Shown here: piece after piece, positions 1 to 64,000 of the stretch | How positions within the stretch are numbered: the first letter of the stretch is position 1 | Layout: each line of letters begins with the position of its first letter | Assembly: GCA_964581105.1 (NCBI GenBank) | Contig: CAZOMB010000001.1 | Span: 79,730 to 143,729 of the forward strand | Length of the DNA stretch: 64,000 nucleotides | Direction of reading: 5' to 3' | Origin: Candidatus Micrarchaeota archaeon | Lineage (GTDB): Archaea > Micrarchaeota > Micrarchaeia > Anstonellales > Anstonellaceae | The notes under the pieces: generated by a model | What the model was told of the DNA's origin: nothing | Seen by the model: only the letters and a program-made list of their open reading frames with translations | Database searches by the model: none | Program-made: the position numbers and the translations under genes

Positions 1-743
1 GTGTATTCCTCAATAAGAGACTTTACCAGCCTGCCTGCAGGGTAAAATCTGAAGTTGCCTGGGTCTGATCCTTCTTCATAGTCAACAAGCTCAAGCCTGC
101 GCATAAGGGCAATGTGTGGGGGCTGTTTGTCAACTGCCCTGCTTTTTGCCATCTCATATTTTACCAATTGCTCAAGCTTGTCAATTTTGGACGCATCAAA
201 GCCAGATATTTTGTTGTTTTCAAGCGAGATTGGGTGCAGCTTTTTGTCATTTGGCTTGATTATGTACCATTTGGACGTGAGCTTTTTCTCTTTTTTCAGT
301 GCTTCTGGCTCTTCTTCTTTTGCTTGCGAGCTGATTTGCGCTGAAAGCTCTGACAAAGGGTGCCCCTTGCAGCTTATTTCAAATGACTTGTACCAGCCAA
401 ATGGAGAACGGATTGTTGGTATTGATTTTGCCTTTAAAGAAGCTTCTAGCCCGCGAAGGATTTTTACTGCTGATTCTGGCCCGGCAAGGTCTGAGGAAAG
501 GTGGGCATAGGGGTAAAGAACAACAAGCTTTGCTTTTACTGCCTTGAAGTTTTTTTCTATCTTTTCTGCTGCGTTTTTTATTGTCCCTTGCTGGTCTTTT
601 TCATCAGGCTTTTCAACTGATGTAAATACTACCAGGGCTTGCTCTGCCCTTTGTTTGCCTTTTTTTGCTTCTTCTGCTGACCTTATTGCCTTGCTTTTAG
701 GCTCCCACTCCATGTGGTCAGAGTGTATCATCAGTATTTTCAT
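1..743 (-). CDS. thrS: threonyl-tRNA synthetase, partial (N-terminal archaeal editing domain plus start of class II catalytic core); continues beyond the window start
   Basis: Minus-strand translation from the ATG at 741-743 reads MKILMIHSDHMEWEPKSKAIRSAEEA..., matching the archaeal ThrRS editing-domain start. It continues into ...PPHIALMRRLELVDYEEGSDPGNFRFYPAGR, the motif at the start of the ThrRS catalytic domain. There is no stop before position 1. The plus-strand ORFs 112-510 and 544-783 are low-complexity antisense artefacts. Confidence 0.7.
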   Translation of the reverse strand, partial: MKILMIHSDHMEWEPKSKAIRSAEEAKKGKQRAEQALVVFTSVEKPDEKDQQGTIKNAAEKIEKNFKAVKAKLVVLYPYAHLSSDLAGPESAVKILRGLEASLKAKSIPTIRSPFGWYKSFEISCKGHPLSELSAQISSQAKEEEPEALKKEKKLTSKWYIIKPNDKKLHPISLENNKISGFDASKIDKLEQLVKYEMAKSRAVDKQPPHIALMRRLELVDYEEGSDPGNFRFYPAGRLVKSLIEEY

Positions 744-779
744 GGGCTCATCCCTGTGTATGTGTAAAAGGATGAAAAG

Positions 780-1034
780 TTAAAAAGAGCTTTGCCTTAA
801 CTGCCGGCTATCCTTTTTTATCAGGGCAAAATATGAGAGATTTGGGATTCCTAGTTTGTCAAGTAGATTGCCCTTGTCATTGTAAAGCCTCCGGTAAAGG
901 CTTGGGAAAATCCTTTCAAGCTCTAGCAGGGATTTTATGTTCCCTTGTTTTATGATATTTTTTGCGTATGATATTTTTTGTCCAGGTGTCATTAAGCTCC
1001 ATGGTTTATCTAGCTTGAAGCGTGCAGACCTCAT
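780..1034 (-). CDS. hypothetical small protein (84 aa)
   Basis: ORF only; no recognisable motif. Sits between thrS and the pilus platform gene. Confidence 0.25.
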   Translation of the reverse strand: MRSARFKLDKPWSLMTPGQKISYAKNIIKQGNIKSLLELERIFPSLYRRLYNDKGNLLDKLGIPNLSYFALIKKDSRQLRQSSF

Positions 1035-1091
1035 TTGAAGACCTTATTGAAAAGTAGGAGAGAGACACTTAAAAATGCGGCACTTGCTTGG

Positions 1092-2135
1092 CTAAATGAG
1101 CGTGCCGACAAAACCGCTTATCATTGTCTTGAAAAGCCAGAAGAAAAGCCAGGATGCTATTGCAAGAGGCGGGAAATACTTTAAGCCATACAAAAGCCTG
1201 CCTTCTGCTATTACTCCGACAAGTATTGCTGTGAGTATTGATGTGCCGATTATTATTATGACTGTCATCTGGTCTATGAAATTGACATCAACTTTTATTT
1301 TAGGGGCAGAAAGGCCGGCTATTCCGCTTGCTGATGCCTCTCCAAGGCTGCTCTGAATTGAGGCAAATACTGCCAAGAACTGGGTTGAGATTGCCAAAAG
1401 AAGCGGCAAGCCAAACAATAGTATGAATACCACGAATATTGCGTATGTTTTTGTGTTTATGACCATCTGCCTTTTCATTTCCTCGTTTCCCCTTATCTCT
1501 TCTGCAGAGGTTTCAAGCAAGTACGCAAGCCTGCCGCCTGACTTTAGCCCGTTTTCAAAAAAGACAACCATGCGCCGCAGCATTGAGCTGTCAATTGTTT
1601 TTGTAAGGGCCTTTAGCGCCCCTGAGAATGACTCGCTTCCAAGCGAGAGTGAGGAAACATAGGTTATTTCAGACTGGAGTGGGCCGAATTCTGGCCTTGC
1701 TGACGCCTGGAATGCTGCAAATGGGGTCATTCCTGAGCGGAGGTTTGCCGCAACCATGAGCAAAAAGTCTGGCAATACCTTTTCAACCCTCTGGGTGCGC
1801 TCTGCAACAAGGTAATACAAGTGCATGTAAATCAAGGCAGCAGCAACAAAGGAAAAAGCAGCGCCAAATGCAATGCTGACTGCCAGCTTTACAAAAAAGC
1901 TTTCGCTTTCAAGCAAAGGATATTGCGCCAGGTCAAGAAACTGGAAAAGTGAAAGAGGGATAAGAAAGCCTATTATTCCGACTAAGAGGACCAAAAGGAT
2001 CCTTGAGCCCATCCATATTTCCGGGTTTGTGTCTATTCCTGCAAAAGTCAAAAGCTTTGCAACCTTGTCCTTGCCGCGAGGCTTGAAAAAGGAAGAAAAG
2101 CGCTTGCCAATAATGTATTTTGCCATAAATACCAC
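1092..2135 (-). CDS. type II secretion system F-domain membrane protein (TadC/FlaJ-like pilus platform, C-terminal-type half)
   Basis: Multi-TM protein with a cytoplasmic T2SSF-like helical domain (..LRRMVVFFENGLKSGGRLAYLLETSAEEIRGNEEMKRQ..). Adjacent to a second T2SSF-like gene and a FlaI/TadA ATPase. Confidence 0.6.
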   Translation of the reverse strand: MVFMAKYIIGKRFSSFFKPRGKDKVAKLLTFAGIDTNPEIWMGSRILLVLLVGIIGFLIPLSLFQFLDLAQYPLLESESFFVKLAVSIAFGAAFSFVAAALIYMHLYYLVAERTQRVEKVLPDFLLMVAANLRSGMTPFAAFQASARPEFGPLQSEITYVSSLSLGSESFSGALKALTKTIDSSMLRRMVVFFENGLKSGGRLAYLLETSAEEIRGNEEMKRQMVINTKTYAIFVVFILLFGLPLLLAISTQFLAVFASIQSSLGEASASGIAGLSAPKIKVDVNFIDQMTVIIIIGTSILTAILVGVIAEGRLLYGLKYFPPLAIASWLFFWLFKTMISGFVGTLI

Positions 2136-3032
2136 TTACATGAACATGCTTGGCCTCTTGAGCTTTACATAGCCGATTATTGCCAGCTGCCCCAAAAAGC
2201 TCAGGGCGATTATTCCTGCAAATACTTCTGGGCTTATGCCAAGCAAGCCAAATACTGAGAATATTACCAATACTGTTGTGCCTATTGTTGGCAAAACTGC
2301 TGCTGCCATCAAGTATATGAGTATAATGAAATTCAGCTCTGCATTGAAGGACTTGCTCAGGGAAAACTGGTAGTCAACAAGAAGCTTTACTATGCTGCGC
2401 AGTGTTGTTGTAAGGTTTGCGCCTGACCTGATTGCAGTGACAAGCTGCCAGGTTATTTTCTTCAAATATTCTGACTGGGTCCTGATTGCCATGTTCTCAA
2501 GCTCCTGAAGAAGGGGCGAGCCGCCTTTTACCTTGCGCGAGACAATCCTGAACTCCTCGCTTATGTTCTCATAGCTTGAGTTGCCTATATTTTCTATGAC
2601 AGTAAAAAGGGGTATTCCTGAGCTTATCTGTATAAGCATGTCACGCATTGCAAATATGAGCTCCTTGTCGATTTTTGCTGCCATGCCCTTGCCAATCATC
2701 CGCGGATAGGCAAGGTGGAGCACAAGGAAAAATAAAAGCACAACAAAGAATGCAAGGATAGGGAAAAGAAGCTTCAGTGCAGCTGGGGTTGATGCACTTA
2801 CTGAAAGCAGCAGGCCAACAAAAAGCGAGATAAGCAAGGCCCATACTGCTGCTGAAAAGAATGCGATTGCCCCATAGTATTCTGCCTTTATTCTTATGCC
2901 TATGTTCACAAGGTCATAGCGCACGCTTGGGTAAAAGGAAACCAGTTTTACTCCCACTCCCCTGAAGCGCGGGCCAAGTGTTTGCGCGCTTGAAAGCGGG
3001 AAAAGCATGAGGGGAATTCTTTTTATGTCCAT
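2136..3032 (-). CDS. type II secretion system F-domain membrane protein (TadB/FlaJ-like pilus platform)
   Basis: Multi-TM protein with a T2SSF-like cytoplasmic domain (..FAMRDMLIQISSGIPLFTVIENI..SPLLQELENMAIRTQSEYLKKITWQ..). Abuts the previous gene stop-to-start, consistent with a split FlaJ/PilC arrangement. Confidence 0.6.
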   Translation of the reverse strand: MDIKRIPLMLFPLSSAQTLGPRFRGVGVKLVSFYPSVRYDLVNIGIRIKAEYYGAIAFFSAAVWALLISLFVGLLLSVSASTPAALKLLFPILAFFVVLLFFLVLHLAYPRMIGKGMAAKIDKELIFAMRDMLIQISSGIPLFTVIENIGNSSYENISEEFRIVSRKVKGGSPLLQELENMAIRTQSEYLKKITWQLVTAIRSGANLTTTLRSIVKLLVDYQFSLSKSFNAELNFIILIYLMAAAVLPTIGTTVLVIFSVFGLLGISPEVFAGIIALSFLGQLAIIGYVKLKRPSMFM

Positions 3033-3051
3033 TAATGCACCCTAAAAGGGA

Positions 3052-4779
3052 TTACTTTTTTGCGTGGGCCTTTTTCGCAATCTCAAGTATTTCAGCTGGC
3101 TTGCTGTAATAAAGTGCCATTATCCTGCCAACGCTTTCAATGTCAGTGAGCTTGTTTGCAATCATCCATTTGATTATCGTTGCCCTGTTCTTGATGTCAT
3201 GGTTTATTTCCTCTTTTGTCATCCCGGTATGAAGGTTAAGCTCCTTCAGGTACTTGTTTGGCTCGCCAACCTTGTCAAAGCTGTCTGTTCTTGGCCTCCA
3301 GCGGTATACTACGTTTGTTGAAAGGTACTCGTCTTTTGCTCCTGGCACTATTTCTGATATTTCCAATGTTCTCCTGATGTTTTTCCTCCTGTCCCTGTAC
3401 TGGACGACGAGTAGGTTTATTGACTCAAGGTCAGACGGGGGCAGATTAATTGGAGGGGTTGTAAGCCTCCGCAAAGCCTGTGTCCCTGTGTCTGCGTGAA
3501 GGGTTGAGCACACCGCATGCCCAGTGTGCATTGCCTCAAACAAAACTTCTGCTTCCCTCTGCCTTCTCATTTCACCCAATATTATCCTGTCAGGCCTCAT
3601 CCTAAGCGAGGTTACCAGCAAGTCAAGCATTGCAACTTCGCCAAGCCCCTCTGTGTTTTTGTTCCTTGTAAGCAAAGGGATCCAGTTCCACTGGTAAGGG
3701 GCAAGCATAAGTTCCCTTGTGTCCTCAATCGTCACTATCCTCTGGTTTGGCGGTATGAATGCTGCCAATGCATTGAGTGAAGTTGTTTTTCCTGATGCTG
3801 TGCCGCCTGCTATTATCACATTCATTTCATAGTGGATTGCCTGCCAGAGCATGCCTGCCATTTCAGGGGTCATTGAGTTTCCTGGCTCTCCAACAAGGTT
3901 TGCAATTGTCCATGGGCTTCTTGCAAACCTCCTTATTGTTATGGTATTGCCATGTGATGAGACTGGGGACAAAGTTGCGCATACCCTGTCGCCTGTTTCA
4001 AGCCTTGCGTCAAGTATTGGTGTTAACGTTGCAATCTGCCTGCCGACCCTTCTCCCTATTTGCGCTGCATAGTTGAATATTGACTCCTCATCTGGCATGA
4101 AAAGATTTGTTTTCAGCCAGCCAAGCTTCCTGTGGTAAACTCCTATTGGGCTTTTGCCATTGTTTATTATTATTTCCTCGAGCCAGTCATCATGGTTAAG
4201 TATTTCTATTTCCCCAAGGCCAAATAACTTGTGAAGCAATACCCCGGCTATGACGCTTTCAACTTCCTTTTCAAAGCCAAATTGCGCAAGGTACTTTTTT
4301 ATGAGCCTCTTGAATTCTTGTCTTGCCTTTGCAGCCTTTTCAATATCAGAAACATCGCTTTGTAAATTTGCAGGCATTGCACGGAGAAGCTCATCTTTTA
4401 TCAAATCAAGGAATATTTTTGTTGCAGTGCCAAATTCAATAAGGTTGATTGTATATTGCTTTTCCTTTTCAGTGTCTGTAATAACTACTTTTGTTGGCAC
4501 CCCGTCTGCAATAAAAGTATAGCTTGAAATTGTCTTTCCCTTGCCTGTATCTGCACTTTCCTTTGGAGGCTCAGAGGGCAGTGTCCTAAATGAAATTGAG
4601 GGCTTTTCAGTTATGTTTATTGGGTAGTTTATGTCAAGTATTCCCCCTTTTTCCAAAATTGCGCAAATGACCTCAACTGTCTGGTCCTTCATGTGAAGCT
4701 GCTTTGAAAGCTGGCCCAAGCCTATTGACTTTTTCTTTTTCACTGTTGAAACCAGATGGTCTATCTTTGTCTCAAGCAT
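3052..4779 (-). CDS. type II/IV secretion family ATPase (FlaI/TadA/VirB11-like pilus assembly ATPase)
   Basis: Walker A GGTASGKTTSLNALAAF; Walker B/Asp box RIILGEMRRQREAEV; His box HTGHAVCSTLHAD. Length 575 aa with an N-terminal domain typical of archaeal FlaI-like ATPases. Confidence 0.85.
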   Translation of the reverse strand: MLETKIDHLVSTVKKKKSIGLGQLSKQLHMKDQTVEVICAILEKGGILDINYPINITEKPSISFRTLPSEPPKESADTGKGKTISSYTFIADGVPTKVVITDTEKEKQYTINLIEFGTATKIFLDLIKDELLRAMPANLQSDVSDIEKAAKARQEFKRLIKKYLAQFGFEKEVESVIAGVLLHKLFGLGEIEILNHDDWLEEIIINNGKSPIGVYHRKLGWLKTNLFMPDEESIFNYAAQIGRRVGRQIATLTPILDARLETGDRVCATLSPVSSHGNTITIRRFARSPWTIANLVGEPGNSMTPEMAGMLWQAIHYEMNVIIAGGTASGKTTSLNALAAFIPPNQRIVTIEDTRELMLAPYQWNWIPLLTRNKNTEGLGEVAMLDLLVTSLRMRPDRIILGEMRRQREAEVLFEAMHTGHAVCSTLHADTGTQALRRLTTPPINLPPSDLESINLLVVQYRDRRKNIRRTLEISEIVPGAKDEYLSTNVVYRWRPRTDSFDKVGEPNKYLKELNLHTGMTKEEINHDIKNRATIIKWMIANKLTDIESVGRIMALYYSKPAEILEIAKKAHAKK

Positions 4780-4815
4780 GATAATGCCTCTCTTTGTTGT
4801 TTATTAATACTTTTG

Positions 4816-7800
4816 CTAGTCATGCGACGCCACAATACTGCCTTGCTTAACCAGGGCAGAATCTGCATAAAGCCCTGTTATTTCCTGTGCTGAGAAAGAG
4901 CGGTTGAACAGCCTTACCTCGTCTATTGTGCCCTCCCATTCACCTGTGTCTGTGCTTAAGGCTGAAAAGTCGCCTATAATCAGCTCTTCCTGGTTTGGGT
5001 TTGAAAATGTTGATGAATTGTTTACAGTGCCTTGTGCCTGGCCGTTAACATAAAGCTCTTTTGATGTGCCATTGAATGTGAAGGCTATGTGGTACCAGAC
5101 ATCTATTGTAAGGTTGGGGCTGAATGAGAGCGGGTTTTGCAGGTCTGTGTAAGCGTTTCCTGTTCCAAATACATAGCCTATCGCGCCATTGTCGCGGACA
5201 AATAATGTGAAGGGATTGTCAGATGAGTATGCGCCATAGTCAATTGACACAATCCTGTTGTATTTGTTTGAAAATGCAAATGATGCTGCGTTTACCCATG
5301 CGCTGACAGTAAATGTTGTGTTTGGGATTGGCTGGCTTGCAAGCTCTATGAAATCATCTCTGCCATCAAATGTATATGCCCCGCCAATTTTGCCGTTTTG
5401 TGTCCATGTTGGTGAGCTTGATGCCCCTAAAGTTCCATGGCATGCCTTTGAAGAATAGTCTGTTACCATTCCCTTGTTTGAAGAGGAGACATTTGAGTCA
5501 AACGGGAAAAGAGAAACAGCATAAGGTGAGCGGGACCTTACCCTAAGCTCTGCATTGTAGTTTGCTAAAAGTTCCATTGCCTGAAGAGAGGAATTGCTGT
5601 AAGAGGCTGTCAGGTTTATTGTGCATGTGTCCTGGTACTTGCCCTTATAGTGGTCATAAACCTGCGAGTGGCTCAAAAGCCTCTTGTATAGCCTTATCTC
5701 ATCTATCATTCCATTGAAAGTGGCGCCGCCAAGCTCGTTTGAGCCTATTAAAAACTGGGAAGAGGTGTTTATTGTGCCTAAGTTTTGCGCGCCTGCCTGC
5801 AGCACAAGCGAGCCGTCAAGGTATGCTGAATAATTGCCTGTCCTGTTTACAGCAAGGCAGAGCATGTGCCATCTGCCATCAGCAACCTTTATGCTTGGCG
5901 TGATGTTAACCCCGCTGCTGTAAATCCCAAGTGAAAGGTTTTCACTGCTTGCCATTGCAAAGTCAATCCCCTGTGCATTGCCAAATTCATCTGTTCCATA
6001 CTGGTAAATCAAGGATGAGCCTGAGGGCAGCTCCTGGGACTTTACCCATGCAAGCACTGTAAAGTCATATACTTGGGTTATTGAGGCATCGTCAACATAA
6101 GCAACATCTGTCAAAGGAACAGGCACATAAAAGCGTATTTGTATTATTCCTGTGCCTGTGTTGTTTGTCATGAAATTCTGCGTGACTTTTGTGTAATCAG
6201 CTTCAACTAGTGTGCTCAATACTACTGTCCCTCCGTCAGAGGGCTGCCACTGGCCTGATGAGTTAAGGTAATTGTCGTTTGAAACGTCATATATTGCATA
6301 CCTTATGTTCCCTCCTTCGCCTGCGCCTATTATTTTTGCCCAGAATTGCAAGGAGTATTTTGTGCTGTTTTTCAGGGCAAGCTGTGAATTTGCTATGTAT
6401 GAGCCTGAGTTGTTGGCATCATTTTCCATTTTCAGGCCTGCAGTGCCTGAGTGGTTGTGCGTTGTTTCAACTGAAAATGCGCTTCCTGCCCCCACTGCCC
6501 AGTTGTTAAAGTCTGGGCCAGAGTAATACTCAAAGCCCCCGTTGAAGTTTGTGGAATTGTAAAAAGTTACATTGTCAACATAGAAAATATACTCATCTCC
6601 CCCGCTTGTTGCAGGCACAAATTCTATGTCAATTGTTGATGAGCCTGTTGGCACTACAAATTCTTTTTCAATTTGCTGCCATGTTGAACCAGATACTCCT
6701 GTGTCAAGTGGAGTGGCTTCACCGCTCCAGCTGCCATCATCCTGAAGGTAGTTGCCAGTGTCCTCGTCATAAACCCTGTATTTTCCTGTTGTGGAGCCAT
6801 CCCCCCTTGTCCAGAATGAGACCATATACCTGGCATTTTGAACAAGTGAAACCTGCTGGTAAATCCTGTCAGTGTCAGGGCTGTCTGTGCTGTATATTTT
6901 TACTGCGTTTGAGCCGCTTTGCGCTGTTGCTGTTGAATCAAAGTAAATGTTTGGGGCTGTCGGGTTTTCCATTCCCCAGTTCTCAAATGTGTCTGTTTCC
7001 CCATCATCCTGCGTGCCTTCATATGTTTCAAAGTCATTGTTTGAGAGCAGGTTTGCTGTTGGGGGAAATGAAACTTCTGCTTGCGTGAAATCAATATTTG
7101 ACCTGTTTATATAATCGTCCGAGCCGTCAAACCTGTAGCAGCCATATCCTCTTATGCAGCCAGGCTCCCATAACGGGGCATTTGCCTGCGTGCCTCCCCC
7201 TAGCGTCATATTATTTGCAAATTGCGAATAATCAAGAATAGCACCTGTGTCTGTTGAGCTTACATTTGAGTCAAATGTAAGAACCAGATGGGCACTTGGG
7301 CTTTTTGTATATGAAACTGTTGTAAGGTTGCCATCTGCGCTCAAATTTGATATGAAAGACAGGTTTGTGCCATCAGAAAAGTTGACTGAGTAACTGGTTA
7401 TGCTCACTGGGTCTGCAAGTATTGAGGTAGTTTCCTTGCTCCCAAGATCAGAGTAAGCCACTGTGTAGTTTATTGCAGGGCTGCCCCCTCCAGATGCTGC
7501 AAGTGGCACTATTGACTCGTAGTTTTTTTCACAGTAAATTGAAAGGTCAATATAAGCAGGGCTCCAGCCTTGCGGATGAGTATAAGATATGTTGTCTGTA
7601 TTGTTTTGCCCATTGTTGCTGTGGGAATAGGCACCAGAGTCAGGCAAGTTTACAACTGTTGCCTGCTGGCCCATAAATCCGTTTGAAACCAGGACCAGTT
7701 CATATGGGTGCTCTTTTACAAGCATTGGGATTTGCCTTGAATATTTTGACAGGTTTGCCAAAGCAAGGCCCTCTTTGCTGAAGGGGAAAGTTGTTTGCAG

Positions 7801-8040
7801 GCTAACAGAAGCATGGGTGCCATTCTTGCTTATTTGCGTGCTTTGGCCTATTAGTGAAGAAAAGTCATAGCCAATTATCCCTGAAAGCCGCAAGGCTTGT
7901 GTTGCATGGGCAAGGTTTGCCTGTGCCTGGCCCTGGCTTTTTCGCCACTCAAGGGCAAATGCTGCAAGAGTTATTATTGCAGCTGAGATTAGGATTATGG
8001 AAATCGTGAATGTGTAGCCCTTTTTTCCAATTGCCCTCAT
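4816..8040 (-). CDS. giant secreted pilin-like protein with class III signal peptide and multiple LamG (concanavalin-A-like lectin) domains, heavily N-glycosylation-sequon-rich
   Basis: Probable start MRAIGKKG|YTFTISIILISAAIITLAAF, a prepilin-type motif (K-G then a hydrophobic stretch). Laminin_G_3-type signatures IDEIRLYKRLLSHSQVYDHY and IDEVRLFNRSFSAQEITGLY. Dozens of NxS/T sequons. The ORF-track start at 8061 is an alternative codon; the ATG lies at 8038-8040. Confidence 0.6.
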   Translation of the reverse strand: MRAIGKKGYTFTISIILISAAIITLAAFALEWRKSQGQAQANLAHATQALRLSGIIGYDFSSLIGQSTQISKNGTHASVSLQTTFPFSKEGLALANLSKYSRQIPMLVKEHPYELVLVSNGFMGQQATVVNLPDSGAYSHSNNGQNNTDNISYTHPQGWSPAYIDLSIYCEKNYESIVPLAASGGGSPAINYTVAYSDLGSKETTSILADPVSITSYSVNFSDGTNLSFISNLSADGNLTTVSYTKSPSAHLVLTFDSNVSSTDTGAILDYSQFANNMTLGGGTQANAPLWEPGCIRGYGCYRFDGSDDYINRSNIDFTQAEVSFPPTANLLSNNDFETYEGTQDDGETDTFENWGMENPTAPNIYFDSTATAQSGSNAVKIYSTDSPDTDRIYQQVSLVQNARYMVSFWTRGDGSTTGKYRVYDEDTGNYLQDDGSWSGEATPLDTGVSGSTWQQIEKEFVVPTGSSTIDIEFVPATSGGDEYIFYVDNVTFYNSTNFNGGFEYYSGPDFNNWAVGAGSAFSVETTHNHSGTAGLKMENDANNSGSYIANSQLALKNSTKYSLQFWAKIIGAGEGGNIRYAIYDVSNDNYLNSSGQWQPSDGGTVVLSTLVEADYTKVTQNFMTNNTGTGIIQIRFYVPVPLTDVAYVDDASITQVYDFTVLAWVKSQELPSGSSLIYQYGTDEFGNAQGIDFAMASSENLSLGIYSSGVNITPSIKVADGRWHMLCLAVNRTGNYSAYLDGSLVLQAGAQNLGTINTSSQFLIGSNELGGATFNGMIDEIRLYKRLLSHSQVYDHYKGKYQDTCTINLTASYSNSSLQAMELLANYNAELRVRSRSPYAVSLFPFDSNVSSSNKGMVTDYSSKACHGTLGASSSPTWTQNGKIGGAYTFDGRDDFIELASQPIPNTTFTVSAWVNAASFAFSNKYNRIVSIDYGAYSSDNPFTLFVRDNGAIGYVFGTGNAYTDLQNPLSFSPNLTIDVWYHIAFTFNGTSKELYVNGQAQGTVNNSSTFSNPNQEELIIGDFSALSTDTGEWEGTIDEVRLFNRSFSAQEITGLYADSALVKQGSIVASHD

Positions 8041-9149
8041 CAGCTTACACCCCTGTACCATGCCTTGATGATAGCATAATAGTAAATGTCCTCATCCTGG
8101 TTTGCGTTGTGTGCAAATGGGAATTTCAAAACCTGCTGCTCTCCTTTTGAATAAGTGCAGTTGTGCTTGTTCACTGTATAAGCAAGGTTTTTGCTGTTTG
8201 AGTAAAGCTCATTTATTTCTGATTGAGAAAGCGGCTTGCTGTAAAGCCTGATTTCATCAATTGCGCCTATTAATCCATTTGAAAATGTGCCATTGAAATA
8301 GTCTGCCCCAATCCATGCATTGTTTGTGTTGTTTATTGGCAATGCTGAGCCAAAGCCTGTTGAAATTGAGCTCTGGTTTTGAGAATCAATGTACATTGTG
8401 AGGTTTCCTGTTGACTTGTCAAATACTGCGACAATGTGCTTCCACCCTGCCCCTGATATGCTTGAGTCTGCAGAAACAACAGTGCCATCATCATTGCAGT
8501 CATTTGATGATGAGTAAAAGCATGCACATGGCTTTCCTGATGAGTTGTCATAATATATCCTGTAGCCAGGGTAAAAGCCAGATTGGGGATATTTTCCGAA
8601 TATTGTTGGAGTTGAAGGGTTTTGGCTTGAAGTTACATTCAGCCAAAGGCTTATTGAAAAGCTGTCATTTTCTGGGTTTAAGTCAGGGGAATCTGTTATG
8701 TTTATTACTTGGGAGCCATTGAAATTAATTGCCCCTCCTGCTTTTCCCTTGAGCAAAGAGTAAGGCGAGCCAAATATTCGCCCAATATTCCTGTTGCCTG
8801 ATGAGTCTTCTGCGTTTTTTCCTGTTTCATCAAGCTTCCAGTATGCAACAAGCCCGTCTTTTACAGCTATCCCATACACAGAAACCTGCATGCACACTGA
8901 TTGCGGTGTTTTTCTCAATACCTGCCTTATCCCAGATGTGTTTGAGTTGTTAACAGAGTCAAAAGGGTCTGACAAATAGCCTTTTTCAGACATTATTGTT
9001 GCAGCATCTTGCATGTATTGGGAAAGAAGAGTGCCTGAAAGCGTGCTTTTTTGCGGCGCAGAAAAATAATAGGCAGCCAGGGCTATTACTGCAAATAAAA
9101 GCAGGAGAGCAAGCACAATGTCAAATGTCAGGAAAAAGCCTTTTTTCAT
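8040..9149 (-). CDS. pilin-like protein with class III signal peptide and C-terminal LamG domain
   Basis: True ATG at 9147-9149 gives MKKG|FFLTFDIVLALLLLFAVIALAAYY. LamG signature IDEIRLYSKPLSQSEINELY. The stop/start ATGA overlap with the upstream pilin gene suggests translational coupling. Confidence 0.55.
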   Translation of the reverse strand: MKKGFFLTFDIVLALLLLFAVIALAAYYFSAPQKSTLSGTLLSQYMQDAATIMSEKGYLSDPFDSVNNSNTSGIRQVLRKTPQSVCMQVSVYGIAVKDGLVAYWKLDETGKNAEDSSGNRNIGRIFGSPYSLLKGKAGGAINFNGSQVINITDSPDLNPENDSFSISLWLNVTSSQNPSTPTIFGKYPQSGFYPGYRIYYDNSSGKPCACFYSSSNDCNDDGTVVSADSSISGAGWKHIVAVFDKSTGNLTMYIDSQNQSSISTGFGSALPINNTNNAWIGADYFNGTFSNGLIGAIDEIRLYSKPLSQSEINELYSNSKNLAYTVNKHNCTYSKGEQQVLKFPFAHNANQDEDIYYYAIIKAWYRGVS

Positions 9150-9664
9150 AAAATCCTTCCTTTTTTGCCCCAAACCTGCACTTTTAGGGTTGCAATCGAA
9201 TCGTTCATCAGCACAAGCCTTTCTGTGCTTATTGCCAGTGTTGTGCTGTTGTTAAGGTCTGCTGAAATTCCAAATGAATAAAGCAGGGCTGTTGAGTTGT
9301 TCAAAGCAATGTAAATGTCAAACCTTCCTGCCCCCATGCTTTCCTTAATGTCCTGGTAATTGGTTGCATTCAATGACTCAAGCTTTGAGAATTTTGTTGG
9401 GGAAAGCCTGTTGCTTCTTGTTGCAAGGCCTATTGCGCTTGCATTTTCCATTTCACTTTGTTCCCAGCCAGAAGGCTCTCCAGGCGAAAGCACAAGCATG
9501 TCTGATATTCCGAAAAGCACTGTCTGCATTTCCCTTTCCATTTTCTCTTCTGAGTAAGCAGAGTGCATTGCAGCCCATATTGCAACAAAAAGCATTAAGG
9601 CGCCTATGAAAAGGGCAGATGCAATTACCAGCTCTGCTGAAAATATTTGCGCCTTTTTTTCCAT
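9146..9664 (-). CDS. pilin-like protein (class III signal peptide)
   Basis: N-terminus MEKKA|QIFSAELVIASALFIGALMLFVAIW has the shape of an archaeal type IV pilin signal peptide. Lies in an operon with the other pilins. Confidence 0.5.
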   Translation of the reverse strand: MEKKAQIFSAELVIASALFIGALMLFVAIWAAMHSAYSEEKMEREMQTVLFGISDMLVLSPGEPSGWEQSEMENASAIGLATRSNRLSPTKFSKLESLNATNYQDIKESMGAGRFDIYIALNNSTALLYSFGISADLNNSTTLAISTERLVLMNDSIATLKVQVWGKKGRIL

Positions 9665-9666
9665 AA

Positions 9667-10077
9667 TCATAACTCTCCAATATAAATTGTGCCTTCAGTG
9701 TTGTTTACATATATGTTAGAATTCAGGGGGATTGTGCTGCCTGAAAGAATTGTGTTGTTTGTGGAAAGCGGAACAGATACATAGCATCCTGCCTTGCATG
9801 CTGCTTTTACTGCCCTGCCCCCGTAAATCGTGATGTTGCTCACTCCTTTTGCAGCTGAATTGAAAAATACAATCTTGCTCCCGTTTCCTGCTGCTGCAAC
9901 CTTGTTTATTGCAATTGCAACCTGGCTTGCTGCTGCTGATGCCTGGAGGCTTTGCCCAAGTATGGCATTTTGCTGCTTTAGATGCCCGCTTGCAATGTAA
10001 ACTGAAAGCAGGAAAAACAGCATCACGCCTGCAACAAGCACTGCCTCAGGGGCAATCTGCGCTTTTTTGCCCTTCAT
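9667..10077 (-). CDS. pilin-like protein (class III signal peptide)
   Basis: N-terminus MKGKKA|QIAPEAVLVAGVMLFFLLSVYIA; 136 aa; 4-nt overlap with the downstream pilin gene. Confidence 0.5.
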   Translation of the reverse strand: MKGKKAQIAPEAVLVAGVMLFFLLSVYIASGHLKQQNAILGQSLQASAAASQVAIAINKVAAAGNGSKIVFFNSAAKGVSNITIYGGRAVKAACKAGCYVSVPLSTNNTILSGSTIPLNSNIYVNNTEGTIYIGEL

Positions 10078-10080
10078 CTC

Positions 10081-10959
10081 CTACCCCGCATTAACATCTG
10101 CTGTTATTGGAATTGTGAATGTCTCCTCAATGCCAGTTGCCTGCGATACTCCTGTTATGACCAGCTCAGAGTTGTATAGGCCTGCTGCGCTGGTGTTTGA
10201 TGCAAATGACAAGTTAATTGCTGTGTCAGAATCAATTGAAACATTAAATGAGGATGAAGAAAGGGTGAGGCCAACATTTTCATATGCCCATGAGCAATCT
10301 ATTGAAACTGCTACAGACTCGTTTGAAGCAGCGCTGAATGTGATAGTTTCATTTCTTGTCTCATTCCTTGCCATGCTCTTGTAAACAGAGCCTTTGTCAA
10401 CATCAAAAAAGTGCGTGCCTATTGCAACATAGCTTCCTTTTGAAACAACGAGCATTGTGTATACCCCGTCAGAGGCAGGGAAAGAGCCTGAAACCGGGGC
10501 TTTTGTTCCTGCAAATACGTCAGTATCCTGCACTTTTATGTTTATTAGAGTGGAAGCTGTTGAGGAAGAGGCGCTTGGCGGCCTTCCTATATATGTTGCA
10601 TTAGGGCTCAGGTTTGCATTTGTAGGAAGGGTTATCTTGACTTTTGCGCTTGCTCCTTCCCCTTGGGCATAGACTGAGTCTGCTGCATTTGCCAGTTTTT
10701 GCACTGAGTCTTTTGCGTCATCATAGTTCCTTTGTACCCCAATATCTGAGAGAAGGTCTGCTGAAAGCACTGCAAAAATCAGGATTACCACAAGGGAGAT
10801 TCCAAGTATTGAGATAAGCTCTATGCTTGCCTGCCCAGGCACTCTGCCTGCTCTTATGTGCCTTGGGCTGGCACCTGCCTGCCCGCTGTGTGCCATTTGC
10901 ATGGGAGTGTAAACCATGCTGTGCTTTAAATATTTTCTATCAGAGGCATTAGCATGCAA
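10081..10959 (-). CDS. pilin-like secreted protein (class III signal peptide); true start probably an internal Met
   Basis: ..RAGRVPG|QASIELISILGISLVVILIFAVL is a prepilin-like hydrophobic N-domain followed by a Ser/Thr/Asn-rich body. The ORF start overlaps the divergent ligase start, so an internal start is likely. Confidence 0.4.
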   Translation of the reverse strand: MHANASDRKYLKHSMVYTPMQMAHSGQAGASPRHIRAGRVPGQASIELISILGISLVVILIFAVLSADLLSDIGVQRNYDDAKDSVQKLANAADSVYAQGEGASAKVKITLPTNANLSPNATYIGRPPSASSSTASTLINIKVQDTDVFAGTKAPVSGSFPASDGVYTMLVVSKGSYVAIGTHFFDVDKGSVYKSMARNETRNETITFSAASNESVAVSIDCSWAYENVGLTLSSSSFNVSIDSDTAINLSFASNTSAAGLYNSELVITGVSQATGIEETFTIPITADVNAG

Positions 10960-12681
10960 TTCTCAGAGGCTGCACAGTATTTTGAGGAAATTGAGAATAC
11001 TGCCTCAAGGCTTTCAATGTCAGGCATTGTGTCAGAGCTTCTCTCAAAGTGCTCAAAAGAAGAGGTCAAGCCCCTAATATATATAATAGAGGGAAATGTT
11101 GCGCCTTCCCATGAAGGGCTTGACATTGGCATAGGCGAAAAGTTTGCAATAAGGGCAATTTCAAAAGTATCTGGCTTTAATGAAGGGAAAGTTGCGGAAG
11201 ATTACAAGAAATCCGGTGACTTGGGAACAACTGCTGGCAACTTTATGTCAAAAAAGGCGCAGCAGTCTCTTGCCTCGTCACCAAATTCTGTGCTCAAGGT
11301 TTACTCCTCTTTTGTGAAAATAGCCAAGCTTTCAGGCTCTGGAAGCCAGGAAAGCAAGATTTCGCTGCTTTCTGAGCTTTTGAATGGAGCAACACCTGTT
11401 GAGGCAACCTATTTGGTGCGCTTTTGCTTAGGAAAGCTGAGATTAGGGGTTGGCGACCCTTCAATAATAGATGCTCTTTCAATGCTCAAAAAAGGGGACA
11501 AGAGCGACAAGGAGAAACTTGAACGCGCATTTAACCTGTGCTCTGACTTGGGAACTGTTGCAAAGGCATATATTGATGGTAGGGGATTGTCCTCTTTTTC
11601 TGCAGCTCCATTCAAGCCAATAAGGCCTGCCCTTGGTGAAAGGCTGCCAACTGCAGAGGAGATAATAAAGAAAATAGGAAAATGCGCTGTTGAGGCAAAG
11701 TATGACGGCTTGAGAATGCAGGTGCATGTGCAAGGGGAAAAAGTGGAGATATATTCCCGAAAGCTTGAGAAAATGACGCACATGTTCCCTGAGATAGTAA
11801 AAGCAGCAAAAAGCCTGAAAATAAAGTCAGCAATATTTGAAGGGGAAGCTCTTGCCTATAACTCAAAGGAAAACAAATATTATTCATTCCAGCAGACCAT
11901 ACAAAGGAAAAGAAAGTATGGCATAAGCGCAATGGCAAAGGATTTTCCTTTGCGGCTTTTCATATTTGACTTGCTTTTTTTGGATGGCAAGGATTTGACG
12001 CTTGCAAAATATTCGCAAAGGAGGAAAAAGATTGAAAGGCTGTTTGGCAAATCAAAAGTTCTAATTCCATCTGAGCAGATAATTACAGACAAGCCAAAAA
12101 AACTTGAGTCATTTTTCAAAAAATGCATAAAACAGGGGCTTGAGGGAATAATTGCAAAAGACCTTGACCAGCCTTATGTTGCAGGAGCAAGGAAATTTGC
12201 CTGGATAAAGCTGAAAAAGTCATACGGGGCAATGGCAGATACAGTTGATGCTGTTATAGTTGGCTACTACTTAGGAAAAGGAGCAAGGCAGGAATTTGAG
12301 TTTGGGGGCTTACTTACAGCTGTGCTCAATGAAAAGACAGGGGAGCTTGAGACAATAGCAAAAGTGGGCAGCGGCTTTTCAGAGGAAGAAATGCAATCAT
12401 TTGAAAAAATGCTTGGGAAAATAACCGTAAAGAAAAAGCCTGTAAAAGTAAAGTCAAAACTTGTGCCAGACTTCTGGGTAATTCCAAAGTATGTCATAAC
12501 AGTTGCAGCTGATGAGATTACGCTTTCGCCAATGCATACATGCGGCATGAAGGGGGATAAGGGATATGCATTGCGCTTTCCCAGGATGATGCATCTGCGC
12601 GAAGACAAGGGAATAGCTGAGGCAACCACAACAAAGGAAATAATTTCACTGTTTGAAATGCAGAAAAAAAGGTTAGGCTAG
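10954..12681 (+). CDS. lig: ATP-dependent DNA ligase
   Basis: Motif I KYDGLRMQVHV (KxDG adenylation lysine); motif EGIIAKDLDQPYVAGARKFAWIKLK; N-terminus MQFSEAAQYFEEIENTASRL typical of archaeal LigI-family ligases; 575 aa. Confidence 0.9.
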   Translation: MQFSEAAQYFEEIENTASRLSMSGIVSELLSKCSKEEVKPLIYIIEGNVAPSHEGLDIGIGEKFAIRAISKVSGFNEGKVAEDYKKSGDLGTTAGNFMSKKAQQSLASSPNSVLKVYSSFVKIAKLSGSGSQESKISLLSELLNGATPVEATYLVRFCLGKLRLGVGDPSIIDALSMLKKGDKSDKEKLERAFNLCSDLGTVAKAYIDGRGLSSFSAAPFKPIRPALGERLPTAEEIIKKIGKCAVEAKYDGLRMQVHVQGEKVEIYSRKLEKMTHMFPEIVKAAKSLKIKSAIFEGEALAYNSKENKYYSFQQTIQRKRKYGISAMAKDFPLRLFIFDLLFLDGKDLTLAKYSQRRKKIERLFGKSKVLIPSEQIITDKPKKLESFFKKCIKQGLEGIIAKDLDQPYVAGARKFAWIKLKKSYGAMADTVDAVIVGYYLGKGARQEFEFGGLLTAVLNEKTGELETIAKVGSGFSEEEMQSFEKMLGKITVKKKPVKVKSKLVPDFWVIPKYVITVAADEITLSPMHTCGMKGDKGYALRFPRMMHLREDKGIAEATTTKEIISLFEMQKKRLG

Positions 12682-13647
12682 ACCCTGGACTTCTGAAAAC
12701 TGGAGGAAGAAAATTGTTGCAAGGTAAATCACATACAGTGCAAGCATTACAAAGCCGCCTCTTGCTTTTACCCTCTTGTTTACTGCTGCCAGGTAGAAGA
12801 ATACTATGTTTGCAACAACTGCGAAAAGCAAGGCTGCCATAAATACTTTTAGCTGGACAAACATTGGGCTGATTGCAGCGCCAGCCCCAAGAACCAGTGT
12901 CAGGTTTGCCATATTTGAGCCAATTGCATCTCCAATTGCAAGCCCATATTCCTTTCTCCTTAAAGCCTGAAGGTCTATTGATATCTCAGGAAGGGATGTG
13001 CCAATCGCTATTATTGTTGCGCCTATGAAGCTTTTTGCAAGCCCGAAAATGTTAGCAAGCTGTACTGCTGAGCCCACAACAAAGCTTGAGCTTATTATAA
13101 CAATCAGGACTCCTGCCCCAAAAAATAGGAATGCCTTAAAGCCCTCATGCATTGAAAGCTTTCCTTCTTTTGGCATTTGCTCTATTGTCTTTTTTCCAAG
13201 TATCCTAAATGCATACCATGCGCCTATTATGAGAAGCAAAAGCCCTTCGTAAAAGCCAAGAGCATCCCCAAAAACTTGCGAGTGGAGTATTATATATGCA
13301 GAAATTATAGTAGTGAGAAGCAGGGCAAGCCCAATGTCTGGCAATATCTTTTTTGAGACCTTAAGCCCATAAATAATTGCCCCTAACCCAAGAACAAGAA
13401 GCACATTTGCTATATTTGAGCCAAATACGTTTCCTGCTGCAATTGCGCCTTCTCCTGCTGCTGATGAAATCACTGAAACAGAAAGCTCTGGGAGGGAAGT
13501 TGTTACAGAGATGAGAAGAAGCCCTATTGCAAGCTGGCTTACTCTGAAAAATCTTGCCAATTTAGAGGCATTTGTAACAACCAATGAAGCTGACTTTGCA
13601 AGAATAACTGTGGAAATGATTAGTATCAGAAGCTCCTGGAGTGCCAT
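12673..13647 (-). CDS. Ca2+/cation antiporter (CaCA family, YrbG/NCX-like)
   Basis: Two alpha-repeat signatures, GNVFGSNIANVLLVLGL and GDAIGSNMANLTLVLGAG, in a ~10-TM protein. Confidence 0.75.
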   Translation of the reverse strand: MALQELLILIISTVILAKSASLVVTNASKLARFFRVSQLAIGLLLISVTTSLPELSVSVISSAAGEGAIAAGNVFGSNIANVLLVLGLGAIIYGLKVSKKILPDIGLALLLTTIISAYIILHSQVFGDALGFYEGLLLLIIGAWYAFRILGKKTIEQMPKEGKLSMHEGFKAFLFFGAGVLIVIISSSFVVGSAVQLANIFGLAKSFIGATIIAIGTSLPEISIDLQALRRKEYGLAIGDAIGSNMANLTLVLGAGAAISPMFVQLKVFMAALLFAVVANIVFFYLAAVNKRVKARGGFVMLALYVIYLATIFFLQFSEVQGLA

Positions 13648-13699
13648 AAGAGTAAAGCTCGGGTTGTGAATTTAATTGTTATGGGAGTTTAGGTCATAT

Positions 13700-13951
13700 T
13701 CACCCCTTCTTTTTCTTCCACTGCTTCTCGTGCCATCTAGCAATGTCCTTGTTTATTTTCCTTGAGATCTCCATGACATCTTTCTCAGTAGCCTTGCTGT
13801 TGGCAGTGAGCCGGTTGAGAAGCTCCAGCTGCTCTGCTTTCTGCCTCCAAGCCTGTCTTGCAACCTCTGACCAGTTCATCTCTGGGTACTTGTCCAGGAG
13901 TTTCTTCAGTTCCACATCCATTGAGATTGTCATGTTCACCATTTTTATCAC
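13700..13951 (-). CDS. small ribbon-helix-helix-like DNA-binding protein (putative transcriptional regulator)
   Basis: N-terminus ..MTISMDVELKKLLDKYPEMNWSEVARQAWRQKAEQLE resembles an RHH beta-strand plus two helices, followed by a basic C-terminus. A palindrome GTGTATACAC sits between its TATA box and start codon. Confidence 0.35.
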   Translation of the reverse strand: MIKMVNMTISMDVELKKLLDKYPEMNWSEVARQAWRQKAEQLELLNRLTANSKATEKDVMEISRKINKDIARWHEKQWKKKKG

Positions 13952-13964
13952 CTAGTGTATACAC

Positions 13965-13987
13965 ATACTTACACATATATAAATGTG
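13965..13987 (-). promoter_or_regulatory. TATA box (ATTTATATAT on the minus strand) plus perfect palindrome GTGTATACAC, a candidate operator, upstream of the RHH gene
   Basis: The AT-rich TATA-like element lies ~27-36 nt upstream of the ATG at 13951. The 10-bp palindrome occupies 13965-13974, between the TATA box and the start codon. Confidence 0.35.
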
Positions 13988-14068
13988 TATGCACGAGATG
14001 CAAACATATGACTAAAAATCGGCTTTTACCCTTTATAAATGCGAGCAGACGGTAGGATGCCGGTGGAG

Positions 14069-15655
14069 CTATCTTTTTGCAAGCGAGTAGATGTCCCATT
14101 TTATTGTTTTTTTCTTTTCAAGCTCTTGCCCAAGCTGGTCAAGGACTGATTGTTTTGCCTTTTTGTAATCATCCTTTGGAATTTCAGCATTTCCTATAGC
14201 ATTTCTCTTGTTTTTTGTGTTAAAGCAGAACATAGAGTCATGCACATTTTCACAGTTGTGGGAAAAATACAAATCAGTGCATTCCTCGCAGTTGTCAACC
14301 TCAAAGCACCGGACAAGCCGCTTTGAGCGGAATGCCTTCATGCAAAAGGATGACTGCCATACTGATGAAGAGCCGAAAATGTTCTCTGATTCCCTTGGCC
14401 AGAATGAGTAGGCGCACTTTTTTGAGTGGACAGTTGCCTCGCAGCGATAGCAGTTTTCAGAGTATCCCATTGCAAAGCAGTCAATCATGTTATGGACTTT
14501 TCCTATCCTGTCATCAAGAGAGCAGTATGCAACAGGGTGGAATATTTCTGCCAATTCTTTTGGGTCAGGAATGATTTTCCCAGTATCAAGTTTACTCAAT
14601 GGTACTTTGCCGATTTCATTGATTTCATCCTCTGAAACAAATCTGCCATTCAGCTTGAACTTTTTACCAATGTACGCAAGGTAGCCTCCAAGAAGCACTT
14701 TTCTCCCTGTGAATGGGGAGGTAAATTGCATTCCCTGCAAAACATCCCTTTGCAGGAATTTTTCATATTGTTTTATTCCTGCTAGTGGCTTTGCAACAAG
14801 GATGGATGAGGTTTTTGTGAAGCTTTCTTCAATTGGCTTCAAATTCCCTTTTTCAGGCTCTGGTGGTATTGCTATTTTTATCTCTGGCTTTTTTTCCCTT
14901 GCAAAGTCAAGTATTTCAAAAATGGAGAAAACCTTTTTTTCTTTTTTCAGGGAACCAACAATTTCTTCAAGAAGCTTTGATTTTACTGCTAGGTATTTTT
15001 CCTTTCCAACTTCAAGATTGCCAATAAGATATGACTTGTTCCTTGGACCAAAAGAAAACATGCATTCGCGGCAGTTTTTGCACTGGACTGAGTAATAGCA
15101 GTCGCTGCTTGCCATTAGTGTGCAGCACTCAAAGCATCTTTTTCCCTTGTGGTTGTCAACTGAATTTATTGTGAATGAGGACTGGGCATCTGCAGTTGAG
15201 CCAAACATGTATTCGCAAAAGCGAATCATTGTGCAAAAAGCAATGTATTTTGAGTCAGAAACTATTGTTGAGCCAAGGACATAGTGGCTGTCAACAACAT
15301 TGCTTGATTCTTCCACGAATTTTGAATTTCCAAGCACTATGTTCCCAGTATAATGGATTCTTTCCTGCATTGCCGATATTATGCTGTCTATGTCCTTGAT
15401 TTCATTTATTGAAAGTGGAGTGAAGCTTTTGCTGAAATCAACCTCATCAGAGCCCAAAAAGTTAGCGCCATGCTTGAATGATTCTGATGGCATTATAACT
15501 TTTTTCCCAGAAACTGTTGAGCTTTCAACAAACCTTTTTCCTGCATATGCTGAAAGGTATTCTGAAAACTCGTCAAGCTCTCCTATTTCCTGGCTGAAAA
15601 TGGCCTTGCAGGTTGCTTTCCAAGCCCTATTCAGGTAGTCATGTGTGCTTAACAT
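14069..15655 (-). CDS. Cys-rich two-module protein, paralog A of an unrecognised family (~528 aa from the internal Met)
   Basis: Collinear homology over the full length with ORFs 18172-19773 and 23926-25478. Shared blocks include NRAWKATCK, IKDIDSII, YTGNIVLGNS, CKNCRECMFSF, IGNLEVGKEKY and the C-terminal CEECTDLYFSHNCENVHDSMFCFNTKNKRNAIGN..IYS. No signal peptide. The likely start is MLSTHDYLNRAW (15653-15655), by alignment with the paralogs. Confidence 0.6.
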   Translation of the reverse strand: MLSTHDYLNRAWKATCKAIFSQEIGELDEFSEYLSAYAGKRFVESSTVSGKKVIMPSESFKHGANFLGSDEVDFSKSFTPLSINEIKDIDSIISAMQERIHYTGNIVLGNSKFVEESSNVVDSHYVLGSTIVSDSKYIAFCTMIRFCEYMFGSTADAQSSFTINSVDNHKGKRCFECCTLMASSDCYYSVQCKNCRECMFSFGPRNKSYLIGNLEVGKEKYLAVKSKLLEEIVGSLKKEKKVFSIFEILDFAREKKPEIKIAIPPEPEKGNLKPIEESFTKTSSILVAKPLAGIKQYEKFLQRDVLQGMQFTSPFTGRKVLLGGYLAYIGKKFKLNGRFVSEDEINEIGKVPLSKLDTGKIIPDPKELAEIFHPVAYCSLDDRIGKVHNMIDCFAMGYSENCYRCEATVHSKKCAYSFWPRESENIFGSSSVWQSSFCMKAFRSKRLVRCFEVDNCEECTDLYFSHNCENVHDSMFCFNTKNKRNAIGNAEIPKDDYKKAKQSVLDQLGQELEKKKTIKWDIYSLAKR

Positions 15656-15780
15656 AAAACTCCGGGAAAAACTTGAAGATGGGAAAATAAAAAGCTGCGT
15701 GCCTTTTTCTGCAAAATGATACGAAAAACCCATTTAACGTCGTAAAAGCAAAAATTCTCAGAACGCGCGGGTTCGGGAAC

Positions 15781-15793
15781 GTATATAAATTTA
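15781..15793 (+). promoter_or_regulatory. TATA box and leader of ftsZ1 (GTATATAAATTTA), preceded by the GC-rich box GAACGCGCGGG
   Basis: TATA-like element ~30 nt upstream of the ftsZ1 ATG. The whole ~55-nt promoter/leader is ~75% identical to the region upstream of ftsZ2. Confidence 0.45.
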
Positions 15794-15820
15794 ATTGCAG
15801 TATTAGGTTCGGCGATCAGC

Positions 15821-16885
15821 ATGGACAGTTTAGTAAAATCAGTCCTAGGAGAGCAAGAGTCAGCTCAACAGCCGGAATCTTTTGGCTCAGACCAGATTAA
15901 GATTGTGACACTCGGTGTAGGAGGAGGCGGAAACAACACAATAAACAGGCTTATTCGCTCAGGAGTAAAGGGATGCGAGCTTGTGGCAGTTAACACTGAC
16001 AGGCAGCACCTGAATATGATCCACGAAAAAGCCAAAAAGGTCCTCATCGGAAAAACCATTACCAAGGGGCTTGGGGCCGGCGGATACCCGGAAACAGGCA
16101 CCAAGGCAGCAGAAATTGACAGGCCACTTCTTGAGAAAGAGCTTGAAGGGGCTCACCTGTGCTTTATCTGCGCAGGAATGGGCGGAGGCACTGGAACCGG
16201 AGCAGCACCTGTAATTGCAGAGGTTGCAAAGGAGCAGGGAGCCATCGTCGTTGCAATGGTAACATATCCCTTTAACCTTGAAAGGGCACGAAGGGTAAAA
16301 GCCGATGAAGGAATCGCAAAACTTCGCAAGAATGTTGATTCAGTCATTGTTCTTGACAACAACAGGCTGGTAAAGCTTGTGCCAAACCTTCCAATGAACG
16401 AGGCGTTTGCAGTTGCAGACGAAATTCTCGCAAAGGCAGTTGGAGGACTTGTTTGGACAATTACCCAGCCAAGCCTGATAAACATCGACTTTGCTGATGT
16501 GCGAGCAATCGTACAGGGCGGAGGCGTTGGCTTTATTGCTGTCGGCGAAGGAAAGGGAACCGACAAAGTCAGGGGAGCTTCTGAAGGAGTTCTCAAGAAC
16601 AGGCTTCTTGATGTTGACTATGAGGGTGCAAATGGCGCGCTCATACACATATCAGGCGGTGCTGACCTGACACTTGGGGATGCCATCAAAGCAGGTGAAA
16701 TAATCACTGAAAGGATGGACCCGCAGGCAAATGTCAAGTGGGGAGCAAGGCTCATACCAGGATACGATGGAAAACTGGAAATAGTTGCCATTGTAACCGG
16801 GGTAAAAGGAGCAAACATCTTTGGCGCAGGAGCAGACGAGCCAAAGAAAGAGGCATCCTACCAGGACATAGAAATTATCGGCTAA
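15821..16885 (+). CDS. ftsZ: cell division GTPase FtsZ (paralog 1)
   Basis: Tubulin/FtsZ signature [11 protein letters not shown] and [20 protein letters not shown]; 354 aa. Confidence 0.9.
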
Positions 16886-16910
16886 GCAACAATTTGTTTC
16901 AATCTGCAAT

Positions 16911-17012
16911 CCAGCGCTTGGATCCGCATACTTCGGCAGAAGTTGCGGAGACAGTGGAATCGCAATTCCACTGGAATTCCTAACCCTCCTGGCGCTGGTT
17001 GTTTGTTTTTTA
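16911..17012 (+). other. compound multi-hairpin structured element plus U-tract downstream of ftsZ1 (terminator and/or small ncRNA)
   Basis: A perfect 7-bp closing stem CCAGCGC...GCGCUGG (16911-16917 / 16992-16998) encloses two perfect hairpins, CCGCAUACUUC-GGCA-GAAGUUGCGG and CAGUGGAAU-CGCA-AUUCCACUG. A U-run follows (UUGUUUGUUUUUU). Confidence 0.35.
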
Positions 17013-17047
17013 TTAAGGATTAGCGGGAGCTAGATTTTTGAAATCGA

Positions 17048-18040
17048 TTACTTGTTTAGCTCAGGAAACTCAACAGGAATGTCCCTAAACTGGTCTATTT
17101 TGTAAATGTAAGTCGGCTCAACCCTTTGTATTATGTCTGAGAACTTGTATTTCATCTCATGCATTATTTTCCTGAAAGGCTCCCCCCTTTCAACTTCAAC
17201 ATCAATTACCAAATCCCAGTAGCCAAGCACGCGAAGGTGGTGGACTATGTTTGGGTGCATCTGGCAATATGTAAACAGCATTTTTTCCTTTTGCGAAGTC
17301 ATATTAGCAAGCTTGAAAAGGACCCTGTGGCGCGGCTTTCCTATAAGCACATGGTCTGGCAAAATGGTATAGCTTTGTATTATGCCTGTGCTCTCAAGCT
17401 TTTTGATTATGTTTTTTGCAGACATTATTGATATACCCGTATTTGCCGCTATTTTTACAAGAGATACCCTGGCATTGTGGTTTACCATTGACAGGACTTT
17501 TCTTTCGGTTTCCTTAAGCTGTATTTGCTTTACGTCTGCGCCTGTGAACGCTGTGTATTCCTTTTTTGGCTGGGCTTTTTCCTTGATAAGGTATGAGCGG
17601 TGGAACTGCGTAAAGCCTATTGGTATTGTTGTGTCATATTCCCTGAAGTTTTTGCTGAACTTGTTGTTAAGCTCAGTGATTATCTGCTGCAAATGGAATA
17701 TTCCTTTTGCACATATTGCTATGATAAGGTCAGCATATCCCTCCCCCCTCATTATTATCGGGATAAACCTGTGCCTGTTAAGATAAGTATAAAGCTCTTT
17801 TTCAGATTTTTCATCCATGTTCTGCAGCTTGAAAAAATACTGGCCGAAAAAATAGCCTGCTTTCCTGTACTCCACCATTGGCCAGCAGTACTGCAATACT
17901 CCTGACTCGTACAGGTTTTCAACCCTGTACTTTACTACTTGCGGGCTGGTGCGAAGTGATTTTGCTATAAAGCTATAGGACTTTCGCGAGCCCTGGTCAA
18001 GCAGATACAGAATTTTCCTGTCCAAAGTATCAATGCCCAT
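17048..18040 (-). CDS. tandem (duplicated) Lrp/AsnC-family transcriptional regulator
   Basis: Two HTH_AsnC-like segments (LDRKILYLLDQGSRKSYSFIAKSLRTSPQVVKYRVENLYESGVL and ERKVLSMVNHNARVSLVKIAANTGISIMSAKNIIKKLESTGII), each followed by a RAM-like domain; 330 aa. Confidence 0.65.
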   Translation of the reverse strand: MGIDTLDRKILYLLDQGSRKSYSFIAKSLRTSPQVVKYRVENLYESGVLQYCWPMVEYRKAGYFFGQYFFKLQNMDEKSEKELYTYLNRHRFIPIIMRGEGYADLIIAICAKGIFHLQQIITELNNKFSKNFREYDTTIPIGFTQFHRSYLIKEKAQPKKEYTAFTGADVKQIQLKETERKVLSMVNHNARVSLVKIAANTGISIMSAKNIIKKLESTGIIQSYTILPDHVLIGKPRHRVLFKLANMTSQKEKMLFTYCQMHPNIVHHLRVLGYWDLVIDVEVERGEPFRKIMHEMKYKFSDIIQRVEPTYIYKIDQFRDIPVEFPELNK

Positions 18041-18171
18041 ACTTTTAAATAATCAATTAAAACTTATAAATTTAACTAATTTTTAAAAAAAATGAGCCAG
18101 AAATTATAAATATAGGATTATACCCAATAGGACACACGAGAAGACACTGATAATAACATAAGAGGGAGCTT

Positions 18172-19773
18172 ATGGGCATAAACAGCGCATGGAAATCAAC
18201 CTGCAAGGTTCTCCTGAAAGAGGAGATTGGCGACCTCAAGGGCTATGAGTATTACCTGAAAAAATTTATGGGCCCTGTGAGCGCAAAAAGAAAGTCAGTG
18301 CTGTCAGGAAAACAAGTGACAACTGCTGATGATGATTTTGGGCTGCCAACCAGGTTTATCTCAAATTCAGAGAGGGAGCAATATGCTAAGCTGTACTCAA
18401 AGCCTTTTGACATCAACAGGATAAAAGACATTGACTCTGCCATCCAGGAGCTTGAAGAGCGCTTCATTTACTCAGGAGACATTGTGCTTGGAAAGTCAGT
18501 GGCTGTTGAAAACTGCCAAAGGTGCACAGATGTTTCAGATACTTATTGGTCACAGGATGTTTCTGACAGCAGGAATATTGCCTATTGCTCAATGCTGCGC
18601 TATTCAACTTTTGTTTTCGGGTCAGACTGCACAGGGGAAATAGATTTTGTTATCAAGAATTTCCAGGGCTGGAAGAGCAGAAGGCTTATGGAAACAACAA
18701 ATACCCAGTACTGCTCAGATGTTTACTTTAGCGCAAACATGAGGTACTCTGCAGAGTGCATGTTCTGCTTTAATCAGGAAGGAAAAAGAAATATGATAGG
18801 GAATTTGCAGCTTGGCAAAGATGAATATTCTAAGCTCAAGCAAAAGCTGGTTGAAGATATTAGAGGAGAGCTTGGGTCAAAAAAAGATATTGTGTCAATA
18901 AATGAGCTTCTTGGCGCGCCTCCAAGGGCAGGCAAATGCGAAAAAAGGCCTGCAACCTGGGATGTTGGTGGAAAAAAACATTTTGCAAGTGATTGCCCGC
19001 AAGAGCTGGACAAGGCATTTGCTTCTGCCTGCTCAGTGCTTTTTGGAAGAAAGCTATCAGGAAAAATGACTGATTATGAGAAATGGCTCATGAAAAATGT
19101 GCGTGCGCCGCCTAAGTCAAAAAGTAAGTTATCAGGAAAAAGCCTTTACATTTTGCCAATCCTGTTCAATGAGCCTGTGAGAGACACGCACATAAGCCTT
19201 GAGGAGGCAAGGCAGGCGTCACGACTTCATATTTCTGAAGAGGATGCACAAAAGCTGTGCATCTCAAATGCAAAGCAAATACTAAAGCCAGTTGCACTTT
19301 TCACGTCAGATGTAAAGCTGGGGGAAAATGTCCAGGTAAAAGACACTGTGAGCTTTGCTGATTCAATAAATATTTTTGGCAGCTCAACAATGTATGGCTC
19401 AAAAAACTGCGCATATGGCTGCTGGGTGTCGCACAATGCTGAAAATATGTTTGGCTGCGACCACACCTTTTACTCAAAATTCTGCATTCATGCATACAGG
19501 TCCCTAAAGCTTGTAAGATGCTTTGAAATCAGCGACTCAAAGGACTGCTCTGACTGCTTTTTTTGCCACAACTGCGAAAACTGCCATGAATGCATGTTCT
19601 GCTTCAACGTGAAATCAAAGCGCTATGCAATAGGCAATGTTGAGGTGGGAAGGGAAAAATATTCCAAAATCAAGAAGATGCTGCAGCAGGAGATTGCAAA
19701 AAGGCTTGAAGAAAAAAAGGAAATTGGCATTGGAATTTACAATATAGGGTGTCAAATCAAGGGAAAAAAGTGA
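18172..19773 (+). CDS. Cys-rich two-module protein, paralog B of the same unrecognised family (533 aa)
   Basis: Homologous to 14069-15655 and 23926-25478. Motifs SAWKSTCKVLLKEEIGDL, IKDIDSAIQ, YSGDIVLGKS, ECMFCFNQEGKRNMIGNLQLGKDEY. The C-terminal module contains a regular C-x2-C array, DCSDCFFCHNCENCHECMFCFNVKSKRYAIGN, ending IYNIGC. Confidence 0.6.
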   Translation: MGINSAWKSTCKVLLKEEIGDLKGYEYYLKKFMGPVSAKRKSVLSGKQVTTADDDFGLPTRFISNSEREQYAKLYSKPFDINRIKDIDSAIQELEERFIYSGDIVLGKSVAVENCQRCTDVSDTYWSQDVSDSRNIAYCSMLRYSTFVFGSDCTGEIDFVIKNFQGWKSRRLMETTNTQYCSDVYFSANMRYSAECMFCFNQEGKRNMIGNLQLGKDEYSKLKQKLVEDIRGELGSKKDIVSINELLGAPPRAGKCEKRPATWDVGGKKHFASDCPQELDKAFASACSVLFGRKLSGKMTDYEKWLMKNVRAPPKSKSKLSGKSLYILPILFNEPVRDTHISLEEARQASRLHISEEDAQKLCISNAKQILKPVALFTSDVKLGENVQVKDTVSFADSINIFGSSTMYGSKNCAYGCWVSHNAENMFGCDHTFYSKFCIHAYRSLKLVRCFEISDSKDCSDCFFCHNCENCHECMFCFNVKSKRYAIGNVEVGREKYSKIKKMLQQEIAKRLEEKKEIGIGIYNIGCQIKGKK

Positions 19774-19810
19774 ATTCCTACGAACGCGCGCGCGTGCGCA
19801 TTTAGGAAAT

Positions 19811-19850
19811 CTATTTAAATGTGCTTGCAGTAGTAAATGCGGCGACCAAG
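19811..19850 (+). promoter_or_regulatory. ftsZ2 promoter/leader paralogous to the ftsZ1 promoter (TATA CTATTTAAAT, conserved TTGCAGTA..CGGCGA.CA..ATGGA); the ATG homologous to the ftsZ1 start opens an 8-codon uORF at 19851
   Basis: Base-by-base alignment with 15761-15825 gives ~75% identity including spacing. The ATG at 19851 is followed by an in-frame TAA at 19875. The real ftsZ2 ORF begins 81 nt downstream, in the same frame. Confidence 0.4.
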
Positions 19851-19931
19851 ATGGAATGCTTTGTAACGTCTGAGTAATAATGCAAGGCGTTAGCGGAAGC
19901 ATCATCCAGGTTACAAAACAAAAGATGGGGG

Positions 19932-20987
19932 TTGGGCTATATGTTTGAAAGCGTATCTTCGGAAAAAAAGGAAACAGAAACACTCATGAGCAATGAGGAG
20001 GTAAGAATAGCTGTAATTGGAGTCGGCGGAGCGGGCTGTAACACTGTTGGAAGGATGATGAGAAGCGGGATAAAAAGTGCCCAGACAATCGCTGTTAATA
20101 CTGACCAGCTTCATTTGAAAGTCACAAATGCGCACAAAAGGGTTTTGATTGGCTCAAATATCACAAAAGGGCTTGGGGCAGGAGGATTTCCTGAGGTTGC
20201 CACAAAATGCGCTGAAATGAGCAAAGGAAAACTTACAGAAGTAATTGGCCCCCGTGAACTTGTTTTCATTGCAGCAGGAATGGGAGGAGGCACTGGAACC
20301 GGAGCAGCACCTGTAATTGCAGAGGTTGCAAAAAACCAGGGAGCAACAGTTGTTTCTGTTGTTACAATCCCATTCAGGCTTGAAAGGGCAAGAGTGCAAA
20401 AGGCAAAATGGGGCCTTGAAAGGCTTGCAGCAGTTTCAGACACTGTTATAGTGATTGAAAATGACAGGCTTGTGAATTATGTGCCTAACCTTCCTATCAA
20501 TGATGCATTTAACCTGGCAGACGCAATCACTGGCAAGGCAATTACAGGGATTGCTGACACCATAATGTTCCCGTCACTTATGAACATTGACTTTGCAGAT
20601 GTTAAATCTGTGATGGACAATGGGGGCTTTGCCTTGATTTCAATGGGTGAGGGCAGAGGGCCTGACAGGATTGAGCAGGTTGCAAGAAGCACTCTTGAAA
20701 ACCCTCTGCTTGATGTTTCTGCTGAAGGCGCAAAAGGGGCATTGCTTCACATTGGAGGAGGCCCGCAGCTTACCCTTGGAGAGGGAATTGACATTGGAGA
20801 GAAGATTTCAGAGAGCTTTGACCTGAATGCTGACGTAAAAATAGGCGCAAGGCTTGACCCAACCCTTGGAGACGGGCTTTCAGTAACTGCAATAGTAACT
20901 GGCATACACAACCCATATGCACAAGGGACAGCAAAAGCAGACAAGCAAGCCGAAAAAGTCGTGGAAATGGATGTAATCAACTTCTGA
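19932..20987 (+). CDS. ftsZ: cell division GTPase FtsZ (paralog 2); first ATG at 19941 (the ORF-track start at 19932 is TTG)
   Basis: GVGGAGCNTVGRM and [23 protein letters not shown]; 351 aa. A 48-nt tract within the GGGTGTG region is identical to ftsZ1. Confidence 0.9.
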   Translation: MGYMFESVSSEKKETETLMSNEEVRIAVIGVGGAGCNTVGRMMRSGIKSAQTIAVNTDQLHLKVTNAHKRVLIGSNITKGLGAGGFPEVATKCAEMSKGKLTEVIGPRELVFIAAGMGGGTGTGAAPVIAEVAKNQGATVVSVVTIPFRLERARVQKAKWGLERLAAVSDTVIVIENDRLVNYVPNLPINDAFNLADAITGKAITGIADTIMFPSLMNIDFADVKSVMDNGGFALISMGEGRGPDRIEQVARSTLENPLLDVSAEGAKGALLHIGGGPQLTLGEGIDIGEKISESFDLNADVKIGARLDPTLGDGLSVTAIVTGIHNPYAQGTAKADKQAEKVVEMDVINF

Positions 20988-21028
20988 TTCCACTTTCTTT
21001 TTCTTTATTTTTTCCATCAAAAAGGATA

Positions 21029-21161
21029 GTGGACTGAGGGGGATTTTCAGTCCTTTTTCCAGTTTTTGGTGAAGCTTTTTGCGCCAAAGGCGGAAAAAGG
21101 TTCTTTGAACCCCCGGCCTCGTCGTTGCGAACGACGCGCTCTACCGCTGAGCTATCAGCCC
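21029..21161 (-). tRNA. tRNA-Ala (anticodon CGC) with a ~60-nt intron in the T-loop
   Basis: Minus strand: GGGCUGA-UA-GCUC-AGCGGUA-GAGC-G-CGUCG-UUCGCAA-CGACG-AGGCC-GGGGG-UUCA[intron]AAU-CCCCC-UCAGUCC-A. The G3:U70 pair is the Ala identity element. The intron GAACCUUUUUCCGCCUUUGGCGCAAAAAGCUUCACCAAAAACUGGAAAAAGGACUGAA shares its core with four other tRNA introns in the window. Confidence 0.7.
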
Positions 21162-21224
21162 GTGAATTTGAAATTTGCTTGAAGAGTTTAAAAAGCACTT
21201 CCTCTCTAATAATATCGTGTTCAC

Positions 21225-21869
21225 ATGAAAGTCGCTGTTTTGTTTTCAGGGGGCAAGGACTCTGTTTTTGCTGCGTTTTGCTGCCTTTTTTCTGGCTGGG
21301 AGCCAATTCTTCTTACTATTGAGCCTGAAAAGCACTCAACTATGTTCCATCATCCTAATGTAAAATGGTGCAAAAACCAGGCAAAAGCCATGAAACTTCC
21401 AATAGTCAGCATAAAGGCTGATGGAAAAGGGGAAGAAAAAGAGCTTCTTGCAATGAAAAATGCCCTCAAGAAACTGAAAGTACAGGGAGTTGTGTCAGGG
21501 GCAATTGAAAGTGAGTACCAAAAGCAGAGGATTGGCAAAGTGGCGCATGAGCTTGGCATAACAAGCTTTTGCCCTGTCTGGAGGACTGGCAAAGCTTTGC
21601 TTGAAGAGCAGTGCAAATACTTTGAAACTTATTTGGTTTCTGTTGCTGCACAAGGGCTTGGCAAAGGGATGCTTACTAAGAGGTTTGATGCTGACTTTGT
21701 TGAGAAGCTTGGGAAACTAAAGCCTCAGGTCGCAAAAAACCTTGAAGGGGGGGAAGGCGAGACATTTGTTGCAAATGCCCCATTCTTCAAAAAAAGGCTG
21801 AAAATAAAAAAATGGAAAACCTCGTTTGACGGCTCTCAGGGGGCTGCAGAAATTTCCAAATTAACCTGA
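21225..21869 (+). CDS. PP-loop ATP pyrophosphatase (MJ0570/diphthine-ammonia-ligase-like, COG2102 family)
   Basis: N-terminal PP-loop VAVLFSGGKDS; C-terminal EGGEGETFVANAPFFKKRLKI resembles the MJ0570-family motif; 214 aa. Confidence 0.55.
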   Translation: MKVAVLFSGGKDSVFAAFCCLFSGWEPILLTIEPEKHSTMFHHPNVKWCKNQAKAMKLPIVSIKADGKGEEKELLAMKNALKKLKVQGVVSGAIESEYQKQRIGKVAHELGITSFCPVWRTGKALLEEQCKYFETYLVSVAAQGLGKGMLTKRFDADFVEKLGKLKPQVAKNLEGGEGETFVANAPFFKKRLKIKKWKTSFDGSQGAAEISKLT

Positions 21870-22517
21870 TTTTCCTGCTATTGACTCAAGCTTGTCTATT
21901 ATCCCATTAAGCTCCTGGCCATATGCTGCTCTTACGCTTATTGATGAGGAAAATATTGCCTCTACTGGGAGCTCCTTTTTCAAATGAATTGTATTGTCGC
22001 CAAATGCTGTTTCGCTTGATATTGGTATTGTTGCCTTTATCGGCACGTTTTCATCAAGGAAAAAGGAAACAGGCTGGCCAGTGCTGCTTATGCCGACAAC
22101 CTGTGCGTCAACTGGTATTACAAAGTCTAAAGGCAAATCAAATGTTTTTGGGAAAAGGTCCTTTATTGGGTATTGCCTGTCAAGAACAATTGTTGTTTGC
22201 ACTGGGGCAGACATTGTTATATCCCTGTCCTGCAGGGCCTTGAGGTCTTCTGCTATGCCAAGAAGCTTTTCTTTTTGCGACTCTGAAAGCTGCTTGTCTG
22301 CAAAAAATGCCCCATAAAAGCTGGCAAGTGCAATGACAAGCGCAATTGCTGCCAAAAGAAGCGGAAGGTTGCTTTCTGCAGGAAACTGCATCCTTTGTTG
22401 TGGTTGTGGGCTTTTCTGCCCGCCTGCAGGCGGAGAATAAGAATAAGGCTTGCTCTCTGCTTTCCCTGTGTTGCTTGAAAATCTGCTTGGAAGGGTTGAA
22501 ACCATGAATACCACCAA
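21861..22517 (-). CDS. hypothetical membrane-anchored protein
   Basis: Pro/Gln/Ser-rich N-terminus, a single TM helix (LPLLLAAIALVIALASFYGAFF), then a coiled-coil-like segment. No known motif. Confidence 0.4.
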   Translation of the reverse strand: MVVFMVSTLPSRFSSNTGKAESKPYSYSPPAGGQKSPQPQQRMQFPAESNLPLLLAAIALVIALASFYGAFFADKQLSESQKEKLLGIAEDLKALQDRDITMSAPVQTTIVLDRQYPIKDLFPKTFDLPLDFVIPVDAQVVGISSTGQPVSFFLDENVPIKATIPISSETAFGDNTIHLKKELPVEAIFSSSISVRAAYGQELNGIIDKLESIAGKSG

Positions 22518-22576
22518 GCAGATTCCTCAGGGGAGGATTATAAATGTTAAGTGAGGATTTTTTGCGAGGGGTTTGT

Positions 22577-22855
22577 ATGCCAAAAATAGTTTTCAAAAGC
22601 GACGGAAAGGAAATAGAGGTTGAAAAAGGAACGCCGCTGGTTCAGGCTGCAGAGGATGCCGGCGCAAGCATAACATTTTCATGCAAGGCAGGTGTATGCG
22701 TTTCATGTATCATAAATGTAGTCAAAGGAATGGAAAACTTAGGGGAGAAAACCGAGAATGAAAAGGCCACTTTGGAAGGGTTTGGGGCAAAGCCAAACCA
22801 GAGGCTTGCCTGCCAGTGCACAGTGAACGGCGACGTGGAAATTGAGAATCCGTAA
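22577..22855 (+). CDS. [2Fe-2S] ferredoxin-like protein
   Basis: CKAGVCVSC (C-x4-C-x2-C) plus a distal ..ACQC.. cysteine, with a beta-grasp-like layout; the start MPKIVFKSDGKEIEV is inferred. Confidence 0.55.
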   Translation: MPKIVFKSDGKEIEVEKGTPLVQAAEDAGASITFSCKAGVCVSCIINVVKGMENLGEKTENEKATLEGFGAKPNQRLACQCTVNGDVEIENP

Positions 22856-22966
22856 TTTTTTGCTTTTGCTTTTCTGAACTGTTTTAAACTCTTCTTAGCC
22901 TAACTTCCACCATGCCGAGTTGGCAGTTATAGTGCTGAGGCACTGCCTGCCAACATCGTCAAAATT

Positions 22967-23050
22967 GCCGAGTTGGCAGAATCCGGTATTGCGCTAGACT
23001 TGAGATCTAGTGCCCTTCGGGGCTTAGGAGTTCGAATCTCCTACTCGGCG
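22967..23050 (+). tRNA. tRNA-Ser (anticodon UGA), intron-less, type II
   Basis: GCCGAGU-UG-GCAG..CCGGU..-CUAGA-CUUGAGA-UCUAG, long variable arm UGCCCUUCGGGGCU, T arm AGGAG-UUCGAAU-CUCCU, acceptor 3' ACUCGGC-G. A T-run follows. A 14-nt direct repeat of its 5' end (UGCCGAGUUGGCAG) lies 53 nt upstream, at 22913-22926. Confidence 0.75.
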
Positions 23051-23053
23051 TTT

Positions 23054-23812
23054 TTATTTGAAAGGCTTGCTTTTCTTCCAGAATTCCTCAAAATAGGCCA
23101 TAAAGCTATCTGCAACCTCCTGGCTAACTATCTCTATTGTTATTGGCTTTGAAGAAATTACGCAAATTGCTGCAGTGTCCTTGTAGCACATGTACCAGGT
23201 AGGGCTGTTCAGCTCTATTGGCATGTACCTGGCTTCATTTCCCTTGAAGCTGTTCCTGTTAACAAGCACTTTTCTCAAGGTTTTTGGATGGAAAAGCATC
23301 TTGCTTTTTATGCCTGCCTTTATTCTCCTTAAATGGTCGCGCTGCCAGTATGCATGGTGCGCCTCTGGCTGGCCATAATGAATCCCAAAGTAAACATAGG
23401 TTTCCCCCCTTTTCAGCTTCTGGTATGTGTGCTCATGGGCAGTTATCATGCCTTTCATGCCCTCATAGATTGTTACTTTGCTCCTTTCCCCTAAATTCTG
23501 CAATGCTGCAAATGAAGGCATCTGCTTTTCAAGCTCTTTGTGGCACAACACCATTTCCTGTTGCTTCTTGCCAATATAATCAAGAAGCTGGTTTGGGGCA
23601 GAAGCCTGGTAATATTTTATCTTTCTCTTTATTATGTGAGAAACAAGCCCTTTTTCTGTAAGGCGTGAAAGTATCTGGTATATTATTGAGCGGGAAACGC
23701 CTGCCTTTTGGGCTGCCTTGCCTGCTGATGAAAGGCCTGCCTCAAGCAAAGCAAGATATACTTTTGATTCGCCGCCTGTAAGCCCTGCTTTTTTGAGAAG
23801 ATCTTCCCTCAT
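23054..23812 (-). CDS. TrmB-family transcriptional regulator
   Basis: N-terminal winged HTH LTGGESKVYLALLEAGLSSAGKAAQKAGVSRSIIYQILSRLTEKGLV is typical of TrmB; 252 aa with a C-terminal sensor-like domain. Confidence 0.7.
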   Translation of the reverse strand: MREDLLKKAGLTGGESKVYLALLEAGLSSAGKAAQKAGVSRSIIYQILSRLTEKGLVSHIIKRKIKYYQASAPNQLLDYIGKKQQEMVLCHKELEKQMPSFAALQNLGERSKVTIYEGMKGMITAHEHTYQKLKRGETYVYFGIHYGQPEAHHAYWQRDHLRRIKAGIKSKMLFHPKTLRKVLVNRNSFKGNEARYMPIELNSPTWYMCYKDTAAICVISSKPITIEIVSQEVADSFMAYFEEFWKKSKPFK

Positions 23813-23925
23813 GAAAGTGGTTTGTCTTTAGACCTATTTAATGCTTTGCATAATGTGCACCAGTGGTGGTGTGCTATTATATAAATATAAGGCAGGTGAA
23901 ATTAAGTGTTAGGAGAAGGATTTAT

Positions 23926-24714
23926 ATGGATACAACAGCAGAGAAAACCGCTGTGCTTGCAGCCCTTGAAAGAGCATGGGCAGGCACTTGCAGGGTTGTG
24001 CTCATGGGAGAGGTTGGGCCATTGATGGAATTTGAGCCTTACTTAACTAGGAGGAAGGAGAAGTGCAGGCTTGAAAAGTCATTAATATCTGGAAAGCGGG
24101 TTGCAGTGATTGGCACTTACCCAAAAGGAAGCAGATTCATATCTGACAAAGAGGCTAAACAATACCTGGAAAAAACCAAGGGCATGAAGCTGGACATAAA
24201 TTCAGTAAAAGACATTGACTCTGCTATTGGAGCATTCTCAGAAATTGCAGCATATGCAGGAGATGTAGTGCTTGGAAGGTCATACGGGGTTTTGGAATCA
24301 ACAAAAGTTGTTGAGTCAAGCTATGTGTTTAGCTCATCTGATGCGATTTACAGCAAGTTCATAGCATTCACGCAAATAGCCAAATACTCTGAAAATGTTT
24401 TTGGATGCATAAGCGCTGGAAAAAACTCCCGCTTTGCAATAGCCTGCGCAGAGTCTTATGAGTCTGCACGAACATTTGAGTGCTTTTATGTGTACCATGC
24501 TTCAGACTGCGTTTACAGTGCAAACGTTGAAAACTGCCAGGACTGCATTTTCAGCTTTAACTTAAGGGGAAAGAGGAGGTGCATTGGCAACCTTGAGCTT
24601 GCCCCTGACAAATACAGGCAGTTAAAGGAAAAGCTGCTCTCAGAGGCAAGGCAAATGCTGTCGGAAAAGAAGAGCCTGCCATCAATATATGACATTGTGA
24701 GGGGAAAAACATGA
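23926..24714 (+). CDS. Cys-rich family paralog C, N-terminal module (split gene, part 1)
   Basis: Aligns along its length with the N-terminal halves of paralogs A and B (ERAWAGTCRVVLMGEVGPLMEFEPYL, INSVKDIDSAI, YAGDVVLGRS, CQDCIFSFNLRGKRRCIGNLELAPDKYRQLKEKL). It ends in the inter-module linker with a TGA that overlaps the next ATG (ATGA). Confidence 0.6.
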   Translation: MDTTAEKTAVLAALERAWAGTCRVVLMGEVGPLMEFEPYLTRRKEKCRLEKSLISGKRVAVIGTYPKGSRFISDKEAKQYLEKTKGMKLDINSVKDIDSAIGAFSEIAAYAGDVVLGRSYGVLESTKVVESSYVFSSSDAIYSKFIAFTQIAKYSENVFGCISAGKNSRFAIACAESYESARTFECFYVYHASDCVYSANVENCQDCIFSFNLRGKRRCIGNLELAPDKYRQLKEKLLSEARQMLSEKKSLPSIYDIVRGKT

Positions 24715-25478
24715 GGGAAATAGAAAAGAACTTTGAAACTGTGGCTTCAGTCATACTGGGAAAGCCAGTTGGCCAGCTTCAGGACTATGAAGAGTGGCTG
24801 CTTTCCTGTTCTCCAGAGGCAAGGATAGTTGAAAAAAAGTCAGTTGATAGTGGAAAAAGCGTATACTCATGCTCTGCCCCTTTCTTTTTGGACCTTGGTG
24901 ACAGGGTGGTAAGGGTTGATGAAGCCCTGAAAAGAGGGCAAATGAAGCTTGGCGAAAAGGATGTCAATTCACTTTCCATTTCCAATGCTCCAAAGCTCCT
25001 TTCAGAAATAAGCATAACAACCCCTGAGATAGTTTACGGGGAGAACTTTGGAACTGAAGAATGCTCTGCATATGGCCCGACTCAGCAATGCTTTAGGACA
25101 ACTACATGCTGGTTTTGCAAGCACATAGCATACAGCTACTGGACAAGGACCAGCAACAACTGTTTTGGCTGCTCGCTTGTGACAGACTGTTCATTTTGCA
25201 TAAAGTGCTACAACTCAACAAAGCTTTTGCGCTGCTTAGAGGTAGATACTAGCAACAGCTGTGCAGACTGCCTGTTTTGCCATAACTGCGAAAATCTTTC
25301 TAACTGCATGTTCTGCTTTAATGTGAAAAATTTGAGGTATGCTGTTGGAAATCAGGTGGTTGGGAAAGAGGAATACCTTAGGATAAGGGGCATCTTGTGC
25401 AGCAATATACTTGAAAGCCTTGAGAAAAAGAAAAAGTTTGACCTTAGCATCTACAACATTGGATGCAGGAAGAATTAG
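24711..25478 (+). CDS. Cys-rich family paralog C, C-terminal module (split gene, part 2)
   Basis: Aligns with the C-terminal halves of paralogs A and B (FETVASVILGKPVGQLQDYEEWLL; CADCLFCHNCENLSNCMFCFNVKNLRYAVGNQVVGKEEY; ..LSIYNIGC). Confidence 0.6.
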   Translation: MREIEKNFETVASVILGKPVGQLQDYEEWLLSCSPEARIVEKKSVDSGKSVYSCSAPFFLDLGDRVVRVDEALKRGQMKLGEKDVNSLSISNAPKLLSEISITTPEIVYGENFGTEECSAYGPTQQCFRTTTCWFCKHIAYSYWTRTSNNCFGCSLVTDCSFCIKCYNSTKLLRCLEVDTSNSCADCLFCHNCENLSNCMFCFNVKNLRYAVGNQVVGKEEYLRIRGILCSNILESLEKKKKFDLSIYNIGCRKN

Positions 25479-25479
25479 C

Positions 25480-25785
25480 TTATTCAAGAGAGATTTTCAC
25501 CTGTACATTGTCAGGCACGCGCACTCTCATTATCTGCCTTAGGGTTCTTTCATCCCCAGCAACGTCAATAATGCGCTTGTGGACCCTCATCTGCCAGTGC
25601 TCATAAGTGTCTGAGCCGTCTCCGCACGGGGTCCTTCTGGTTGTGATTTCAAGCTTTTTGGTGGGAAGCGGAACTGGGCCTTTTATTTCAACTCCTGTCA
25701 TTCTTGCAATTTCAACTATTTGCTTGCATACTTCCTCAAGCTCCTCAGGCGACTTGCCAATCAGCTTGATTCTTGCTTTTCCCAT
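25480..25785 (-). CDS. rps10: 30S ribosomal protein S10 (uS10)
   Basis: MGKARIKLIGKSPEELEEVCKQIVEIARMTGVEIKGPVPLPTKKLEITTRRTPCGDGSDTYEHWQMRVHKRIIDV matches the archaeal uS10. Lies immediately downstream of tuf. Confidence 0.9.
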   Translation of the reverse strand: MGKARIKLIGKSPEELEEVCKQIVEIARMTGVEIKGPVPLPTKKLEITTRRTPCGDGSDTYEHWQMRVHKRIIDVAGDERTLRQIMRVRVPDNVQVKISLE

Positions 25786-25899
25786 GAAAATTTCCCCTGG
25801 AAATTTTCAGACATGCCCAAGGGCATGCTGATCAATCCACCAATCGCTGTTCCAATCCTTTTGACCGGACACAACCAAAAAATCCATAAAATAAAAAAT

Positions 25900-27168
25900 T
25901 TACGCCTTTGGAGTTACATCAAGCACAACGCCTGCTGCAACTGTCTGGCCCATGTCCCTGATTGCAAACCTGCCAAGCGGAGGGAATTCTGAGAATTTTT
26001 CCACAACTACTGGCTTGAGTGGCTTGATTTTCACTATTGCCACATCCCCTGACTTGAGAAAGTCTGGGTTTTTTGCAACAGTCTGGCCTGTTTTTGGGTC
26101 TTTTTTCTCCAAAAGCTCCACAAATGTTGCTGCTATCTGAGATGTGTGCAAGTGGAACACAGGAGTATAGCCCTTTCCAATTGCTGTTGGATGCTCAAGA
26201 ACAACTATTTGTGCCTTGAATTCAGCTGCAACTGTTGGCGGCTTGTCAACAGGGCCTACGACCTCTCCCCTTCTGACATCCTTTTTGTCGACGTTCTTTA
26301 CATTAAAGCCAACATTGTCACCAGGCTTTGCCTCTTGCATCTCCTGGTGGTGCATTTCAATTTTCTTTACTTCGCCTTTTGCGCCAGAAGGCATGAAAAC
26401 AACGTTCTGGTTGATTTTTAGAACTCCTGTCTCAACCCTTCCTACTGGCACTGTTCCATGCCCTGTGATTGTAAACACGTCCTGCACCGGGAGCCTGAGG
26501 GGCTTGTCAACAGGCTTTTCAGGCGCAATAAACTTGTCAAATGCCTCAAGCAGACTCGGGCCTGCATACCAGGCCATGTCCTTTGACTTTTCCTTGATGT
26601 TTGCCCCTGTGAAGCCAGAAATAGGTATTATTGGCACGCCATCCATCTTATAGCCAATGTTCTTGAGAAGGGTGGTGATGTTCATTTTCACCTCGTCAAA
26701 CTTCACATGGTCATAGTTGATTGCATCCATTTTGTTGACTGCAACTATTATCTGGTTGATTCCAAGCACTTTTGACAGGAAAGCATGCTCTTTTGTCTGT
26801 GCCTGCACTCCTTCCTTTGCAGAGCAGACAATGACAGCTGCGTCTGCCTGTGATGCGCCTGTAATCATGTTTTTTACAAAGTCCCTGTGGCCAGGGGCAT
26901 CAATGATTGTAAAGTAGTGCTTGTTTGTTTGGAACTCCTTGTGCGTAAGGTCAATTGTCACTCCTCTTTCCCTTTCTTCCTTGAGGGTGTCCATGGTAAA
27001 GGCAAACTCAAAGGTTGCCTTTCCTACCTTTTCTGCCTCTTCTTTGAGCTTTCTTAGCTGCTGCTCAGTAAGAGCCCCTGTCTCATACAGTATTCTTCCA
27101 ACTGTAGTTGACTTGCCATGGTCCACGTGCCCGATAAATATCAGGTTAATGTGCTCTTTTTCTGCCAT
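25900..27168 (-). CDS. tuf: translation elongation factor 1-alpha (aEF-1alpha)
   Basis: [32 protein letters not shown]-motifs; 422 aa. Confidence 0.95.
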
Positions 27169-27358
27169 TTACATGCACCTCCAAATTTGCATAAACATTA
27201 CTTTGACCAAAACTTGACTCAACGTCAGTATTTAAGCCGAAGCAGGCTATATATTAGGGGTTGATTTTATAAACGTTGCGTAGGCGTGACAGAAGAGGGC
27301 TCATTTCTTTTTCTTCAGAGTGGAACTCGCTTCGCTCGCTCCACTTCAGAGAAAATCC

Positions 27359-27814
27359 TTAGGATTTTTTCTTGCCAAAGTTCCCTCTTGGCTTTGGGGC
27401 TTTTATCTCTGGGAATGTTTTGGAGAGGGTTTGCCTGTCCAAATTGGTTTTAAAGCCCAAGGAGTCAAGCATGCTTTTTACAAGGTAGTTTTCTGCTATT
27501 GGCAAATGCGCTGGGGTTGGGCATGCTGCCAAAAGCTCATTTTTCAGTTCAGTTGGCTTAAGTGTTGAGAGAGACTCAGAAAGAGATGTGAATGATTTTC
27601 TTTTTCCTTTAGTGAGCTTTTCTGCCATGGCTTCTATCTTTTGCTGGTTTATCCCAGTGAATTCATATGATTTCCTGCTCATTGTCTCTTCTATTCCTGC
27701 AAGTATTGCTGCTACTTCCTGGGGCGTTGTATTTTCCTCAATAAGTAGCTTTTTTATTACCATCCAGTCCTTGTAGCGGGCAGTGAATATTACTTCTTCA
27801 CTCATTGGCGGCAC
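27359..27814 (-). CDS. hypothetical protein (151 aa)
   Basis: ORF with coding-like composition, between eL40 and tuf on the same strand. No recognisable motif. Confidence 0.35.
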   Translation of the reverse strand: MPPMSEEVIFTARYKDWMVIKKLLIEENTTPQEVAAILAGIEETMSRKSYEFTGINQQKIEAMAEKLTKGKRKSFTSLSESLSTLKPTELKNELLAACPTPAHLPIAENYLVKSMLDSLGFKTNLDRQTLSKTFPEIKAPKPRGNFGKKKS

Positions 27815-27967
27815 CTTACTTTTTGACCCTGATGTCCTTTCTCTTTGGCCTCATCCACTTTGAGCCGCATTTCCTGCACTTTTCTGCTCCTCTCTTGTTC
27901 CTTGACTTGCATTTGCGGCATATGAATATGTTCATTATCTCTGCGTCTGCTTCTGGAAACTTACCCA
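27815..27967 (-). CDS. rpl40e: 50S ribosomal protein L40e (eL40), 50 aa; not in the ORF track (below length cutoff)
   Basis: Hand translation of the minus strand gives MGKFPEADAEIMNIFICRKCKSRNKRGAEKCRKCGSKWMRPKRKDIRVKK. This matches the eL40 pattern FPEA..I....IC.KC.ARN.....KCRKCG...RPK. Confidence 0.65.
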
Positions 27968-28027
27968 TGCTTTCACCTGTGTTTGTGTTTTCTTTTTACC
28001 AAAGTTTAAATGCTTATGCACGAACAA

Positions 28028-28157
28028 AGAAAGGTATGCCCCTGTAGCTCATCGGTAGAGCGGCTGCCTTGTAAGCAGCAGGTAGTGGGTTCAATGGACC
28101 TTTTTCGGGATGCCTAAAAAGCTCCACCAAAAAGGTCTGAAAATCCCATCGGGGGCT
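28028..28157 (+). tRNA. tRNA-Thr (anticodon UGU) with a ~47-nt T-loop intron
   Basis: GCCCCUG-UA-GCUC-AUCGGUA-GAGC-G-GCUGC-CUUGUAA-GCAGC-AGGUA-GUGGG-UUCA[AUGGACCUUUUUCGGGAUGCCUAAAAAGCUCCACCAAAAAGGUCUGAA]AAU-CCCAU-CGGGGGC-U, then a T-run. The intron termini (GGACCUUUUU / AAAAAGGUCU) are complementary. Confidence 0.7.
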
Positions 28158-28179
28158 TTTTTTCCCTAGTGAAGACCTT

Positions 28180-29886
28180 TTATCTTACCCTTCTTTTTCT
28201 TTGGAGCTTAAAGGCATGCCTTATGATGTCCCACAGGAAAATTAGTGCTACCAAAAAGAGAACCTCATCAAGAAAACCGAATGGGAAAGGCAGCCTGAAG
28301 TATGAGACTGTTTCTGGCACAATTTCTGACATCAGGATAAACAGGGCTGCAATTGCCAAATCCCTAAGTATTATGCTCTTGCTGCTTGCGTTTCTCTTGT
28401 GCCTTGCTATTGAGCTTGAAAGCTTGTCAATGACCGGCCTGATTCCTATGAATATTTCAATTGCAAAGTAGGCAATCAGCAAAAGGCCTAAAACAAGGGT
28501 AGATGCCTTTAGCTGGGCTTCAAGTTCTGCTGAAAGGCCGATAGAGCCTGCTAAAATGCGCAATACAACAAGTATTATTGCTATTATTGCAATTCTCCCT
28601 ATTTTTGGCCTGATATTTCTGCAGCATGAGATTGAAACTTTCCAAAAGCTGCCTGACTGGGAAAAGTCCCTAACAATTCCTGTCAAGTATAATGAAAGAG
28701 AGTTAGCAGCAACCTTTAGCCTGGCCGGCACTTTTTTCTGGCCAAATTCATATAGTGATTCTTGCCTTCCAAGCAAAAGGGACGAGACTATTGCAGTTGC
28801 AACAACTCCGAATGAGCCGACTGCTATGAGAAGTGAAGAATACTCACCAACATATATTGAGGCAATGATAAGCGAGAACTCCCCGAGCACAACCATTGAG
28901 CTTGCACCAAATACCGCGTTTTTGCCTGCAGAGCCTGTGAGGTAAAGAAGAATAAGGACTGAGAAAAAGCAGACAAGCAAAAATGCTGCAACAAGAGTTA
29001 GGGACAATGGAAGATTTGCAAGGACTGCTGACGGGTCTACTCTCATGCCCAAGGAAAGGAAGAAGAAAGCTGCAAACATGAGGAGCAATGGCTTTATTGT
29101 CCTTTCAATTGAACGCGAGTTTGGAAGTGATGATACTATGCTTCCTGCAAGAAATGCGCCAATTACAGGGGAAAGGCCAAATAGCGCAGTTATCATGCTC
29201 ATAATAAGGCATAAGGAAAATGAGACAAAGATTGTGATTTCCTGGTTAAGGGTTGAGGTGAGCTTGTATATTGCATCTGCAACCGGCTTTCTTACAAGCA
29301 TGTAAAATGCGCCTATAAGCCCTAAAGATATCAGGATTGACTGGAACTTGTCGCCATATTCTGCCGTCCCTTCAAGGCTGGAAAAGAAGGTAATTGCCCC
29401 AACTGCCACCAAGTCCTCAACTATGAGCATTGAAATCAAAAGAGGCAGAGTCTTGTGCTTGCCAAACCCTTTTCCCCAAACCACTTTGAAAAGGACTGCT
29501 GTGCTTGTGATTGCAATCATTGCGCCAATGAAAAGCGCTACTGTCAAGTCAAACCCAAAGTAAAGGGCAATTTCATAGCCAAAGAAAAAGAGGAGCCCCA
29601 TTTTGAAAAGGGTTATTAGCACTGCCCTGAAGCCTGATTTTATTATCCTGAAAACTGAAAATTCTATTCCAACTGCAAAAAGAAGAAGTATTGCGCCAAG
29701 CTCAGAAAATGTCATTATCAGCTCATGGTCATCCACAAAGCCAAGCATGTTTGGCCCTGCAAGCATGCCAAATATCAGAAGGCCGACAACATAGGGCTGG
29801 CGCAGCTTTATTGAGAGTATTGTGCCAAGCAGGGCAAATATTATGAAAAAGGAAAACTGGAGAACTGTTGGGGATGTGATATCCAT
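28180..29886 (-). CDS. monovalent cation:proton antiporter (CPA2/Kef-type Na+(K+)/H+ exchanger)
   Basis: ~13 TM helices; N-terminal region ..LGFVDDHELIMTFSELGAILLLFAVGIEFS.. is typical of CPA2 transporters; 568 aa. Confidence 0.65.
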   Translation of the reverse strand: MDITSPTVLQFSFFIIFALLGTILSIKLRQPYVVGLLIFGMLAGPNMLGFVDDHELIMTFSELGAILLLFAVGIEFSVFRIIKSGFRAVLITLFKMGLLFFFGYEIALYFGFDLTVALFIGAMIAITSTAVLFKVVWGKGFGKHKTLPLLISMLIVEDLVAVGAITFFSSLEGTAEYGDKFQSILISLGLIGAFYMLVRKPVADAIYKLTSTLNQEITIFVSFSLCLIMSMITALFGLSPVIGAFLAGSIVSSLPNSRSIERTIKPLLLMFAAFFFLSLGMRVDPSAVLANLPLSLTLVAAFLLVCFFSVLILLYLTGSAGKNAVFGASSMVVLGEFSLIIASIYVGEYSSLLIAVGSFGVVATAIVSSLLLGRQESLYEFGQKKVPARLKVAANSLSLYLTGIVRDFSQSGSFWKVSISCCRNIRPKIGRIAIIAIILVVLRILAGSIGLSAELEAQLKASTLVLGLLLIAYFAIEIFIGIRPVIDKLSSSIARHKRNASSKSIILRDLAIAALFILMSEIVPETVSYFRLPFPFGFLDEVLFLVALIFLWDIIRHAFKLQRKRRVR

Positions 29887-29898
29887 TTTGATTACCTG

Positions 29899-31287
29899 TT
29901 ATTTGAAAAGCCCTGATAAAGATGATAAGGAAACCATCTTCAGGAGCCTGCCTATTGACATTTTCAGGAGCCTTGCCTTGCCATCCTTGCAAAATACAAG
30001 CCATTTTTTCAAAAGCTTTATCATTGCCCTGCGCTTGAAAAGGCTCTTTTTCCTCTTGAGGAGCTTTTTGTAAAGCTGTGCCGGAAGCATGCCCTTTACG
30101 ATTTTCTTTACCCTTTCTTCACTTTCCTCATCAAGCTGGGAAAGCCTGTATATTGTTTCATTCAGCTCTTTTTCAATCTCTTCATATTTCTTTATTAGTT
30201 CCTCTCTTCTTGCTATTATTTCCTTTACTACTGGTGGAGGTATGTTAAGCTCCCTTGCCTGTGCCATTATTTTCTGCTCCTCCTCCTGTGAAACTATGAT
30301 TAGCTGCTGTTCTTTTTGTGCCTGCTGTATTGCCTGCTTCTCAACAGGCAGTGCTGCTTTTTCAGCTTGTTTGGCTTCCTGCTTTACCTTTTCCTCTACA
30401 GCCGTTTTTTCAGCAATTGCCTTTTCCTCTACAGCCGTTTTTTCAGCAATTGCCTTTTCTTCTGCTTTCTTTTGCTCAGTTGCCTGCTTTTGCATGATTT
30501 GCTGCTCTTTTTGAGGCTGCTGTGCCTCAAGGTGCGCAAGCTGCTTCTTTTTCTCCTCTGTTGCAATCCTGTATTGCTCGCTTTCCATTTTTTCTGCTGC
30601 CATCTGAACGCAGTAAATGACAGCAGCATTCTGAGCCTTGCTTTCAAGCCCCATTGCAACAGCCTCTTCAGGGCTTGCTGGAAGCTGTGCCTTTGACTGT
30701 GATTCAAGCATTTCCTTGTCAGTCATGATTTCTGTCTTTGTTGCCTGTGCCTGCGTCTGCTTGAGGTCCTCATTGTAAAAGCTCCACACAGCCTGTGTTG
30801 TTTCCCTCTTTTTCTGCGGCTGGTCAGATACCTGGCTCTGCACGCTCTCAACAACTGTCCGGCTCCTTCCCAGCTGGTCTGCTGCGTTCTTTACCTGCTC
30901 AAGCTTCATGGCATTTTGCACATACTTTATTGCCCTTTCATAGCCCCAGATGAAAGAGGCTGCATAGATTGCATTCTGTGCTCCAGGGGTAAGGGTCGAC
31001 ATAAAGCTTGATATTCCCCCCTTTTTGAACATCTTTTCTGTTTCTGAAAGCACTGCCACTATCTCATCATCTGTCCCAGAAGCAAGCTTATCGCTTGGAA
31101 GGTGAGCCTTGAGAAACTGCTTTATTTTGCCTGCCTTTACCTTGAGAATATAGTCTTTTCTTTCCTCTTCATCCTCGTCATCCCTTTTCTTTGCATAGAG
31201 CTGGAAGGCAAACATCTTGCGCACCTTTGTATTTTTCCCGCTTCGCAGGAAAAAATGCGGAGAATTGTCCTTGCAGACAAAAACCAC
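29899..31287 (-). CDS. hypothetical coiled-coil protein, Glu/Lys/Gln-rich, with an internal perfect tandem repeat
   Basis: Long heptad-like E/K/Q/A-rich central region (..QKQATEQKKAEEKAIAEKTAVEEKAIAEKTAVEEKVKQEAKQAEK..). No catalytic motifs. The true start may be the internal MFAFQLY. Confidence 0.4.
   Translation of the reverse strand: MVFVCKDNSPHFFLRSGKNTKVRKMFAFQLYAKKRDDEDEEERKDYILKVKAGKIKQFLKAHLPSDKLASGTDDEIVAVLSETEKMFKKGGISSFMSTLTPGAQNAIYAASFIWGYERAIKYVQNAMKLEQVKNAADQLGRSRTVVESVQSQVSDQPQKKRETTQAVWSFYNEDLKQTQAQATKTEIMTDKEMLESQSKAQLPASPEEAVAMGLESKAQNAAVIYCVQMAAEKMESEQYRIATEEKKKQLAHLEAQQPQKEQQIMQKQATEQKKAEEKAIAEKTAVEEKAIAEKTAVEEKVKQEAKQAEKAALPVEKQAIQQAQKEQQLIIVSQEEEQKIMAQARELNIPPPVVKEIIARREELIKKYEEIEKELNETIYRLSQLDEESEERVKKIVKGMLPAQLYKKLLKRKKSLFKRRAMIKLLKKWLVFCKDGKARLLKMSIGRLLKMVSLSSLSGLFK
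30388..30453. repeat. perfect 33-nt tandem duplication (2 copies) inside the coiled-coil gene
   Basis: cttttcctctacagccgttttttcagcaattgc at 30388-30420 is repeated exactly at 30421-30453; it encodes AIAEKTAVEEK twice. Confidence 0.8.
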
Positions 31288-31304
31288 ATTTTTCTATCGA
31301 AAAA

Positions 31305-31464
31305 TGCGGAGAGGAGGATTTTTAGGCGAGTGTTTTTTTGGTGAAGCTTTTTAGGCATCCCAAAAAAGGTTCTCGGAACCCCCGTAGTCACTAGGACACA
31401 AGGTCCTAAGCCTTGCGCATTTGACCAGATTGCAGCACCACAAGGGCGACTCTGCCATCTCCGC
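31305..31464 (-). tRNA. tRNA-Leu (anticodon UAG) with two introns: ~20 nt in the D-loop and ~52 nt in the T-loop
   Basis: GCGGAGA-UG-GCA-GAG[UCGCCCUUGUGGUGCUGCAA]UCUGGUCAAA-UGC-G-CAAGG-CUUAGGA-CCUUG-UGUCCUAGUGACUAC-GGGGG-UUC(C)[GAGAACCUUUUUUGGGAUGCCUAAAAAGCUUCACCAAAAAAACACUCGCCUA]AAU-CCUCC-UCUCCGC-A. After removing the 20-nt insert, the D-loop has the same length as the D-loop of tRNA-Leu(GAG) in this window. Confidence 0.6.
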
Positions 31465-31526
31465 AGCAATGATTGTGGCGGGTAAGCGTTAAAAATGCTG
31501 CATCCAAATTGTATTCTGGTGTATTT

Positions 31527-32696
31527 ATGTCAAATGCATGGCTTGCAATCATCTGCTCTCTTCTGCTTTTTGCATACGGCTGCCCGCAGAAAACTGGGCC
31601 TGTTGTTGTGCAGGAGCCTGTTGTCACTGAGCAGGAGCCTGAAGAACCAGAAGAAGCACAGTTGTGTGGCACTGGCAATATCCTGCAAAAGGATGAGTGC
31701 TTTTTTGAGCTTGCAAAAAGCAACTCAAACCCTGAAACTTGCAAGAACATATATTCTCTTGGCACCCTTGATTCATGCTATGCCTTTTTTGCAGACTCTG
31801 ACCTTGAGGTTTGCAAGAAAATCACTGACTCTGAAATGAAAGCATCATGTCTTACTGAAAATGCAAAAAATGAGGAATCAGAAGATATTTGCAAGCTCAT
31901 TGAAGACATAGCGGCCAGGGAAAACTGCTTAAAAGAGGTTTTGCCCCCTTGCATGCTGATTGCAGATGTTGAAGAAAGGCAGCTTTGCCTTGCATATGAG
32001 AACAATGATTATTCGCTCTGCAAGACAGACTGGTGCCTTTTCGAGTATGCGCAAAACATGTCTGAAGAAGATGCCTGTGAAATGATAGCAACGCAGTCTG
32101 AAAGGTTTGCCTGTACAGCAGTTTCAAGAAAAGATGTTTCTGCATGCTTTGATGCATCGCTTTCCCCAATACAGGATGCTTGCATTGAAATTGCATCAAA
32201 AGAGCTTGACAAGCCTGAGGGCTGCGACCTTGCAACAAACGGGAGCGACTACAAGAACAGCTGCTATCTTTATTTTGCAGTTGAAAACCTTGACACTAGC
32301 TTTTGCAAAAAGGCAGCCCCAGAAGAAGAGAGGGACCAGTGCTATTCTGACTACTCAATAAGGACTGCGACTGTTGATGCATGTCCAGATATAATTGAGT
32401 CATTGAACAGGATTGGATGCTACTACCAGTCAGCATTGCAAAACAGGATGCCGTCCCTTTGCAACCCGCTTGAAAACTCTGCCCAAAGGACAGACTGCTA
32501 CTCAAAGGGGACATTCTCAAAAGAAGGGCCTGCGCCGATTGACTGTGCATTTGTTGAAAGCGAGGTTTGGAGGGACAAGTGCTATTACCAGGCAGCAGTG
32601 AAAAACCAGGAAAGCAGCCTGTGCGCATTCATAACTCCTGGCCATGACAAGGATGCCTGCGAATCACTTTTTGGAGGACCTGCAACAACGCACTGA
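31527..32696 (+). CDS. secreted/lipoprotein-like Cys-pair repeat protein (~13 tandem ~20-aa units, each with 2 Cys)
   Basis: Signal peptide plus lipobox-like LLFAYGC, then a Pro/Glu/Val-rich linker. Repeats have the form [DE]xC[YF]xx[AL]....x5-9..C..I (e.g. RDQCYSDYSIRTATVDACPDI, RTDCYSKGTFSKEGPAPIDCAFV). 26 Cys in the mature part. The ORF track starts at 31473; the internal Met at 31527 is preferred. Confidence 0.45.
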   Translation: MSNAWLAIICSLLLFAYGCPQKTGPVVVQEPVVTEQEPEEPEEAQLCGTGNILQKDECFFELAKSNSNPETCKNIYSLGTLDSCYAFFADSDLEVCKKITDSEMKASCLTENAKNEESEDICKLIEDIAARENCLKEVLPPCMLIADVEERQLCLAYENNDYSLCKTDWCLFEYAQNMSEEDACEMIATQSERFACTAVSRKDVSACFDASLSPIQDACIEIASKELDKPEGCDLATNGSDYKNSCYLYFAVENLDTSFCKKAAPEEERDQCYSDYSIRTATVDACPDIIESLNRIGCYYQSALQNRMPSLCNPLENSAQRTDCYSKGTFSKEGPAPIDCAFVESEVWRDKCYYQAAVKNQESSLCAFITPGHDKDACESLFGGPATTH

Positions 32697-32710
32697 AGGG
32701 ATGTGAGTAA

Positions 32711-33658
32711 ATGATTGATATATACTATGAGGAAAAAGGCAAGGTCAAGTCAGCCAAGGCAGGCTCTTTGAAAAGCCTGAAGGGCAAAAAGATGTGGCTG
32801 GACATAACAGGCATGACTGAAAAGGAGAACAAACTGATACAGGAAATATTTGAATTGCACGCCCTGACAGCAGAGGACCTTTTTGACACAAACAACAGCA
32901 GGATAAAGCTTGAAGAGTTCCCAGAATACCTGTTTTGCGTTTTTTATGGAATCCAAAAGGAAAAGACAATAAAACTGAATGAGATTGATTTCATAATAGG
33001 CAAGAATTTCCTCATTACAAACCATAAAAAGGCAGTTGATTCGTTTGAAACACTGAAAAAAAAGACTGAAAAGCTCGACATGCTGTTCTCAAAAGGTCTT
33101 GATTTTGTATTCCACAAGCTTCTTGACCTGGAAATAGACAATTATTACCCGATTTTGGAGATGATTGACGACCAGATTGAGGCAATTGAGGATGAAGTGA
33201 CAAAAAAGGTCAGGCCCGGCTCATTGAGCAGGATACTCAGCCTGAAAAGGAAAATCATATCAATAAAGCGGGTTGTCATTCCGCAGAGGGAAAAGATTTC
33301 TATGCTGACAAAGGGAGACAGGAAGTTCATATCAAAAAAATCTGTCCCCTATTTCAGGGACATTTATGACCATTCGATAAGGGTTGCTGATACTGTTGAC
33401 AATTACAGGGAGGCTGTTGGCAGCACATTTGACGCCTATATGTCTGCTGTTTCAAATAACATGAATGAAGTCATGAAAATATTGAGCATAATTGCAACAA
33501 TCGCCCTGCCGCTTGTTGTGGTTTCAGGCATATATGGAACAAACTTTGACGTTCTGCCAGGAAAGGACCACCCATATGGGTTTTGGATTATGATAGGGTC
33601 AATGCTTGCGCTGGCTGGCTACATGGTTCATATTTCCAGGAAAAAAGGCTGGTTCTAA
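32711..33658 (+). CDS. corA: CorA-family Mg2+/Co2+ transporter (GTN variant of the GMN motif)
   Basis: Two C-terminal TM helices flank YGTNFDVLP (the CorA signature YGMNF with M replaced by T), preceded by a long cytoplasmic alpha/beta plus coiled-coil domain; 315 aa. Confidence 0.7.
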   Translation: MIDIYYEEKGKVKSAKAGSLKSLKGKKMWLDITGMTEKENKLIQEIFELHALTAEDLFDTNNSRIKLEEFPEYLFCVFYGIQKEKTIKLNEIDFIIGKNFLITNHKKAVDSFETLKKKTEKLDMLFSKGLDFVFHKLLDLEIDNYYPILEMIDDQIEAIEDEVTKKVRPGSLSRILSLKRKIISIKRVVIPQREKISMLTKGDRKFISKKSVPYFRDIYDHSIRVADTVDNYREAVGSTFDAYMSAVSNNMNEVMKILSIIATIALPLVVVSGIYGTNFDVLPGKDHPYGFWIMIGSMLALAGYMVHISRKKGWF

Positions 33659-34494
33659 CTCTTGCTTTGCTTTTCAGGCTTGCTCTCTTTTCCTGCTTGG
33701 GGAGGTTTTTCTTCCCCTTCATCAGAAAGCTTCACATCTTTCTTTTCTGGCTTTTGCTCCGGCTTTTTAACTTCTGGCTTTGGCTGCCCTTGTGTTTTCT
33801 CAGGAGGCTTTTGCTCTGGTTTTTTTTCAGCTGGCTTTGCTGCCACTGGCTTTTGTTCTGACTTTTTTCCAGCTGGTTTCTCAGTTTCGTCTTCTGGCTC
33901 CTGCTCTTCCTCAAATTGCGGAAGGGTGGCAGTGAACTCGTCATATGAGGAAATCCTGTTCCTTCCCATCATGTATTCCCTTGCCAAAAGATAGAATATG
34001 AGCGCAAGAGAGCGCCTGCCCTTGTTGTTGCAAGGCACAGCAAGGTCTATGAACATTGTTATGTTGTCAGTGTCGCAAAGGCCTATTGTGGATATTCCCA
34101 TTTTTCCTGCTTCAACTACTGCCTGCCTTTCTCCTTTTGGGTCGCATACAAGAAGAAGTTTTGGCTCTTTGAAGTCATCCCTGTGGACATTTGTCAGTAT
34201 TCCAGGGATAAACCTGCCATAATATGCATTTATTCCAGTCAGCTTGGAAAAGGTTGACGCAGCATTGCCTGAATATGTCCTTGATGCCACTACCAGTATT
34301 TCAGATGACTCGTATTTTGCGAGGATTTTTCCTGCAAGCCTTATTCTTTCGTCTATTTTCCTCAGGTCAAGGACATAAAGACCGTCATTTCTCCTCCTGT
34401 AAATAAAGGGGTCCATGTCAATTACCTTGAGCCTTGTGCCGATGTGTATTCCTGCCTCAAGGTATGTTTCCTGCTTTATCAGAAAGTTTTCCAT
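33655..34494 (-). CDS. rps2: 30S ribosomal protein S2 (uS2) with ~100-aa Lys/Pro/Glu-rich C-terminal extension
   Basis: ILVVASRTYSGNAASTF, GRFIPGILTN, LLLVCDPKGERQAVVEAGKMGISTIGLCDTDN. The start MENFLIKQ is inferred at 34494. The tail reads ..KPAEKKPEQKPPEKTQGQPKPEVKKPEQKPEKK.. Confidence 0.85.
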   Translation of the reverse strand: MENFLIKQETYLEAGIHIGTRLKVIDMDPFIYRRRNDGLYVLDLRKIDERIRLAGKILAKYESSEILVVASRTYSGNAASTFSKLTGINAYYGRFIPGILTNVHRDDFKEPKLLLVCDPKGERQAVVEAGKMGISTIGLCDTDNITMFIDLAVPCNNKGRRSLALIFYLLAREYMMGRNRISSYDEFTATLPQFEEEQEPEDETEKPAGKKSEQKPVAAKPAEKKPEQKPPEKTQGQPKPEVKKPEQKPEKKDVKLSDEGEEKPPQAGKESKPEKQSKS

Positions 34495-34580
34495 GTTTTC
34501 ACCTTTTGGATTCCCGCATGCCCTTGTTGATGGCAACTCTCGGAACAATCCTATTACAATAAAATGGGACCATCGAGATT

Positions 34581-34803
34581 TGAATTCTCGGGCTCGCGTT
34601 GCTCGCCCGTTTAGAGCCTTTCGGCTCCAAATCTGCCCAAGCCCTTAAGGCTTGAGCATTTCGCGCCCATTCAGCGCAGAGCCACTCGAATCGCCGACAC
34701 CCCAAGCCGGAAGGATAGCCAGGTTACCCCATGGCCCCATCAGTATGGTGGGGACAGCAGTGGCAACAGCCACTCAATGGCCCCAGTCTTTTTTTCAGCG
34801 TGG
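34581..34803 (+). ncRNA. candidate signal recognition particle RNA (7S/SRP RNA), compact (~225 nt)
   Basis: Contains CCAAGCCGGAAGGAUAGCCAGG, resembling the conserved SRP helix-8 motif (GGUCCGGAAGGAAGCAGCC). The 5' end UGGGACCAU pairs with the 3' end AUGGCCCCA. There are multiple internal hairpins (CGAGAUUUGAAUUCUCG; CCCCAUCAGUAUGGUGGGG) and a U-run after 34803. No protein-coding signal on either strand. Confidence 0.4.
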
Positions 34804-34839
34804 CTATGTTCAGCAATGAAAGCTTTTTAAGAGAAATGC

Positions 34840-35772
34840 CTAAGCTGCCCTTTTGAAAGTGTTTAAGGGAACAGACTTGCGCGAGGCTTTTTTCTGCAAA
34901 TCTGAAACTTTTGTGTGCTCTTTCTGCAGCATCTCAAGCAGCTTCAGCTTTTCCTTGTCTTGCAGCTGCTGCATCCCGATTCCGCGGGAAACACAGTTTG
35001 CGTATTTTTTTATCATTGCCTGCACTCGCGGAATTTCACCTGCCACTACTGCATAGCTTTTGGTCTGGTCAACCACTGTGAAGGAGATTATCCTGCCTGA
35101 TGGGTCAATAATGAGGAGCGGAAGTTTTCTTGTGTACATCTTGTTGCTCCCCTTTGCCCTGACAACTGAACTTTTCGAGTAAGCCAAGAGCCTTTTCATT
35201 AGCTCAGGAGAATAGAACGCATCAAAATCATATTTCAAGGAGTCCATGCTCTGCACCTTGACAGTGCTGCCAGAGATTTGTATTTCATCTAAGCCAGAGC
35301 TTTCCATTATTTTTCTCTCAACATGGCGGGCACTGTCTTTTCCCCCAAGTATCTTGCTCAGCTCAGATATCGCAGGTTCTGAGCCTGAATTGGTCAGTAT
35401 TTGGTAATTGTTCTTGAATATTTTGCCGTCAGGCTGAAGGACAAGTGAAACCTTGACGCTGCTGCCATGCTCTTTATTGAATCTTTTCAGGTCTTCTGAA
35501 ACCTCTTCATAGGGCACCGGGTTCTGCTTCACATAGTAGCTCGGAATGTCACCGCTTTCAACCCTGCCTTTAAGTTCACCTACTTTCTTCTTAAGCTCCT
35601 GCTTATCCTCAGGGGTGGCATAGCTTTCTTCTGTTGACTCTGTTTTCCCTCTTGTTTTGAATTCGCTCTCAACTTCCTTGTTTGTTTGGTCTCTGTTGAA
35701 AAAAATCGAGTAAATACCTCCGAAGAAAACGGACACAGCAACTACTATAAGCGCATATGGCTTCCATTTCAT
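34840..35772 (-). CDS. hypothetical membrane-anchored protein (N-terminal TM, extracytoplasmic body)
   Basis: Single N-terminal TM helix (YALIVVAVSVFFGGIYSIFF) then a 280-aa soluble domain; no known motif. It occupies the position where rpoK/eno lie in many archaea. Confidence 0.4.
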   Translation of the reverse strand: MKWKPYALIVVAVSVFFGGIYSIFFNRDQTNKEVESEFKTRGKTESTEESYATPEDKQELKKKVGELKGRVESGDIPSYYVKQNPVPYEEVSEDLKRFNKEHGSSVKVSLVLQPDGKIFKNNYQILTNSGSEPAISELSKILGGKDSARHVERKIMESSGLDEIQISGSTVKVQSMDSLKYDFDAFYSPELMKRLLAYSKSSVVRAKGSNKMYTRKLPLLIIDPSGRIISFTVVDQTKSYAVVAGEIPRVQAMIKKYANCVSRGIGMQQLQDKEKLKLLEMLQKEHTKVSDLQKKASRKSVPLNTFKRAA

Positions 35773-35905
35773 AGGGCTGTTTTTATCTTTTTCAGGACTG
35801 CGTGATTTGTAATCCTTCCCATAAGGACCATCTTGATACTTGGAGTTGCCAGACGTATAACCACTTCTTATCTATTAGCAGTAAGAGGAAATAAAAAGCA
35901 GTTGG

Positions 35906-36103
35906 CTATTTTTTCCTGTATTTCGAGATTTTGTCCATTACTTCCACGTGTGAGAGAAACATTCTCCTGCAGCAGTAGCGGTCAATTCCCATTTTTTCAA
36001 GTATTTGCGCAGGGTTTTTTCCTGCCTTTACCTGCATTGCATATTCCTCATAAAGATTGCCTATCACTGCGCCGCATGTAAAGCACCTGATTGGAAAATA
36101 CAT
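35906..36103 (-). CDS. rpoN: DNA-directed RNA polymerase subunit N (RpoN/Rpb10)
   Basis: MYFPIRCFTCGAVIGNLYEEY...DRYCCRRMFLSHVE carries the CxxC...CC zinc motif; 65 aa; sits in the conserved rps9-rpoN position. Confidence 0.85.
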   Translation of the reverse strand: MYFPIRCFTCGAVIGNLYEEYAMQVKAGKNPAQILEKMGIDRYCCRRMFLSHVEVMDKISKYRKK

Positions 36104-36157
36104 AAATGCACCTCTTCTCTAGTTTTCCGTTAACGCTTTTAGGCAACCCAAAAAGGG

Positions 36158-36595
36158 TTATCTATAAGATTTCTGGAACCTTGCGCGTGCTTTTGGCCCT
36201 TTGTATTTTTTGGGCTCAACACGCCTTGAGTCTTCTGCAATCATGAACCTGTCATATTCAAGTATCTTTTTCTTTAAATTGTCATCCTTTGAAAAGCCAA
36301 CCAATGCCCTGGCAATTGCAACCCTTGCTGCCTGTGCCTGGCCCATCTGGCCGCCGCCAATTACATTGACTGAAATATTTACCTGTGATGCTATTTGCGG
36401 GGCCAAATGAAGGGGCTCTGATACAATGTCCCTTACATATTTGTTGTCAATTGCCCCTAATCTCACGCTGTTTATCCTTATTATCCCCTTTCCTTTTGAA
36501 ACTGAGGCCCTTGCAATGCTCTGTTTTCTTTTTCCCCTGTAAATATTGGGGGAAATGAGCTTCTTTTTCTTTGCTTTTCCCTTCTTTTTTGCCAT
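36158..36595 (-). CDS. rps9: 30S ribosomal protein S9 (uS9)
   Basis: C-terminus ..GPKARARFQKSYR and GGGQMGQAQAARVAIARALV. The start MAKKKGKAKKKK is inferred at 36595; the longer ORF-track N-terminus overlaps rpl13. Confidence 0.85.
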   Translation of the reverse strand: MAKKKGKAKKKKLISPNIYRGKRKQSIARASVSKGKGIIRINSVRLGAIDNKYVRDIVSEPLHLAPQIASQVNISVNVIGGGQMGQAQAARVAIARALVGFSKDDNLKKKILEYDRFMIAEDSRRVEPKKYKGPKARARFQKSYR

Positions 36596-36603
36596 AAATG
36601 CAC

Positions 36604-37020
36604 CTATTCTGCCTTGTGGCCAAGCTGGTTGCAAAGCTCTTTTATTGTGAACATGCCATGCTTTGCCTCTGAGCTTGCCTCTGGAATTTTCTTTGGCTTT
36701 CCCTCTTTTGCCTGCCCTGCTGATACCCTGAGCCTTTTGTATGCGTCGCGACCCCTCTGGCTTTTGTATGGGAGCATGCCGCGAACCATTTTCCTGAGGA
36801 AAAGGTGCGGGAGCCTTGGCCATTTTGGCGAGTGCTCAGGGTTTTGCTTATCTGTTTGCAGCCTCCTTTTAAGGTACTTTTGCTTTGCAGCAGTGAGCTT
36901 TCCGAGCATAACTGCCTTTTCTGCATTGACTATTTCAACTTTTTGGCCTGCAAGCAGGAGCTTTGCAACCCTTGCGCTAAGCCTTCCTGCAACAGCCCTG
37001 TCTGCGTCAATAAGAACCAT
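36604..37020 (-). CDS. rpl13: 50S ribosomal protein L13 (uL13)
   Basis: MVLIDADRAVAGRLSARVAKLLLAGQKVEIVNAEKAVMLGK.. matches the archaeal uL13 N-terminus; in conserved gene order. Confidence 0.85.
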   Translation of the reverse strand: MVLIDADRAVAGRLSARVAKLLLAGQKVEIVNAEKAVMLGKLTAAKQKYLKRRLQTDKQNPEHSPKWPRLPHLFLRKMVRGMLPYKSQRGRDAYKRLRVSAGQAKEGKPKKIPEASSEAKHGMFTIKELCNQLGHKAE

Positions 37021-37029
37021 AGTTCCACC

Positions 37030-37383
37030 TTATTTTATTATCACGAAATCCTTGCCTGTCGGGCTCTTTTTTGCAGCCTCAACAATTGAAATCGCCTTCC
37101 CGCCTGCAGACTCAACCATCTTTTTTGCTGATTCTGAAAACGAAAGAGCTGCAATTGTAATCTTTTCCTTAAGCAAGCCTGCCCCAAGGACCTTGTCAGG
37201 CACAACAATGGTTGAGCCGGCTTTTGCATATTTGGCAATCCTGCTCAGGTTTACCCCTGGCTTTTTCCTGGCAGATGAACAAACAAGCTCAATTACCCTT
37301 TTCCAGAAGGGCGCTTTTCTTGCCTGGGCTGGCATACTTGCAAGGACTTTGATTGCTTTTGGAGAATATTTTTTCTTTGCCAT
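37030..37383 (-). CDS. rpl18e: 50S ribosomal protein L18e (eL18)
   Basis: ..VVPDKVLGAGLLKEKITIAALSFSESAKKMVESAGGKAISI.. matches eL18; in the conserved position between rpoD and rpl13. Confidence 0.8.
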   Translation of the reverse strand: MAKKKYSPKAIKVLASMPAQARKAPFWKRVIELVCSSARKKPGVNLSRIAKYAKAGSTIVVPDKVLGAGLLKEKITIAALSFSESAKKMVESAGGKAISIVEAAKKSPTGKDFVIIK

Positions 37384-37405
37384 TTTCTACACCTTGTTAG
37401 GAAAA

Positions 37406-37538
37406 TGTGGGGGAAGGGATTTTTAGGCAACGATTTTTGGTGGAGCTTTTTAGGCACCCAAAAAAGGTCCGAACCCTCGAAGCCCTAAGGCACCAACCCC
37501 TCAAGCTGGCGCATTTGACCTAGCTCTGCCACCCCCAC
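37406..37538 (-). tRNA. tRNA-Leu (anticodon GAG) with a ~48-nt T-loop intron
   Basis: GUGGGGG-UG-GCA-GAGCUAGGUCAAA-UGC-G-CCAGC-UUGAGGG-GUUGG-UGCCUUAGGGCUUC-GAGGG-UUCG[GACCUUUUUUGGGUGCCUAAAAAGCUCCACCAAAAAUCGUUGCCUAAA]AAU-CCCUU-CCCCCAC-A. Confidence 0.65.
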
Positions 37539-37570
37539 GCATCCGCATGAATTATTCATCAACCCCATAT

Positions 37571-38155
37571 TTATTTCTTGATTTCTGACAGCTGCTTTTC
37601 AAGCTCATTGCACCTTTCAATCACTATGTCTGCTGCGTGAGAAAGGAACTTTTTTGGCTCAAGCTGCATGAATGACTCGACTTTGAACTTGAATTCGTTT
37701 GGCTTGAGAATTTCATAGGAAATAAGGCCTGGCTGGAATTTTGCATGCTTTCTTCCAATCCCCATTCTTGCCTTTGCCTCAAGCCTGACATTCTGGCCTT
37801 CAAGAAGCTTGAGAAGTGGAATGTCTGCAAGGGCAGACTTTATCTTTGAGTCATTGCTCTTGAGCTGCTTTGAGTATATTGTTCCTGGGCCTTGCGCATC
37901 AAGAGTGAATGCTATCTCATCTGATTGCCTTGCTGAGTCTGAAGCCAAAGGAATCTGGCCAAGCCTGTGTGCCAGGTACTCGTCAAACATTGAGGAGCTG
38001 TTCTCATAAAAGGTCACATTGTCAATTGCAAATACAGGGACCTTGCCTATGCCATACCTTCTTATCAAATTGGCAAACGCAGCAGGGGCCCCTTTGAGCC
38101 TGAACTCGAGCCTGTTTTTCTTTTCAAGAGACATTTCAATATCCATAAAAACCAC
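37571..38155 (-). CDS. rpoD: DNA-directed RNA polymerase subunit D (RpoD/Rpb3)
   Basis: ..RLEFRLKGAPAAFANLIRRYGIGKVPVFAIDNVTFYENSS.. has the RpoD N-terminal signature. In the conserved rps11-rpoD-rpl18e order. The true start may be the internal MSLEKK. Confidence 0.8.
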   Translation of the reverse strand: MVFMDIEMSLEKKNRLEFRLKGAPAAFANLIRRYGIGKVPVFAIDNVTFYENSSSMFDEYLAHRLGQIPLASDSARQSDEIAFTLDAQGPGTIYSKQLKSNDSKIKSALADIPLLKLLEGQNVRLEAKARMGIGRKHAKFQPGLISYEILKPNEFKFKVESFMQLEPKKFLSHAADIVIERCNELEKQLSEIKK

Positions 38156-38167
38156 CTGGCAGGTTCT

Positions 38168-38887
38168 TCAGACCCGCCTGCCTCTCCTTCCGCCTGCCTT
38201 TTTGGTTGTGTCAGTCGGAATTGGCGTAACATCCTCAATTTTTCCTATCCTAAGCCCAAGCCTTGCAAGAGAGCGGACAACTGCCTGTGCTCCTGAGCCA
38301 GGGCTCTTTGCCCCATTGCCCCCAGGTGCGCGTATCCTTATGTGCAATCCGGTTATTCCCCTGTTCTTTGCCTCGTTTGCTACTTTTGCTGCTGCTTGCA
38401 TTGCTGCGTATGGCTTTCCTTCTTCCCTGTCAGCCTTTACAATCATTCCACCTGATGCTTTTGCAATTGTTTCTGCCCCTGACATGTCTGTTACTGTGAT
38501 TATTGTGTCATTTTTTGATGAGAACACATGGCACACTGCCCACTTGTATTCGCGCTTAAATCTCCTGGGTGGAACTGCGGTGGTTGCAGCTGGCTTTGTT
38601 GCTGCTGGTTTTTGTTCCACTTTCTGTGCTGGAGGTTTTTGCCCTGGTTTTGCTGCTGGTTTTTTCTCATCTGGCTTTTGCTCCTTTTTTTGCTCTGGTT
38701 TTGGTTCTGGCTTTGTTGCCACTGGCTTTGGTAATGGTTTTTTCTCTGACTTTTGCTCTGGCTTAGAGTGTTCCTTTTTTTCAGCTGGCTTTTGGTGCTC
38801 CTTTTTTGGCTCTGGCTTTGGCTCATGCTTTGGCTTTTTCTCATCTTTTTTCTTTTCAATTGGTTTTTCTGCCACCATAATCACCAT
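38168..38887 (-). CDS. rps11: 30S ribosomal protein S11 (uS11) with ~100-aa Lys/Pro/Glu-rich N-terminal extension
   Basis: C-terminal core ..[63 protein letters not shown].. The N-terminus reads [29 protein letters not shown]... Confidence 0.85.
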
Positions 38888-39486
38888 TAGCCTGCTGCTT
38901 GTGGAGCCTTTGCATCAGGAACAACAGCCTCTTCCTTTTTCTTCTCTTGCTTTTTTGGCTCCTCTTTGCTTTCTGCTTCTGGAGCAGCAGGCTTTTCTTC
39001 ATGAACTGAAATGTCAATTGGTTTTCTGTGTGAAATTTCCTTCTCCTCATCAACCTTGACCAAATAGCTTGGCACTGTCACTTTCTTGCCTTTTACTGAT
39101 ATGAAACCATGGGTAATGAGCTGCCTTGCCTGCCTTGGGGTCCTTGCAAGCCCTTTTTTCATTACAATTGTCTGCAGCCTTCTTTCAAGGAAGCTTTCAA
39201 CACTCAGTGAAAGAATGTCATCAACCTTTGCATCTGCAGAGATTATGCCCAGCCTTGCAAGCCTTGCCATAAGCGGCTTTGCCATTTCAATTCCCTCTTT
39301 GCCAAGGGAAAGGTATTTCATTGCGCCCCTTCTTGCCTTTTTGAGATCCTGCAAAGTCACCCAAATTTCTTTTGTGTTCTTCAATCCATATGCCACTGCA
39401 AGCTTTCTTTCGGTCTTTATCCTGTCAGCATCCCAGATTTTCCGGGGTGATTCGTACTTGTTCTTGAGTTTTCTCGGGTCTCCCAT
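38887..39486 (-). CDS. rps4: 30S ribosomal protein S4 (uS4) with acidic/basic C-terminal extension
   Basis: [42 protein letters not shown].. matches the archaeal uS4 N-terminus. An S4 domain follows, then the tail ..[24 protein letters not shown].. Confidence 0.85.
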
Positions 39487-39491
39487 TCAAA

Positions 39492-40211
39492 TCACTTTTT
39501 TGGCTCTGGCTTTTTTTCAGCTGGCTTTGGGGCAGGCGCTGCTGCTTTTTTCTCTGGAGCTGGCTTTTCACCTGAAGCTGCTGCAGGCGCTGCTTCTGGG
39601 GCTGCCCTTCCTTTGCCGCCTTTTTCCTCTGCCTTGATTTCCTTTGCCTTTTCAAGCACTGCCTTTCTCAGAACGCCGACAGTCATTCCTGTCCTTCCTG
39701 TGCTCCTTGTCCTCTGGCCGCGAACCTTTTGGCCATACTGGTGCCTGTAGCCCCTCCATGTGTAAGCATCCTTTTCATGGTCAATGTCCTGCCTTACAGA
39801 AAAAACCAGGTCTGCGCCAATAAAGTGCTTGCTCTGGCCGGTCATAATGTCATTCTGCCTGTTGAACATCCATGAAGGAATCCCGTATTTGTCAGGGTTT
39901 TGCAAAATTCCCTCAAGCTTTGCTATCTGCTCCTCAGAAAGCTCTCCAACCATTGTCTTTTCATCTATTCCAAGCTGCTCGCAGGCAATCTTGGAAATCA
40001 CTCCGCCAAGGTTTATCCCTATTCCTTTTACAGAAGTGACTGCCCTTTTCAATGGGAATGAGCCCCTTAAGTCCCTTCCAGCAAGCCTTACAATGCCTTT
40101 TACTTCCTTTCCAGAGGCAGACACTATTGGCTTTGCTGCCTGTGGCTGCCTTTTTCCAGGGCCATGGCCTTTTTTGGTTTTTCCTTTTCCGAATTTTGGT
40201 TTTCCAGGCAT
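39492..40211 (-). CDS. rps13: 30S ribosomal protein S13 (uS13) with Lys/Pro/Ala-rich extensions
   Basis: ..IVRLAGRDLRGSFPLKRAVTSVKGIGINLGGVISKIACEQLGID.. is the uS13 core. The C-terminal tail reads ..EKPAPEKKAAAPAPKPAEKKPEPKK. Confidence 0.8.
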   Translation of the reverse strand: MPGKPKFGKGKTKKGHGPGKRQPQAAKPIVSASGKEVKGIVRLAGRDLRGSFPLKRAVTSVKGIGINLGGVISKIACEQLGIDEKTMVGELSEEQIAKLEGILQNPDKYGIPSWMFNRQNDIMTGQSKHFIGADLVFSVRQDIDHEKDAYTWRGYRHQYGQKVRGQRTRSTGRTGMTVGVLRKAVLEKAKEIKAEEKGGKGRAAPEAAPAAASGEKPAPEKKAAAPAPKPAEKKPEPKK

Positions 40212-40236
40212 GTTGAATCAACTTTTAATTGGGAAG

Positions 40237-40438
40237 CGCCGGGAATGGGATTTTTGGGCAAGAACCTTTTTCAGTTTTTGGTGAAGCTTTTTAGGCACCC
40301 CAAAAAAGGTTCTCCGAACCCATACGGCCTTGCGACCACATGCTTGCCGATATTTCACCTTTTCCGTCCACGCTTTTGCGCCGAAGGCGGAAAAGGGTGG
40401 TTCCAGGCATGCGCACTACCAGGTTATGCGACCCCGGC
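40237..40438 (-). tRNA. tRNA-Ser (anticodon GGA), type II, with two introns: ~57 nt at the canonical 37/38 position and ~52 nt in the T-loop
   Basis: GCCGGGG-UC-GCAU-AACCUGGUA-GUGC-G-CAUGC-CUGGAA[CCACCCUUUUCCGCCUUCGGCGCAAAAGCGUGGACGGAAAAGGUGAAAUAUCGGCA]A-GCAUG-UGGUCGCAAGGCCGU-AUGGG-UUCG[GAGAACCUUUUUUGGGGUGCCUAAAAAGCUUCACCAAAAACUGAAAAAGGUUCUUGCCCAAA]AAU-CCCAU-UCCCGGC-G. Confidence 0.55.
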
Positions 40439-40460
40439 ATTTTTCAAAAGTGCTTCCCAG

Positions 40461-41363
40461 TTACTTCCAGCTTTTTGGATATTTTCCTTGTTCCATAATT
40501 GTTGTTTCGGGCTTTGCAATTGCGCCCTTTTTCCTTTCTTTCATCTCCTCTGAGGGAATTTCGGCGCACCCAACGCCAATGAATTCCCCAATTTCAGTCA
40601 TAAATGCAACTTTGCCATTCTTTTTTATTCCCATGTCAAATGATACAAGGCCAGGCGCATAAAGCGCTGAGCCAGCGCACAAGGCACCAACAGCAGAGCC
40701 TGCAATCACAACCTTTGGGATGCCAAGCGCCTTTTCAGGAGGGATAAGCAATTCCCTTATTCTTGATTCATCCCCTTTCTCCTTTGCAAGCCACATTGCA
40801 TCAGATATCTTCTGAAGCATGTGTGATGATTGCTCAGGCATGCCCCCAACTGAGATTCTTCTCAGCTCAAGCATTTCTGCTTTGCCGCAGAACCTTCCGA
40901 ATTCTGAAACAAGCACGCGGACATAGGTCCCGGCTTCGCAGTGCACCTCGAAAAGTACCCTGTTGGGCTTTATTTGGATGAGCTTAATATAATAAACCTT
41001 TCTCTTCCTTGGCTTTTTTGCAACTGCGCTTTGCTTCGGCGGAGTTTGGGTTATTGTGCCTGTGAATTGCCTGAAAATTGCCTTTATTTTCTTTTCGGTG
41101 ACTTTTTCGCCTGTTTTCATTAAGCACACGTACCTTTTGTCCCTTTTTGTAAGGTATGGGAGAAGCCTTGTTGCTTTCCCTATGCCTACTGGCAGCACCC
41201 CTGATACTTGTGGGTCAAGTGTTCCGCAGTGGCCTGACTTGTTTGCGCCAAGTATTTTTTTCACCCAGGAAGACACTTCATGCGAAGAGGGCCCCCTGGG
41301 CTTGTCAACTATCACAAAAGAGCATGAGAGCAAACTTTGAAGGGCTTTTTTGGATGGAAACAT
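40461..41363 (-). CDS. cbf5: tRNA/rRNA pseudouridine synthase Cbf5 (TruB family, H/ACA RNP catalytic subunit)
   Basis: TruB motifs VDKPRGPSSHEV and GHCGTLDPQVSGVLPV (catalytic Asp); C-terminal PUA-like region; 300 aa. Confidence 0.85.
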   Translation of the reverse strand: MFPSKKALQSLLSCSFVIVDKPRGPSSHEVSSWVKKILGANKSGHCGTLDPQVSGVLPVGIGKATRLLPYLTKRDKRYVCLMKTGEKVTEKKIKAIFRQFTGTITQTPPKQSAVAKKPRKRKVYYIKLIQIKPNRVLFEVHCEAGTYVRVLVSEFGRFCGKAEMLELRRISVGGMPEQSSHMLQKISDAMWLAKEKGDESRIRELLIPPEKALGIPKVVIAGSAVGALCAGSALYAPGLVSFDMGIKKNGKVAFMTEIGEFIGVGCAEIPSEEMKERKKGAIAKPETTIMEQGKYPKSWK

Positions 41364-41386
41364 GCAAAAGCACCAGGAATTAATGC

Positions 41387-42028
41387 TCAGTAGAGCTTTT
41401 TAGCATATTCTAGCTGGAGACGCAACAAATTATTTTTTATTTGAGTTGTTTCAGCAAGCCTCCCACCTGCTTTTAGCCATTCAAGACAGTTTTTGTTTAG
41501 GTAAAGGTCTGCAAACGAGCTTTCTACTCCGTTTGTGGCAACATGGAGAAAAAAGAGCGCTGTTGCAATGTCTTTTGAGGTTGCTGTCTTTGGCAGTTTA
41601 CCAGAGCCAAGAAGGTTAAGAAAAACAGTCTTAGTTTTCTCTGTCAATTTGATTCTGAAAAAATGTGAAAAGAATGCTGCCCCTAAAGCCCCTTTCTTGG
41701 AAAGGAAAAGGGTGCGGGAGTCTGGCTCAAAAGACGGCCTTGAAGAAGTCGATACATTCAACCCAAGGATCTGAGATACATTAGACAAATCTCTTACAGG
41801 CTTAAGTTCAGAAAGAGTTTTGCTGACAACCCTTTTTGATTCTGTTACTGGTTTTTCATATGTTATATATTCTCCAAGAAAGACCATTTTCCCTTTTTTA
41901 TATGTCTGTTTTTCCCTTAGCTCAATTGGAGAACTGGGGATTTTCTCAAGAAGCTTGTTTATGTTTGAAAACCTTGGATTTGATCTCACAAACTCGTGCA
42001 TTATCTGCTGTGTGATTACGTTTTTCAT
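41387..42028 (-). CDS. hypothetical protein (213 aa)
   Basis: ORF with coding-like composition; 4-nt overlap with the giant gene upstream; no motif recognised. Confidence 0.35.
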   Translation of the reverse strand: MKNVITQQIMHEFVRSNPRFSNINKLLEKIPSSPIELREKQTYKKGKMVFLGEYITYEKPVTESKRVVSKTLSELKPVRDLSNVSQILGLNVSTSSRPSFEPDSRTLFLSKKGALGAAFFSHFFRIKLTEKTKTVFLNLLGSGKLPKTATSKDIATALFFLHVATNGVESSFADLYLNKNCLEWLKAGGRLAETTQIKNNLLRLQLEYAKKLY

Positions 42029-45000
42029 TCAGATCCCCCCATCTGGCTTTTGACTCCTCTTGAAAAATCTTCCCATGCCTTTTCAGGGCTATTGCCTAAA
42101 CTCTCCCTAATCCTGCCCAAATGTTCCTCGCCCAGCAAATCCAACAATTCTTTCTCCTTAGAACTGAAATTCTTTCTCATTTGTCCCCATGATTGTTTGA
42201 AACTTGCTTCTATTAATTTCCACTCATCTGGGTTAATTCCTTTTGGTCCTTCTTTAAGCAGAAACAATTCCTCAAAATCTCTCAGATCATCATGGAAAAG
42301 CCCTGCCCCCTCATAATCAATTCTTGTAAGACTTCCGTCTTCCCTTATTAAATAATTATTTTGATGAGTATCATCAAGGCCAAATGCATCCTGATATGCC
42401 ATGCATTTGCTAATACTTTCAAGGTAAGCCTTTCTTTTTGGCCCTCCTTGCATTATGTCTTTGAGTTTTACTTTGCCATAACTTTCTGCTGTGTAAAATT
42501 TGCCAAGAGACATTCCATCTGCAACAGTTATTATGCTGTAATTTTCAAAAGGATAAATTGAATAATCCGAATCAAGTCCCATAAGCTTCATTGACTCCAA
42601 TGCATTTGCCTCTTTGGACAGTTCATCAAAGTCTCCAAATTTTACTATTGTTGTCTTTTCTCCTGTTAATGGTATTTCAAAAACAACAGAACCTCCATCC
42701 AGACGTTTTGCTGTCCTGCTAAAATCATATTGTGGTACCAAGCCTTTTGATTCCGGGAAAACAACATTAAGTTTTGAATTGATATCCGCAATTTGATTTG
42801 CCAATTGGTGGGGAAGATTGTTTGAAATCAGGTAATCCATGAAGTCATTTATTCCTTTGCCAGAATTCTCCAATGCCCAAGAATCAAAAGAAGTTTGAAG
42901 ACCATCCAATGACCATATTAGACCATCACCAGATATATTCTCATATTTTTCAAGGTAACTAATGGCATGTTCCTTAAAAGCTTCCAGTTCACTTTCTGGC
43001 AGCTCGAGGATTTTCCACCTCTTTTTCTTGCTATTGAGCCCTATATATAACGAACAATTTCCTTTTCCATCAGGAACAAATTCCATTAATGACATGGAGC
43101 CCCGGTCAAAGTTGAGCTCATTTAAGTCGTTCCCTTTCAGTGATTCTTTAATCCACCCGTCTTTTGGCTTGAACTCTATCCCAGTACTAACATTATAATG
43201 ATAAGTCTCATGCAAATCTCCGCTTGGCTCAAATTTGACCAGCTTTTTGCCCCTGTACTCTTTGAGCCTTTTTTCTATAGTTGCCCCTCTGTTGGTAATC
43301 CCCCCAACATTGCTGAATTTCTTTGGGAAGTAAAGCGAAAGATTGTTTTCAGATGCATAGTTATAGACTTCTTCCATAAGCCAGTCTGTTAGCTCAACCT
43401 GCTTCTGAGAAGAAAGCAAAGTTGAGCCATTGCCAAGGACTTTCTCTGAAGGGTCAACAGAGAGGATGATAAGCGATGGCTTGCCTTCCACCTCACGCAT
43501 CAGGAAAAGAACCCCCCCAGCAATCTCGTTGTTTTGGAACAAGGTTGCAGTGCATATGTCCGGCCTTGCAAGAGAATAGCCGGGGTTATCGCCCAAGCAG
43601 GTACCAGAGTAGCTTCCGAAGAAAGTGTTGAGAAGGGAGTTGTTTTTTCCGAAAACCAGTCGAAGTTCTCGCGTGACTGATTGCTGTTTTTGCGAAGACT
43701 CGATGATGCTTGCCCTGGCTTTGATAATCTGCTGGTAAGCCGGACTTTTTCTTACAGATGGGAGAAGGGCTGAAAGGCCGTTTTCATCAAGCACCTCTGA
43801 AAGAAAATTGTCAAACTCATTCAGAGTAACAAGAAGCTGAGTGTTTTCTGCCTTTGTGAGCTTGCCTCCCTGCACATAGGTTAAGAAAATATCCCTATTG
43901 CCAGAGCGCATGCAGGCATCCCAAACCATGCCTGACATGTCGCCAAGCTCACTGTTCTTCAAAGCCTGCCGCAAAGCCCCCTCTTCTGATTTGTCGACAA
44001 GGCTATCATCAAGTTTGAGGTTGCGCATCAGGCCCTTTTTGTCTTCCAAGCTTCCTTCCAAGAATATATTCAAGACTTTGTCATGCCCTTGCTTTATCAT
44101 TTGCATATAATTCTCTGCTGCAGCAGACTCCTTTGCCTCCAAGAGAGCTGTTCGAAGGCTGACATCTATGCTTTCAGAAAGAGACACATTGACTCCCTCT
44201 ACCTGAAATTTGAGCTGCACGACTTTTTTGGGGATATCAAAAACCAATCCATTTTCAAGCGCATCTGCGTACATTTCAAGAGCATCCTTGTACGCCCCTG
44301 CAATATCATGAGAGTTTACTTTCGGGCTGAAATGGGAACCAAACTTGTTCATTACTGCATAGATGTTTTTCTCAAAATCGCTTCCTTGAATTTTTCTGAG
44401 AAGGGGATCCATATATCTTCTCAAGTTTTCAGGTATTTCCTCCCCATTCATAAGCAGAAGCTTAAATTCATTGTTCTCTCGAGCTACTTTCATGCTGATG
44501 TTTGAAAAAGCCTTTTGAAGCTGCTTGTCTTTCAGACTGTGCAATATCTTTTCAGAACCCATAAGCTCTTCCATGAATATGCTATAGCCACTTCCATGCA
44601 GATTTTTGAGAAGCTGGGGCTGGGAAGAGAGCTTTTCTGTTATGAACTGGAGGAATTCACGTTTCTCAGGCATACCGACAAAATATTCATAGAAAGAGGA
44701 TAGGAACTCTGGCTGGGGGTTTTCCTTCATAAGGAAACTCTCCGACATCTCCAGCGCATCAATGAGCTTTGTGACATCAGGCCATACTGCATTTGAATGC
44801 ACTATTGAATTAAGGATTGTAGATGCTGAGAGTTCCTTGTGCGACCTGATGAATTTTTCCAATTGGCTTGCATCCATGCTGTGGAAATTTGATAGATATC
44901 CATCTGGATTAGAATCCATTTCATCAGAAACTCCCTTGTATTCGAGTATAAATTCATCGAAATTTTCAAGGATTCCTGTAGCTTCTGAATTGGGAGAGTT

Positions 45001-48000
45001 TTCCAGGATGCTGTTGAGCAGGGAGACGAACTTATAGTCTTCTGTTTCCCCAAGATAGGAGAAGTCATCTGCAAGATCGTGGAGCAGTTTTGCATAGTTC
45101 TGCAGCTCTTCATCACTCGCAGACTCGGCTATGAAAGAAAGATTAATGTCATTTATAAGCTTCATCTCTTTGTTAAGAATAGCCCCATCGACCTCAGATT
45201 TGGAAAGTCCTGATTTTTTTACAACATAATCTTTCACTTTTTGCACTGCTGGAGATTCAGACTCCCTGTACAGCTCGAACGTCCCACCGTGGGTCTTCGT
45301 GAACTTCTTGTCTATGAAGCCGTCCAGCTGCTCTTTGGCATTGTAAAGGCCTGGGATTTTTGCGTCAAGCCGGATGCCAAAGCCATTGAAGACTGTCGTT
45401 GTAAGGCTCTTTACCATTTCAGGATTCTGATTGCAAAGCTCGTAGAATTTCTGGTAGTCGCTTGCAGTAAGGCTGGACGCATTTTTTTCGGCATTTCTCA
45501 TTATGATTGAGTTGCTTCCGCATTTGATATATATCTTTACAAGCTTGTCGTTTTGCGCCAGCTTAAAGAGTCCCCTTGCATCGTTGTTTATCAGATAGGG
45601 GGCGATTTTGTGCAATATATAGTCTACTTCCGGTGCCCCTAATTTTTTGGCCTGGAACAGAAATAAAGCGCTTTGCCATGCATTTTCCATGGACAGAGTT
45701 CGGGGCTTGCCAGGAGTATAGCCTTTGTACAATTCAAGGAAGTTTTTCACGTGGCGCATGCCAAAGAGCTCTTTGTTGTCTTGGCCTATTAGCCCTTGTA
45801 TATATCGCTCGTTTTTAACCACGCCAGCAACCAGAATGTTCATCCCAATTTCTTTGTTGGCTTCAACAAATGACTGCAGTCTTGTTACTCCAGACAAAAT
45901 CTGTGGCGAGGTAAACTGTCGAATATATGGCTCTATATTCTCATAAGTTTTCTTGTACTCGTTTGGCTTGTTAACTGAAGCGATTACTTCCTGAATTGTT
46001 TTTTCCCTGATTGTCTGGCTCTTGTTCAGAAAATTATGAACATCTGCAAAGGTCATTGGTTCTGTATTGCGCAGTTCGAGTGCAATTCCAGCGTCAACGT
46101 TCCTGCTTACAGCGATTATGAAAGTCTGCATCTGCTTGTTGAGTTTTGCCTGTTTGAAAAGCTCTGTGGAAACATTGCCTTGGTCAGGCTTTACCGAGTA
46201 AAGCTCTTGCTTGAATGACTCAGTAAAGCTATTTTTCATTGGTTTTTGAGTTCTGAGAACAGAGGAGGTGAAATCCCTTGGTGGGTTTTTAATTTTCAGC
46301 AATGGCTTCAGCTTTATCCTTGGCCCTATGTTTTCAATATACCACTTCTCCAGGAATTTTTGGACTTTTGGTGAGCCGTTTTTTGTCAATATATCTTTTG
46401 TTTTAATCAGCCCGTCAGTTGATTTTAGCTTCATGAATTGCTCTTCTGTTAATTTCATGAAGTTTGAATATCTTTCATACCCGACTATTGGACTGAATTC
46501 TTTTTGTGACATTATTTTTCCAAAATCCTTTACTGCCTTCTCAAGTGCTACTACTCTTGCCTTTGGGATTGTGATTCCTGGGTTTTCTAAAAGGGCAAGC
46601 TCATACTCAATGTTCAGAAGTTCATTAAACAGCCTCCTCATAAAAGTAGTCTTTGTAACTAAGCCCATGTTTTTGGCTATTTTTACATATGCTGACTCTG
46701 GAACCAAAATAAGAGAGAACATTGTATAGCCAAGAGTATTGAGGCCTTTGTTTTCAGCCTCATTTATCGCATGGACAATCTCATCCAGTTTACCTGTTTT
46801 CAATGATTCATCTATTGCTATGTCTGTGTCATAAAGGGGCACAAGAACATTAAGTCCTGGAACTATTGGAAGAACATATCTCATGGCAAAATCAGATATG
46901 TCTTCCTTTAATGTACTTTCAGTCTTTGGTAAGTTTGAGTCAGCTAATGAAGAAGGAGAAATAAGCTTCCAATAGCTGCCAATATCATAAACAAGTCCAT
47001 CATAACTTGTAAATTGCCTGTCCATAAGCTTTTTTGTCTTTAGAGGGTCTGCTGCTTCAATCAGGGATTCATAGACAGCTCTATTCTCTTTAAAGTATTT
47101 GCTAAGAACCGGGGAAAGGTTGTTGTCAGTAACAAAACTTGAGAGAATAAAATCCGCTTTTTCAAGTACAATGGAATTCATAACCTTTTGGCTGTCAATG
47201 TCTCTTTGCTCATATGGCTTAAGTTCATTGTTTGAGAAATACTTGATGTGCTCTGGATTGTTTTCATAGTGAAGCTCCATTGCTTCCTGTGACTCATAAA
47301 GGCATTTGCCAATAAGCTCAAGCACCTGCTGATTGGTTATTCCTGCTGGGAGCTTTCCCTCTTTGAGGATTTTCGAATATAAGTTGTCGATTTTTTTATT
47401 CTGCGTGTCTTGTTGCTCTTTTTCTTGCACAGGAGCTAGGACTTGCTCTCCAGAGGGAAGAGTAACTACCTGCCTTGGCGCTTGACCAGGATATTGGTTT
47501 TTCATATAATTTTTATAAGAATGGCTTTTCTTGAGTTTTTTTAGCTCTTTTTTCTGTTTTTGAATTCTTTTTCTTCTTTTTTTCTTGTATTTTGGCTCAT
47601 CATCATCAGCTCCTGCGCTTGTGCCTCCTTTTTCTTCTTTAGCATCAGTGAAAAAGCCGTCTGTTTTGGTTTTTTGCAGATTGCTTGCTGCTGTTGCTCC
47701 CTCCACAAATTCTACAAGGACCCCAATAGTTTTGCTGAAGTCTGGAATATTACTTTTGATAGGGATTTTGCTCGCTTTAAGGGCAGTTGCTATGTTTTGA
47801 TAATCTGGCTCAAATAACTGGTTTTCTGATAGGTGGATGAAATCCCTTTCAATTGCCTTTAGGGCTGTTTCTATTGTTTTAAGAGATGAACTAAAAGAAG
47901 GAAGATCTCCTTTAACAAGCTGTTTTTTTGCTTCAATTGCTTTTTGCCCAATCAAATTGAATTTTTCAATGGTTGGAAGGTTGCTTTGACCAACAAAGCC

Positions 48001-48120
48001 ATCATATTGGTTGCGCAGAGCATCTATTGCCCTTTCTATTGGAGCCAAAATTCTGTTAAGTTCGCTAAGCAGGGTTCGCTTTGCAGATCCGCGAAACTCA
48101 ACCAGCTTGAATAGGAACAT
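42025..48120 (-). CDS. giant protein (2031 aa) with C-terminal protein-kinase-like domain; inserted in the ribosomal gene cluster
   Basis: Single uninterrupted 6.1-kb ORF. The N-terminal ~150 aa is coiled-coil, followed by a Lys-rich stretch (KYKKKRRKRIQKQKKELKKLKK). The C-terminal ~300 aa has a catalytic-loop-like LDDTHQNNYLIRE (D-x-H-x-x-N) followed by LTRIDYEGAG (DFG/IDxE-like), as in choline/aminoglycoside/PI-kinase-like folds. Confidence 0.5.
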   Translation of the reverse strand: MFLFKLVEFRGSAKRTLLSELNRILAPIERAIDALRNQYDGFVGQSNLPTIEKFNLIGQKAIEAKKQLVKGDLPSFSSSLKTIETALKAIERDFIHLSENQLFEPDYQNIATALKASKIPIKSNIPDFSKTIGVLVEFVEGATAASNLQKTKTDGFFTDAKEEKGGTSAGADDDEPKYKKKRRKRIQKQKKELKKLKKSHSYKNYMKNQYPGQAPRQVVTLPSGEQVLAPVQEKEQQDTQNKKIDNLYSKILKEGKLPAGITNQQVLELIGKCLYESQEAMELHYENNPEHIKYFSNNELKPYEQRDIDSQKVMNSIVLEKADFILSSFVTDNNLSPVLSKYFKENRAVYESLIEAADPLKTKKLMDRQFTSYDGLVYDIGSYWKLISPSSLADSNLPKTESTLKEDISDFAMRYVLPIVPGLNVLVPLYDTDIAIDESLKTGKLDEIVHAINEAENKGLNTLGYTMFSLILVPESAYVKIAKNMGLVTKTTFMRRLFNELLNIEYELALLENPGITIPKARVVALEKAVKDFGKIMSQKEFSPIVGYERYSNFMKLTEEQFMKLKSTDGLIKTKDILTKNGSPKVQKFLEKWYIENIGPRIKLKPLLKIKNPPRDFTSSVLRTQKPMKNSFTESFKQELYSVKPDQGNVSTELFKQAKLNKQMQTFIIAVSRNVDAGIALELRNTEPMTFADVHNFLNKSQTIREKTIQEVIASVNKPNEYKKTYENIEPYIRQFTSPQILSGVTRLQSFVEANKEIGMNILVAGVVKNERYIQGLIGQDNKELFGMRHVKNFLELYKGYTPGKPRTLSMENAWQSALFLFQAKKLGAPEVDYILHKIAPYLINNDARGLFKLAQNDKLVKIYIKCGSNSIIMRNAEKNASSLTASDYQKFYELCNQNPEMVKSLTTTVFNGFGIRLDAKIPGLYNAKEQLDGFIDKKFTKTHGGTFELYRESESPAVQKVKDYVVKKSGLSKSEVDGAILNKEMKLINDINLSFIAESASDEELQNYAKLLHDLADDFSYLGETEDYKFVSLLNSILENSPNSEATGILENFDEFILEYKGVSDEMDSNPDGYLSNFHSMDASQLEKFIRSHKELSASTILNSIVHSNAVWPDVTKLIDALEMSESFLMKENPQPEFLSSFYEYFVGMPEKREFLQFITEKLSSQPQLLKNLHGSGYSIFMEELMGSEKILHSLKDKQLQKAFSNISMKVARENNEFKLLLMNGEEIPENLRRYMDPLLRKIQGSDFEKNIYAVMNKFGSHFSPKVNSHDIAGAYKDALEMYADALENGLVFDIPKKVVQLKFQVEGVNVSLSESIDVSLRTALLEAKESAAAENYMQMIKQGHDKVLNIFLEGSLEDKKGLMRNLKLDDSLVDKSEEGALRQALKNSELGDMSGMVWDACMRSGNRDIFLTYVQGGKLTKAENTQLLVTLNEFDNFLSEVLDENGLSALLPSVRKSPAYQQIIKARASIIESSQKQQSVTRELRLVFGKNNSLLNTFFGSYSGTCLGDNPGYSLARPDICTATLFQNNEIAGGVLFLMREVEGKPSLIILSVDPSEKVLGNGSTLLSSQKQVELTDWLMEEVYNYASENNLSLYFPKKFSNVGGITNRGATIEKRLKEYRGKKLVKFEPSGDLHETYHYNVSTGIEFKPKDGWIKESLKGNDLNELNFDRGSMSLMEFVPDGKGNCSLYIGLNSKKKRWKILELPESELEAFKEHAISYLEKYENISGDGLIWSLDGLQTSFDSWALENSGKGINDFMDYLISNNLPHQLANQIADINSKLNVVFPESKGLVPQYDFSRTAKRLDGGSVVFEIPLTGEKTTIVKFGDFDELSKEANALESMKLMGLDSDYSIYPFENYSIITVADGMSLGKFYTAESYGKVKLKDIMQGGPKRKAYLESISKCMAYQDAFGLDDTHQNNYLIREDGSLTRIDYEGAGLFHDDLRDFEELFLLKEGPKGINPDEWKLIEASFKQSWGQMRKNFSSKEKELLDLLGEEHLGRIRESLGNSPEKAWEDFSRGVKSQMGGSE

Positions 48121-48183
48121 GTGTGTATTTTGGGTTTTGGGATTTAAATTAGTGTGTTGTTTTGGGGGTTAAATGAGAAGAGG

Positions 48184-48411
48184 CTACTTGGCTTTGTCTT
48201 GCTTTTTTGCTGGTTTTGATTGCTTTTCGCCTTTTCTTGCTGTTGGCTCAAGGTGAAGCACTGAGCATTTTCTCTCCTTGCCCCTGAGAGGAGAGCTTAT
48301 CATTACAAAATTCTCGTCAATTACTTTTGTTATCACTACTTCTTCTCCTGAGTCTCGGCCTTTGGTTTTTATGCAGATGCGACCTGGTTCAATTGCTGGC
48401 ATTTTAATCAC
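48184..48411 (-). CDS. rpl14e: 50S ribosomal protein L14e (eL14)
   Basis: MPAIEPGRICIKTKGRDSGEEVVITKVIDENFVMISSP..KCSVLHLEPT matches the eL14 KOW-domain protein. Confidence 0.8.
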   Translation of the reverse strand: MIKMPAIEPGRICIKTKGRDSGEEVVITKVIDENFVMISSPLRGKERKCSVLHLEPTARKGEKQSKPAKKQDKAK

Positions 48412-49001
48412 TTCCTCTTTTTTCTCTTTTTCTTGCTCTTTGTTTTCTTTTTTCTTGATTTCTTTCTTGGCTTTTTCTTTTGCTTTGCCATTTTTTCAGT
48501 TGCAGCCTGTGCTATTATTGCTGCTGACTGGCTTGGCATGAAATTCCTGCTGTTTATTACAATGTCAAAGCCAGAATGGTCATAAATGTCAATTTTGTAA
48601 ATGTCAAGGTAGCGCAGCCTGTTGCTCTCATCCCTTTCATTTATGTGCCTGAGCGCCTCTTCTGGCCCCATCTTGTCGCGAAGAGCTACGCGGGCTGCCC
48701 TTGCTGCTCGAGGTGCATAGAGCCATACTTTTATGTCTGCATTTTTTACCATCCACGGGCCAAGCCATGTTGTTACAACGCAGTTGCCTTTTGTTGCAGC
48801 TGCCATGAGCCTTTTGTCAAAGTCCTTGTCTATCCTGTGTTCTGCTTCTGCCTTTTTGTGAAAGTCAAGTAAATCCATTTTCTTTTTTGCTGCCAATGTC
48901 TTAAAGGTTGGGTTTACAAGCCTTAAGCCAAGCTTTTTTGCTACAAGCGAGCCAACTGAGTTTTTTCCGCTTCCTGAAAGCCCAGATATGCAGATAATCA
49001 T
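48408..49001 (-). CDS. cmk: cytidylate kinase (archaeal type) with poly-Lys C-terminal tail
   Basis: P-loop IICISGLSGSGKNSVGSLVAKKLG; conserved position between rpl34e and rpl14e. The tail reads KQKKKPRKKSRKKKTKSKKKRKKRK. Confidence 0.8.
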   Translation of the reverse strand: MIICISGLSGSGKNSVGSLVAKKLGLRLVNPTFKTLAAKKKMDLLDFHKKAEAEHRIDKDFDKRLMAAATKGNCVVTTWLGPWMVKNADIKVWLYAPRAARAARVALRDKMGPEEALRHINERDESNRLRYLDIYKIDIYDHSGFDIVINSRNFMPSQSAAIIAQAATEKMAKQKKKPRKKSRKKKTKSKKKRKKRK

Positions 49002-49011
49002 TTTAGCACCG

Positions 49012-49338
49012 TTATTTCTTGTTTAGGAGCCTTTTTACATATGGCAGCATTCTTATGTCAACTTCATCAATAGAAAGCTCGCCTTCTTTTACCCTCGAGG
49101 CTATTATGAGCACGCGGGAGCTTGCAACTGTTGAGAGATTGCCGCCAAATTTCCTGTTTGGCCTTTTTGGCTTTCCCTGTGTTGAGATTACTGCCTGAAG
49201 CCTTTTGCCTGTTATTGAGCACGAATGCCTTTTGCCCTTTTTCCTCCTCTTGTAATGGACAGTTATGCCTTTAGGGGTGCGCTTTTTTATCTTGCGCACA
49301 GACCTTGACCTGTTTTTTGGCAGAGGCATTTCAAACAC
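49012..49338 (-). CDS. rpl34e: 50S ribosomal protein L34e (eL34)
   Basis: MPLPKNRSRSVRKIKKRTPKGITVHYKRRKKGKRHSCSITGKRLQAV.. matches the eL34 N-terminus. Confidence 0.75.
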   Translation of the reverse strand: MFEMPLPKNRSRSVRKIKKRTPKGITVHYKRRKKGKRHSCSITGKRLQAVISTQGKPKRPNRKFGGNLSTVASSRVLIIASRVKEGELSIDEVDIRMLPYVKRLLNKK

Positions 49339-50200
49339 CCTTTTTTGTGATTTTGCTGTAGACTGCCCTTAAGATGCTGAAGGACATACTCAGGGCAAAT
49401 GCACATAATATGAAAAATCCGTAGGAGCCGATTATGCGGCTGATGTTTAATAAAGGTATTGCGAAGGGCAGGTCAACGAAAAAGAAGGTGCCTGCGTTGA
49501 GCACTGCCTCAAGCCTTGTGCCTTGCTCAAGGGGGGGCTTTGTGCTTGCCTGTATTGTAACTGTTTGGCCTGCTGACACATTTTGGCTGCTTGAAGAGGC
49601 ATTTATTTTGTATGCTGTCTTTCCAAAGAGAATGTCAATAAGCCCGCCTTGCGATAAATTCTGGAGCCACAAATCCTTTGGCAAGCCATTTTCATAGTAA
49701 AATGGCATTCCTGATTTTGCCAAAGACTCGTTTTGCTCATTATAAATGTGCACTTCTGCAGCCCATGCTCCCTTTATGCCGTCATTTCCAAATTCATAGC
49801 AAGTTGAGTAAATGCCGTCAGATGAAACAAGGTCGCAATGCTCTGAAAGGCCGTCATCAAAAAGAGGCAGATGTATGTCATCAACTGCTCCTGGCTCAAT
49901 AAGCGGGAACACAAACATCAGGCCAACAAAAATTACAATAATTACTGCAAACATCCTCATTTGCACTGACATTATCTGCGAGGTGATTTGCCAGTTTTTT
50001 GAGATTATTTCATTAAGCTCTTTTTCATCATTCCTTTTTGCAGCCTCATTCATTTTCTTGTGAAGCTCTTTCATTTCTGCCTGAAGCCCTTTGAGCTTGT
50101 CTTTTCCGCCTATGTTTGCCTGCAGGAACATGCTTAATGCAACATAAGCCAGAGAAAGCAGCACAATGAATATCCAGTAGTCTGCAAGTTCGAAAAACAT
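49331..50200 (-). CDS. DUF106/EMC3-like membrane protein (archaeal Oxa1/YidC-superfamily insertase candidate) with a large extracytoplasmic insertion
   Basis: TM1, then a coiled coil (KDKLKGLQAEMKELHKKMNEAAKRNDEKELNEI), then TM2 and a C-terminal TM, in the usual adk-proximal position. A ~150-aa insert lies between TM2 and the last TM. Confidence 0.45.
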   Translation of the reverse strand: MFFELADYWIFIVLLSLAYVALSMFLQANIGGKDKLKGLQAEMKELHKKMNEAAKRNDEKELNEIISKNWQITSQIMSVQMRMFAVIIVIFVGLMFVFPLIEPGAVDDIHLPLFDDGLSEHCDLVSSDGIYSTCYEFGNDGIKGAWAAEVHIYNEQNESLAKSGMPFYYENGLPKDLWLQNLSQGGLIDILFGKTAYKINASSSSQNVSAGQTVTIQASTKPPLEQGTRLEAVLNAGTFFFVDLPFAIPLLNISRIIGSYGFFILCAFALSMSFSILRAVYSKITKKGV

Positions 50201-50211
50201 GTAATTTCACC

Positions 50212-50754
50212 TTATTTTAGCAAAGCCAGAAGCTTTTTCTGGGCCTCTTCCAATTTTCCTGTCCTGTTGTGTATTATCAGGGCAGGAGCTCCTGTCAAGC
50301 AGGAGTATGCTGCCAAATACGAGCGGTTTATTGACTCATGCTCTGAGAGTGATTCTGATGACTCTGGGTCGCGTATCCTGGTCTTGTCAGAGCTTCTCCT
50401 TTCTGAGATTTCCTTTGCAGGCGCTGTTACCAGAACAAGGAATTGCACTTTGAGCTGCGAAAGAAGGGAAAAGGGAAGGCCTGGCAAATAGCCTTTGGGT
50501 GTTGAAATCGAGCAATGGGTGTCAAGTATCAGCTTTGCATCCATTTTTGAAAGCGCTTTTCCCACTTCTGACTGCACTTTTTTCTGTGTCTTTGTATCCA
50601 TCTTGCGGATTTCATCGCGTGTTTTTATCCCGACAGACTTTGATGCTATTTCAAACATCAGGTCCCCATAATTCACAATTTTGCAATCAGTTTCCTTTGC
50701 TGCAGAAAGGACTGTTGACTTTCCTGCGCCAGGCAGGCCCATTACAATAATCAT
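50212..50754 (-). CDS. adkA: adenylate kinase (archaeal type)
   Basis: P-loop MIIVMGLPGAGKSTV; 180 aa; immediately downstream of secY, as in archaeal spc operons. Confidence 0.8.
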   Translation of the reverse strand: MIIVMGLPGAGKSTVLSAAKETDCKIVNYGDLMFEIASKSVGIKTRDEIRKMDTKTQKKVQSEVGKALSKMDAKLILDTHCSISTPKGYLPGLPFSLLSQLKVQFLVLVTAPAKEISERRSSDKTRIRDPESSESLSEHESINRSYLAAYSCLTGAPALIIHNRTGKLEEAQKKLLALLK

Positions 50755-50764
50755 TCAAATCCCC

Positions 50765-52258
50765 CTATCTCCCTAGAATGCTGCCAAGCCCTGAGTAGGA
50801 CTCAAACAGCCTCTGGTTTTCAAGGTCCTGGTACATCCTGTATAGGATGCCAACTGTCAAAAGTATTCCTGTTCCTGTGCCAAGCGCTCCTGTCAAGTCT
50901 GCCAAAGCTGCCAAAAGCCCGACAAATGCGCTTCCAAGAACTGTAATATATGGTATATAGCGGCCAAGAAGGCTTTCAACTATCCTTGGGTCGCGCCTGT
51001 GGCCAGGAATTTGCAACCCTGATTTATTGAGATTCTCTGCAACCTGCTTTGCCCCTAATCCTGTTGTATCAACCCAAAATTGGCCGAAAATTATACATAA
51101 TACCACCATGAATATTATGTAGGAGATTACATGCACCCACTCAGGAATTCCAAATAGCGGGGTTGTTCCATTCAAGAGCTGGCCAAAGTATGCCCCATAA
51201 TTTCCTTGTAAAGGCCGGTAAATAGGCGAAATTAAGTAAAAGAATCCATCGCGGAGCTGGTTTCCTGAGTCAACAAATGCCAAAGATTGCACCAGGTCTA
51301 TTCCGCCATTGCACTTGTCAATGCCTGGTGCCTCAGGGTTAAACTCCCCTGTTACGCACAAATGCTGGCCTTGAAGGCCTATTGCAAAAAACTGGATGTT
51401 CAAAAGAAGCGCTGAGGCAAGTATGACTGGTATGTTTGATACATATAAGAATTTTATTGGAAATCGGCTTCCTAATCCCCTTGCCCTGTCAAATGCAAGC
51501 GGGATTTCTACTTTTATGCCTTCTGCATATGACACTACCAGGAATACTATTGCAGTGAAAAAGAGTGGAAGCAGGGCTATTATTGCAATTGGCAATGCTT
51601 CTGCGCTTCCTGATGAAAGCGCCTCAATTACCCCTCCTGAGCCTGTGAAAAGGCTGAATGTGCCTGCAACTATTGCAAATGAAACCCCTGCTGCTATGAA
51701 AAGGGAAATTCCGCTCCCTATCCCGTGCTTTGACACCACTTCATCAAGGTAAAGCAATACCAAAGAGCCCATTGAAATTTGCAGGATTATGAAAAACTGG
51801 GTGAACAGCATGCTTCCAAAAAGAGGGGCGTCAACTACCGCCAGGCGTGCAAAAAGGACAAATACTGCTGCCTCGAAAAAGCAAAGCAATATTGCCAGTA
51901 TTTTCTGTGCTCCTTGGAATGTCCTTTTTTGCTCTGGGTCTGACATGTCAACCTTGATTATCTTTGCGCCTGAGAAAAGTTGCAAAAAGATGCTTGCAAG
52001 CACAATGGGGCCGATTCCAACTGTAATAAGCGAGCCAATGTTTGATGCAGTTACAACCTGGAGGAAGTCGGCACCGCCTGTGGACGGTTTTACCCCCACT
52101 GCAATAACATTGTACATAATAAAGAATACTGCCAGGGCTATTATGGTCCACATGATTTTCTCAGAAAGAGGCGGCGGCCTGTCAGGCGCCTTTACCTCTG
52201 GCAAAAGGTGGAGGTATGGCTTTAGAAAATCAAGTGAGCTCCCCATTAATTTCACCAA
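50765..52258 (-). CDS. secY: preprotein translocase subunit SecY (Sec61alpha)
   Basis: 10-TM, 497-aa protein with SecY-like loops, in the conserved position after rpl15. Confidence 0.9.
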   Translation of the reverse strand: MVKLMGSSLDFLKPYLHLLPEVKAPDRPPPLSEKIMWTIIALAVFFIMYNVIAVGVKPSTGGADFLQVVTASNIGSLITVGIGPIVLASIFLQLFSGAKIIKVDMSDPEQKRTFQGAQKILAILLCFFEAAVFVLFARLAVVDAPLFGSMLFTQFFIILQISMGSLVLLYLDEVVSKHGIGSGISLFIAAGVSFAIVAGTFSLFTGSGGVIEALSSGSAEALPIAIIALLPLFFTAIVFLVVSYAEGIKVEIPLAFDRARGLGSRFPIKFLYVSNIPVILASALLLNIQFFAIGLQGQHLCVTGEFNPEAPGIDKCNGGIDLVQSLAFVDSGNQLRDGFFYLISPIYRPLQGNYGAYFGQLLNGTTPLFGIPEWVHVISYIIFMVVLCIIFGQFWVDTTGLGAKQVAENLNKSGLQIPGHRRDPRIVESLLGRYIPYITVLGSAFVGLLAALADLTGALGTGTGILLTVGILYRMYQDLENQRLFESYSGLGSILGR

Positions 52259-52305
52259 TTAAATTCTCAGGCATTCTACACAGCATGCTGTCTTAGAATT
52301 TATAT

Positions 52306-52797
52306 TCATTTGTCACCAGGTTTTGGAGCTGGTTTGTTTTCAGCTGGTTTTTCTTGTTTGGGTTTTTCAGGCTGCTTTTCTGGCTTTTTTGCGAATGTTT
52401 CTGCAGCTCCGCCTGCTTTTTTTATTTTTTCTGCTGCGCCTTTTGAGAATGATTGCGCTTTTACTGTTACTGGGGCGGTTATCTGGCCTGTGCCAAGCAC
52501 TTTGCCGTCAAATTCAAAGTAATCCTTTCCTTCACGCTCTTTTAGCTTTCCTTTTTGTGCTAGCTGGTCTATCTGAAAAAGGTTGATTGTCCTTATTTTT
52601 GCTTTTGGCAATGGGGAAAAACCTTGTACACCGAAATAATTTGGCTCATAGCGCGTAATATATGTGAAGCGGTGCTTTTGCATTCCTGCCCTTCCCCAGC
52701 CGCCTTTGCTGCCCTTGCCCCTCTTGTTCTTTGTGTTACCTGTGCCATGGCTGCGGGTCCCGTGGAACTTTCTGCTTCTTTTTCTTTTCCTTTTCAT
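52306..52797 (-). CDS. rpl15: 50S ribosomal protein L15 (uL15) with Lys/Pro/Glu-rich C-terminal tail
   Basis: MKRKRKRSRKFHGTRSHGTGNTKNKRGKGSKGGWGRAG is the uL15 N-terminus. The tail reads ..KKPEKQPEKPKQEKPAENKPAPKPGDK. Confidence 0.85.
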   Translation of the reverse strand: MKRKRKRSRKFHGTRSHGTGNTKNKRGKGSKGGWGRAGMQKHRFTYITRYEPNYFGVQGFSPLPKAKIRTINLFQIDQLAQKGKLKEREGKDYFEFDGKVLGTGQITAPVTVKAQSFSKGAAEKIKKAGGAAETFAKKPEKQPEKPKQEKPAENKPAPKPGDK

Positions 52798-52806
52798 GAA
52801 ACACAC

Positions 52807-53247
52807 CTATGCCATTCTCAATATAAGCTCTGCTATTTTGCTGTTCTTCCCTATTGGGCCAAATGGAACCTGGGCTTTTCTTTTGCCAAATCCGCCTTTG
52901 GGAGGGGAAAGGAAAAATACTGGCATTATTCCTAATTCTGAGAGCTTTTTGCCTGACAAAACTTCTTGCGCAATTTTCTTTATGGCATCTGGCTTTTTTT
53001 CTTTTGAGAGCCTTTTTCCTTCTTTTGTCCTGCCCCTTTTTTGAAGCAAAAGCTCAACTGTTGCCTCATCAACCCCGCCAAATGAAACACAATCCTTGCA
53101 AACTTTCAGCATCCCTTTAGTAGTTGGGGAATCTGGTATCAGGGTGCATGAGTAAAGCCTGTTGAGCTTTAGGCTGTCAAGTGTACTGTCTACTTCCTGG
53201 GGGACTGAAAATCTCCCTTTTAGCCTTATTACTGCTATTTTGCTCAT
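52807..53247 (-). CDS. rpl30: 50S ribosomal protein L30 (uL30)
   Basis: MSKIAVIRLKGRFSVPQEVDSTLDSLKLNRLYSCTLIPDSPTTKGML matches uL30. Confidence 0.85.
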   Translation of the reverse strand: MSKIAVIRLKGRFSVPQEVDSTLDSLKLNRLYSCTLIPDSPTTKGMLKVCKDCVSFGGVDEATVELLLQKRGRTKEGKRLSKEKKPDAIKKIAQEVLSGKKLSELGIMPVFFLSPPKGGFGKRKAQVPFGPIGKNSKIAELILRMA

Positions 53248-53942
53248 GATGGCACCTTTTCCTCTTTATTTTCCTTTGGCTTGTTGCCCCAGCCGCTTAC
53301 CCTCATGGTATTGAGCTTTTCAATTGCCCTGAAGGTTGCCATTGCTGTATTGTATATGTTCCTTGTGTGGCCGCGTGAAAAGCTCCATATGTCCTTTACC
53401 CCTGCATATGAGAGAACCTTTTTCACTACTTCGTTTGCTGCCAGGCCCACGCCTCGCGGAGCTGGCTTGAGGGTAACTGTCACGCTTCCTGACTTTCCAT
53501 TAACTGTTATTGGGATTGAGTTTTTGAAGCCTGGCCCTGATTCCCATGAGCCGCAGCCAAATGGAACTGAAATGAAATTCCTTTTTGCGTTCTTGATTGC
53601 AGTCTCTATTGCTGGCCTTACTTCCTCGCTTTTTCCTGCTCCTATTCCAAAGTGGCCGTTCTTGTCCCCAACAAGGACAATTGCCCTGAATTGCATTTTC
53701 CTTCCGTTTTTTGTCATCCTCTGCGTGCTTGACACTGAAAGGGTTTCCTCTTCAATGTTCGGGTAAAGGTGGTCTATCATCTCATGCTCAAGCACCTGCT
53801 TTCCCATTCCAAATATCTCTTCAAGTGAAGTTATCTGGCCTGTTTTCACCATTTTGCCTACTTCTGTTTTTGGAACCCACTCTGGCTTGGGCTCGTCGTC
53901 CCGTCTTTTCCTTCTTCCCCTTCCTCTGCCAAATCTTGCCAT
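53244..53942 (-). CDS. rps5: 30S ribosomal protein S5 (uS5)
   Basis: ..RMTKNGRKMQFRAIVLVGDKNGHFGIGAGKSEEVRPAIETAIKNAKRNFISVP.. is the uS5 core. Confidence 0.9.
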   Translation of the reverse strand: MARFGRGRGRRKRRDDEPKPEWVPKTEVGKMVKTGQITSLEEIFGMGKQVLEHEMIDHLYPNIEEETLSVSSTQRMTKNGRKMQFRAIVLVGDKNGHFGIGAGKSEEVRPAIETAIKNAKRNFISVPFGCGSWESGPGFKNSIPITVNGKSGSVTVTLKPAPRGVGLAANEVVKKVLSYAGVKDIWSFSRGHTRNIYNTAMATFRAIEKLNTMRVSGWGNKPKENKEEKVPS

Positions 53943-53952
53943 TTTTTCACCA

Positions 53953-54534
53953 TCAGCCTATTATTTTTTCCTTCACAGAGTTGAATTTTTCAACCATTTT
54001 CCCGGGGTCAAACCCCTCTTTTATATATGAGGAAAATATCTTGCTGTACTTGTTTTCATCAGACTGTTTTAGGGCTTTTGCATATTTTTCAATCGCTGCC
54101 CCGGTTATCCTTTCATCTGCAATCATGCCTTCCGAGTAATTTGTCTTTAATCCTGAGTCAATTGCCCCCCTGAGCGCTGCAAATGCAATTGAGCCTTTTG
54201 AAGGCTTTTGCATTCCCATGTCAAGGTTGAAGTTTTTCACTCCCTTTTTTGCTGCAGACTTTCCTGCCAAAAGCCCGCACAAGTATGCTGTTGGCGAATT
54301 GCAGCGCGGCTGCCAGCCATGCTGCTTAAGTGACTTTGAGCCTGCTGCTGCTATTACTTTGTCCCCTTGTTTTGAAAACTCAACAAACTGCACAAGGATT
54401 CCCTTTGATGAGCTTCTGACAACCATGCGCGGAGCCATCCCTTTTACCAGTGCCAAGCGCTTGGCGTAGTTTGTCAGGCCTTTTCTCCTTCGCCTGAAAG
54501 CCACTTTGTATGCAGGCCCTGTTGCCTTTGCCAT
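53953..54534 (-). CDS. rpl18: 50S ribosomal protein L18 (uL18)
   Basis: MAKATGPAYKVAFRRRRKGLTNYAKRLALVKG.. is the archaeal uL18 N-terminus. Confidence 0.9.
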   Translation of the reverse strand: MAKATGPAYKVAFRRRRKGLTNYAKRLALVKGMAPRMVVRSSSKGILVQFVEFSKQGDKVIAAAGSKSLKQHGWQPRCNSPTAYLCGLLAGKSAAKKGVKNFNLDMGMQKPSKGSIAFAALRGAIDSGLKTNYSEGMIADERITGAAIEKYAKALKQSDENKYSKIFSSYIKEGFDPGKMVEKFNSVKEKIIG

Positions 54535-54539
54535 TCAAA

Positions 54540-54989
54540 TCACTTTTTGAGCATTTTGCTTTCCTTGAGGTGTGCCTCAAGCATCCTTATCCCCTTGAAT
54601 GCATTGCCTTTTACCATCATGTAAGCCTTGCGGAAGTGCTTGCGGTCCAGCCTCTTTTTTTCCAAAAGTTGCCTCAGGTATTTCCTTTGTGCGCGTACTT
54701 TTGCAACCCATGCGTCCTTTGTCCTTAATCTTGAGTTTGGAGTGCCTTTCCTGCTTCCTTTTCCTTTTCTCCTGCCTTTTCTTTTTTGCTCCTGCTTTTT
54801 CCTTCCGCGGACCCTGCAGACACCGCGTTTTGCCAGGGCATATATTGCCCCGTCTTTTATGAGCGCGCGAACGTCCTCTCTGGTAAGTGCCTCTGATATT
54901 TTTTTGTGGGACTCTGGCTTGAACTTGATTTTTGACCTTCCTGCCTTTAGCATGCGTGCCGAAATCCTTCTTACTGTTGACATTGCCAT
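54540..54989 (-). CDS. rpl19e: 50S ribosomal protein L19e (eL19)
   Basis: MAMSTVRRISARMLKAGRSKIKFKPESHKKISEALTREDVRALIKDGAIYALAKRGV.. matches eL19. Confidence 0.85.
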   Translation of the reverse strand: MAMSTVRRISARMLKAGRSKIKFKPESHKKISEALTREDVRALIKDGAIYALAKRGVCRVRGRKKQEQKRKGRRKGKGSRKGTPNSRLRTKDAWVAKVRAQRKYLRQLLEKKRLDRKHFRKAYMMVKGNAFKGIRMLEAHLKESKMLKK

Positions 54990-54994
54990 TCAAA

Positions 54995-55594
54995 TCACTT
55001 TTTTTGAGGGACATCATACTTTATTTCCTGCTTTTTCTCAGCAGGCTCTGGCTTTTTTTCAGCTGGCTTTTCCTGCTTTGGCTTTTCTGCTTTTTCTTCA
55101 CCTTTTTTTGGAGCGTGTTCTTTTTTCGCTTCTGGTTTTGGCTTTTCTTCCTTTTTCTTTTCAGGTTTTGGAGCTCCTTGCTTCTTTTTCTCTTTTTTTT
55201 CTGGCTTTTTTACTCTCTTTTTCTTTTGCTTTTGTTTTTTCTCCCTGTTAAGCACACGAAGCTTTGCTAAATCTGCAAGCTTGATTATCTCCTGCCTTTT
55301 CCTTTTGCCAACACCTGAAGCTATCCTTATCAGGACATTCTTGAGGCTAGAAAGCTCTTTTGCTGACTGCACAAGCACCTCAGGCATGCCACGCGGGTGC
55401 AAATTCCTTATTTTTGACGGCTGGCTGTAGCCTATTGATGGGGATGCGCCCATGTATGCGAATTTCCTCCTTTTCTTGTTGTCAGTGCCCCTCTGGCTTC
55501 TCCAGTTCTTTTTTATCCTGCTCCTGCAGCTCCTTCCGTAATTGGGCCTCCTGAATTTTGGGTGCTTTCTTTTCTTTATTTCCATTTTTATCAC
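54995..55594 (-). CDS. rpl32e: 50S ribosomal protein L32e (eL32) with ~90-aa Lys/Glu/Pro-rich C-terminal tail
   Basis: ..KKRKHPKFRRPNYGRSCRSRIKKNWRSQRGTDNKKR.. is the eL32 N-terminus. The tail reads ..KKPEKKEKKKQGAPKPEKKKEEKPKPEAKKEHAPKKGEEKAEKPKQEKPAEKKPEP.. Confidence 0.85.
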   Translation of the reverse strand: MIKMEIKKRKHPKFRRPNYGRSCRSRIKKNWRSQRGTDNKKRRKFAYMGASPSIGYSQPSKIRNLHPRGMPEVLVQSAKELSSLKNVLIRIASGVGKRKRQEIIKLADLAKLRVLNREKKQKQKKKRVKKPEKKEKKKQGAPKPEKKKEEKPKPEAKKEHAPKKGEEKAEKPKQEKPAEKKPEPAEKKQEIKYDVPQKK

Positions 55595-56073
55595 TCAACT
55601 ATGTAAAACCCATCCTGGAACACACGCGAGTCGCGGTTCCTTATCTTTGTTGCAGACTTTATGTTTGCCACTGTCTGACAGACATCTTCTTTTGAAATTC
55701 CTGTTATTGTGACCTGCTGGCCTTTTGCCTCAACTTTTGCCTGGCCTGCGATTTTTGCCTTTCTTGGCTGCTTTTCGCCAAGGAAGTTCTTTATCAGGAT
55801 TTGCTTCCCCTTTACCTCTACTGCAATAGGGAAGTGGGAATAAATTATCTTGAGCTTTTTCTCATAGCCGGATATTACCCCGTTTGCCATGTTTGAAATG
55901 TGGGATATGACTGTGTTTGCCATTGCCTTTTGGCCTGTCACTTGAACTTCATCTTCTTTCACAGAGATTTTCACTTCTGGGTGGCTAAAGTCGCGCACAA
56001 TGCTGCCTTTTGCTCCGCTTACTGTGACCTTAAAGCCGTCAACAGTTATTTTTGATCCTTTGGGCATTTTCAT
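55591..56073 (-). CDS. rpl6: 50S ribosomal protein L6 (uL6)
   Basis: MKMPKGSKITVDGFKVTVSGAKGSIVRDFSHPEVKISVKEDEVQV.. matches uL6. Confidence 0.9.
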   Translation of the reverse strand: MKMPKGSKITVDGFKVTVSGAKGSIVRDFSHPEVKISVKEDEVQVTGQKAMANTVISHISNMANGVISGYEKKLKIIYSHFPIAVEVKGKQILIKNFLGEKQPRKAKIAGQAKVEAKGQQVTITGISKEDVCQTVANIKSATKIRNRDSRVFQDGFYIVE

Positions 56074-56082
56074 AATAACTAC

Positions 56083-56469
56083 CTAGTAAATGAATGCTAT
56101 CAGCCTTCCTCCTATTCCTTCTTGCTTTGCCTCCTCATTTGTCATGAGCCCTAATGGGGTTGAGACAACAAACATTCCAAAGCCTGCGCCTGGCAGGTAT
56201 TTCTTCTCCCAGTCATTCCACTCTGCCTTTTTGACTGCAAAGCGCGGCTTGACTGCGCCGCATTGGTTTACCCTTCCAAGCAGCCTTATCCTGAAAAATC
56301 CTGTTTTCCCGTCGTCAACGAATTCAAAGTCCCCTATGAATCCCTTGCGCTGGAGTATTTTCAGGGTTTCCCTTACCAGCTTGCTTGGCTGGACTTCGCA
56401 TGCAGGCTTGCCAAACATTTCATGCGTCTTTATTGTGTTCAGCGCATCAGCCAGTGGGTCGTTTGCCAT
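56083..56469 (-). CDS. rps8: 30S ribosomal protein S8 (uS8)
   Basis: MANDPLADALNTIKTHEMFGKPACEVQPSKLVRETLKILQRKGFIGDFEFV.. matches uS8. Confidence 0.9.
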   Translation of the reverse strand: MANDPLADALNTIKTHEMFGKPACEVQPSKLVRETLKILQRKGFIGDFEFVDDGKTGFFRIRLLGRVNQCGAVKPRFAVKKAEWNDWEKKYLPGAGFGMFVVSTPLGLMTNEEAKQEGIGGRLIAFIY

Positions 56470-56481
56470 AATATCTCCTCA

Positions 56482-56670
56482 TTAATATTTCCTGAATCCT
56501 ATTTCCTCTCCTACTTCGCGAAAGCATCTTCTGCAGATGCGAAGGCCGTATGAGCGTATCAATGCCCTTGCAGAGCCGCAAAACCTGCACTTGCGAAGGC
56601 CCTTGCCCTGGAACCTGTGCTCCAGCGGAACTTTTCTCTTCTTTCGTTTTTTGTCTTTTTCTGCCATCAA
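56482..56670 (-). CDS. rps14: 30S ribosomal protein S14 (uS14, zinc-binding type)
   Basis: ..[28 protein letters not shown].. carries the CxxC...CxxC motif; 62 aa. Confidence 0.9.
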
Positions 56671-56677
56671 ATCCTCC

Positions 56678-57220
56678 TTATTCCACTTTTATCTCAAGAA
56701 CTGACTTTGCAAATTCAATTCCATCCTGCTTTGTGAGCCTGTGCTTTGCGCCAAGCTTTGCCTTTGCCCTTCTTCTTTTTGCAACGCGAAACCCCCTGCG
56801 CCTTAGGGTAACTGAAACATCAAAGCCAAGCATTCCAATGTTTGGGTCGTACTTTGCGCCTGGAAACTCAATGTACTCAGGAACTCCAAATGAGAAATTG
56901 CCTTCCCTGTCAAATGAGCGAGAAGAGAGGGTGAAGTTTTTTACCTTGAGTGCCTTTTTCAAAAAGTCAAGGGCATTTTTCTTTCTCAAAGTTGTTTTTG
57001 TGCCTATTATGTCTCCCTTTCTTATGTGGAAAACAGGGTTTCTCACTTTTGCGTGAGTAGGCACAGCCTTTGCTCCTGAAAGCTTTTGCAGCAAGCCTTT
57101 TGCGTTTTCCAGCTCCTGGCCTGCCCTGCCCACGCCTATGTTCAGCGTCACTTTGTCAACCACTACTTCTTTCATCCTGTTCATCTCCATCCACCTATTC
57201 ATAGTCCTTGTCAACTGCAA
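56678..57220 (-). CDS. rpl5: 50S ribosomal protein L5 (uL5)
   Basis: ..[55 protein letters not shown].. matches uL5. Confidence 0.9.
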
Positions 57221-57896
57221 ACAAATATTTCACAAGAGTGACGAACTCCCCGGAGGCTCCTGAAAGATGCGCCTCTGCCCCGTGAGAGCCTGTCCTTTCA
57301 ATTATTTTGTCAAGCTTTGCAAGCTCGCCTGTGTGCTTTCCTTTTATTACCAGGCATTGCACGCCTGGCTCAAGCTTGATGTGGGACTCTAATTTGAACT
57401 GCGGAACTGAAAGAACGCAGGTGTCACCAACCTTTATGTGCTTGTCACCTGCATGAGCCCTGCCGTCGTGGAATGTTATTGCTGTTTTGCCGCCTTTTGC
57501 AGTGTGCTTTTTTGTAACTCGCAAATACTTTTTTGAAGCGGCTTTTTGGCTTAGCTCTTTTGGCACCATGTTTGGTCCTGAAAGAGACATTCTGTATGAT
57601 ATTTTTTGCGCTGGAAGGGTGACTATGTCCATAAGCCCAATGGGGAATCTTTTGTCTTTTATTTTCCTGCCGTCAACCAAAAGGTTGCCTGAGTTCAGGA
57701 TTTTCTGGACTTCGTGGAGGTTTCTTGCCTTTTCAAGTATGTCACGCAAAAGGACCCCTGCTGAAATGCTTTCTTCCCTTTTGTGGGCCCCTGGGCAGGG
57801 GGCAAGAAGCCACTTTATCCCTTTCCTGTGCTTTATGCCTATCCTCTTTTGAGCGCCTATGCGCAGAGCATGTCTTGAACCGCCTTTTTTTGACAT
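57195..57896 (-). CDS. rps4e: 30S ribosomal protein S4e (eS4)
   Basis: MSKKGGSRHALRIGAQKRIGIKHRKGIKWLLAPCPGAHKREESISAGVLLRDIL.. matches eS4. Confidence 0.9.
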   Translation of the reverse strand: MSKKGGSRHALRIGAQKRIGIKHRKGIKWLLAPCPGAHKREESISAGVLLRDILEKARNLHEVQKILNSGNLLVDGRKIKDKRFPIGLMDIVTLPAQKISYRMSLSGPNMVPKELSQKAASKKYLRVTKKHTAKGGKTAITFHDGRAHAGDKHIKVGDTCVLSVPQFKLESHIKLEPGVQCLVIKGKHTGELAKLDKIIERTGSHGAEAHLSGASGEFVTLVKYLFAVDKDYE

Positions 57897-57905
57897 AATA
57901 CCAAC

Positions 57906-58283
57906 CTATTTGTTTTTTTCTGACCTTTCAACTGCCTTTAGCCTGTCTTTTACAAATTCCCCTTCAATTATCATGAGGTTTGAAGGGTCAATTGGCTGCA
58001 GCTTTTCAACCCCTTTTGCAGTCCTCCTTGTTGTCCCTTCAACATATGCCTTCAGGTCTGACAGGTCAACTTCAACCACTTTTCCTGTGCTGCCTTTCTT
58101 TTCACCGCGAAGCACCTTTACCTTGTCCCCTTTTCTCAATGCTATGCTGCGCCTTTTTGTGCCAAGCTTTTGCCTTAGCTCCTTGCTGATGTGGGAAGCG
58201 ACCATCCTTCTCCTTAAATGCAACGGCGCCTTGTACCTGAATTTCCTCTGTTTTCTTGGTTTTCCTGATTTCATAAATATCAC
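57906..58283 (-). CDS. rpl24: 50S ribosomal protein L24 (uL24)
   Basis: ..RKGDKVKVLRGEKKGSTGKVVEVDLSDLKAYVEG.. is the uL24 KOW domain. Confidence 0.9.
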   Translation of the reverse strand: MIFMKSGKPRKQRKFRYKAPLHLRRRMVASHISKELRQKLGTKRRSIALRKGDKVKVLRGEKKGSTGKVVEVDLSDLKAYVEGTTRRTAKGVEKLQPIDPSNLMIIEGEFVKDRLKAVERSEKNK

Positions 58284-58678
58284 ACAACTGCTGCTGCAAT
58301 TGCAGCAACTTTTGGGAACCTTGTCGCAACCTCTCTTGCTATTACCCCTTTGATTTCTGTTCCAACAGGAAGCCCTTGGTCATCTATTATCACGCATGCG
58401 TTGTCCTCAAATGAAATCCGCATTCCGCTCGGCCTTCTGAAGCCCTGCTTTTGCCTGACTATCAAGCCCTTGAGCACTTTCTTTTTCATTGATGCATTTC
58501 CCTTTTTGACTGCAACTGTGACAACGTCTGAAACCCCGACTTTTGGGTACATCCCCCTTTTTGCCCTGTATCCTTTGACCCCTATTATCTCCACTATCTT
58601 TGCCCCTGAGTTGTCATTGCAGACAAGCCTTGAGCCAACCTGCAGGCCTTTTGTGATTCTGCTTCCAAGCCCTTTCAT
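58280..58678 (-). CDS. rpl14: 50S ribosomal protein L14 (uL14)
   Basis: MKGLGSRITKGLQVGSRLVCNDNSGAKIVEIIGVKGY.. matches uL14; the internal start is inferred (the ORF-track start would overlap rps17). Confidence 0.9.
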   Translation of the reverse strand: MKGLGSRITKGLQVGSRLVCNDNSGAKIVEIIGVKGYRAKRGMYPKVGVSDVVTVAVKKGNASMKKKVLKGLIVRQKQGFRRPSGMRISFEDNACVIIDDQGLPVGTEIKGVIAREVATRFPKVAAIAAAVV

Positions 58679-58682
58679 TTTT

Positions 58683-59132
58683 TCACTCCTTTTTCTCCTT
58701 TGCTGGGCCCCTCTTTTCCAGGACCTCTGTTTCCTCTTCAGGTTTGTCGGAGGCAAGCTTGTCCCTTTTTACCTCTGATTTTTTGAGCCTGTCTTCCTCT
58801 TCATCAAGGGCGCGGCCGCCTTTCTGGTCAATCACAACAATGCCCTTGACTTTTTTGAGTATTTTTGTGACAACCCATGCCTTTGTTTTTGAGATTTTCC
58901 TGCATTCTGCTATTTCAACTGTGTCTCCAAGCTTTGCGCCTATTGAATCTGGGTTGTGGACATGGATTCTTGACTTGCTTCTTGCTGAGCGCTTGTATTT
59001 TGGGAAATACTCCAAAGATTCTATCTCAACTATAATTGTTTTTTTGGAGCGGTCGCTGACCACTAGACCTGCGCTTGTGTGGCCCCTTGCCACAATCGGC
59101 CCCTTTCTGTTTGAATCCATTCCCATAATCAT
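58683..59132 (-). CDS. rps17: 30S ribosomal protein S17 (uS17) with acidic/basic C-terminal tail
   Basis: ..GLVVSDRSKKTIIVEIESLEYFPKYKRSARSKSRIHVHNP.. is the uS17 OB-fold. Confidence 0.85.
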   Translation of the reverse strand: MIMGMDSNRKGPIVARGHTSAGLVVSDRSKKTIIVEIESLEYFPKYKRSARSKSRIHVHNPDSIGAKLGDTVEIAECRKISKTKAWVVTKILKKVKGIVVIDQKGGRALDEEEDRLKKSEVKRDKLASDKPEEETEVLEKRGPAKEKKE

Positions 59133-59455
59133 TACCTCACTTTTTTCGGCCTGTCATAAGGGCGATACGCGATTTTTGCCCCTTTAAGCAGGACTTTTTT
59201 CCTGCCTGGCAGAGTGAACTGGAAAGTGCAGCCCTTTTTTGGGACTCTTTTTTCCATTCCCTTGCACATGAGCACAATTGTGTTCTTTGTCTCATCAACA
59301 ACTGTTCCGCAAAGCCCAATATATGGAAGCGAAAGGCTTGATGCAACCCTTGCCTTCAGACCTATAAGCTCATGAATTGGCAGGTTCTGCTCTGTTATCA
59401 TTTTTTCCACCTTTTGCTTTGTTGCAAACAGCAAGGAATTACTGCAGGCCTTCAA
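59132..59455 (-). CDS. rnp1: RNase P protein component Rpp29 (Pop4/Rnp1)
   Basis: ..LIGLKARVASSLSLPYIGLCGTVVDETKNTIVLMCKGMEKRVPKKGCTFQFTLPG.. matches archaeal Rpp29; lies in the conserved rpl29-SUI1-rpp29-rps17 order. Confidence 0.75.
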   Translation of the reverse strand: MKACSNSLLFATKQKVEKMITEQNLPIHELIGLKARVASSLSLPYIGLCGTVVDETKNTIVLMCKGMEKRVPKKGCTFQFTLPGRKKVLLKGAKIAYRPYDRPKKVR

Positions 59456-59756
59456 GGATTGTTATGCTGTTTTCAGGGTAGCCGCTTTTCACAAGCAGGC
59501 CCTTTATGTTCCTCCTGTGGTCCCCCTGAAGGACAATCAATCCTTCTTTTGCCGTGCCTCCGCATGCAAGCCTTTGCTTGAGTTCCCTCCCTGTGTCAAC
59601 AAGCTTGCTCTTGTCAATGCCTTCAACAACAGTGACAAGCTTGCGGAACTTCTTTTTTGTTGCATATACGCGGATTCTCTGCGTATCCTCTTTTTCAAGG
59701 ATGTCGCAGGAGCATATTTCCTTTATCAGTCCGCATTTTGGGCATATGTCAGCCAA
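59439..59756 (-). CDS. sui1: translation initiation factor SUI1 (aSUI1/eIF1)
   Basis: ..IRVYATKKKFRKLVTVVEGIDKSKLVDTGRELKQRLACGGTAKEGLIVLQGDHRRNIKGLLVKSGY.. is the SUI1 fold, with an N-terminal CPKCG..CSC zinc knuckle. Confidence 0.8.
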   Translation of the reverse strand: MADICPKCGLIKEICSCDILEKEDTQRIRVYATKKKFRKLVTVVEGIDKSKLVDTGRELKQRLACGGTAKEGLIVLQGDHRRNIKGLLVKSGYPENSITILEGLQ

Positions 59757-59762
59757 CTACTT

Positions 59763-60143
59763 TCACCTTCCGGCTGCTTTTGCAGCCTGATTTTCGCCAT
59801 CTTTTTTTCCAGCCCCTTTTTCATCAGTTTTTTGGGCTGGCTTTTTCTCCTCCTTTTTCTCATTTTCGCCAGTTTTGCTGGCGATTTGTGAAGCTTTCGG
59901 CTTCACATCTTGCTTTTTGATGCCTGGCATTTTCTTTGCAATGCCGAGCTTTCTTGCGTGGAGCATGGTCTTTATCCTTGCAACCGCCTTTTTGAGCTCG
60001 TTTATTTTCCCGGGGTTTGATGTCCTTCCGCCTGTTGCAAGCATTCCCCTTTCTGAGTTGAGCTCCTTTTGGAACTCAAAAAGCCTCGTCTGAAGCTTGT
60101 CGTCATCAAGCTCCTTTATCTCGCTTTTTTTGATGATTGCCAT
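59763..60143 (-). CDS. rpl29: 50S ribosomal protein L29 (uL29) with Lys/Glu-rich tail
   Basis: ..IKELDDDKLQTRLFEFQKELNSERGMLATGG.. is the uL29 helix. Confidence 0.85.
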   Translation of the reverse strand: MAIIKKSEIKELDDDKLQTRLFEFQKELNSERGMLATGGRTSNPGKINELKKAVARIKTMLHARKLGIAKKMPGIKKQDVKPKASQIASKTGENEKKEEKKPAQKTDEKGAGKKDGENQAAKAAGR

Positions 60144-60148
60144 TCATA

Positions 60149-60910
60149 TCACTTTCTTCTCCTTGGTCCCCTGCCAGTCGGCCTTCCCCGCCTTCTTGGG
60201 GGCTGCCTTTTTTTCAGGGGCTGCACTCTCTTCTTCTCTGCAACCTCCATCGGGGTTGATGAAGTCACGTCATCAGCAGATGCAATCACTTTTGGAATTT
60301 CTATTTTTGCGTCCTTTTCCTTGTCAGGGAATACTGTGCCGGGAAGAACGATTCTCACAAGCACTCCTATTGCGCCTGACTTTGGGTATGCTGTAACATG
60401 GTCCATTGCCACCATTCTTGCAGGCTCACCTGCCTTTGGTATGTAGCCTGACATTACCCTGAAGGATTTGCAGCGGCCGCCTTTTGCAGCAATTTTGCCT
60501 GATGCAACTATTTCTGCCCCTAAAGCCCCTGCCCTCATTATGTCGCGCAATGAAGCATGGAGTATTGCCCTGACTTTCTTCCCCATTTCAATGAACCGGC
60601 AGATTTTCTTTGCAACAAGCCTTGGCTCAAGGTTCTGGTTTGCTGATTCAACAACAGATATTTGCGGGTTGTCGATTTTGAACTCCCTTTTTATTGAGTC
60701 AGTAAGCTCTTGTATGCTTCTTCCCCTTTTGCCTATTACCCTGCCCGGGTTTGTCACTTCAACCGCTATCCTTGTTACCATTGGCGTGCGCTGTATTGCA
60801 ACCCTTGAAAACCCAGCCCTGTCAAGCTCGCTTTCCAGGAATTTTGACACCCTGTAGCGGGTGATTGCGTCTTCAATGAATTTTTCCTCAACTTTGTTCT
60901 TGTTTCCCAT
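60149..60910 (-). CDS. rps3: 30S ribosomal protein S3 (uS3) with Arg-rich C-terminal tail
   Basis: KH domain, then the uS3 C-terminal domain (..VLVRIVLPGTVFPDKEKDAKIEIPKV..). The tail reads ..KKRQPPRRRGRPTGRGPRRRK. Confidence 0.9.
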   Translation of the reverse strand: MGNKNKVEEKFIEDAITRYRVSKFLESELDRAGFSRVAIQRTPMVTRIAVEVTNPGRVIGKRGRSIQELTDSIKREFKIDNPQISVVESANQNLEPRLVAKKICRFIEMGKKVRAILHASLRDIMRAGALGAEIVASGKIAAKGGRCKSFRVMSGYIPKAGEPARMVAMDHVTAYPKSGAIGVLVRIVLPGTVFPDKEKDAKIEIPKVIASADDVTSSTPMEVAEKKRVQPLKKRQPPRRRGRPTGRGPRRRK

Positions 60911-60919
60911 TAACCCATC

Positions 60920-61558
60920 TCATGCCTTTGCAGGCTCTAATTTTTCAGCAGCAGGCGCCCCTTTTTTCTCTTCTGGCTGTTTTTCATTCTTTTTCTCCTG
61001 CGGCTTTTCTGGCTTTTCTTGTTTTGGAGCTTCTTCTTTCTTTTCTTCAGGTTGCTTTTGCTCTTTTTTCTTTTCATTCTTTTTCTCTTCTTTCTTTTTT
61101 TCAACTGGTTTTTCCTGTACCTCTTCAAGAACCACTTCAACAAATGCTGTCTCATAATCATGCCTCATTCTTCTTCCCTTTGGAGCAAGCCGCGGAAAAG
61201 AGGCTTGCTTGTTTGCCATTATGTGAACAACTTTTGTGCTGCCAAGCTGCAGCCTTGCTGCATTTGCTGCGGCGCTTTTTACAATCTCAAGAACTATTTT
61301 CACTGACTTTACAGGCCAGCCCCCTTTCCTTCCACCAAGCTGCTTCCTGTGGCCCATCCTCTTGTTGTGCCTTGCAAAGTAAATTGGGACTTTTTTCTCT
61401 GCTGCCAATGCAAGGAAATTGATTGCATCCTCTGTTGCCATGCCCCTGACATTGTTGCAGACCTCGCACAAGTCCTTGAACGAGGCATTGACCCCAGTAA
61501 TCCTTGCGCAGGCAATGCGCTTTGATTTTCCCTTGTATGCATATTCCATTTGAACCAC
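60920..61558 (-). CDS. rpl22: 50S ribosomal protein L22 (uL22) with ~70-aa Glu/Lys/Pro-rich C-terminal tail
   Basis: ..ARITGVNASFKDLCEVCNNVRGMATEDAINFLALAAEKKVPIYFARHN.. is the uL22 core. The tail reads ..EKKKEEKKNEKKKEQKQPEEKKEEAPKQEKPEKPQEKKNEK.. Confidence 0.9.
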   Translation of the reverse strand: MVQMEYAYKGKSKRIACARITGVNASFKDLCEVCNNVRGMATEDAINFLALAAEKKVPIYFARHNKRMGHRKQLGGRKGGWPVKSVKIVLEIVKSAAANAARLQLGSTKVVHIMANKQASFPRLAPKGRRMRHDYETAFVEVVLEEVQEKPVEKKKEEKKNEKKKEQKQPEEKKEEAPKQEKPEKPQEKKNEKQPEEKKGAPAAEKLEPAKA

Positions 61559-61960
61559 TTATTTGAGCGGGATGAACTTTGAGCTTCTTGTTGCCCCCAC
61601 TCCTGGCCCTGAGTGAAGGACCCTTTTTGTTGTGTGGGCAAAGTCACCAAGCCTGTAGCCTATTTTGTCAACAGTAATTTCTACACTCTTGAATTCTTTT
61701 CCGTCATAAACAGCAAATGTCAGGCCAAGCCAGTCAGGAAGTATTACTGCAGCCCTAACATGCGTCTTTATTGGCTTTTTGCTGTCTTTTTGCCTTAATT
61801 TTGCGATTTTTTTCACGAGCTTTTTGAATTCAATTGACTTTGACATTGCCCTTTTTAGCGCCCTTCTTGCCCTTGATGTCAAAAGAGGGATTGTTTGCTC
61901 CTGGCTTAGCTTTGAAAGCTCTTCTTCTGACTTTCCGCGGTACTTGTTTATCCTTGGCAT
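61559..61960 (-). CDS. rps19: 30S ribosomal protein S19 (uS19)
   Basis: ..KKPIKTHVRAAVILPDWLGLTFAVYDGKEFKSVEI..HSGPGVGATRSSKFIPLK matches uS19. Confidence 0.9.
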   Translation of the reverse strand: MPRINKYRGKSEEELSKLSQEQTIPLLTSRARRALKRAMSKSIEFKKLVKKIAKLRQKDSKKPIKTHVRAAVILPDWLGLTFAVYDGKEFKSVEITVDKIGYRLGDFAHTTKRVLHSGPGVGATRSSKFIPLK

Positions 61961-61964
61961 TAAT

Positions 61965-62741
61965 TCACCTTAATCGTTTTTTCTCGTCTTTCTCAGTTGC
62001 TTTTTTCTCCTCGACATGGGCTTTTTTCCTTCCAACGCTCCTTGCTGCAATGTGGCCAACTTTCCTTCCTGGCGGGGCATTCCTTGATGTCATGCTGCTT
62101 CTTCCATGGTGATGCTGCTTTCCGCCAAACGGATGTGAATATGGGGACATGTGAACTCCGCGCACAACCGGCCATTTCCTGTTCTGTGCATGCTTTTTGT
62201 GGAAATTTACGCCGGCCTTAAGAAGGGGCTTTTCCAGCCTTCCTCCTCCGCAGACAATCCCAAGCTGTGCCCTGCATGAGCTGTCAAGCGCAAGTGTCCT
62301 TTTGCTTGGGAGCTTGACATAAACTCTCCCTTTTTCCTTTGAAACCACTGATGCATATGAGCCGGCGGCGCGGACAACCTTTCCTCCGTCGCCAGGGGAA
62401 AGCTCAATATTGTAAATTGGAGCACCGTCAGGGAACTTTGAAAGCGGGATGCAGCTTCCAAGCTCAAGATTTGCTTTTGCGCCTGTGAATATTTGCTGGC
62501 CTATGAAAGAGCCTTCTGGCGCAAGCATTTTGCTTTCGCTTCCATCCTCAAACTTCACATGCATTAAAAGGGCGCCTCTTGCAGGGTCGTCAATAAAATC
62601 AATTATTTGGCCCCTGAGAACTCCTGTTTTTTCAGTTCCCTCAAACCTTTTGTACTTAAGCTCTGCTTTGTAGCGGTGTGATGGGGCCTTGTATGAAACT
62701 GAGCCTTTTCCCCTCCTTTGCTGCCTTAGCAATTTTCCCAT
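61965..62741 (-). CDS. rpl2: 50S ribosomal protein L2 (uL2)
   Basis: MGKLLRQQRRGKGSVSYKAPSHRYKAELKYKRFE.. and ..VGHIAARSVGRKKAHV.. match uL2. Confidence 0.9.
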   Translation of the reverse strand: MGKLLRQQRRGKGSVSYKAPSHRYKAELKYKRFEGTEKTGVLRGQIIDFIDDPARGALLMHVKFEDGSESKMLAPEGSFIGQQIFTGAKANLELGSCIPLSKFPDGAPIYNIELSPGDGGKVVRAAGSYASVVSKEKGRVYVKLPSKRTLALDSSCRAQLGIVCGGGRLEKPLLKAGVNFHKKHAQNRKWPVVRGVHMSPYSHPFGGKQHHHGRSSMTSRNAPPGRKVGHIAARSVGRKKAHVEEKKATEKDEKKRLR

Positions 62742-62749
62742 TTTTACAC

Positions 62750-63001
62750 CTAAACTATCTTGAGCTTTGCAGCAACGTCGTCTGCCTTAAAGCCCTTTCC
62801 AAGCTTTACATATGCCCTCTTTTTCCCTGTTGGCGTTATCAGGGTATTGACTGAAGCCACCTTTACCTCAAAAAGCTCCTCAATGTCCTTTTTCACCTGC
62901 TGTTTTGTGGAAGCTTTTTCAACAACAAATGTCAGGGTGTTCTGGAACTCAATAAGCCCGATTGCCTTTTCATTTGTTATTGGGTATAAAATGCTGCCCA
63001 T
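62750..63001 (-). CDS. rpl23: 50S ribosomal protein L23 (uL23)
   Basis: MGSILYPITNEKAIGLIEFQNTLTFVVEKASTKQQVKKDIEELFEVKVASVNTL.. matches uL23; the internal start is inferred from the adjacent rpl4 stop. Confidence 0.85.
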   Translation of the reverse strand: MGSILYPITNEKAIGLIEFQNTLTFVVEKASTKQQVKKDIEELFEVKVASVNTLITPTGKKRAYVKLGKGFKADDVAAKLKIV

Positions 63002-63005
63002 AATA

Positions 63006-63785
63006 TCACAGTTTTGCAATTTCATCAAGCGCTGACACAGTATAGATTGCCAGCCTTCCAGGCTTTGCCCCTGGAGCAAGCTTTTCAACGGACAGGTCAG
63101 ATACTTTTACTGCCTCTATTCCTGGGATGTTTTTTGCTGCCTTTATTATCGGCGAGTCCTTTGAAACTGCAATTATCGCTGACTTTGCCCTCTTTTTGCT
63201 TGCTTTCCTTTTCCTTACCCCTGTCCTTTTCTTTGCTTTTTTAGCCCTTGTTAAATCTTCCTTTATCAATGCCATAAGCGTCTTGCAAGCCTGCGCTGTT
63301 TTTGAAACAGATTCAAATGAGTCCTCTATTACTATTGGGAGGTTTCCTGAGTGCTTGTGGCCCCTTTTTGCAACTGTTCCTTTGTCTGCTGTTGCTGCAA
63401 TTGCTGAAACCAGGGCAGCCTTGTACTCTTTTTTGTTGATTTTTTCAATTATGTTTTTGTTCGCTTTTGGAGGGTGCGCCCTTCTCCCCTTTACTGCTGA
63501 AGGGATTCTTTTTACCTTTCCAAGCCTTCCTTTTGGGAGAATTTCGTGGGGAAGCATTGCTTGCCCCCTGTTTTTCCCAGAGCCAAAGTCGCCTTTTCTT
63601 CCCCTGTAGCGGGCAGAGGTTTCCATTCCTGCCCTTGGGTAGTTTCCTTTTGGCTGGTAATGCTTTGTCTGGTCAGATATTGCTGCCCTTGCTATCAATT
63701 CTGGCATTATTTGTGATGAGAACTGTGCTGGGAGCTGGACTTCCTTGACAGGCTTTCCATCAGTTGAGTAAACTTGCGCTTTCAT
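63006..63785 (-). CDS. rpl4: 50S ribosomal protein L4 (uL4)
   Basis: MKAQVYSTDGKPVKEVQLPAQFSSQIMPELIARAAISDQTKHYQPKGN.. matches uL4. Confidence 0.9.
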   Translation of the reverse strand: MKAQVYSTDGKPVKEVQLPAQFSSQIMPELIARAAISDQTKHYQPKGNYPRAGMETSARYRGRKGDFGSGKNRGQAMLPHEILPKGRLGKVKRIPSAVKGRRAHPPKANKNIIEKINKKEYKAALVSAIAATADKGTVAKRGHKHSGNLPIVIEDSFESVSKTAQACKTLMALIKEDLTRAKKAKKRTGVRKRKASKKRAKSAIIAVSKDSPIIKAAKNIPGIEAVKVSDLSVEKLAPGAKPGRLAIYTVSALDEIAKL

Positions 63786-63789
63786 AATA

Positions 63790-64000
63790 TCACTTTAACG
63801 AGACAAACCTTATTTCAGGTGTTTTTGGGGGGGAAGAAATCCTTGCTGCCTTTCTTAGCCTTATGAGCCTTTTTTGCGGGCCTGCCAAAGAGCCTTTTAT
63901 CAGTAAATAGTCGCTTTTCACAATTCCATAATGGGCAAAGCCGCCGTTTGGGCTTATTTCCTTTCCTTGGCCCATTTTCATTATCCTCTTGTTTATCTCA
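63790..64000 (-). CDS. rpl3: 50S ribosomal protein L3 (uL3), C-terminal part; gene start lies beyond the window end
   Basis: ..[32 protein letters not shown].. is the uL3 C-terminus. The reading frame is open to position 64000, and the gene sits in the conserved position upstream of rpl4. Confidence 0.75.

Follow-up and report, generated by a model that had tools for sequence, protein, structure and literature searches.

Five of the six tRNA genes detectable in a 64,000-nt stretch of DNA (the window) from a tiny Micrarchaeota-like archaeon carry an insertion in the T-loop, as an initial annotation of this DNA had stated. We put the probability at roughly 0.6 that these insertions are spliced-out introns with bulge-helix-bulge (BHB) junctions, each containing one copy of a dispersed, self-folding module that is not specific to introns. 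The new point is the shared core as a portable module; both T-loop sites and the heavy intron load of Micrarchaeota are already known. We found no published description of the module and no Rfam family that matches it.

Interrupted tRNA genes and their predicted splice junctions

The five interrupted genes, with the outcome of splicing in silico (ARAGORN), are:

21030..21161, minus strand: tRNA-Ala(CGC) gene, one intron; 73-nt cloverleaf with G3:U70
28038..28157, plus strand: tRNA-Thr(UGU) gene, one intron; 72-nt tRNA
31305..31464, minus strand: tRNA-Leu(UAG) gene, two introns; tRNA-Leu(tag) with both removed
37406..37538, minus strand: tRNA-Leu(GAG) gene, one intron; tRNA-Leu(gag)
40236..40438, minus strand: tRNA-Ser(GGA) gene, two introns; tRNA-Ser(gga) with both removed

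With cuts placed in silico by the BHB rule, all five products are clean cloverleaf tRNAs. The unspliced tRNA-Thr(UGU) gene gives only a partial Rfam tRNA match, and uninterrupted duplicates of the five isoacceptors were not found within the window. Since splicing in silico restores canonical tRNAs, we read the insertions as spliced introns:

21044..21103, minus strand: Ala T-loop intron, 60 nt, position 59/60, relaxed hBH; H = UUCA/UGAA; bulges AAG, AAU
28096..28143, plus strand: Thr T-loop intron, 48 nt, position 59/60, strict hBHBh'; H = UUCA/UGAA; bulges AUG, AAU
31430..31449, minus strand: Leu-UAG D-loop intron without the module, 20 nt, about position 15/16; H = GCAG/CUGC; bulges AGU, AAU; h' = CGCC/GGUG
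31322..31375, minus strand: Leu-UAG T-loop intron, 54 nt, position 56/57, HBh'; H = GGGU/GCCU; bulges UCC, AAA
37423..37470, minus strand: Leu-GAG T-loop intron, 48 nt, position 56/57, HBh'; H = GGGU/GCCU; bulges UCG, AAA; spliced T-loop UUCAAAU
40254..40315, minus strand: Ser-GGA T-loop intron, 62 nt, position 56/57, HBh'; H = GGGU/GCCC; bulges UCG, AAA; h' = 12 bp
40345..40400, minus strand: Ser-GGA anticodon-loop intron, 56 nt, canonical position 37/38; H = CUGG/UCGG; bulges AAC, CAA; outer helix 7 bp

The T-loop insertions had been assigned lengths of 47-60 nt and a single site at about 58/59. The lengths are corrected to 60, 48, 54, 48 and 62 nt (Ala, Thr, Leu-UAG, Leu-GAG and Ser-GGA, respectively), and the BHB rule yields two sites instead of one. 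Ala and Thr have their T-loop introns at 59/60, whereas the other three (Leu-UAG, Leu-GAG and Ser-GGA) have theirs at 56/57, for which 57/58 would be an admissible alternative. The Leu-UAG D-loop intron and the Ser-GGA 37/38 intron had been overlooked, as had a free-standing type-2 copy of the module (below).

The initial annotation had taken the insertions for non-canonical archaeal introns, and the predicted junctions support this reading. Folding of the junctions, which it had proposed as a check, gave a BHB, hBH or HBh' geometry for every intron; among the five T-loop junctions one is strict and four are relaxed (hBH or HBh'). In Ala the outer helix is the 5-bp T-stem; in Thr, h has 5 bp and h' has 9 bp (GACCUUUUU/AAAAAGGUC), the pairing that the minimum-free-energy (MFE) fold uses; and the MFE fold of the Ser T-loop intron shows 4 bp, a 3-nt bulge and then a helix. 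The MFE folds of Thr, Ala and Ser are all the splice-competent pairing, and the self-complementary termini described earlier are found in these three, where GGACCUUUUU pairs with AAAAAGGUCU. For the Leu-UAG T-loop junction, we assigned the pairing by eye, taking Leu-GAG and Ser-GGA as models. The spliced T-loop is UUCAAAU in Ala and, after removal of 31322..31375, in Leu-UAG, and the spliced D-loop of Leu-UAG equals that of Leu-GAG. The 3' parts of the introns are host-specific, with CUGAAAA in class I tRNAs and UUGCC(U/C)AA in class II.

Both 56/57 and 59/60 are known tRNA intron positions (PMC4090602), and the 59/60 introns of the Micrarchaeota ARMAN-2 are cleaved by its own epsilon2 endonuclease, which has broad specificity (PMC3239211). 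The window shows synteny and 70% amino-acid identity with Micrarchaeota MAG loci and thus belongs to the same phylum-level group as ARMAN-2. According to the passages of the ARMAN-2 papers covered here (PMC3239211, PMC3488258), that archaeon, like the window, has 59/60 T-loop introns, both strict and relaxed (hBH) motifs, genes with several introns, and most of its tRNA genes disrupted. The published examples in these passages are short (13-25 nt), whereas the window introns have 48-62 nt around a conserved module; a shared sequence module is not reported in the same passages, and the central helix of the window 56/57 introns uses the 5' strand of the T-stem, unlike the ARMAN-2 examples given there.

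A conserved module within the introns

The shared core that had been described in the insertions is real: CCTAAAAAGCTYCACCAAAAA occurs five times (at most 3 mismatches) against 0.01 expected in the window. A covariance-model search of the window returned exactly five matches (42-48 bits, E <= 5e-12; next best 12 bits), one per T-loop intron. The core forms a self-folding module of ~31-45 nt. In type 1, it consists of a foot helix G-R-A-(C·C)-C, a U4-6 run, a free apical hairpin, an A4-6 run, G-(C)-U-Y-C and the tail ACC-AAAA; the foot pairs are G:C, R:Y, A:U, a C·C mismatch and C:G, followed by a U4-6:A4-6 helix. The copies in the window are:

21062..21104, minus strand: type-1 module in the Ala intron, cap CCGCCUUUGGCGC; covariance model 45.9 bits, E = 2.3e-13
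28095..28134, plus strand: type-1 module in the Thr intron, GG..CC foot variant; 43.1 bits
31334..31373, minus strand: type-1 module in the Leu-UAG T-loop intron; 47.6 bits
37433..37471, minus strand: type-1 module in the Leu-GAG intron; 42.0 bits
40274..40313, minus strand: type-1 module in the Ser T-loop intron; 47.0 bits
40360..40400, minus strand: type-2 module in the Ser 37/38 intron, diverged; CCAC-C-C-U4...A4-G-C-GUGG-ACGG-AAAA
36124..36160, minus strand: free-standing type-2 module in an operon spacer; UAACCC-U5-GGGUUGCCU-A4-GCGUUA-ACGG-AAA

As previously noticed, tRNA-Ala has a segment replaced, its cap standing where the others have GGGNUGCCU; the cap CCGCCUUCGGCGC of the Ser 37/38 module matches that of Ala. 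The introns carry the module at their 5' end, with its first G 0-3 nt from the 5' splice site. The first three bases of the free-standing copy are the TAA stop of ORF 36158-36823, and an rpoN-like ORF (35906-36103) starts ~20 nt downstream of it. The U5-6 run within essential tRNA genes resembles an archaeal terminator.

Our data demonstrate that the foot helix is supported by covariation. The related loci contain 137 covariance-model matches. In the foot helix, 98.2% of cells are paired (93.3% in shuffles) and 49 cells carry double changes (7.2 expected), with substitutions from G:C to A:U, U:A and C:G and from A:U to G:C and C:G. The GA..UC and GG..CC alternatives show perfect linkage in 92 of 102 copies, and the 13 distinct copies of a type-2 regex family contain six different compensatory foot variants. 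Moreover, the linker tracks the foot, ACC going with 5 bp and ACGG with 6 bp, and the tail mirrors the 3' arm in 21 instances (shuffle mean 7, maximum 14).

Distribution of the module

A scan of species-representative genomes revealed at least 102 module loci; among the matches listed, 91 are labelled archaeal and 11 bacterial, and they include at least 13 named archaeal lineages (with DPANN, Bathyarchaeia, Methanomethylicia and Halobacteria) and three bacterial ones. At least six further copies lie on a giant-virus (NCLDV) contig. The module occurs in D-, anticodon- and T-loop introns of tRNAs, in 23S and 16S rRNA (introns and 16S helix tips), at the tips of helices P3 and P12 of RNase P RNA, and 1-3 nt past the 3' end of eight intact tRNAs. 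Tandem and nested copies are also found within a single intron (L148/L151).

At its 5' edge the module marks where the RNA unit upstream of it ends. In 10 of 10 tRNA-adjacent cases it is the 5' side of the module that faces the tRNA, stop codons sit at the 5' edge 13 times and at the 3' edge five times, and the 5' splice site falls exactly at the first G in 12 of 27 resolved intron cases. Sense copies outnumber antisense ones in tRNA genes (26 vs 8) and account for all three in rRNA; antisense copies are found in tRNA introns and in P3 of RNase P RNA. This sense bias may reflect survivorship, but selection or RNA-level action would explain it equally well.

In two related Micrarchaeota, the T-loop of the tRNA-Leu(GAG) orthologues is likewise interrupted at roughly the same point, by an intron of different content. 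The intron site thus appears older than the module, since these orthologues keep the site but not the module, and the sequences suggest that the unit that spreads is the module rather than the whole intron.

Discussion

The analysis shows the anatomy of the introns and the module, its covariation and distribution, and the return of tRNAs on splicing in silico. For these pre-tRNAs, the splicing, cut sites and ligation that we infer are as follows. The tRNA splicing endonuclease would cut each 3-nt bulge between its second and third base, and the exons would then be joined by RtcB-type ligation into tRNAs with a normal 7-nt T-loop. The intron-internal helix beside the 5' splice site comes from the module, which pairs with its own 3' arm or, in Thr, Ala and Ser, with a second A-run and then GGU further downstream; the 3' end of the intron, which is host-specific, contributes the 3' bulge and a central helix of 4 bp. 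For the enzymes involved, and for the module's mobility and any function it has, we likewise rely on inference. It may have been copied as a dispersed unit, probably by a DNA-level route, into harmless or possibly useful places: existing tRNA and rRNA introns, the helix tips of 16S rRNA and RNase P RNA, and the start of the sequence that follows tRNA 3' ends and stop codons.

Short imperfect hairpins in many copies are familiar from REP/BIME, MITEs and Rickettsia palindromic elements, which lie at gene ends and in operon spacers, form tandem copies and are tolerated inside RNA genes, are species- or genus-specific and need a cognate transposase. The module resembles them as a many-copy imperfect hairpin with such locations and tandem copies. 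However, its flanks are constant across domains, its shortest form is ~31 nt, no target-site duplication was seen at the modules, and no transposase family was found among the 93 ORFs within 3 kb of them, so that no known means of mobility is at hand.

As a tentative alternative, the module may not be a passenger but may serve as a functional RNA signal and, in the manner of a portable end-marker, direct or stabilise the end of an RNA where its own 5' edge lies. It could act as a tRNA-acceptor-like minihelix (G1:C72, A73, CCA) cut on its 5' side by RNase P, like downstream tRNAs or mascRNA-type elements, as a helix that brings in the splicing endonuclease or positions it, or as a compact hairpin-plus-tail fold that blocks exonucleases. 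That the 5' edge coincides with stop codons, with 5' splice sites and, at 1-3 nt, with the 3' ends of tRNAs argues for such a role, as do the strong conservation of primary sequence across domains, the sense orientation, the scaling of the linker with the foot, the tail that mirrors the 3' arm, and the copies in an operon spacer and at giant-virus gene ends, like stabiliser or processing hairpins. tRNA-like minihelices, as in mascRNA-type 3'-end formation, are substrates of RNase P and the CCA enzyme; type 1 reads hairpin-A-CCA and thus resembles them in its G:C-first helix followed by unpaired A-C-C-A, directly downstream of the RNA to be ended. However, the type-2 tail is ACGG rather than ACCA, the module has no T-loop, the cleavage is putative, and helix length is not fixed: because the stem varies from 10 to ~20 bp, the module holds no 12-bp measure. 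Additionally, the antisense copies in tRNA introns and P3 do not fit an end-marker, RNase P ends (3'-OH, 5'-P) would be unsuited to RtcB ligation if that enzyme cut intron 5' ends, and orthologous introns work without the module.

The initial annotation had concluded from the related introns that introns spread between tRNA genes. Transposition of one ancestral T-loop intron as a whole within the lineage is, in our view, rather doubtful, although 35-40 nt are common to the five introns and the 3' ends are shared within each class (Ala and Thr; Leu, Leu and Ser). A precedent exists in Thermoproteales, for which the part of the literature covered here proposes DNA-level spread by an unknown mechanism (Fujishima 2010, summarised in PMC4090602); in that account, similarity extends over whole introns within one order. 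In the window introns, by contrast, only the 5' module is common and the 3' parts are host-specific, and this common part is a pan-archaeal module that crosses phyla and domains, recurs in many non-intron contexts in other archaeal lineages, bacteria and the NCLDV contig, and stands outside introns in the window itself (36124-36160). Two insertion sites, and the unrelated content of the relatives' Leu(GAG) introns at the site, also argue against the copying of whole introns.

A further reading, which we consider unlikely, is that the module is a bidirectional transcription terminator at the DNA level and that its intron copies are accidental. Oligo-T is the archaeal termination signal, and the module, which lies directly past stop codons and tRNA 3' ends, carries one T run (T4-6) on its top strand and two (T4-5) on its bottom strand. 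Under the Mimiviridae "hairpin rule", transcript 3' ends lie at hairpins (PMC4402537), and the NCLDV modules (L122/L123) are likewise palindromic hairpins right after genes. To our knowledge, hairpin-rule palindromes have no conserved flanking sequence, whereas the module has constant flanks (GAACC-UUUU and AAAA-GCUUCACC-AAAA) that the viral copies share with archaeal ones. A terminator would truncate five essential tRNAs and split the rps-rpoN operon; it also leaves unexplained the conservation of GCUYCACC, the C·C mismatch, the foot covariation and the modules in mid-gene in rRNA and RNase P RNA.

Quite unlikely, too, is an origin as a remnant or miniature of an IS200/IS605-TnpB (OMEGA, Cas12f, Fanzor) element, with the module as a transposase-recognised hairpin end or as part of a guide-RNA scaffold. 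The 5' region of the tracrRNA of Un1Cas12f1 (Cas14a1), from DPANN like the window, contains 19 contiguous bases, GAACC-GCUUCACCAAAAG, that equal the foot and tail of the module without the hairpin; with what we take to be an upstream GAG, the tract reads GAGAACC directly before GCUUCACCAAAAG. TnpB and Fanzor occur in archaea, bacteria and NCLDV, a host range that fits the module's, and Y1-transposase substrates and REP elements are imperfect hairpins resembling the module's, with its conserved mismatch. However, GCUUCAC in the Un1Cas12f1 sgRNA pairs with a downstream GUGAAG, whereas that of the module pairs with GAAC; the remaining tracrRNA scaffold is absent; no Cas12f, OrfB, TnpB or Y1 transposase was found among the 93 ORFs within 3 kb, nor were such transposase families found beside the bacterial copies; and the 11 viral-contig matches to the hairpin-less 17-mer are chance matches inside ORFs. 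That the disrupted genes are pseudogenes or the insertions assembly artefacts is most improbable: ARAGORN and Rfam do miss or only partly match the unspliced genes, but exons and identity elements (e.g. G3:U70 in Ala) are intact, cloverleaves are perfect, hairpins cov­ary, intact duplicates are missing from the window, and the region around the neighbouring EF-1alpha gene (~1 kb from tRNA-Thr) recurs in independent assemblies.

Taken together, we favour spliced introns that each carry one copy of a dispersed module. The primary sequence of this module is almost unchanged across Halobacteria, DPANN, bacteria and a giant virus, which speaks against a purely selfish element; such conservation points to a conserved partner or function of the module.

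Predicted introns in the tRNA genes

Before intron removal, ARAGORN and Rfam returned only three tRNA-like signals in the window. tRNA-Ser(UGA) was intact (22966-23051), and the unspliced tRNA-Ala and tRNA-Thr genes gave partial matches only. Reading of the sequence revealed complete tRNA exons with a T-loop interruption at all five loci listed in the initial annotation, and the shared core described there was confirmed: CCTAAAAAGCTYCACCAAAAA occurs five times (at most 3 mismatches) against 0.01 expected from shuffles, and a covariance model from unrelated genomes matches exactly the same five sites with scores of 42-48 bits (E <= 5e-12), while the best match elsewhere in the 64 kb scores 12 bits. 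We refer to this core as the type-1 module, a hairpin with a foot helix, U/A runs, a free apex and a tail; type 2 is a diverged form.

Introns were placed with a scan for bulge-helix-bulge (BHB) motifs with a central helix (H) of 4 bp and two bulges of 3 nt, one per strand, each cut behind its second base. The T-loop geometry of tRNA-Leu(UAG) was assigned by eye, by analogy with tRNA-Leu(GAG) and tRNA-Ser(GGA). Strict motifs carry outer (h) and inner (h') helices (hBHBh'); hBH and HBh' are relaxed forms.

Introns of five tRNA genes in the window
21044-21103: tRNA-Ala, T-loop, 59/60, 60 nt; hBH, H and T-stem as in tRNA-Thr, inner side loose
28096-28143: tRNA-Thr, T-loop, 59/60, 48 nt; strict hBHBh', H UUCA/UGAA, bulges AUG/AAU
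31322-31375: tRNA-Leu(UAG), T-loop, 56/57, 54 nt; HBh', H GGGU/GCCU
31430-31449, minus strand: tRNA-Leu(UAG), D-loop, about 15/16, 20 nt; perfect HBh', H GCAG/CUGC, bulges AGU/AAU
37423-37470: tRNA-Leu(GAG), T-loop, 56/57, 48 nt; HBh', H GGGU/GCCU
40254-40315: tRNA-Ser(GGA), T-loop, 56/57, 62 nt; HBh', H GGGU/GCCC, inner helix 12 bp
40345-40400: tRNA-Ser(GGA), canonical 37/38, 56 nt; BHB

The expectation of BHB or relaxed geometry at the junctions held for all five T-loop insertions (strict in tRNA-Thr, hBH in tRNA-Ala, HBh' in the others). The single non-canonical site of the initial annotation has to be replaced by two, as the BHB rule places the introns of tRNA-Ala and tRNA-Thr at 59/60 and those of both tRNA-Leu genes and tRNA-Ser at 56/57. 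In tRNA-Thr, the outer helix is the T-stem (h of 5 bp) and the inner helix has 9 bp (GACCUUUUU/AAAAAGGUC). In the three class II tRNAs, GCC(U/C) near the intron 3' end pairs with G51-U54, with bulges UC/N and AA/A (cut at the slash); judged from the sequence, a cut at 57/58 would also give a legal T-loop, UUCGAAU, as an alternative to 56/57.

The D-loop intron of tRNA-Leu(UAG), which lacks the module, and the 37/38 intron of tRNA-Ser(GGA) had been overlooked. With all seven introns cut out in silico, ARAGORN recognized five normal cloverleaf tRNAs, namely Ala(cgc), Thr(tgt), Leu(tag), Leu(gag) and Ser(gga). The spliced T-loops have 7 nt (UUCAAAU or UUCAAUU), and spliced tRNA-Ala has G3:U70. 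The splice-competent pairing is the minimum-free-energy fold of the Thr, Ala and Ser precursors. Taken together, the five T-loop insertions are, as modeled, BHB-type introns at two T-loop positions.

Archaeal introns have been documented at 56/57 as well as at 59/60 (PMC4090602). In the Micrarchaeota member ARMAN-2, 56% of the tRNA genes are disrupted and the epsilon2 endonuclease cuts a 59/60 hBH intron in vitro (PMC3239211). Taken alone, the T-loop introns are ordinary for Micrarchaeota.

Several features mark the organism as an archaeon. On direct reading, the tRNA genes are preceded by TATA-like boxes at a distance of about 25-30 nt and followed by oligo-T. The window also carries aEF-1alpha and SecY, downstream of which lies a probable cluster of ribosomal-protein genes, and its proteins show identity of up to 70% and synteny with the Micrarchaeota MAG loci L082 and L097. 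The EF-1alpha region beside tRNA-Thr is present in several independent metagenome assemblies. Elsewhere in the window, a 2031-aa ORF (42025-48120, minus strand) has no Pfam match and a 1081-aa protein (4816-8061, minus strand) combines LamG with CBM domains; the two presumably represent large surface proteins as common in DPANN.

Intron site and module content in tRNA-Leu(GAG)

A syntenic block common to the window, L082 and L097 contains the tRNA-Leu(GAG) gene. In L082 (6445-6590, minus strand), the T-loop intron at about the same place contains a U7/A5 hairpin that is simpler and lacks GCUUCACC; a complete module lies 3 nt past the gene. In L097 (2590-2830, minus strand), the T-loop intron is unrelated and about 100 nt long, and the gene also has a D-loop intron. 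Because these orthologues hold different intron content, the T-loop intron site appears older than its present content; because their introns do without the module, the module is dispensable for the existence of a T-loop intron. The comparison argues for turnover of the content at this site by module insertion or replacement, so intron content at the conserved Leu(GAG) site would turn over quickly. The simple spread of whole introns between tRNA genes, as first proposed, is made less likely by these orthologues and by the window introns themselves, in which sharing is limited to the 5' module and the 3' parts are host-specific.

Structure of the module

In aligned copies, the type-1 foot helix consists of G:C, R:Y and A:U pairs, a C·C mismatch and a C:G pair. 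Above the foot stand a U4-6:A4-6 helix and a freely variable apex, which can be as small as a loop of 2-3 nt or as large as a GC-rich hairpin of 30 nt, and the module ends in an unpaired ACC-AAAA tail followed by a purine; GAACCUUUUCUUGCGAAGAAAAGCUUCACCAAAAGAAG is an example of a minimal module. Among 102 listed copies from other genomes, the second base before ACC (the first paired position) is G in 94, and the base directly before ACC is A in 85 and G in 11. This A/G is perfectly linked to U/C in GCU(U/C)C (81 GA..UC, 11 GG..CC). In a model-derived alignment of 123 distinct copies, 98.2% of foot cells pair versus 93.3% when shuffled, 49 cells show two-sided changes against 7.2 expected, and the pair types are GC 107/AU 4/UA 3/CG 1, AU 104/GC 10/CG 5 and UA 70/CG 22; these counts lean towards structure because the alignment was fitted to the model, whereas the raw GA..UC/GG..CC linkage is independent of it.

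In type 2, the foot is longer by one C:G pair and the tail reads ACGG-AAAA. The 13 distinct copies of this type include six foot variants with compensatory changes (GAAC/GUUC, GCAC/GUGC, CAAC/GUUG, GGAC/GUCC, CCAC/GUGG and UAAC/GUUA), and all retain the C·C mismatch. The linker from foot to A-run lengthens with the foot (ACC at 5 bp, ACGG at 6 bp), and stem length ranges from 10 to about 20 bp. The window holds seven copies of the two types, including the following.

Type-2 copies in the window
40360-40400, minus strand: copy in the 37/38 intron of tRNA-Ser(GGA)
36124-36160, minus strand: free-standing copy between two genes, in an operon spacer

The first three bases of the free-standing copy are the TAA stop of the ORF at 36158-36823, and an rpoN-like 65-aa ORF begins about 20 nt downstream. 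Since the copy lies in the spacer before this ORF, its U5 run falls inside an apparent operon.

The cap, or apical part, of the Ala type-1 copy (CCGCCUUUGGCGC; 21062-21104, minus strand) is nearly identical to that of the Ser type-2 copy (CCGCCUUCGGCGC; 40360-40400, minus strand), and the cap GGGUUGCCU occurs both in T-loop type-1 copies and in the free-standing type-2 copy. That the two types have caps in common suggests that caps are exchanged or homogenized within the genome.

The tail after CACC mirrors the 3' arm, in the order of a parallel complement of the 5' arm (UUUUUCUUUC versus AAAAAGAAAG; UUUUCUCUU versus AAAAGAGAA). The mirror extends at least 2 positions past the U-run in 21 of 49 informative copies, a count inflated by shared ancestry within subfamilies, versus a mean of 7 and a maximum of 14 in 2000 shuffles. 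In the Thr, Ala and Ser introns, ACC-U5 pairs with an additional segment, A5-GGU(C), to form the BHB inner helix, and therefore the U-run has two or three alternative A-run partners. These pairings would fit a tail that folds back along the U:A helix as a triple strand, or a structure that switches between two states.

Distribution across genomes

A scan of one genome per species with the pattern ACCTTTT-N(5-30)-AAAAGCTYCACCAAAA gave at least 102 loci, and the module is present in at least 13 named archaeal lineages among the matches listed.

Loci of the genome scan grouped by record title, among the matches listed
Micrarchaeota group: 29
Woesearchaeota: 18
Nanoarchaeota: 11
Aenigmatarchaeota: 4
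Parvarchaeota: 2
Altiarchaeales: 1
Bathyarchaeia: 5
Methanomethylicia: 4
Thermoproteota: 1
Thermoplasmata: 2
Methanophagales: 1
Methanosarcinales: 1
Halobacteria (isolates of Halolamina and Halarchaeum): 4
Unclassified archaea: 8
Labeled bacterial: 11

In 706 kb of related loci the covariance model had 137 matches, and an additional 292 kb yielded 54. In metagenomes, 31 loci matched the subfamily to which the window's type-1 copies belong (cap GGGNUGCCU). Some bacterial or "coding" pattern matches without foot pairing (L015, L041, L046, L084, L117-120, L125 and L126), were rejected as chance; L041, L046 and L084, three of the 11 bacterial-labeled loci, are on this sequence criterion probably chance matches. 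L055 and L056, also labeled bacterial, look like misbinned archaeal contigs.

Six of the 11 bacterial-labeled loci carry a genuine repeated variant in three lineages: Novacetimonas (three copies in 8 kb), Oscillospiraceae/Ruminococcaceae and Tidjanibacter. This variant has a perfect GAAGC/GCUUC foot, with G:C instead of the C·C mismatch, and a conserved ACUUU after the tail; its copies sit between housekeeping genes. In Oscillospiraceae it is embedded in a longer repeat (about 70 nt), which also has a GGGG-UUUCA-CCCC hairpin.

The viral contig IMGVR_UViG_3300045825_000703 has at least six modules in 15 kb, at gene ends and in tandem. It encodes topoisomerase II, C2H2 zinc fingers and DUF5832, which identifies it as a giant virus (NCLDV) of eukaryotes. 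The viral copies have GC-rich caps and include two tandem pairs, one inside a 25-bp outer stem.

Bacterial and viral copies
L039 356-387, 4598-4629 and 6351-6382; L010, L057 and L076; L013 and L083: bacterial variant
L122 254-309, 10573-10628, 11086-11208 and 11855-11949; L123 835-888: viral copies

Genomic contexts and the 5' edge of the module

The module occurs in tRNA introns of the D-loop, anticodon loop and T-loop, in 23S rRNA (L040, L085) and in 16S rRNA (L056, as well as L049 and L157, where it sits at a helix tip). Within RNase P RNA, an antisense module forms a 29-nt insert in P3 of four Woese/Nanoarchaeota loci by Rfam alignment, and in Micrarchaeota-like contigs a sense module flanked by ACAGAAACGA and AGGAUGAAACGG replaces P12. 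A general antisense role towards RNase P RNA was rejected, as the alignment shows this P3 insertion in one clade.

Copies in RNase P RNA
L034 7909-7937, L071 1312-1341, L093 463-491 and L094: antisense
L127 8970-9009 and L147 1759-1798: sense

Next to intact tRNAs, the tRNA lay on the module's 5' side in 10 of 10 copies, at a gap of 1-3 nt. Eight of the ten were on the tRNA's strand, i.e., after the tRNA 3' end and often past an encoded CCA; these came from Bathyarchaeia, Methanomethylicia, Thermoproteota and Micrarchaeota. The stop codon of a co-oriented ORF overlapped or abutted the 5' edge in 13 cases versus 5 at the 3' edge, and at etfA of two Halolamina species the stop UGA or UAG provides the module's GA. 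Splice-site distances and orientation were taken from ARAGORN after blind or BHB excision at 100+ loci, a noisy method that yields oversized or spurious tRNAs. By this method, the 5' splice site lay exactly at the module's first G in 12 of 27 resolved introns and within 3 nt in 18, the rest being mostly false "introns" from tRNA-flank copies, and orientation relative to the host tRNA gene was sense in 26 and antisense in 8. In rRNA, 3 of 3 were sense. In the window, the splice site is at the first G itself (0 nt) in Ala, Thr and Leu-GAG and 3 nt from it in Leu-UAG and Ser.

One T-loop intron (L148/L151) contains both tandem and nested copies, and arrays are present at L030 and L122. L030 (5400-5600, minus strand) contains at least three tandem repeats of a module plus 42-nt spacer, running into an assembly gap. 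L063 (3848-4080) has two tandem copies of the first ~26 nt of tRNA-Thr(GGU) upstream of the full gene, with a module after each, which looks like a module-associated partial duplication.

Discussion

The unexpected part of these results is that the intron core belongs to a very widely distributed, sequence-conserved hairpin module that has no Rfam entry. In Rfam 15, no family fits the module and only tRNA, rRNA and RNase P matches reach threshold; E-value scans of the Thr locus, one Woesearchaeota copy and one bacterial copy gave nothing above 19 bits. A full-text literature search, which included sequence words and covered the text of papers available without subscription, found no description of it.

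We propose that the T-loop insertions are BHB introns and that the module is a dispersed unit tolerated in introns, helix tips and gene ends, with a probability of about 0.6 for this statement as a whole; the reason for the module's presence is its least certain part. By established archaeal tRNA splicing, an epsilon2-type broad-specificity endonuclease would cut both bulges, and RtcB would join the exons and circularize the intron. The inner helix flanking the 5' bulge would be the module foot or the ACC-U5/A5-GGU alternative, and H and the 3' bulge would come from the host-specific 3' end of the intron. Transposed introns of the Thermoproteales type show whole-intron, lineage-restricted similarity, whereas only the 5' module is common to the window introns, and it is spread over lineages. 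The module resembles MITE/REP-like elements in forming many dispersed short hairpin repeats. Transposase and TnpB were absent from the 25 commonest Pfam families among 93 ORFs (300-560 aa) within 3 kb, the commonest being housekeeping; Pfam showed no transposase or TnpB beside the bacterial copies, and inspection showed no target-site duplication or flanking direct repeat.

The strongest rival, which we hold to be possible yet clearly less probable, is that the module is a functional RNA signal that marks or stabilizes ends. The extreme sequence conservation, the position of its 5' edge and the sense bias speak for such a role, while the antisense copies, the type-2 tail and the orthologous introns that lack the module speak against it. 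A fuller version, also tentative, would see this domain-crossing structured module as a portable "end-of-unit" signal. Its C·C-mismatch hairpin carries an ACC-AAAA tail, which would fold back on the module's U:A helix or compete for it. The module would define or protect the RNA end just 5' of it (a tRNA 3' end, an mRNA 3' end or an intron 5' splice site) by means of a conserved partner, for example RNase P, the splicing endonuclease or some other universal factor. Its recruitment would have happened repeatedly, with tRNA and rRNA introns, RNase P RNA and giant-virus genes as recipients.

Several specific identities were considered. The type-1 tail ACCA and the first-pair G (94 of 102 listed copies) may point to a tRNA acceptor minihelix; the type-2 tail, ACGG, weakens a CCA mimic, and "measuring" of a 12-bp minihelix was rejected because stem length is not fixed. 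A box C/D (K-turn) sRNA was rejected because box C is missing and the G-R before ACC covaries with Y-C as Watson-Crick pairs, which excludes sheared G·A pairs there. The same covariation indicates that ACC is paired (A:U, C·C, C:G), and thus a BHB inside the module with the two ACC triplets as bulges was also rejected. As for an mRNA intron, deletion of the module fused only chance frames; L050, for example, is intergenic.

A transcription terminator is a weaker explanation, since it is hard to reconcile with copies in five essential tRNA genes, rRNA, RNase P RNA and an operon spacer. Derivation from TnpB is likewise a weak candidate. The sole literature match to the module's sequence words is the guide-RNA scaffold of the DPANN-derived nuclease Un1Cas12f1 (Cas14a1), which begins ACCGCUUCACCAAAAG and contains ACC followed by GCUUCACCAAAAG (10.1101/2022.10.20.513037). 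This scaffold corresponds to the module foot and tail minus the U/A hairpin, and the likeness is limited to 19 nt. Presumably, the natural tracrRNA has GAGAACC upstream. We regard the resemblance as a lead that may reflect homology or chance. Neither OrfB or Y1 families nor cas12f or tnpB were found near modules among the commonest Pfam families of the 93 flanking ORFs, and the hairpin-less 17-mer GAACCGCTTCACCAAAA gave 11 matches in viral contigs, all within ORFs and consistent with chance. Pseudogenes or an assembly artefact would poorly explain intact exons and covarying hairpins.

The module bears on the colonization of DPANN structural RNA genes by BHB introns and other insertions, and its covariance model is a practical flag for disrupted tRNA genes missed by ARAGORN and Rfam. 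In the culturable haloarchaea Halolamina and Halarchaeum, it lies right after stop codons, which makes the functional reading directly testable; therefore, the module merits follow-up. If the module is functional, archaea, some bacteria and a giant virus would share a new and very compact signal for RNA processing or stability. If mobile, it would provide a concrete handle on how archaeal BHB introns arise and move, and would bear on why the tRNA, rRNA and RNase P RNA genes of DPANN accumulate insertions.

Follow-up and report, generated by a model that had tools for sequence, protein, structure and literature searches.

The window, the whole 64,000-nt stretch of micrarchaeal DNA analysed here, encodes three members of one two-module protein family. 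Paralog A (14069..15733, minus strand) is a fused two-module protein of 554 amino acids when read from its first ATG (the JGI gene call starts at 15655 and gives 528 amino acids), and paralog B (18172..19773, plus strand) is a fused two-module protein of 533 amino acids. The third member, C, lies on the plus strand as two genes. C1 (23926..24714) is the N-module half, with 262 amino acids counted from its ATG (the mechanical ORF opens further upstream, at GTG 23863) and a TGA at 24712–24714; C2 (24711..25478) is the C-module half, with 255 amino acids from an ATG at 24711. Stop and start overlap by 4 nt as ATGA (24711..24714, plus strand), a putative termination–reinitiation site. The overlap can be read directly in the sequence: positions 24697–24714 are GTG AGG GGA AAA ACA TGA in the frame of C1, and the ATG at 24711–24713 lies in the other frame. 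The last codons of C1 contain a Shine–Dalgarno-like GAGGGG (24699..24704, plus strand), the GAGG core of which lies 8 nt before the ATG of C2. On the 5′ side of C1, sequence inspection points to a TATA-like element, TTATATAAATATA (23876..23888, plus strand), as the predicted promoter of a C1–C2 operon. An Rfam search of the window returned three tRNAs only, with no match at the C1/C2 junction.

By BLASTP, residues 14–258 of C1 align with residues 34–275 of A (39% identity) and 2–247 of B (37%), and residues 1–253 of C2 align with residues 298–554 of A (33%) and 277–528 of B (36–38%); N- and C-modules are themselves homologous, at about 28% identity. With C1 aligned to the N-modules and C2 to the C-modules of the two fused paralogs, the break lies exactly at the inter-module boundary. 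C1 corresponds to the N-module and C2 to the C-module of A, B and 120 further fused homologs; the two adjacent same-strand ORFs thus match consecutive, non-overlapping parts of these proteins in the same order. The sequence-only reading had described the third family member as two ORFs of 262 and 255 amino acids, with the TGA of one overlapping the ATG of the other and the break exactly between the modules that are fused in A and B. The ORF listing, the translation and the JGI gene calls on a contig identical at this locus (262 and 255 amino acids) agree on the two ORFs; the overlap is seen in the letters, and the alignments place the break where that reading had put it. A further point, missed there, is that C has almost no linker: 8 residues separate its module anchors, whereas 122 fused homologs have at least 19 there, with a median of 26, and the linker is 19–38 residues long in every fused member.

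The exact C2 protein is present on four contigs from other samples, two of which were aligned to the window. The first, a JGI metagenome contig, is 99.90% identical over 20.7 kb (20 mismatches) and 100% identical across positions 23000–26000; the second, a Logan contig from a different run, is 100% identical over 7 kb. Because the identical frame break occurs in independent assemblies, an assembly indel is unlikely.

With C1, C2, A, B or a C-module profile as the query, no family in Pfam, NCBIfam or PDB sequences scored above threshold. An AlphaFold2 model of B, built from 117 aligned sequences, has a pLDDT of 90.5 and a pTM of 0.90 and consists of two β-solenoid modules joined by a linker (residues 247–276) of lower confidence. 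In the model each module has N-terminal helices, a β-solenoid of approximately 6-residue strands with regularly spaced cysteines, and a long C-terminal helix. On this basis the family is an unannotated, Micrarchaeota-specific protein of two predicted β-solenoid modules. The pTM of 0.90 suggests that the two modules of B sit in a fixed arrangement relative to each other, which the split halves would reproduce as a heterodimer. When C1 and C2 were artificially concatenated, AlphaFold2 returned two modules and a disordered junction (pLDDT 83, pTM 0.79); as scores these are compatible with, though not decisive for, packing of C1 against C2. The likeness to known β-solenoids, including curli CsgA, the Tenebrio antifreeze protein and left-handed β-helix enzymes, is at the level of the fold, with 7–19% identity, and neither the cysteine-laddered nor the other β-solenoids match the N-terminal helices, the long C-terminal helix or the two-module architecture of the family. 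These limits leave no basis for carrying a function over from those proteins.

A TrmB-family regulator (23054..23812, minus strand; Pfam TrmB, E = 7e-14) is divergent from C1, and a TrmB or HTH_24 regulator is divergent to family members in many loci. We considered the TrmB neighbour as a marker of orthology and found it unreliable, as TrmB and HTH_24 regulators flank split and fused members alike. A and B adjoin FtsZ genes; a function linked to FtsZ was considered and dropped, as FtsZ occurs within 6 kb in only 3 of 80 related loci.

Split and fused relatives across Micrarchaeota

A word-indexed homology search with C1 and C2 joined as the query gave 189 matches. Among the 120 of these that were listed, the proteins are 465–822 amino acids long, that is, fused, and all of the named ones are from Micrarchaeota. 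An exhaustive HMMER search with C2 alone recovered 554 relatives at E ≤ 0.001, and the best 150 of these include about 27 single-module proteins of 240–295 amino acids that start at the module boundary. Their contigs carry N and C genes side by side, with overlaps of 14–17 nt. On one contig (L007), a divergent TrmB gene is followed by two genes of 258 amino acids each that overlap by 14 nt, and a second pair there encodes 256 and 256 amino acids with a 17-nt overlap; on another (L008), a divergent HTH_24 regulator is followed by genes of 252 and 256 amino acids, again with a 14-nt overlap.

We then considered one genome per GTDB species, in which a profile of split C-modules detected 361 relatives, and took the best 80 loci, all of them from Micrarchaeota metagenome-assembled genomes (L011–L090). 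ORF analysis of these 80 loci found 57 split, 20 fused and 3 cut by a contig end, a ratio of 57:20 that overstates the frequency of the split form because the scan profile came from split C-modules. All of the 22 loci closest to C2 (60–43% identity) are split. The layout is constant among the split loci: the N gene directly precedes the C gene in each, with both on one strand. The sequence-only reading had proposed a comparison with orthologous loci, and in this comparison 57 of the 80 carry the same split. That reading had also located the split inside paralog C; the split is real, but it is not confined to this genome, being common to at least 21 orthologous pairs and to other clades.

The three closest loci show how the junction varies. 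C1 is 60–62% identical to the N genes of L011–L013, and C2 is 55–60% identical to their C genes; the junctions read gcggggaaaTGAcATG in L011, gcggggaaATGAcc in L012 and aaggggcgatTGAaaATG in L013. In these three loci the stop is shifted by at most about one codon relative to that of C1, and the frames differ. Across the split loci the junction types include TGAcATG, ATGA, in-frame TGAATG or TAAATG, and overlaps of 8–20 nt. In 60 split junctions, including that of the window, stop and start are separated by a gap of up to 31 nt or overlap by up to 41 nt; 42 of the 60 have a stop-to-start distance between −5 and +8 nt, and for 57 it is no more than 20 nt. The frame of the C gene relative to the N gene, in 56 scanned junctions, is +1 in 37 and −1 in 12, with an in-frame stop in the remaining 7 (L043, with a spurious 260-nt ‘overlap’, was left out of the junction counts).

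With synonymous sites saturated against the nearest orthologs (about 60% amino-acid identity), selection was gauged by family-invariant residues rather than by dN/dS. Of the positions with at least 90% conservation among the 122 fused homologs, C1 retains 28 of 28 and C2 retains 23 of 24 (the exception is K to R), or 51 of 52 in total. By this measure, both halves are under purifying selection and show no degeneration.

In a neighbour-joining tree of 394 modules (238 alignment columns), the N modules are set apart from the C modules in every one of 100 bootstrap replicates. Because this separation is perfect, the duplication that gave rise to N and C predates the radiation of the family. Both halves of the window’s C fall in the same 21-member clade, in which all members are split (L007a, L008a, L011–L026, L032, L053 and C itself), and the two halves were inherited together; the exact 21-member grouping is recovered in only 15–38% of bootstrap replicates. 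Paralog A belongs to a 108-member clade in which all members are fused, and paralog B to a small fused clade near split clades. Judged from its distribution, the split in C is old, as it is common to at least 21 orthologous pairs and extends down to about 43% identity. Every bootstrap replicate requires at least three changes between the split and fused states; on these trees such transitions are recurrent, at least three in number, and always at the same module boundary.

The direction of the change is less clearly recorded. Fitch parsimony on the paralog-rooted subtrees reconstructs a fused root with five state changes from the full data, and over bootstraps the root is fused in 65–66%, ambiguous in 26–31% and split in 3–9%. 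These reconstructions weakly favour the fission of a fused ancestor, followed by the loss of a linker of 19–38 residues, over an ancestral split. The opposite order would have a tandem duplication produce adjacent N and C genes, with A and B fused later and C never fissioned. There is a natural logic to this alternative: N and C modules are paralogs (about 28% identity) that separated before the whole family, and a tandem gene duplication begins as two genes. It is also consistent with the presence of split pairs in several clades, with the roughly 35% of bootstraps in which the root comes out as split or ambiguous, and with three fused members near split clades (L046, L059 and L067) that retain the ...I[IV]GG residues found at the ends of split N genes. 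Fusions are, moreover, generally commoner than fissions in genome surveys, as these are cited in a study of archaeal gene fusion and fission (PMC11237513). Against an ancestral split, the root is fused in the full data, in both paralog-rooted subtrees and in 65–66% of bootstraps; the deepest branches are fused; and fused members have linkers of 19–38 residues, although the fusion of overlapping genes should leave almost none. We regard a primordially split C as possible and rather improbable.

Signals at the stop/start junction

The region upstream of C2 is predicted to pair with the archaeal anti-Shine–Dalgarno sequence with a duplex energy of −6.7 kcal/mol, compared with a median of −5.3 for genes of the window and −2.4 for random 19-mers of the window; energies of −5 kcal/mol or lower are reached by 60% of window genes and by 11% of random window 19-mers. 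This signal is specific to the split form. At the end of the N-module, the mean duplex energy is −8.0 kcal/mol in split loci versus −3.8 kcal/mol in fused loci (Mann–Whitney, p = 8.5e-8), and the share of loci at −5 kcal/mol or lower is 93% among the split and 26% among the fused ones. The split N proteins close in ...I[IV]GG or ...RG, and the codons of these residues supply the Shine–Dalgarno-like signal.

In experiments in Haloferax and Escherichia coli, overlaps of 4 nt and 1 nt bring about tight termination–reinitiation, and such overlaps are over-represented among subunit genes of heteromeric complexes (PMC10666635). A published signature of translational coupling is the conserved co-location of stop and start without a conserved shift site; GeneTack, a frameshift-detection program, assigns ‘translational coupling’ when the start lies within 10 nt of the stop across a cluster (PMC3711429). 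The junctions described above match the published signature, the C1/C2 pair has the GeneTack pattern, and its 4-nt overlap fits the experimental result.

We propose that C1 and C2 would be co-transcribed from the promoter upstream of C1, and that a ribosome terminating at the TGA at 24712–24714 would reinitiate at the overlapping ATG at 24711, aided by the Shine–Dalgarno-like GAGGGG in the last codons of C1. Such coupling would supply the two halves in roughly equal amounts, and these would assemble as a heterodimer that mirrors the intramolecular N–C arrangement of A and B. One element may count against co-transcription: the AATATAT at 24684–24690, in the AT-rich end of C1, may be an internal promoter.

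A competing account of the junction is that ribosomes slip there. In this account, programmed −1 frameshifting on G_GGA_AAA (24702..24708, plus strand) would yield a fused C1–C2 protein, either as the sole product or together with C1. In the frame of C1 the heptamer conforms to X_XXY_YYZ, and it lies among the six codons from which a −1 shift would lead into the open frame of C2. The slip product would read ...VRGKNMREIEK, with a spanning peptide ...DIVRGKNMREIEK... in a protein of roughly 58 kDa. The Shine–Dalgarno-like element is directly upstream and overlaps the first base of the heptamer; some bacterial frameshift sites have such an element upstream, and −1 frameshifting in archaea is known from Sulfolobus fucA. 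What a programmed site would need beyond the heptamer is missing from this junction. The 106 nt from 24695 to 24800 fold no better than expected (z = −0.56; 53 of 200 shuffles were at least as good), and their centroid structure has no stem adjoining the heptamer, so that a stable downstream structure to stimulate slippage is absent. Neither the site nor the frame is conserved: the heptamer occurs in 0 of the 12 other −1-frame junctions, including that of L012 with the same ATGA overlap, and among orthologs +1 junctions (37) outnumber −1 junctions (12) and in-frame stops (7). Because the frame relations differ, no single recoding mechanism fits all of the junctions. Across the genes of the window, 1.1% of codon positions hold an in-frame heptamer, a rate that puts the chance of one arising here at about 6.5%. 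C2 also has an ATG and a Shine–Dalgarno sequence of its own, and the fusion would have a linker of 8 residues, shorter than in any natural fused member, where it has 19 or more. The heptamer was judged coincidental, most simply a by-product of a G-rich Shine–Dalgarno sequence followed by an A-rich spacer, and we consider programmed frameshifting very unlikely.

A mixed use of the junction, in which reinitiation mostly gives separate C1 and C2 and a minority of ribosomes slip by −1 to make a fused isoform with an 8-residue linker, seems to us equally far-fetched; if it were true, one locus would make both of the forms between which the family alternates elsewhere. We give almost no credence to the reading of C as an artefact or a young pseudogene, arising from a sequencing or assembly indel or from a recent inactivating 1-nt deletion in GGGGAAAAA: one added A or G in that run would give a single 518-codon frame, and the presence of three paralogs makes redundancy possible, but the junction is identical across independent assemblies from different samples and pipelines, orthologs at 43–62% identity in many species are also split, both halves retain essentially all conserved residues, the linker of C is missing and not just frameshifted, and the Shine–Dalgarno signal is specific to split loci, which together refute this reading as far as sequence can show.

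The sequence-only reading had offered two explanations for the junction, an authentic fission with translational coupling or a −1 frameshift, either erroneous or programmed. The second is not supported, given frames that vary among orthologs, seven junctions with an in-frame stop and ATG, no stimulatory structure and a heptamer that is not conserved. An authentic split with translational coupling is what the comparison favours: the juxtaposition of stop and start and the internal Shine–Dalgarno-like sequence are conserved across many species, and the assemblies are identical. The term fission fares less well, in that the split is authentic and its origin by fission, as opposed to an older split state, is weakly resolved, with a fused root in about 65% of bootstraps. 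Taken as a whole, an authentic and maintained two-gene form that most likely arose by fission, would be coupled by reinitiation and would form a heterodimer is probably the best explanation of the locus (a probability of roughly 0.85).

Known split and coupled genes

C1 and C2 show every feature of a conserved split pair with translational coupling that can be tested in sequence, and a split pair with overlapping stop and start is a known phenomenon, ordinary in kind. The closest parallels in DPANN archaea are the split genes of Nanoarchaeum equitans for reverse gyrase, alanyl-tRNA synthetase and DNA polymerase, in which a reduced genome likewise encodes a single-chain protein as two genes, with the break between domains, and which have prompted the same debate about whether the split state came first or was derived (PMC6349945). 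Split genes have also been described for Micrarchaeota (PMC6349945). Many of the N. equitans halves are dispersed, and the enzymes are informational, whereas C1 and C2 are adjacent, collinear and overlapping and belong to an unannotated, lineage-specific family. Unlike those cases, split and fused paralogs coexist in the genome that carries C1 and C2.

With coupled overlapping pairs (Huber et al. 2023, PMC10666635; Antonov et al. 2013, PMC3711429), C1 and C2 have in common the ATGA, the Shine–Dalgarno sequence within the upstream gene, the conserved co-location of stop and start, and a product that is likely to be heteromeric. They differ from the pairs with 4-nt and 1-nt overlaps in that many of their orthologs overlap by 8–20 nt and in that coupling here is predicted. 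The archaeal ‘Rosetta stone’ families identified by their fusions and fissions (PMC11237513) also have composite and syntenic split states with several transitions between them, as in the family of C1 and C2. That screen was based on Pfam and would miss this family, because no Pfam or NCBIfam model exists for it; here, moreover, the parts are themselves paralogous modules.

The programmed −1 sites of dnaX, insertion sequence (IS) elements and Sulfolobus fucA resemble the C1/C2 junction in having an X_XXY_YYZ heptamer before the 0-frame stop and a downstream ORF in the −1 frame. Unlike them, C1/C2 has no stimulatory structure, its site and frame are not conserved, and its downstream ORF has start signals of its own.

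Annotations should retain C1 and C2 as separate genes, without merging, a frameshift flag or a pseudogene label. The value of the locus lies in documentation and annotation more than in new concepts. A specific protein–protein interaction between C1 and C2 is predicted, and the family provides a clean natural example of gene fission and fusion co-evolving with translational coupling in reduced DPANN genomes.

Module number and split copies

The number of modules in this two-module beta-solenoid family varies in both directions. The homologue P0004 (822 amino acids) has a third module, an added insertion of about 290 amino acids that resembles another C-type module, and P0001, at 730 amino acids, is far above the family norm of about 525 amino acids. 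Some genomes also have more than one split paralogue: L007, a contig carrying a relative of the window's C2 gene, encodes a second split pair (6669..8193, minus strand; 256 and 256 amino acids, with a 17-nt overlap) in addition to its TrmB-adjacent split pair.

FtsZ genes beside family members

Both fused paralogues in the window have an FtsZ gene as a neighbour. One (15821..16885) is divergent to paralogue A, the pair spanning 14069..16885, and the second (19932..20987) lies immediately downstream of paralogue B, the pair spanning 18172..20987. Among the 80 best loci from a scan that gave 361 relatives, FtsZ occurs within 6 kb of a family member in only three (L068, L081 and L088). Two tubulin/FtsZ-family genes flank the fused homologue P0002 (L003, 6266..12723). 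The two window FtsZ paralogues share about 142 nt (16160..16301 versus 20261..20402) at approximately 82% DNA identity, a similarity that showed up through cross-matches in the comparison of the window to L001, a near-identical metagenome contig.

Other features of the window

A type-IV-filament-like cluster (1092..10959) includes two polytopic membrane proteins (1092..3032) and a T2SSE-type ATPase (3052..4779), all assigned by reading of the translations, as well as a 1,081-amino-acid Laminin_G_3/CBM_4_9 protein (4816..8061) and additional predicted surface proteins. No Pfam match at E ≤ 0.001 was found for a 2,031-amino-acid ORF (42025..48120, minus strand), and Pfam gave no match for a Lys/Glu/Ala-rich ORF (29899..31287, minus strand), inside which sits a short tandem coding repeat (30384..30463; 33-nt offset, copies about 96% identical). 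Rfam identified three tRNA genes, at 21088..21161 (minus strand), 28038..28111 (plus strand) and 22967..23050 (plus strand), the last of which is 84 nt long and directly adjoins the TrmB gene.

Divergent regulators

Family members, whether split or fused, very often have a divergent winged-helix regulator gene, which encodes either TrmB or a two-domain HTH_24/AsnC-type protein. Two such genes are present in the window (23054..23812 and 17048..18040, both minus strand), and the arrangement was also noted in L007, in L008 (another contig with a C2 relative) and in the related loci L013, L014, L018, L025 and L027. The frequency of this gene arrangement suggests that the family is under dedicated regulation.

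Follow-up and report, generated by a model that had tools for sequence, protein, structure and literature searches.

Two tRNA genes in a micrarchaeal genome fragment, each probably interrupted by two archaeal introns, and a hairpin element shared by three of the four inserts

We analysed a 64,000-nt stretch of DNA (the window; all positions refer to it) from an archaeal host, the nearest S13 and S4 protein homologues of which belong to Micrarchaeota/Micrarchaeia MAGs. Six of the seven tRNA genes in the window are interrupted, with eight tRNA introns in total. The tRNA-Leu(UAG) gene (31305–31464, minus strand) has 160 encoded nucleotides, or 86 without two introns, and reads GCGGAGAUGGCAGAG, then the insert UCGCCCUUGUGGUGCUGCAA, then UCUGGUCAAAUGC. 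This insert, which the first-pass annotation had proposed as a D-loop intron of about 20 nt, is 20 nt long (31430–31449, minus strand; site 15/16) and has an HBh'-type motif: G10–G13 (GCAG) and CUGC of the intron make up the central helix, the bulges are AG|U and AA|U, and the inner helix CGCC/GGUG carries the loop CUUGU. Without these 20 nt the D-loop reads GAG-UCUGGUCAAA and, as also claimed there, has the length and pattern of tRNA-Leu(GAG) in the window (GAG-CUAGGUCAAA). The second insert, a 54-nt T-loop intron with an A-type hairpin element (31322–31375, minus strand; site 56/57), has the central helix GGGU(51–54)/GCCU, bulges UC|C and AA|A, and an h' helix GAG/CUC; its removal yields GGGGG-UUCAAAU-CCUCC.

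The tRNA-Ser(GGA) gene (40237–40438, minus strand; 202 nt encoded, 84 nt without two introns) lies between cbf5 and rps13, a position that is conserved. Its canonical 37/38 intron of 56 nt (40345–40400, minus strand) contains a B-type hairpin element with the tip CCGCCUUCGGCGC. The anticodon stem halves CAUGC/GCAUG, which form the outer helix, had been described as about 57 nt apart; an insert does lie there, but the gap is 63 nt, made up of the 7-nt loop and the 56-nt insert. The motif is relaxed: the central helix CUGG(32–35)/UCGG includes two G·U pairs, and the 3' site lies in a proper bulge (CA|A), whereas the 5' site (AA|C) lies in a 3 × 5 internal loop. The T-loop intron, 62 nt long and bearing an A-type element (40254–40315, minus strand; site 56/57), combines a central helix GGGU/GCCC, a bulge UC|G and a 12-bp inner helix GAGAACCUUUUU/AAAAAGGUUCUU, a structure that is recovered in the minimum-free-energy fold. 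A T-loop intron in each of the two genes had been correctly called, and the sequences quoted there do lie, on the minus strand, at the places given.

The other four interrupted genes have one intron each. In tRNA-Leu(GAG) (37406–37538, minus strand), a 48-nt T-loop intron (37423–37470) occupies site 56/57; three orthologues (L057, L059 and L061) lack any insert and have the T-arm GAGGGUUCAAAUCCCUUC that splicing would produce here, and a near-identical strain (L049) has a different, composite intron, about 100 nt longer, within the same boundaries. The tRNA-Thr(UGU) gene (28038–28157, plus strand) has a 48-nt T-loop intron (28096–28143; site 59/60) with a strict hBHBh' motif (UUCA/UGAA, h' = 9 bp, h = 5 bp), and the uninterrupted T-arm of its orthologue in L064, GUGGGUUCAAUUCCCAU, is again the predicted product. 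The 60-nt T-loop intron of tRNA-Ala(CGC) (gene 21030–21161, minus strand; intron 21044–21103, site 59/60) is of hBH type, with central helix UUCA/UGAA and the T stem as outer helix. A 100-nt intron at site 53/54 (34585–34684) interrupts tRNA-Pro(GGG) (34565–34737, minus strand; UUCG/CGAG, h' GGCUC/GAGCC); in L063 and L064 the corresponding genes carry shorter introns of different interior, apparently at the same site as judged by eye.

ARAGORN and Rfam both fail on the unspliced tRNA-Leu(UAG) and tRNA-Ser(GGA). Only once both inserts are out does ARAGORN recognise tRNA-Leu(tag), the 7-bp acceptor stem of which is perfect, and tRNA-Ser(gga). In all four inserts a bulge-helix-bulge (BHB)-type motif lies in precisely the register needed to restore the tRNA; the non-canonical motifs lack the outer exon–exon helix (HBh' type). 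We shuffled each insert 200,000 times and counted BHB motifs in register giving the same mature tRNA; these appeared at frequencies of 0.0016 (tRNA-Leu(UAG), D-loop), 0.003 (tRNA-Leu(UAG), T-loop), 0.004 (tRNA-Ser(GGA), T-loop) and 0.032 (tRNA-Ser(GGA), anticodon loop). The combination of BHB search and ARAGORN gives many spurious alternative models near real tRNAs and is not proof alone.

Orthologues in related contigs bear directly on the junctions. In two tRNA-Leu(UAG) orthologues (L063 and L064), which share the acceptor stem GCGGAGA/TCTCCGC and differ by compensatory anticodon-stem changes, the D-loop insert is absent exactly at the predicted junction, and the D-loop, GAG-CCWGGUCAAA, is equal in length and pattern to the spliced D-loop of the window. 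Orthologues of tRNA-Ser(GGA) were found in four related Micrarchaeia contigs (L055, L057, L059 and L061): L059 and L061 have the uninterrupted anticodon loop CUGGAAA that splicing predicts, and at the same 37/38 junction there is a 23-nt insert in L057 and one of about 190 nt in L055/L056. The 56/57 intron of tRNA-Ser(GGA) is present in four of four related lineages, with a shared GCCC-AA|A end and an unrelated interior. Because the anticodon stems covary between orthologues, the genes appear to be functional. Further D-loop introns occur in relatives that come from the same metagenomes (tRNA-Gln in L028, tRNA-Val in L035, tRNA-Thr in L039 and, by eye, tRNA-Met in L046).

Three of the four inserts in tRNA-Leu(UAG) and tRNA-Ser(GGA), the exception being the tRNA-Leu(UAG) D-loop intron, are built on the same covarying hairpin frame, in which the tips are interchangeable. 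It comprises a foot helix, a stem of a U-run and an A-run that contains a C·C mismatch, a tip that varies, and a tail that reads either ACC-AAAAA or ACGG-AAAA. The frame occurs in five or six of the eight tRNA introns of the window; its bearers are the tRNA-Ser anticodon-loop intron, the T-loop introns of tRNA-Ala, tRNA-Thr, both tRNA-Leu and tRNA-Ser, and one intergenic copy, with tips that vary combinatorially. In the tRNA-Leu(UAG) T-loop intron nhmmer matched the element at 31335–31373. The first-pass annotation had likened the tRNA-Ser anticodon-loop hairpin to that of the tRNA-Ala T-loop insert, and the two do align: CUUUUCCGCCUUCGGCGCAAAAG in the former matches CUUUUUCCGCCUUUGGCGCAAAAAG in the latter, the tip CCGCCUUUGGCGC is common to both, and a repeat search placed both inserts in one family (D9, 74% identity). 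The intergenic copy (36123–36169, minus strand) has a B-type frame with the foot helix UAAC/GUUA, is recognised both as repeat family D7 and by nhmmer, and lies outside tRNAs in the rps9–rpoN spacer, which is about 57 nt long here vs. 9–24 nt in three relatives (L057, L059 and L061). The target-specific BHB strand of each intron falls outside the element core. Element-bearing introns contain U5–U7 runs, which resemble archaeal transcription termination signals, a point against the precursor-tRNA reading set out below.

The frame is also found between genes, in either orientation in 16S rRNA genes, and in numerous other organisms known from metagenomes, and its core is 95–100% identical between organisms whose coding DNA does not align. 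The hairpin repeat behind most introns here is widely shared and looks mobile. It had been suggested that the introns exchange modules; the common frame with its combinatorial tips and the composite tRNA-Leu(GAG) intron of L049 lend this partial support, but the D-loop intron stands outside the family, and exchange between resident introns accounts for the likeness no better than common descent from a repeated, probably mobile element.

Given orthologues that either lack the inserts or have differing ones, with junctions exactly as predicted, the inserts are, as far as sequence comparison can tell, almost certainly introns for the archaeal splicing endonuclease. From sequence and modelled structure we consider it very probable that tRNA-Leu(UAG) and tRNA-Ser(GGA) are transcribed as precursor tRNAs with two archaeal BHB introns each, as the double interruption described at first implied, and that all of these introns but the short D-loop one derive from a repeated hairpin element that would have spread among the tRNA introns of this lineage. 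The four intron nucleotides just 5' of the 3' splice site would pair with the last exon nucleotides before the 5' site, namely G10–G13 of the D stem for the D-loop site, G51–U54 of the T stem/T-loop for the T-loop sites, and positions 32–35 for the anticodon loop. The resulting 4-bp central helix would set both cleavage sites in or beside 3-nt bulges, at which a broad-specificity splicing endonuclease (EndA) would cut; the exons would then be joined by an RtcB-type ligase, and the introns probably circularised. Until excision, the D and T stems and the elbow between D-loop and T-loop are predicted not to form, and a functional tRNA would therefore need both introns removed. Against this reading stand the lack of an EndA or RtcB gene in the window and the relaxed 37/38 motif of tRNA-Ser(GGA).

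The genes might instead be pseudogenes, killed by insertion of the repeat (T-loop and anticodon loop) and a small insertion in the D-loop, left unspliced and replaced in function by other genomic copies. The cores of three of the four inserts are indeed a multi-copy repeat. This reading is nonetheless very unlikely, for the exons are perfectly canonical once the inserts are excised, each insert supplies a BHB strand that can pair in the correct register with its own exon, the six interrupted tRNAs of the window are interrupted alike and cannot all be dead, the 56/57 intron is kept in tRNA-Ser(GGA) of five lineages with exons that covary in a compensatory manner, and one gene per tRNA species is usual in archaea (PMC4307357).

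We consider it similarly improbable that only the T-loop intron of tRNA-Leu(UAG) is spliced and the 20-nt D-loop insert is retained in the mature tRNA as an extra hairpin (expansion segment). The insert is short and makes a small hairpin of its own, and thermodynamic folding disfavours the D-loop BHB fold (−4.7 kcal/mol vs. −15.3 kcal/mol for the minimum-free-energy fold, in which exon 1 pairs with exon 2; BHB pairs make up about 3% of the ensemble). Against retention, the insert combines a perfect 4-bp Watson–Crick central helix with 3-nt bulges and a directly adjoining 4-bp hairpin, all in exact register, which shuffling rarely reproduces; if retained, it would part A14/G15 from G18/G19 and sequester a D-stem strand. 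The D-loops of the orthologues are normal, D-loop introns recur in the relatives listed above, and broad-specificity EndA cleaves D-loop HBh' introns in other archaea (PMC5829648).

Less probable still is a real D-loop intron in another register, 21 nt long (31431–31451) with the central helix UGGC/GCUG, which would make the mature tRNA-Leu(UAG) GCAGAUCUGG rather than GCAGAGUCUGG as in the 20-nt register. ARAGORN accepts its product, and its h' and h helices reach 5 and 3 bp if G·U pairs are counted, but the motif is the weaker one, its helices being rich in G·U pairs, and its D-loop is 1 nt short of those of tRNA-Leu(GAG) and both tRNA-Leu(UAG) orthologues, whereas the 20-nt register matches their length exactly. 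Assembly chimeras at repeated sequence have next to no probability, since both loci, in spite of the difficulty for assemblers indicated by two contigs (L050 and L054) that terminate within the element, agree at every base between independent assemblies of this organism from different samples and pipelines (four others for tRNA-Leu(UAG), three for tRNA-Ser(GGA), among Logan SRR6963311 and SRR6963479, JGI 3300029258 and 3300017989, and two ENA assemblies), and the D-loop insert is non-repetitive.

Multiple and non-canonical tRNA introns are already known in Micrarchaeota (ARMAN-2) and Thermoproteales, and the double interruption described here joins them. Introns at sites 53/54, 56/57 and 59/60 are on record, as are genes with as many as three introns (PMC4090602, PMC3239211). 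ARMAN-2 (Candidatus Micrarchaeum acidiphilum) has 56% disrupted tRNAs, including one with two introns in a single T-loop, and in vitro its epsilon2 EndA cuts an hBH intron at 59/60 (Fujishima et al. 2011, PMC3239211). Our host resembles it in phylum-level lineage, judged from the nearest S13 and S4 homologues, and in having most tRNAs interrupted, introns at non-canonical sites (among them the hBH type at 59/60 in the T-loop), two or more introns in single genes and relaxed BHB motifs. It differs in the proportion interrupted among the tRNAs seen here (six of seven), in the use of sites 15/16 and 56/57, and in that most introns are built on one conserved hairpin core, a feature that the available part of PMC3239211 does not report for ARMAN-2.

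Thermoproteales likewise have several BHB introns in single tRNA genes (up to three), with intron transposition on a large scale, and the introns are inferred to have been gained as DNA (Sugahara 2008 and Fujishima 2010, as summarised in PMC4090602). They belong to TACK, whereas the present host belongs to DPANN, and the intron sequence families are unrelated; unlike theirs, the core here is a covarying hairpin that also occurs intergenically and in 16S rRNA introns in both orientations and is nearly invariant between organisms with non-aligning coding DNA. A parallel in form to tRNA-Leu(UAG) is pre-tRNA-Glu(UUC) of Methanopyrus kandleri, in which a canonical intron accompanies a D-loop HBh' intron and the non-canonical site needs a broad-specificity enzyme (PMC5829648), but here the second intron occupies the T-loop instead of site 37/38, and the D-loop site is 15/16, whereas the M. 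kandleri fragments suggest one near 20/21.

In Caldiarchaeum subterraneum the intron content of tRNA-Thr varies within a population and is tied to a 1.8-kb recombinase-encoding element (PMC3293823). Near-identical genomes also differ here, in tRNA-Leu(GAG) of L049 and the window, but what varies is hairpin modules of 30–50 nt that encode no protein, in the vicinity of which no recombinase was seen. We identified neither terminal inverted repeats nor target-site duplications nor a cognate transposase for the hairpin element. It is nevertheless like MITE or REP-like repeats in being short, non-coding, hairpin-forming, multi-copy and found in either orientation, in its nested or tandem and intergenic copies, and in breaking assemblies. 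Unlike such repeats, most copies of the element lie within BHB introns of structural RNA genes, which to our knowledge is not a described niche for them.

Removal of two inserts from each of two minus-strand genes yields complete tRNAs. tRNA-Leu(UAG) (31305-31464) reads GCGGAGA-UG-GCAGAG[UCGCCCUUGUGGUGCUGCAA]UCUGGUCAAAUGC-G-CAAGG-CUUAGGA-CCUUG-(variable arm)-GGGGG-UUC[54 nt]AAAU-CCUCC-UCUCCGC-A, with a 20-nt D-loop insert and a 54-nt T-loop insert, and tRNA-Ser(GGA) (40237-40438) reads GCCGGGG-...-CAUGC-CUGGAA[56 nt]A-GCAUG-(variable arm)-AUGGG-UUC[62 nt]AAAU-CCCAU-UCCCGGC-G, with inserts at 37/38 and in the T-loop. ARAGORN and Rfam detected neither gene in the raw window. After excision of both inserts ARAGORN returned tRNA-Leu(tag) and tRNA-Ser(gga) with perfect acceptor stems; after excision of only one it returned nothing, bar an aberrant Leu model with a mismatched acceptor stem made of intron sequence. 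An unbiased two-intron search through all 22 noncoding segments of the window arrived at both genes with identical boundaries; its calls fell in 5 segments, every one at a tRNA gene, and the remaining 17 gave none. Because ARAGORN requires both removals and the unbiased search reproduces both genes, the double interruption reported in the first-pass annotation is real and its coordinates are right. Each gene thus carries two introns with the bulge-helix-bulge (BHB) splice motif, its exons being colinear on one strand, and the two genes show every testable defining feature of archaeal BHB tRNA introns.

BHB geometry was read on each strand, 5′ to 3′, as a 4-nt central-helix strand followed by a 3-nt bulge, with the cut after the second bulge nucleotide, and all four inserts conform to it in strict or relaxed (HBh′, hBH, BHL) form. 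In the D-loop of tRNA-Leu(UAG), G10-C11-A12-G13 is fully paired with CUGC of the intron, and A14-G15|U and A-A|U16 form the bulges; the inner helix CGCC/GGUG abuts the central helix and closes a 5-nt loop, and the outer helix is a single base pair, which makes the motif HBh′. The two T-loop introns use G51-G52-G53-U54 as the exon strand of the central helix, opposite GCCU in the Leu intron and GCCC in the Ser intron; their bulges are U55-C56|N and A-A|A57, and the inner helix is 3 bp long in the former and 12 bp in the latter. The 37/38 intron of tRNA-Ser(GGA) has the anticodon stem as its outer helix, C32-U33-G34-G35 paired with UCGG (two G.U pairs), a regular 3′ bulge C-A|A38, and five extra unpaired nucleotides that oppose the 5′ site as an internal loop; this motif is a relaxed BHB form. 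With the same mature RNA required, motifs of the same quality arose among 200,000 shuffles per insert at frequencies of 0.0016 (Leu D-loop), 0.003 (Leu T-loop), 0.004 (Ser T-loop) and 0.032 (Ser 37/38).

Folding energies differ among the sites. The BHB is the minimum free energy (MFE) fold itself at the Ser T-loop, and the BHB-constrained Ser anticodon region lies close to its optimum (-29.3 vs. an MFE of -30.3), whereas thermodynamic support is weak at the Leu D-loop, where the BHB reaches -4.7 kcal/mol against -15.3 for a rival exon-exon pairing (nearest-neighbour fold). MFE folds of whole precursors gave no cloverleaf-plus-BHB structure except at the Ser T-loop. A plain BHB scan returned about 18,000 chance candidates in the window and was used only alongside tRNA restoration. 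The two-intron pipeline yielded many spurious alternative models around real tRNAs, e.g., a "tRNA-Cys" at the Leu locus and dozens of models at one JGI metagenome locus (L022), and we therefore relied on orthologues.

Comparison with orthologues is the strongest evidence that the inserts are introns. Exact-protein look-ups led to independent assemblies of the same organism (99.9-100% identity) from several samples (L048-L054), SRR6963311, JGI 3300017989 and JGI 3300029258 among their sources, with an exact CorA protein look-up serving for those covering the Leu(UAG) side; the exact S13 protein occurs on contigs as long as 152 kb. Leu(UAG) is covered by L051-L054 and Ser(GGA) by L048-L050, and each locus is identical in all the assemblies that cover it. 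Contigs of distant Micrarchaeia, reached through S13 homologues, keep the gene order. Their Leu(UAG) orthologues share the neighbourhood of the window gene: they closely follow rps2 and adjoin a protein of about 390 aa without a Pfam match, beyond which one contig (L063) has a Na/H exchanger; in the window, a 462-aa ORF adjoins the gene. In L063 and in L064, a second related contig, tRNA-Leu(UAG) has an acceptor stem identical to that in the window and reads GGCAGAG-CCWGGUCAAAUGC; nothing interrupts its D-loop, whose length is exactly that expected once the 20 nt are taken out of the window gene. A weaker 21-nt register, tolerated by ARAGORN, was rejected since its D-loop would be short by one nucleotide. 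Because MAFFT placed the 20-nt gap wrongly, this alignment was inspected by eye. The anticodon stems of Leu(UAG) covary (CAAGG/CCUUG, CAGGG/CCCUG and CGGGG/CCCCG).

Orthologues also bear on other insertion sites. The anticodon loop of Ser(GGA) is uninterrupted in two relatives (L059 and L061), reading CUGGAAA, the exact predicted product, while the 37/38 junction holds a 23-nt insert in L057 and a composite insert of about 190 nt in L055/L056. The 56/57 intron of Ser(GGA) occurs in five of five lineages, with a common end GCCC-AA|A and unrelated interiors. Uninterrupted Leu(GAG) in L057, L059 and L061 matches the product predicted from the 56/57 splice of the window, and uninterrupted Thr(UGU) in L064 matches that predicted from its 59/60 splice. 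In these insert-free orthologues the exons are joined exactly at the predicted junctions, and the inserts behave like introns: they come, go and change in size at fixed junctions, between exons that stay conserved.

Specific results contradict each of three other readings of the inserts, namely as signs of a pseudogene, as expansions retained in the tRNA and as assembly artefacts. Split or permuted tRNA genes are dismissed by exons that are adjacent, in normal order and on a single strand, and group I introns by the size of the inserts (20-62 nt vs. a P1-P9 core of a few hundred nucleotides) and by Rfam, which at gathering thresholds returned tRNA matches only.

Interruption is the rule among the tRNA genes of the window, six of the seven being interrupted by eight introns in total: tRNA-Ala(CGC) and tRNA-Thr(UGU) at 59/60, tRNA-Leu(UAG) at 15/16 and 56/57, tRNA-Pro(GGG) at 53/54, tRNA-Leu(GAG) at 56/57, and tRNA-Ser(GGA) at 37/38 and 56/57. 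Ser(UGA) is the sole intact gene. On the raw window ARAGORN and Rfam reported three tRNAs only, and two of these calls carry false 3′ halves of intron sequence (Ala, 21087-21161; Thr, 28038-28111), the true gene ends being 21030 for tRNA-Ala and 28157 for tRNA-Thr. Standard finders thus miss or mis-end six of the seven tRNAs, so automated annotation of this lineage will be systematically wrong and its metagenome-assembled genomes (MAGs) will seem to lack many tRNAs; doubly interrupted genes call for explicit BHB-aware searching.

The tRNA-Pro(GGG) intron (34585-34684; 100 nt) has a clean motif (UUCG/CGAG and GGCUC/GAGCC) and several internal hairpins, and its orthologues have shorter, different introns at apparently the same site, as judged by eye. 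One to three extra copies of the tRNA 5′ acceptor strand lie upstream of tRNA-Pro in the window (34738-34790) and upstream of tRNA-Ser and tRNA-Pro in relatives (L055 3620-3690, L059 1560-1730 and L063 14175-14330), those of L063 forming acceptor-stem mini-helices (GGGGCCAU-UCC-AUGGUCCC). These copies may represent signals for leader processing, remnants of an integration site or an intron in the acceptor stem.

The surroundings are archaeal, with the cluster cbf5-[tRNA-Ser]-rps13-rps4-rps11-rpoD-[tRNA-Leu(GAG)]-rpl18e-rpl13-rps9-rpoN-...-[tRNA-Pro]-rps2 and genes for aEF1A, two FtsZ, an ATP-dependent DNA ligase and diphthamide synthase. For S4 (47-50% identity) and S13 (65-75%) the nearest proteins belong to MAGs that bear the names Candidatus Micrarchaeota, Micrarchaeia or Anstonellaceae, and from these names we infer a Micrarchaeota-like DPANN host. 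Ribosomal proteins S2, S11 and S13, among others, have long low-complexity extensions, apparently rich in K, P, E and A by eye (33660-33900, 38590-38860, 39490-39640, 52320-52450, 55020-55240 and 60960-61130; DNA repeat families D1-D4 and D8). The FtsZ paralogues (15821-16885 and 19932-20987) lie 4 kb apart and share a 131-nt stretch that is 80% identical (repeat family D6); nearby ORFs without a Pfam match have a common DNA motif of the TGC-AAC-AAC-TGC-GAA-AAC type (families D11 and D19), with D11 copies in the ORFs 18172-19773, 23863-24714 and 24711-25478. In one same-organism assembly (L049, at about 1035) some 31 nt of cbf5 (window 41189-41219) are absent, which removes the conserved GTLDP catalytic motif and breaks the frame; either the allele is defective or the contig is misassembled at this point.

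The wider interest lies in the make-up of the introns more than in the double interruption, since one repeat is common to introns, genes, strains and species. It is a hairpin core in which a 3-4 bp foot is followed by a C.C position (G-C in some copies) and a CUUUUU/AAAAAG stem with a variable tip; the tail reads ACC-AAAAA (A type) or ACGG-AAAA (B type). In the window it occurs in the T-loop introns of tRNA-Ala (21061-21103), tRNA-Thr (28095-28134), tRNA-Leu(UAG) (31335-31373), tRNA-Leu(GAG) (37432-37470) and tRNA-Ser(GGA) (40273-40313), and in the Ser(GGA) 37/38 intron (40345-40400). The same core is thus found at 56/57 (both Leu genes and Ser), 59/60 (Ala and Thr) and 37/38 (Ser), so that similar introns occupy different tRNAs and positions, as in a transposed or duplicated intron family (Fujishima 2010 type). 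Neither the 20-nt intron in the D-loop nor the Pro intron of 100 nt is a member of the core family. A further B-frame copy (36136-36159 within 36123-36169) lies in the rps9-rpoN spacer, about 57 nt long in the window but just 9-24 nt in relatives. Insertion of the element is therefore not confined to tRNA genes and extends to an operon transcript.

The core is conserved in structure. A 21-nt core pattern, GCCTAAAAAGCTYCACCAAAA, matched 31 loci in JGI metagenomes, and an HMM built from four window copies gave 47 strong matches across the window and those loci. Foot covariation is perfect in 34 distinct copies (G-A-A/U-U-C in 20, G-G-A/U-C-C in 14, none discordant), and B-type feet include CCAC/GUGG, UAAC/GUUA, CAAC/GUUG, GAAC/GUUC and GGAC/GUCC. 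The tips GGGNUGCC and CCGCCUUYGGCGC each occur on A as well as B frames, others such as GUCUGCGGAC were seen on B frames, and some A-frame copies have longer two-hairpin modules inserted at the tip; read from these copies, tips recombine with frames. The T-loop introns of the two Leu genes, Ser and Thr are A frames with tip GGGNUGCC. Tip CCGCCUUCGGCGC sits on a B frame in the Ser 37/38 intron and, nearly unchanged, on an A frame in the Ala T-loop intron. The first-pass annotation had taken this resemblance as a sign that introns exchange modules, and the nearly shared tip on different frames bears it out in part.

Every element-bearing intron has a run of U5-U7 on the transcribed strand (e.g., minus-strand 31356-31361, 37451-37456 and 40294-40299), and these runs resemble archaeal termination signals. 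Readings of the core as a C/D-box or K-turn RNA, or as a promoter or terminator module, were considered and rejected. Its sense orientation has neither C/D boxes nor GA.AG motifs; BHB and T-loop constraints account for its GCCYAAAAAUCC end, though not for the U runs. A link to IS200/IS605 circular RNA (PMC12558985) gave nothing relevant.

In other organisms the core is found in D-, anticodon- and T-loop introns of many tRNAs, often doubly interrupted; core-bearing examples include Ala (L018), Glu (L024), Gly (L026), Gln (L028), Thr (L039) and Lys (L045), all called by the two-intron pipeline and to be read with caution. It also forms tandem or nested arrays and lies within 16S rRNA, on the rRNA strand at one locus (L047) and on the opposite strand at two (L036/L040), in the first of which a BHB (UUAG/CUAA with GAGA/UCUC, read by eye) still flanks the inverted core. 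At L046 an RNase P RNA gene precedes it by about 120 nt, and the core sits there within a tRNA-Met anticodon-loop intron; at L017 and L037 it lies within RNase P-like sequences uncalled by Rfam. Core identity is 95-100% even between organisms with no alignable protein-coding DNA. A scan of genome contigs based on S4 reached distant relatives only (47-50% identity) and found no element copies among them, and viral contigs had neither the element nor a Leu(UAG)-like D-arm.

The core also differs between strains. In L049, otherwise 99.9-100% identical, the flanking genes and tRNA-Leu(GAG) exons are as in the window, and a different intron occupies the same 56/57 boundaries: a composite (4700-4940) roughly 100 nt longer than that of the window (37423-37470), with foot GAA/UUC vs. 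GGA/UCC, a two-hairpin tip module, a nested B-type copy and a longer closing helix. This looks like intron replacement and not simple divergence. Two same-organism contigs end inside the core (the 3′ end of L050 at window 37468 and the 5′ end of L054 at window 31344), which indicates that the element fragments metagenome assemblies.

A multicopy noncoding hairpin found in both orientations, in unrelated contexts and polymorphic resembles MITE or REP sequences, although neither terminal inverted repeats or target-site duplications nor a cognate transposase was noticed. It is possible, just short of probable, that the core is an autonomous-looking, orientation-independent mobile hairpin of Micrarchaeota that colonises, enlarges and sometimes creates BHB introns and moves between strains and species, its hosts being tRNA D-, anticodon- and T-loop sites, 16S rRNA, operon spacers and perhaps other structural RNAs. 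The L049 replacement, a de novo T-loop intron in Leu(GAG) relative to three relatives, and the 95-100% identity of the core all fit such mobility. If true, it would bear directly on the spread of protein-spliced introns and provide a concrete vehicle for archaeal "intron transposition", whose mechanism a 2014 review called unknown (PMC4090602). The repeat offers a tractable system for gain, exchange and loss of these introns, and the literature searched held no description of a conserved, covarying, orientation-independent hairpin repeat within them.

The gene structure, motif geometry and evolutionary behaviour of the introns are shown here, and we infer the processing by the splicing endonuclease (EndA) and RtcB from the established archaeal pathway (PMC4090602, PMC5829648, PMC3239211). 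In the precursor, the intron would base-pair through its 3′ end with nucleotides of the D-stem, T-stem or anticodon loop; an EndA of broad specificity would cut the bulges to leave 2′,3′-cyclic phosphate and 5′-OH ends, and RtcB would ligate the exons and probably circularise the introns. Among 30 proteins of the window there was no match to tRNA_int_endo or RtcB. In Leu(UAG) both arms of the tRNA elbow would be disabled until the two introns are gone. The hairpin core gives a stable inner helix, and target-specific pairing is confined to a few flanking nucleotides, with none in the core, an arrangement that fits two processes. The core would insert, in one of them, into preexisting introns that tolerate it whichever way it faces (Ser 56/57 and anticodon-loop introns). 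The second would copy entire introns between sites with the same exon tetranucleotide, namely the conserved T-loop, the Leu(GAG) intron absent from three relatives being a would-be case.

The genes described here add to the known repertoire the combinations of D-loop 15/16 with T-loop 56/57 and of 37/38 with 56/57. Precursors in this organism must be remodelled at both elbow arms before folding. Archaeal tRNA genes are documented with up to three introns each, at positions that include 53/54, 56/57 and 59/60 (PMC4090602, PMC3239211). In ARMAN-2, 56% of the tRNAs are disrupted, one having two T-loop introns, and the epsilon2 EndA of that organism cleaves a 59/60 hBH intron in vitro (PMC3239211). 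M. kandleri tRNA-Glu combines a canonical intron with a D-loop HBh′ intron (PMC5829648), Thermoproteales have near-identical introns at different sites, by a transposition mechanism described as unknown (PMC4090602), and Caldiarchaeum shows intron heterogeneity at the population level (PMC3293823). Multiple and noncanonical BHB introns are thus shared by the genes of the window with those of the Thermoproteales and ARMAN-2 type, and the double interruption belongs to a documented class that is no surprise to a specialist in archaeal tRNA processing.
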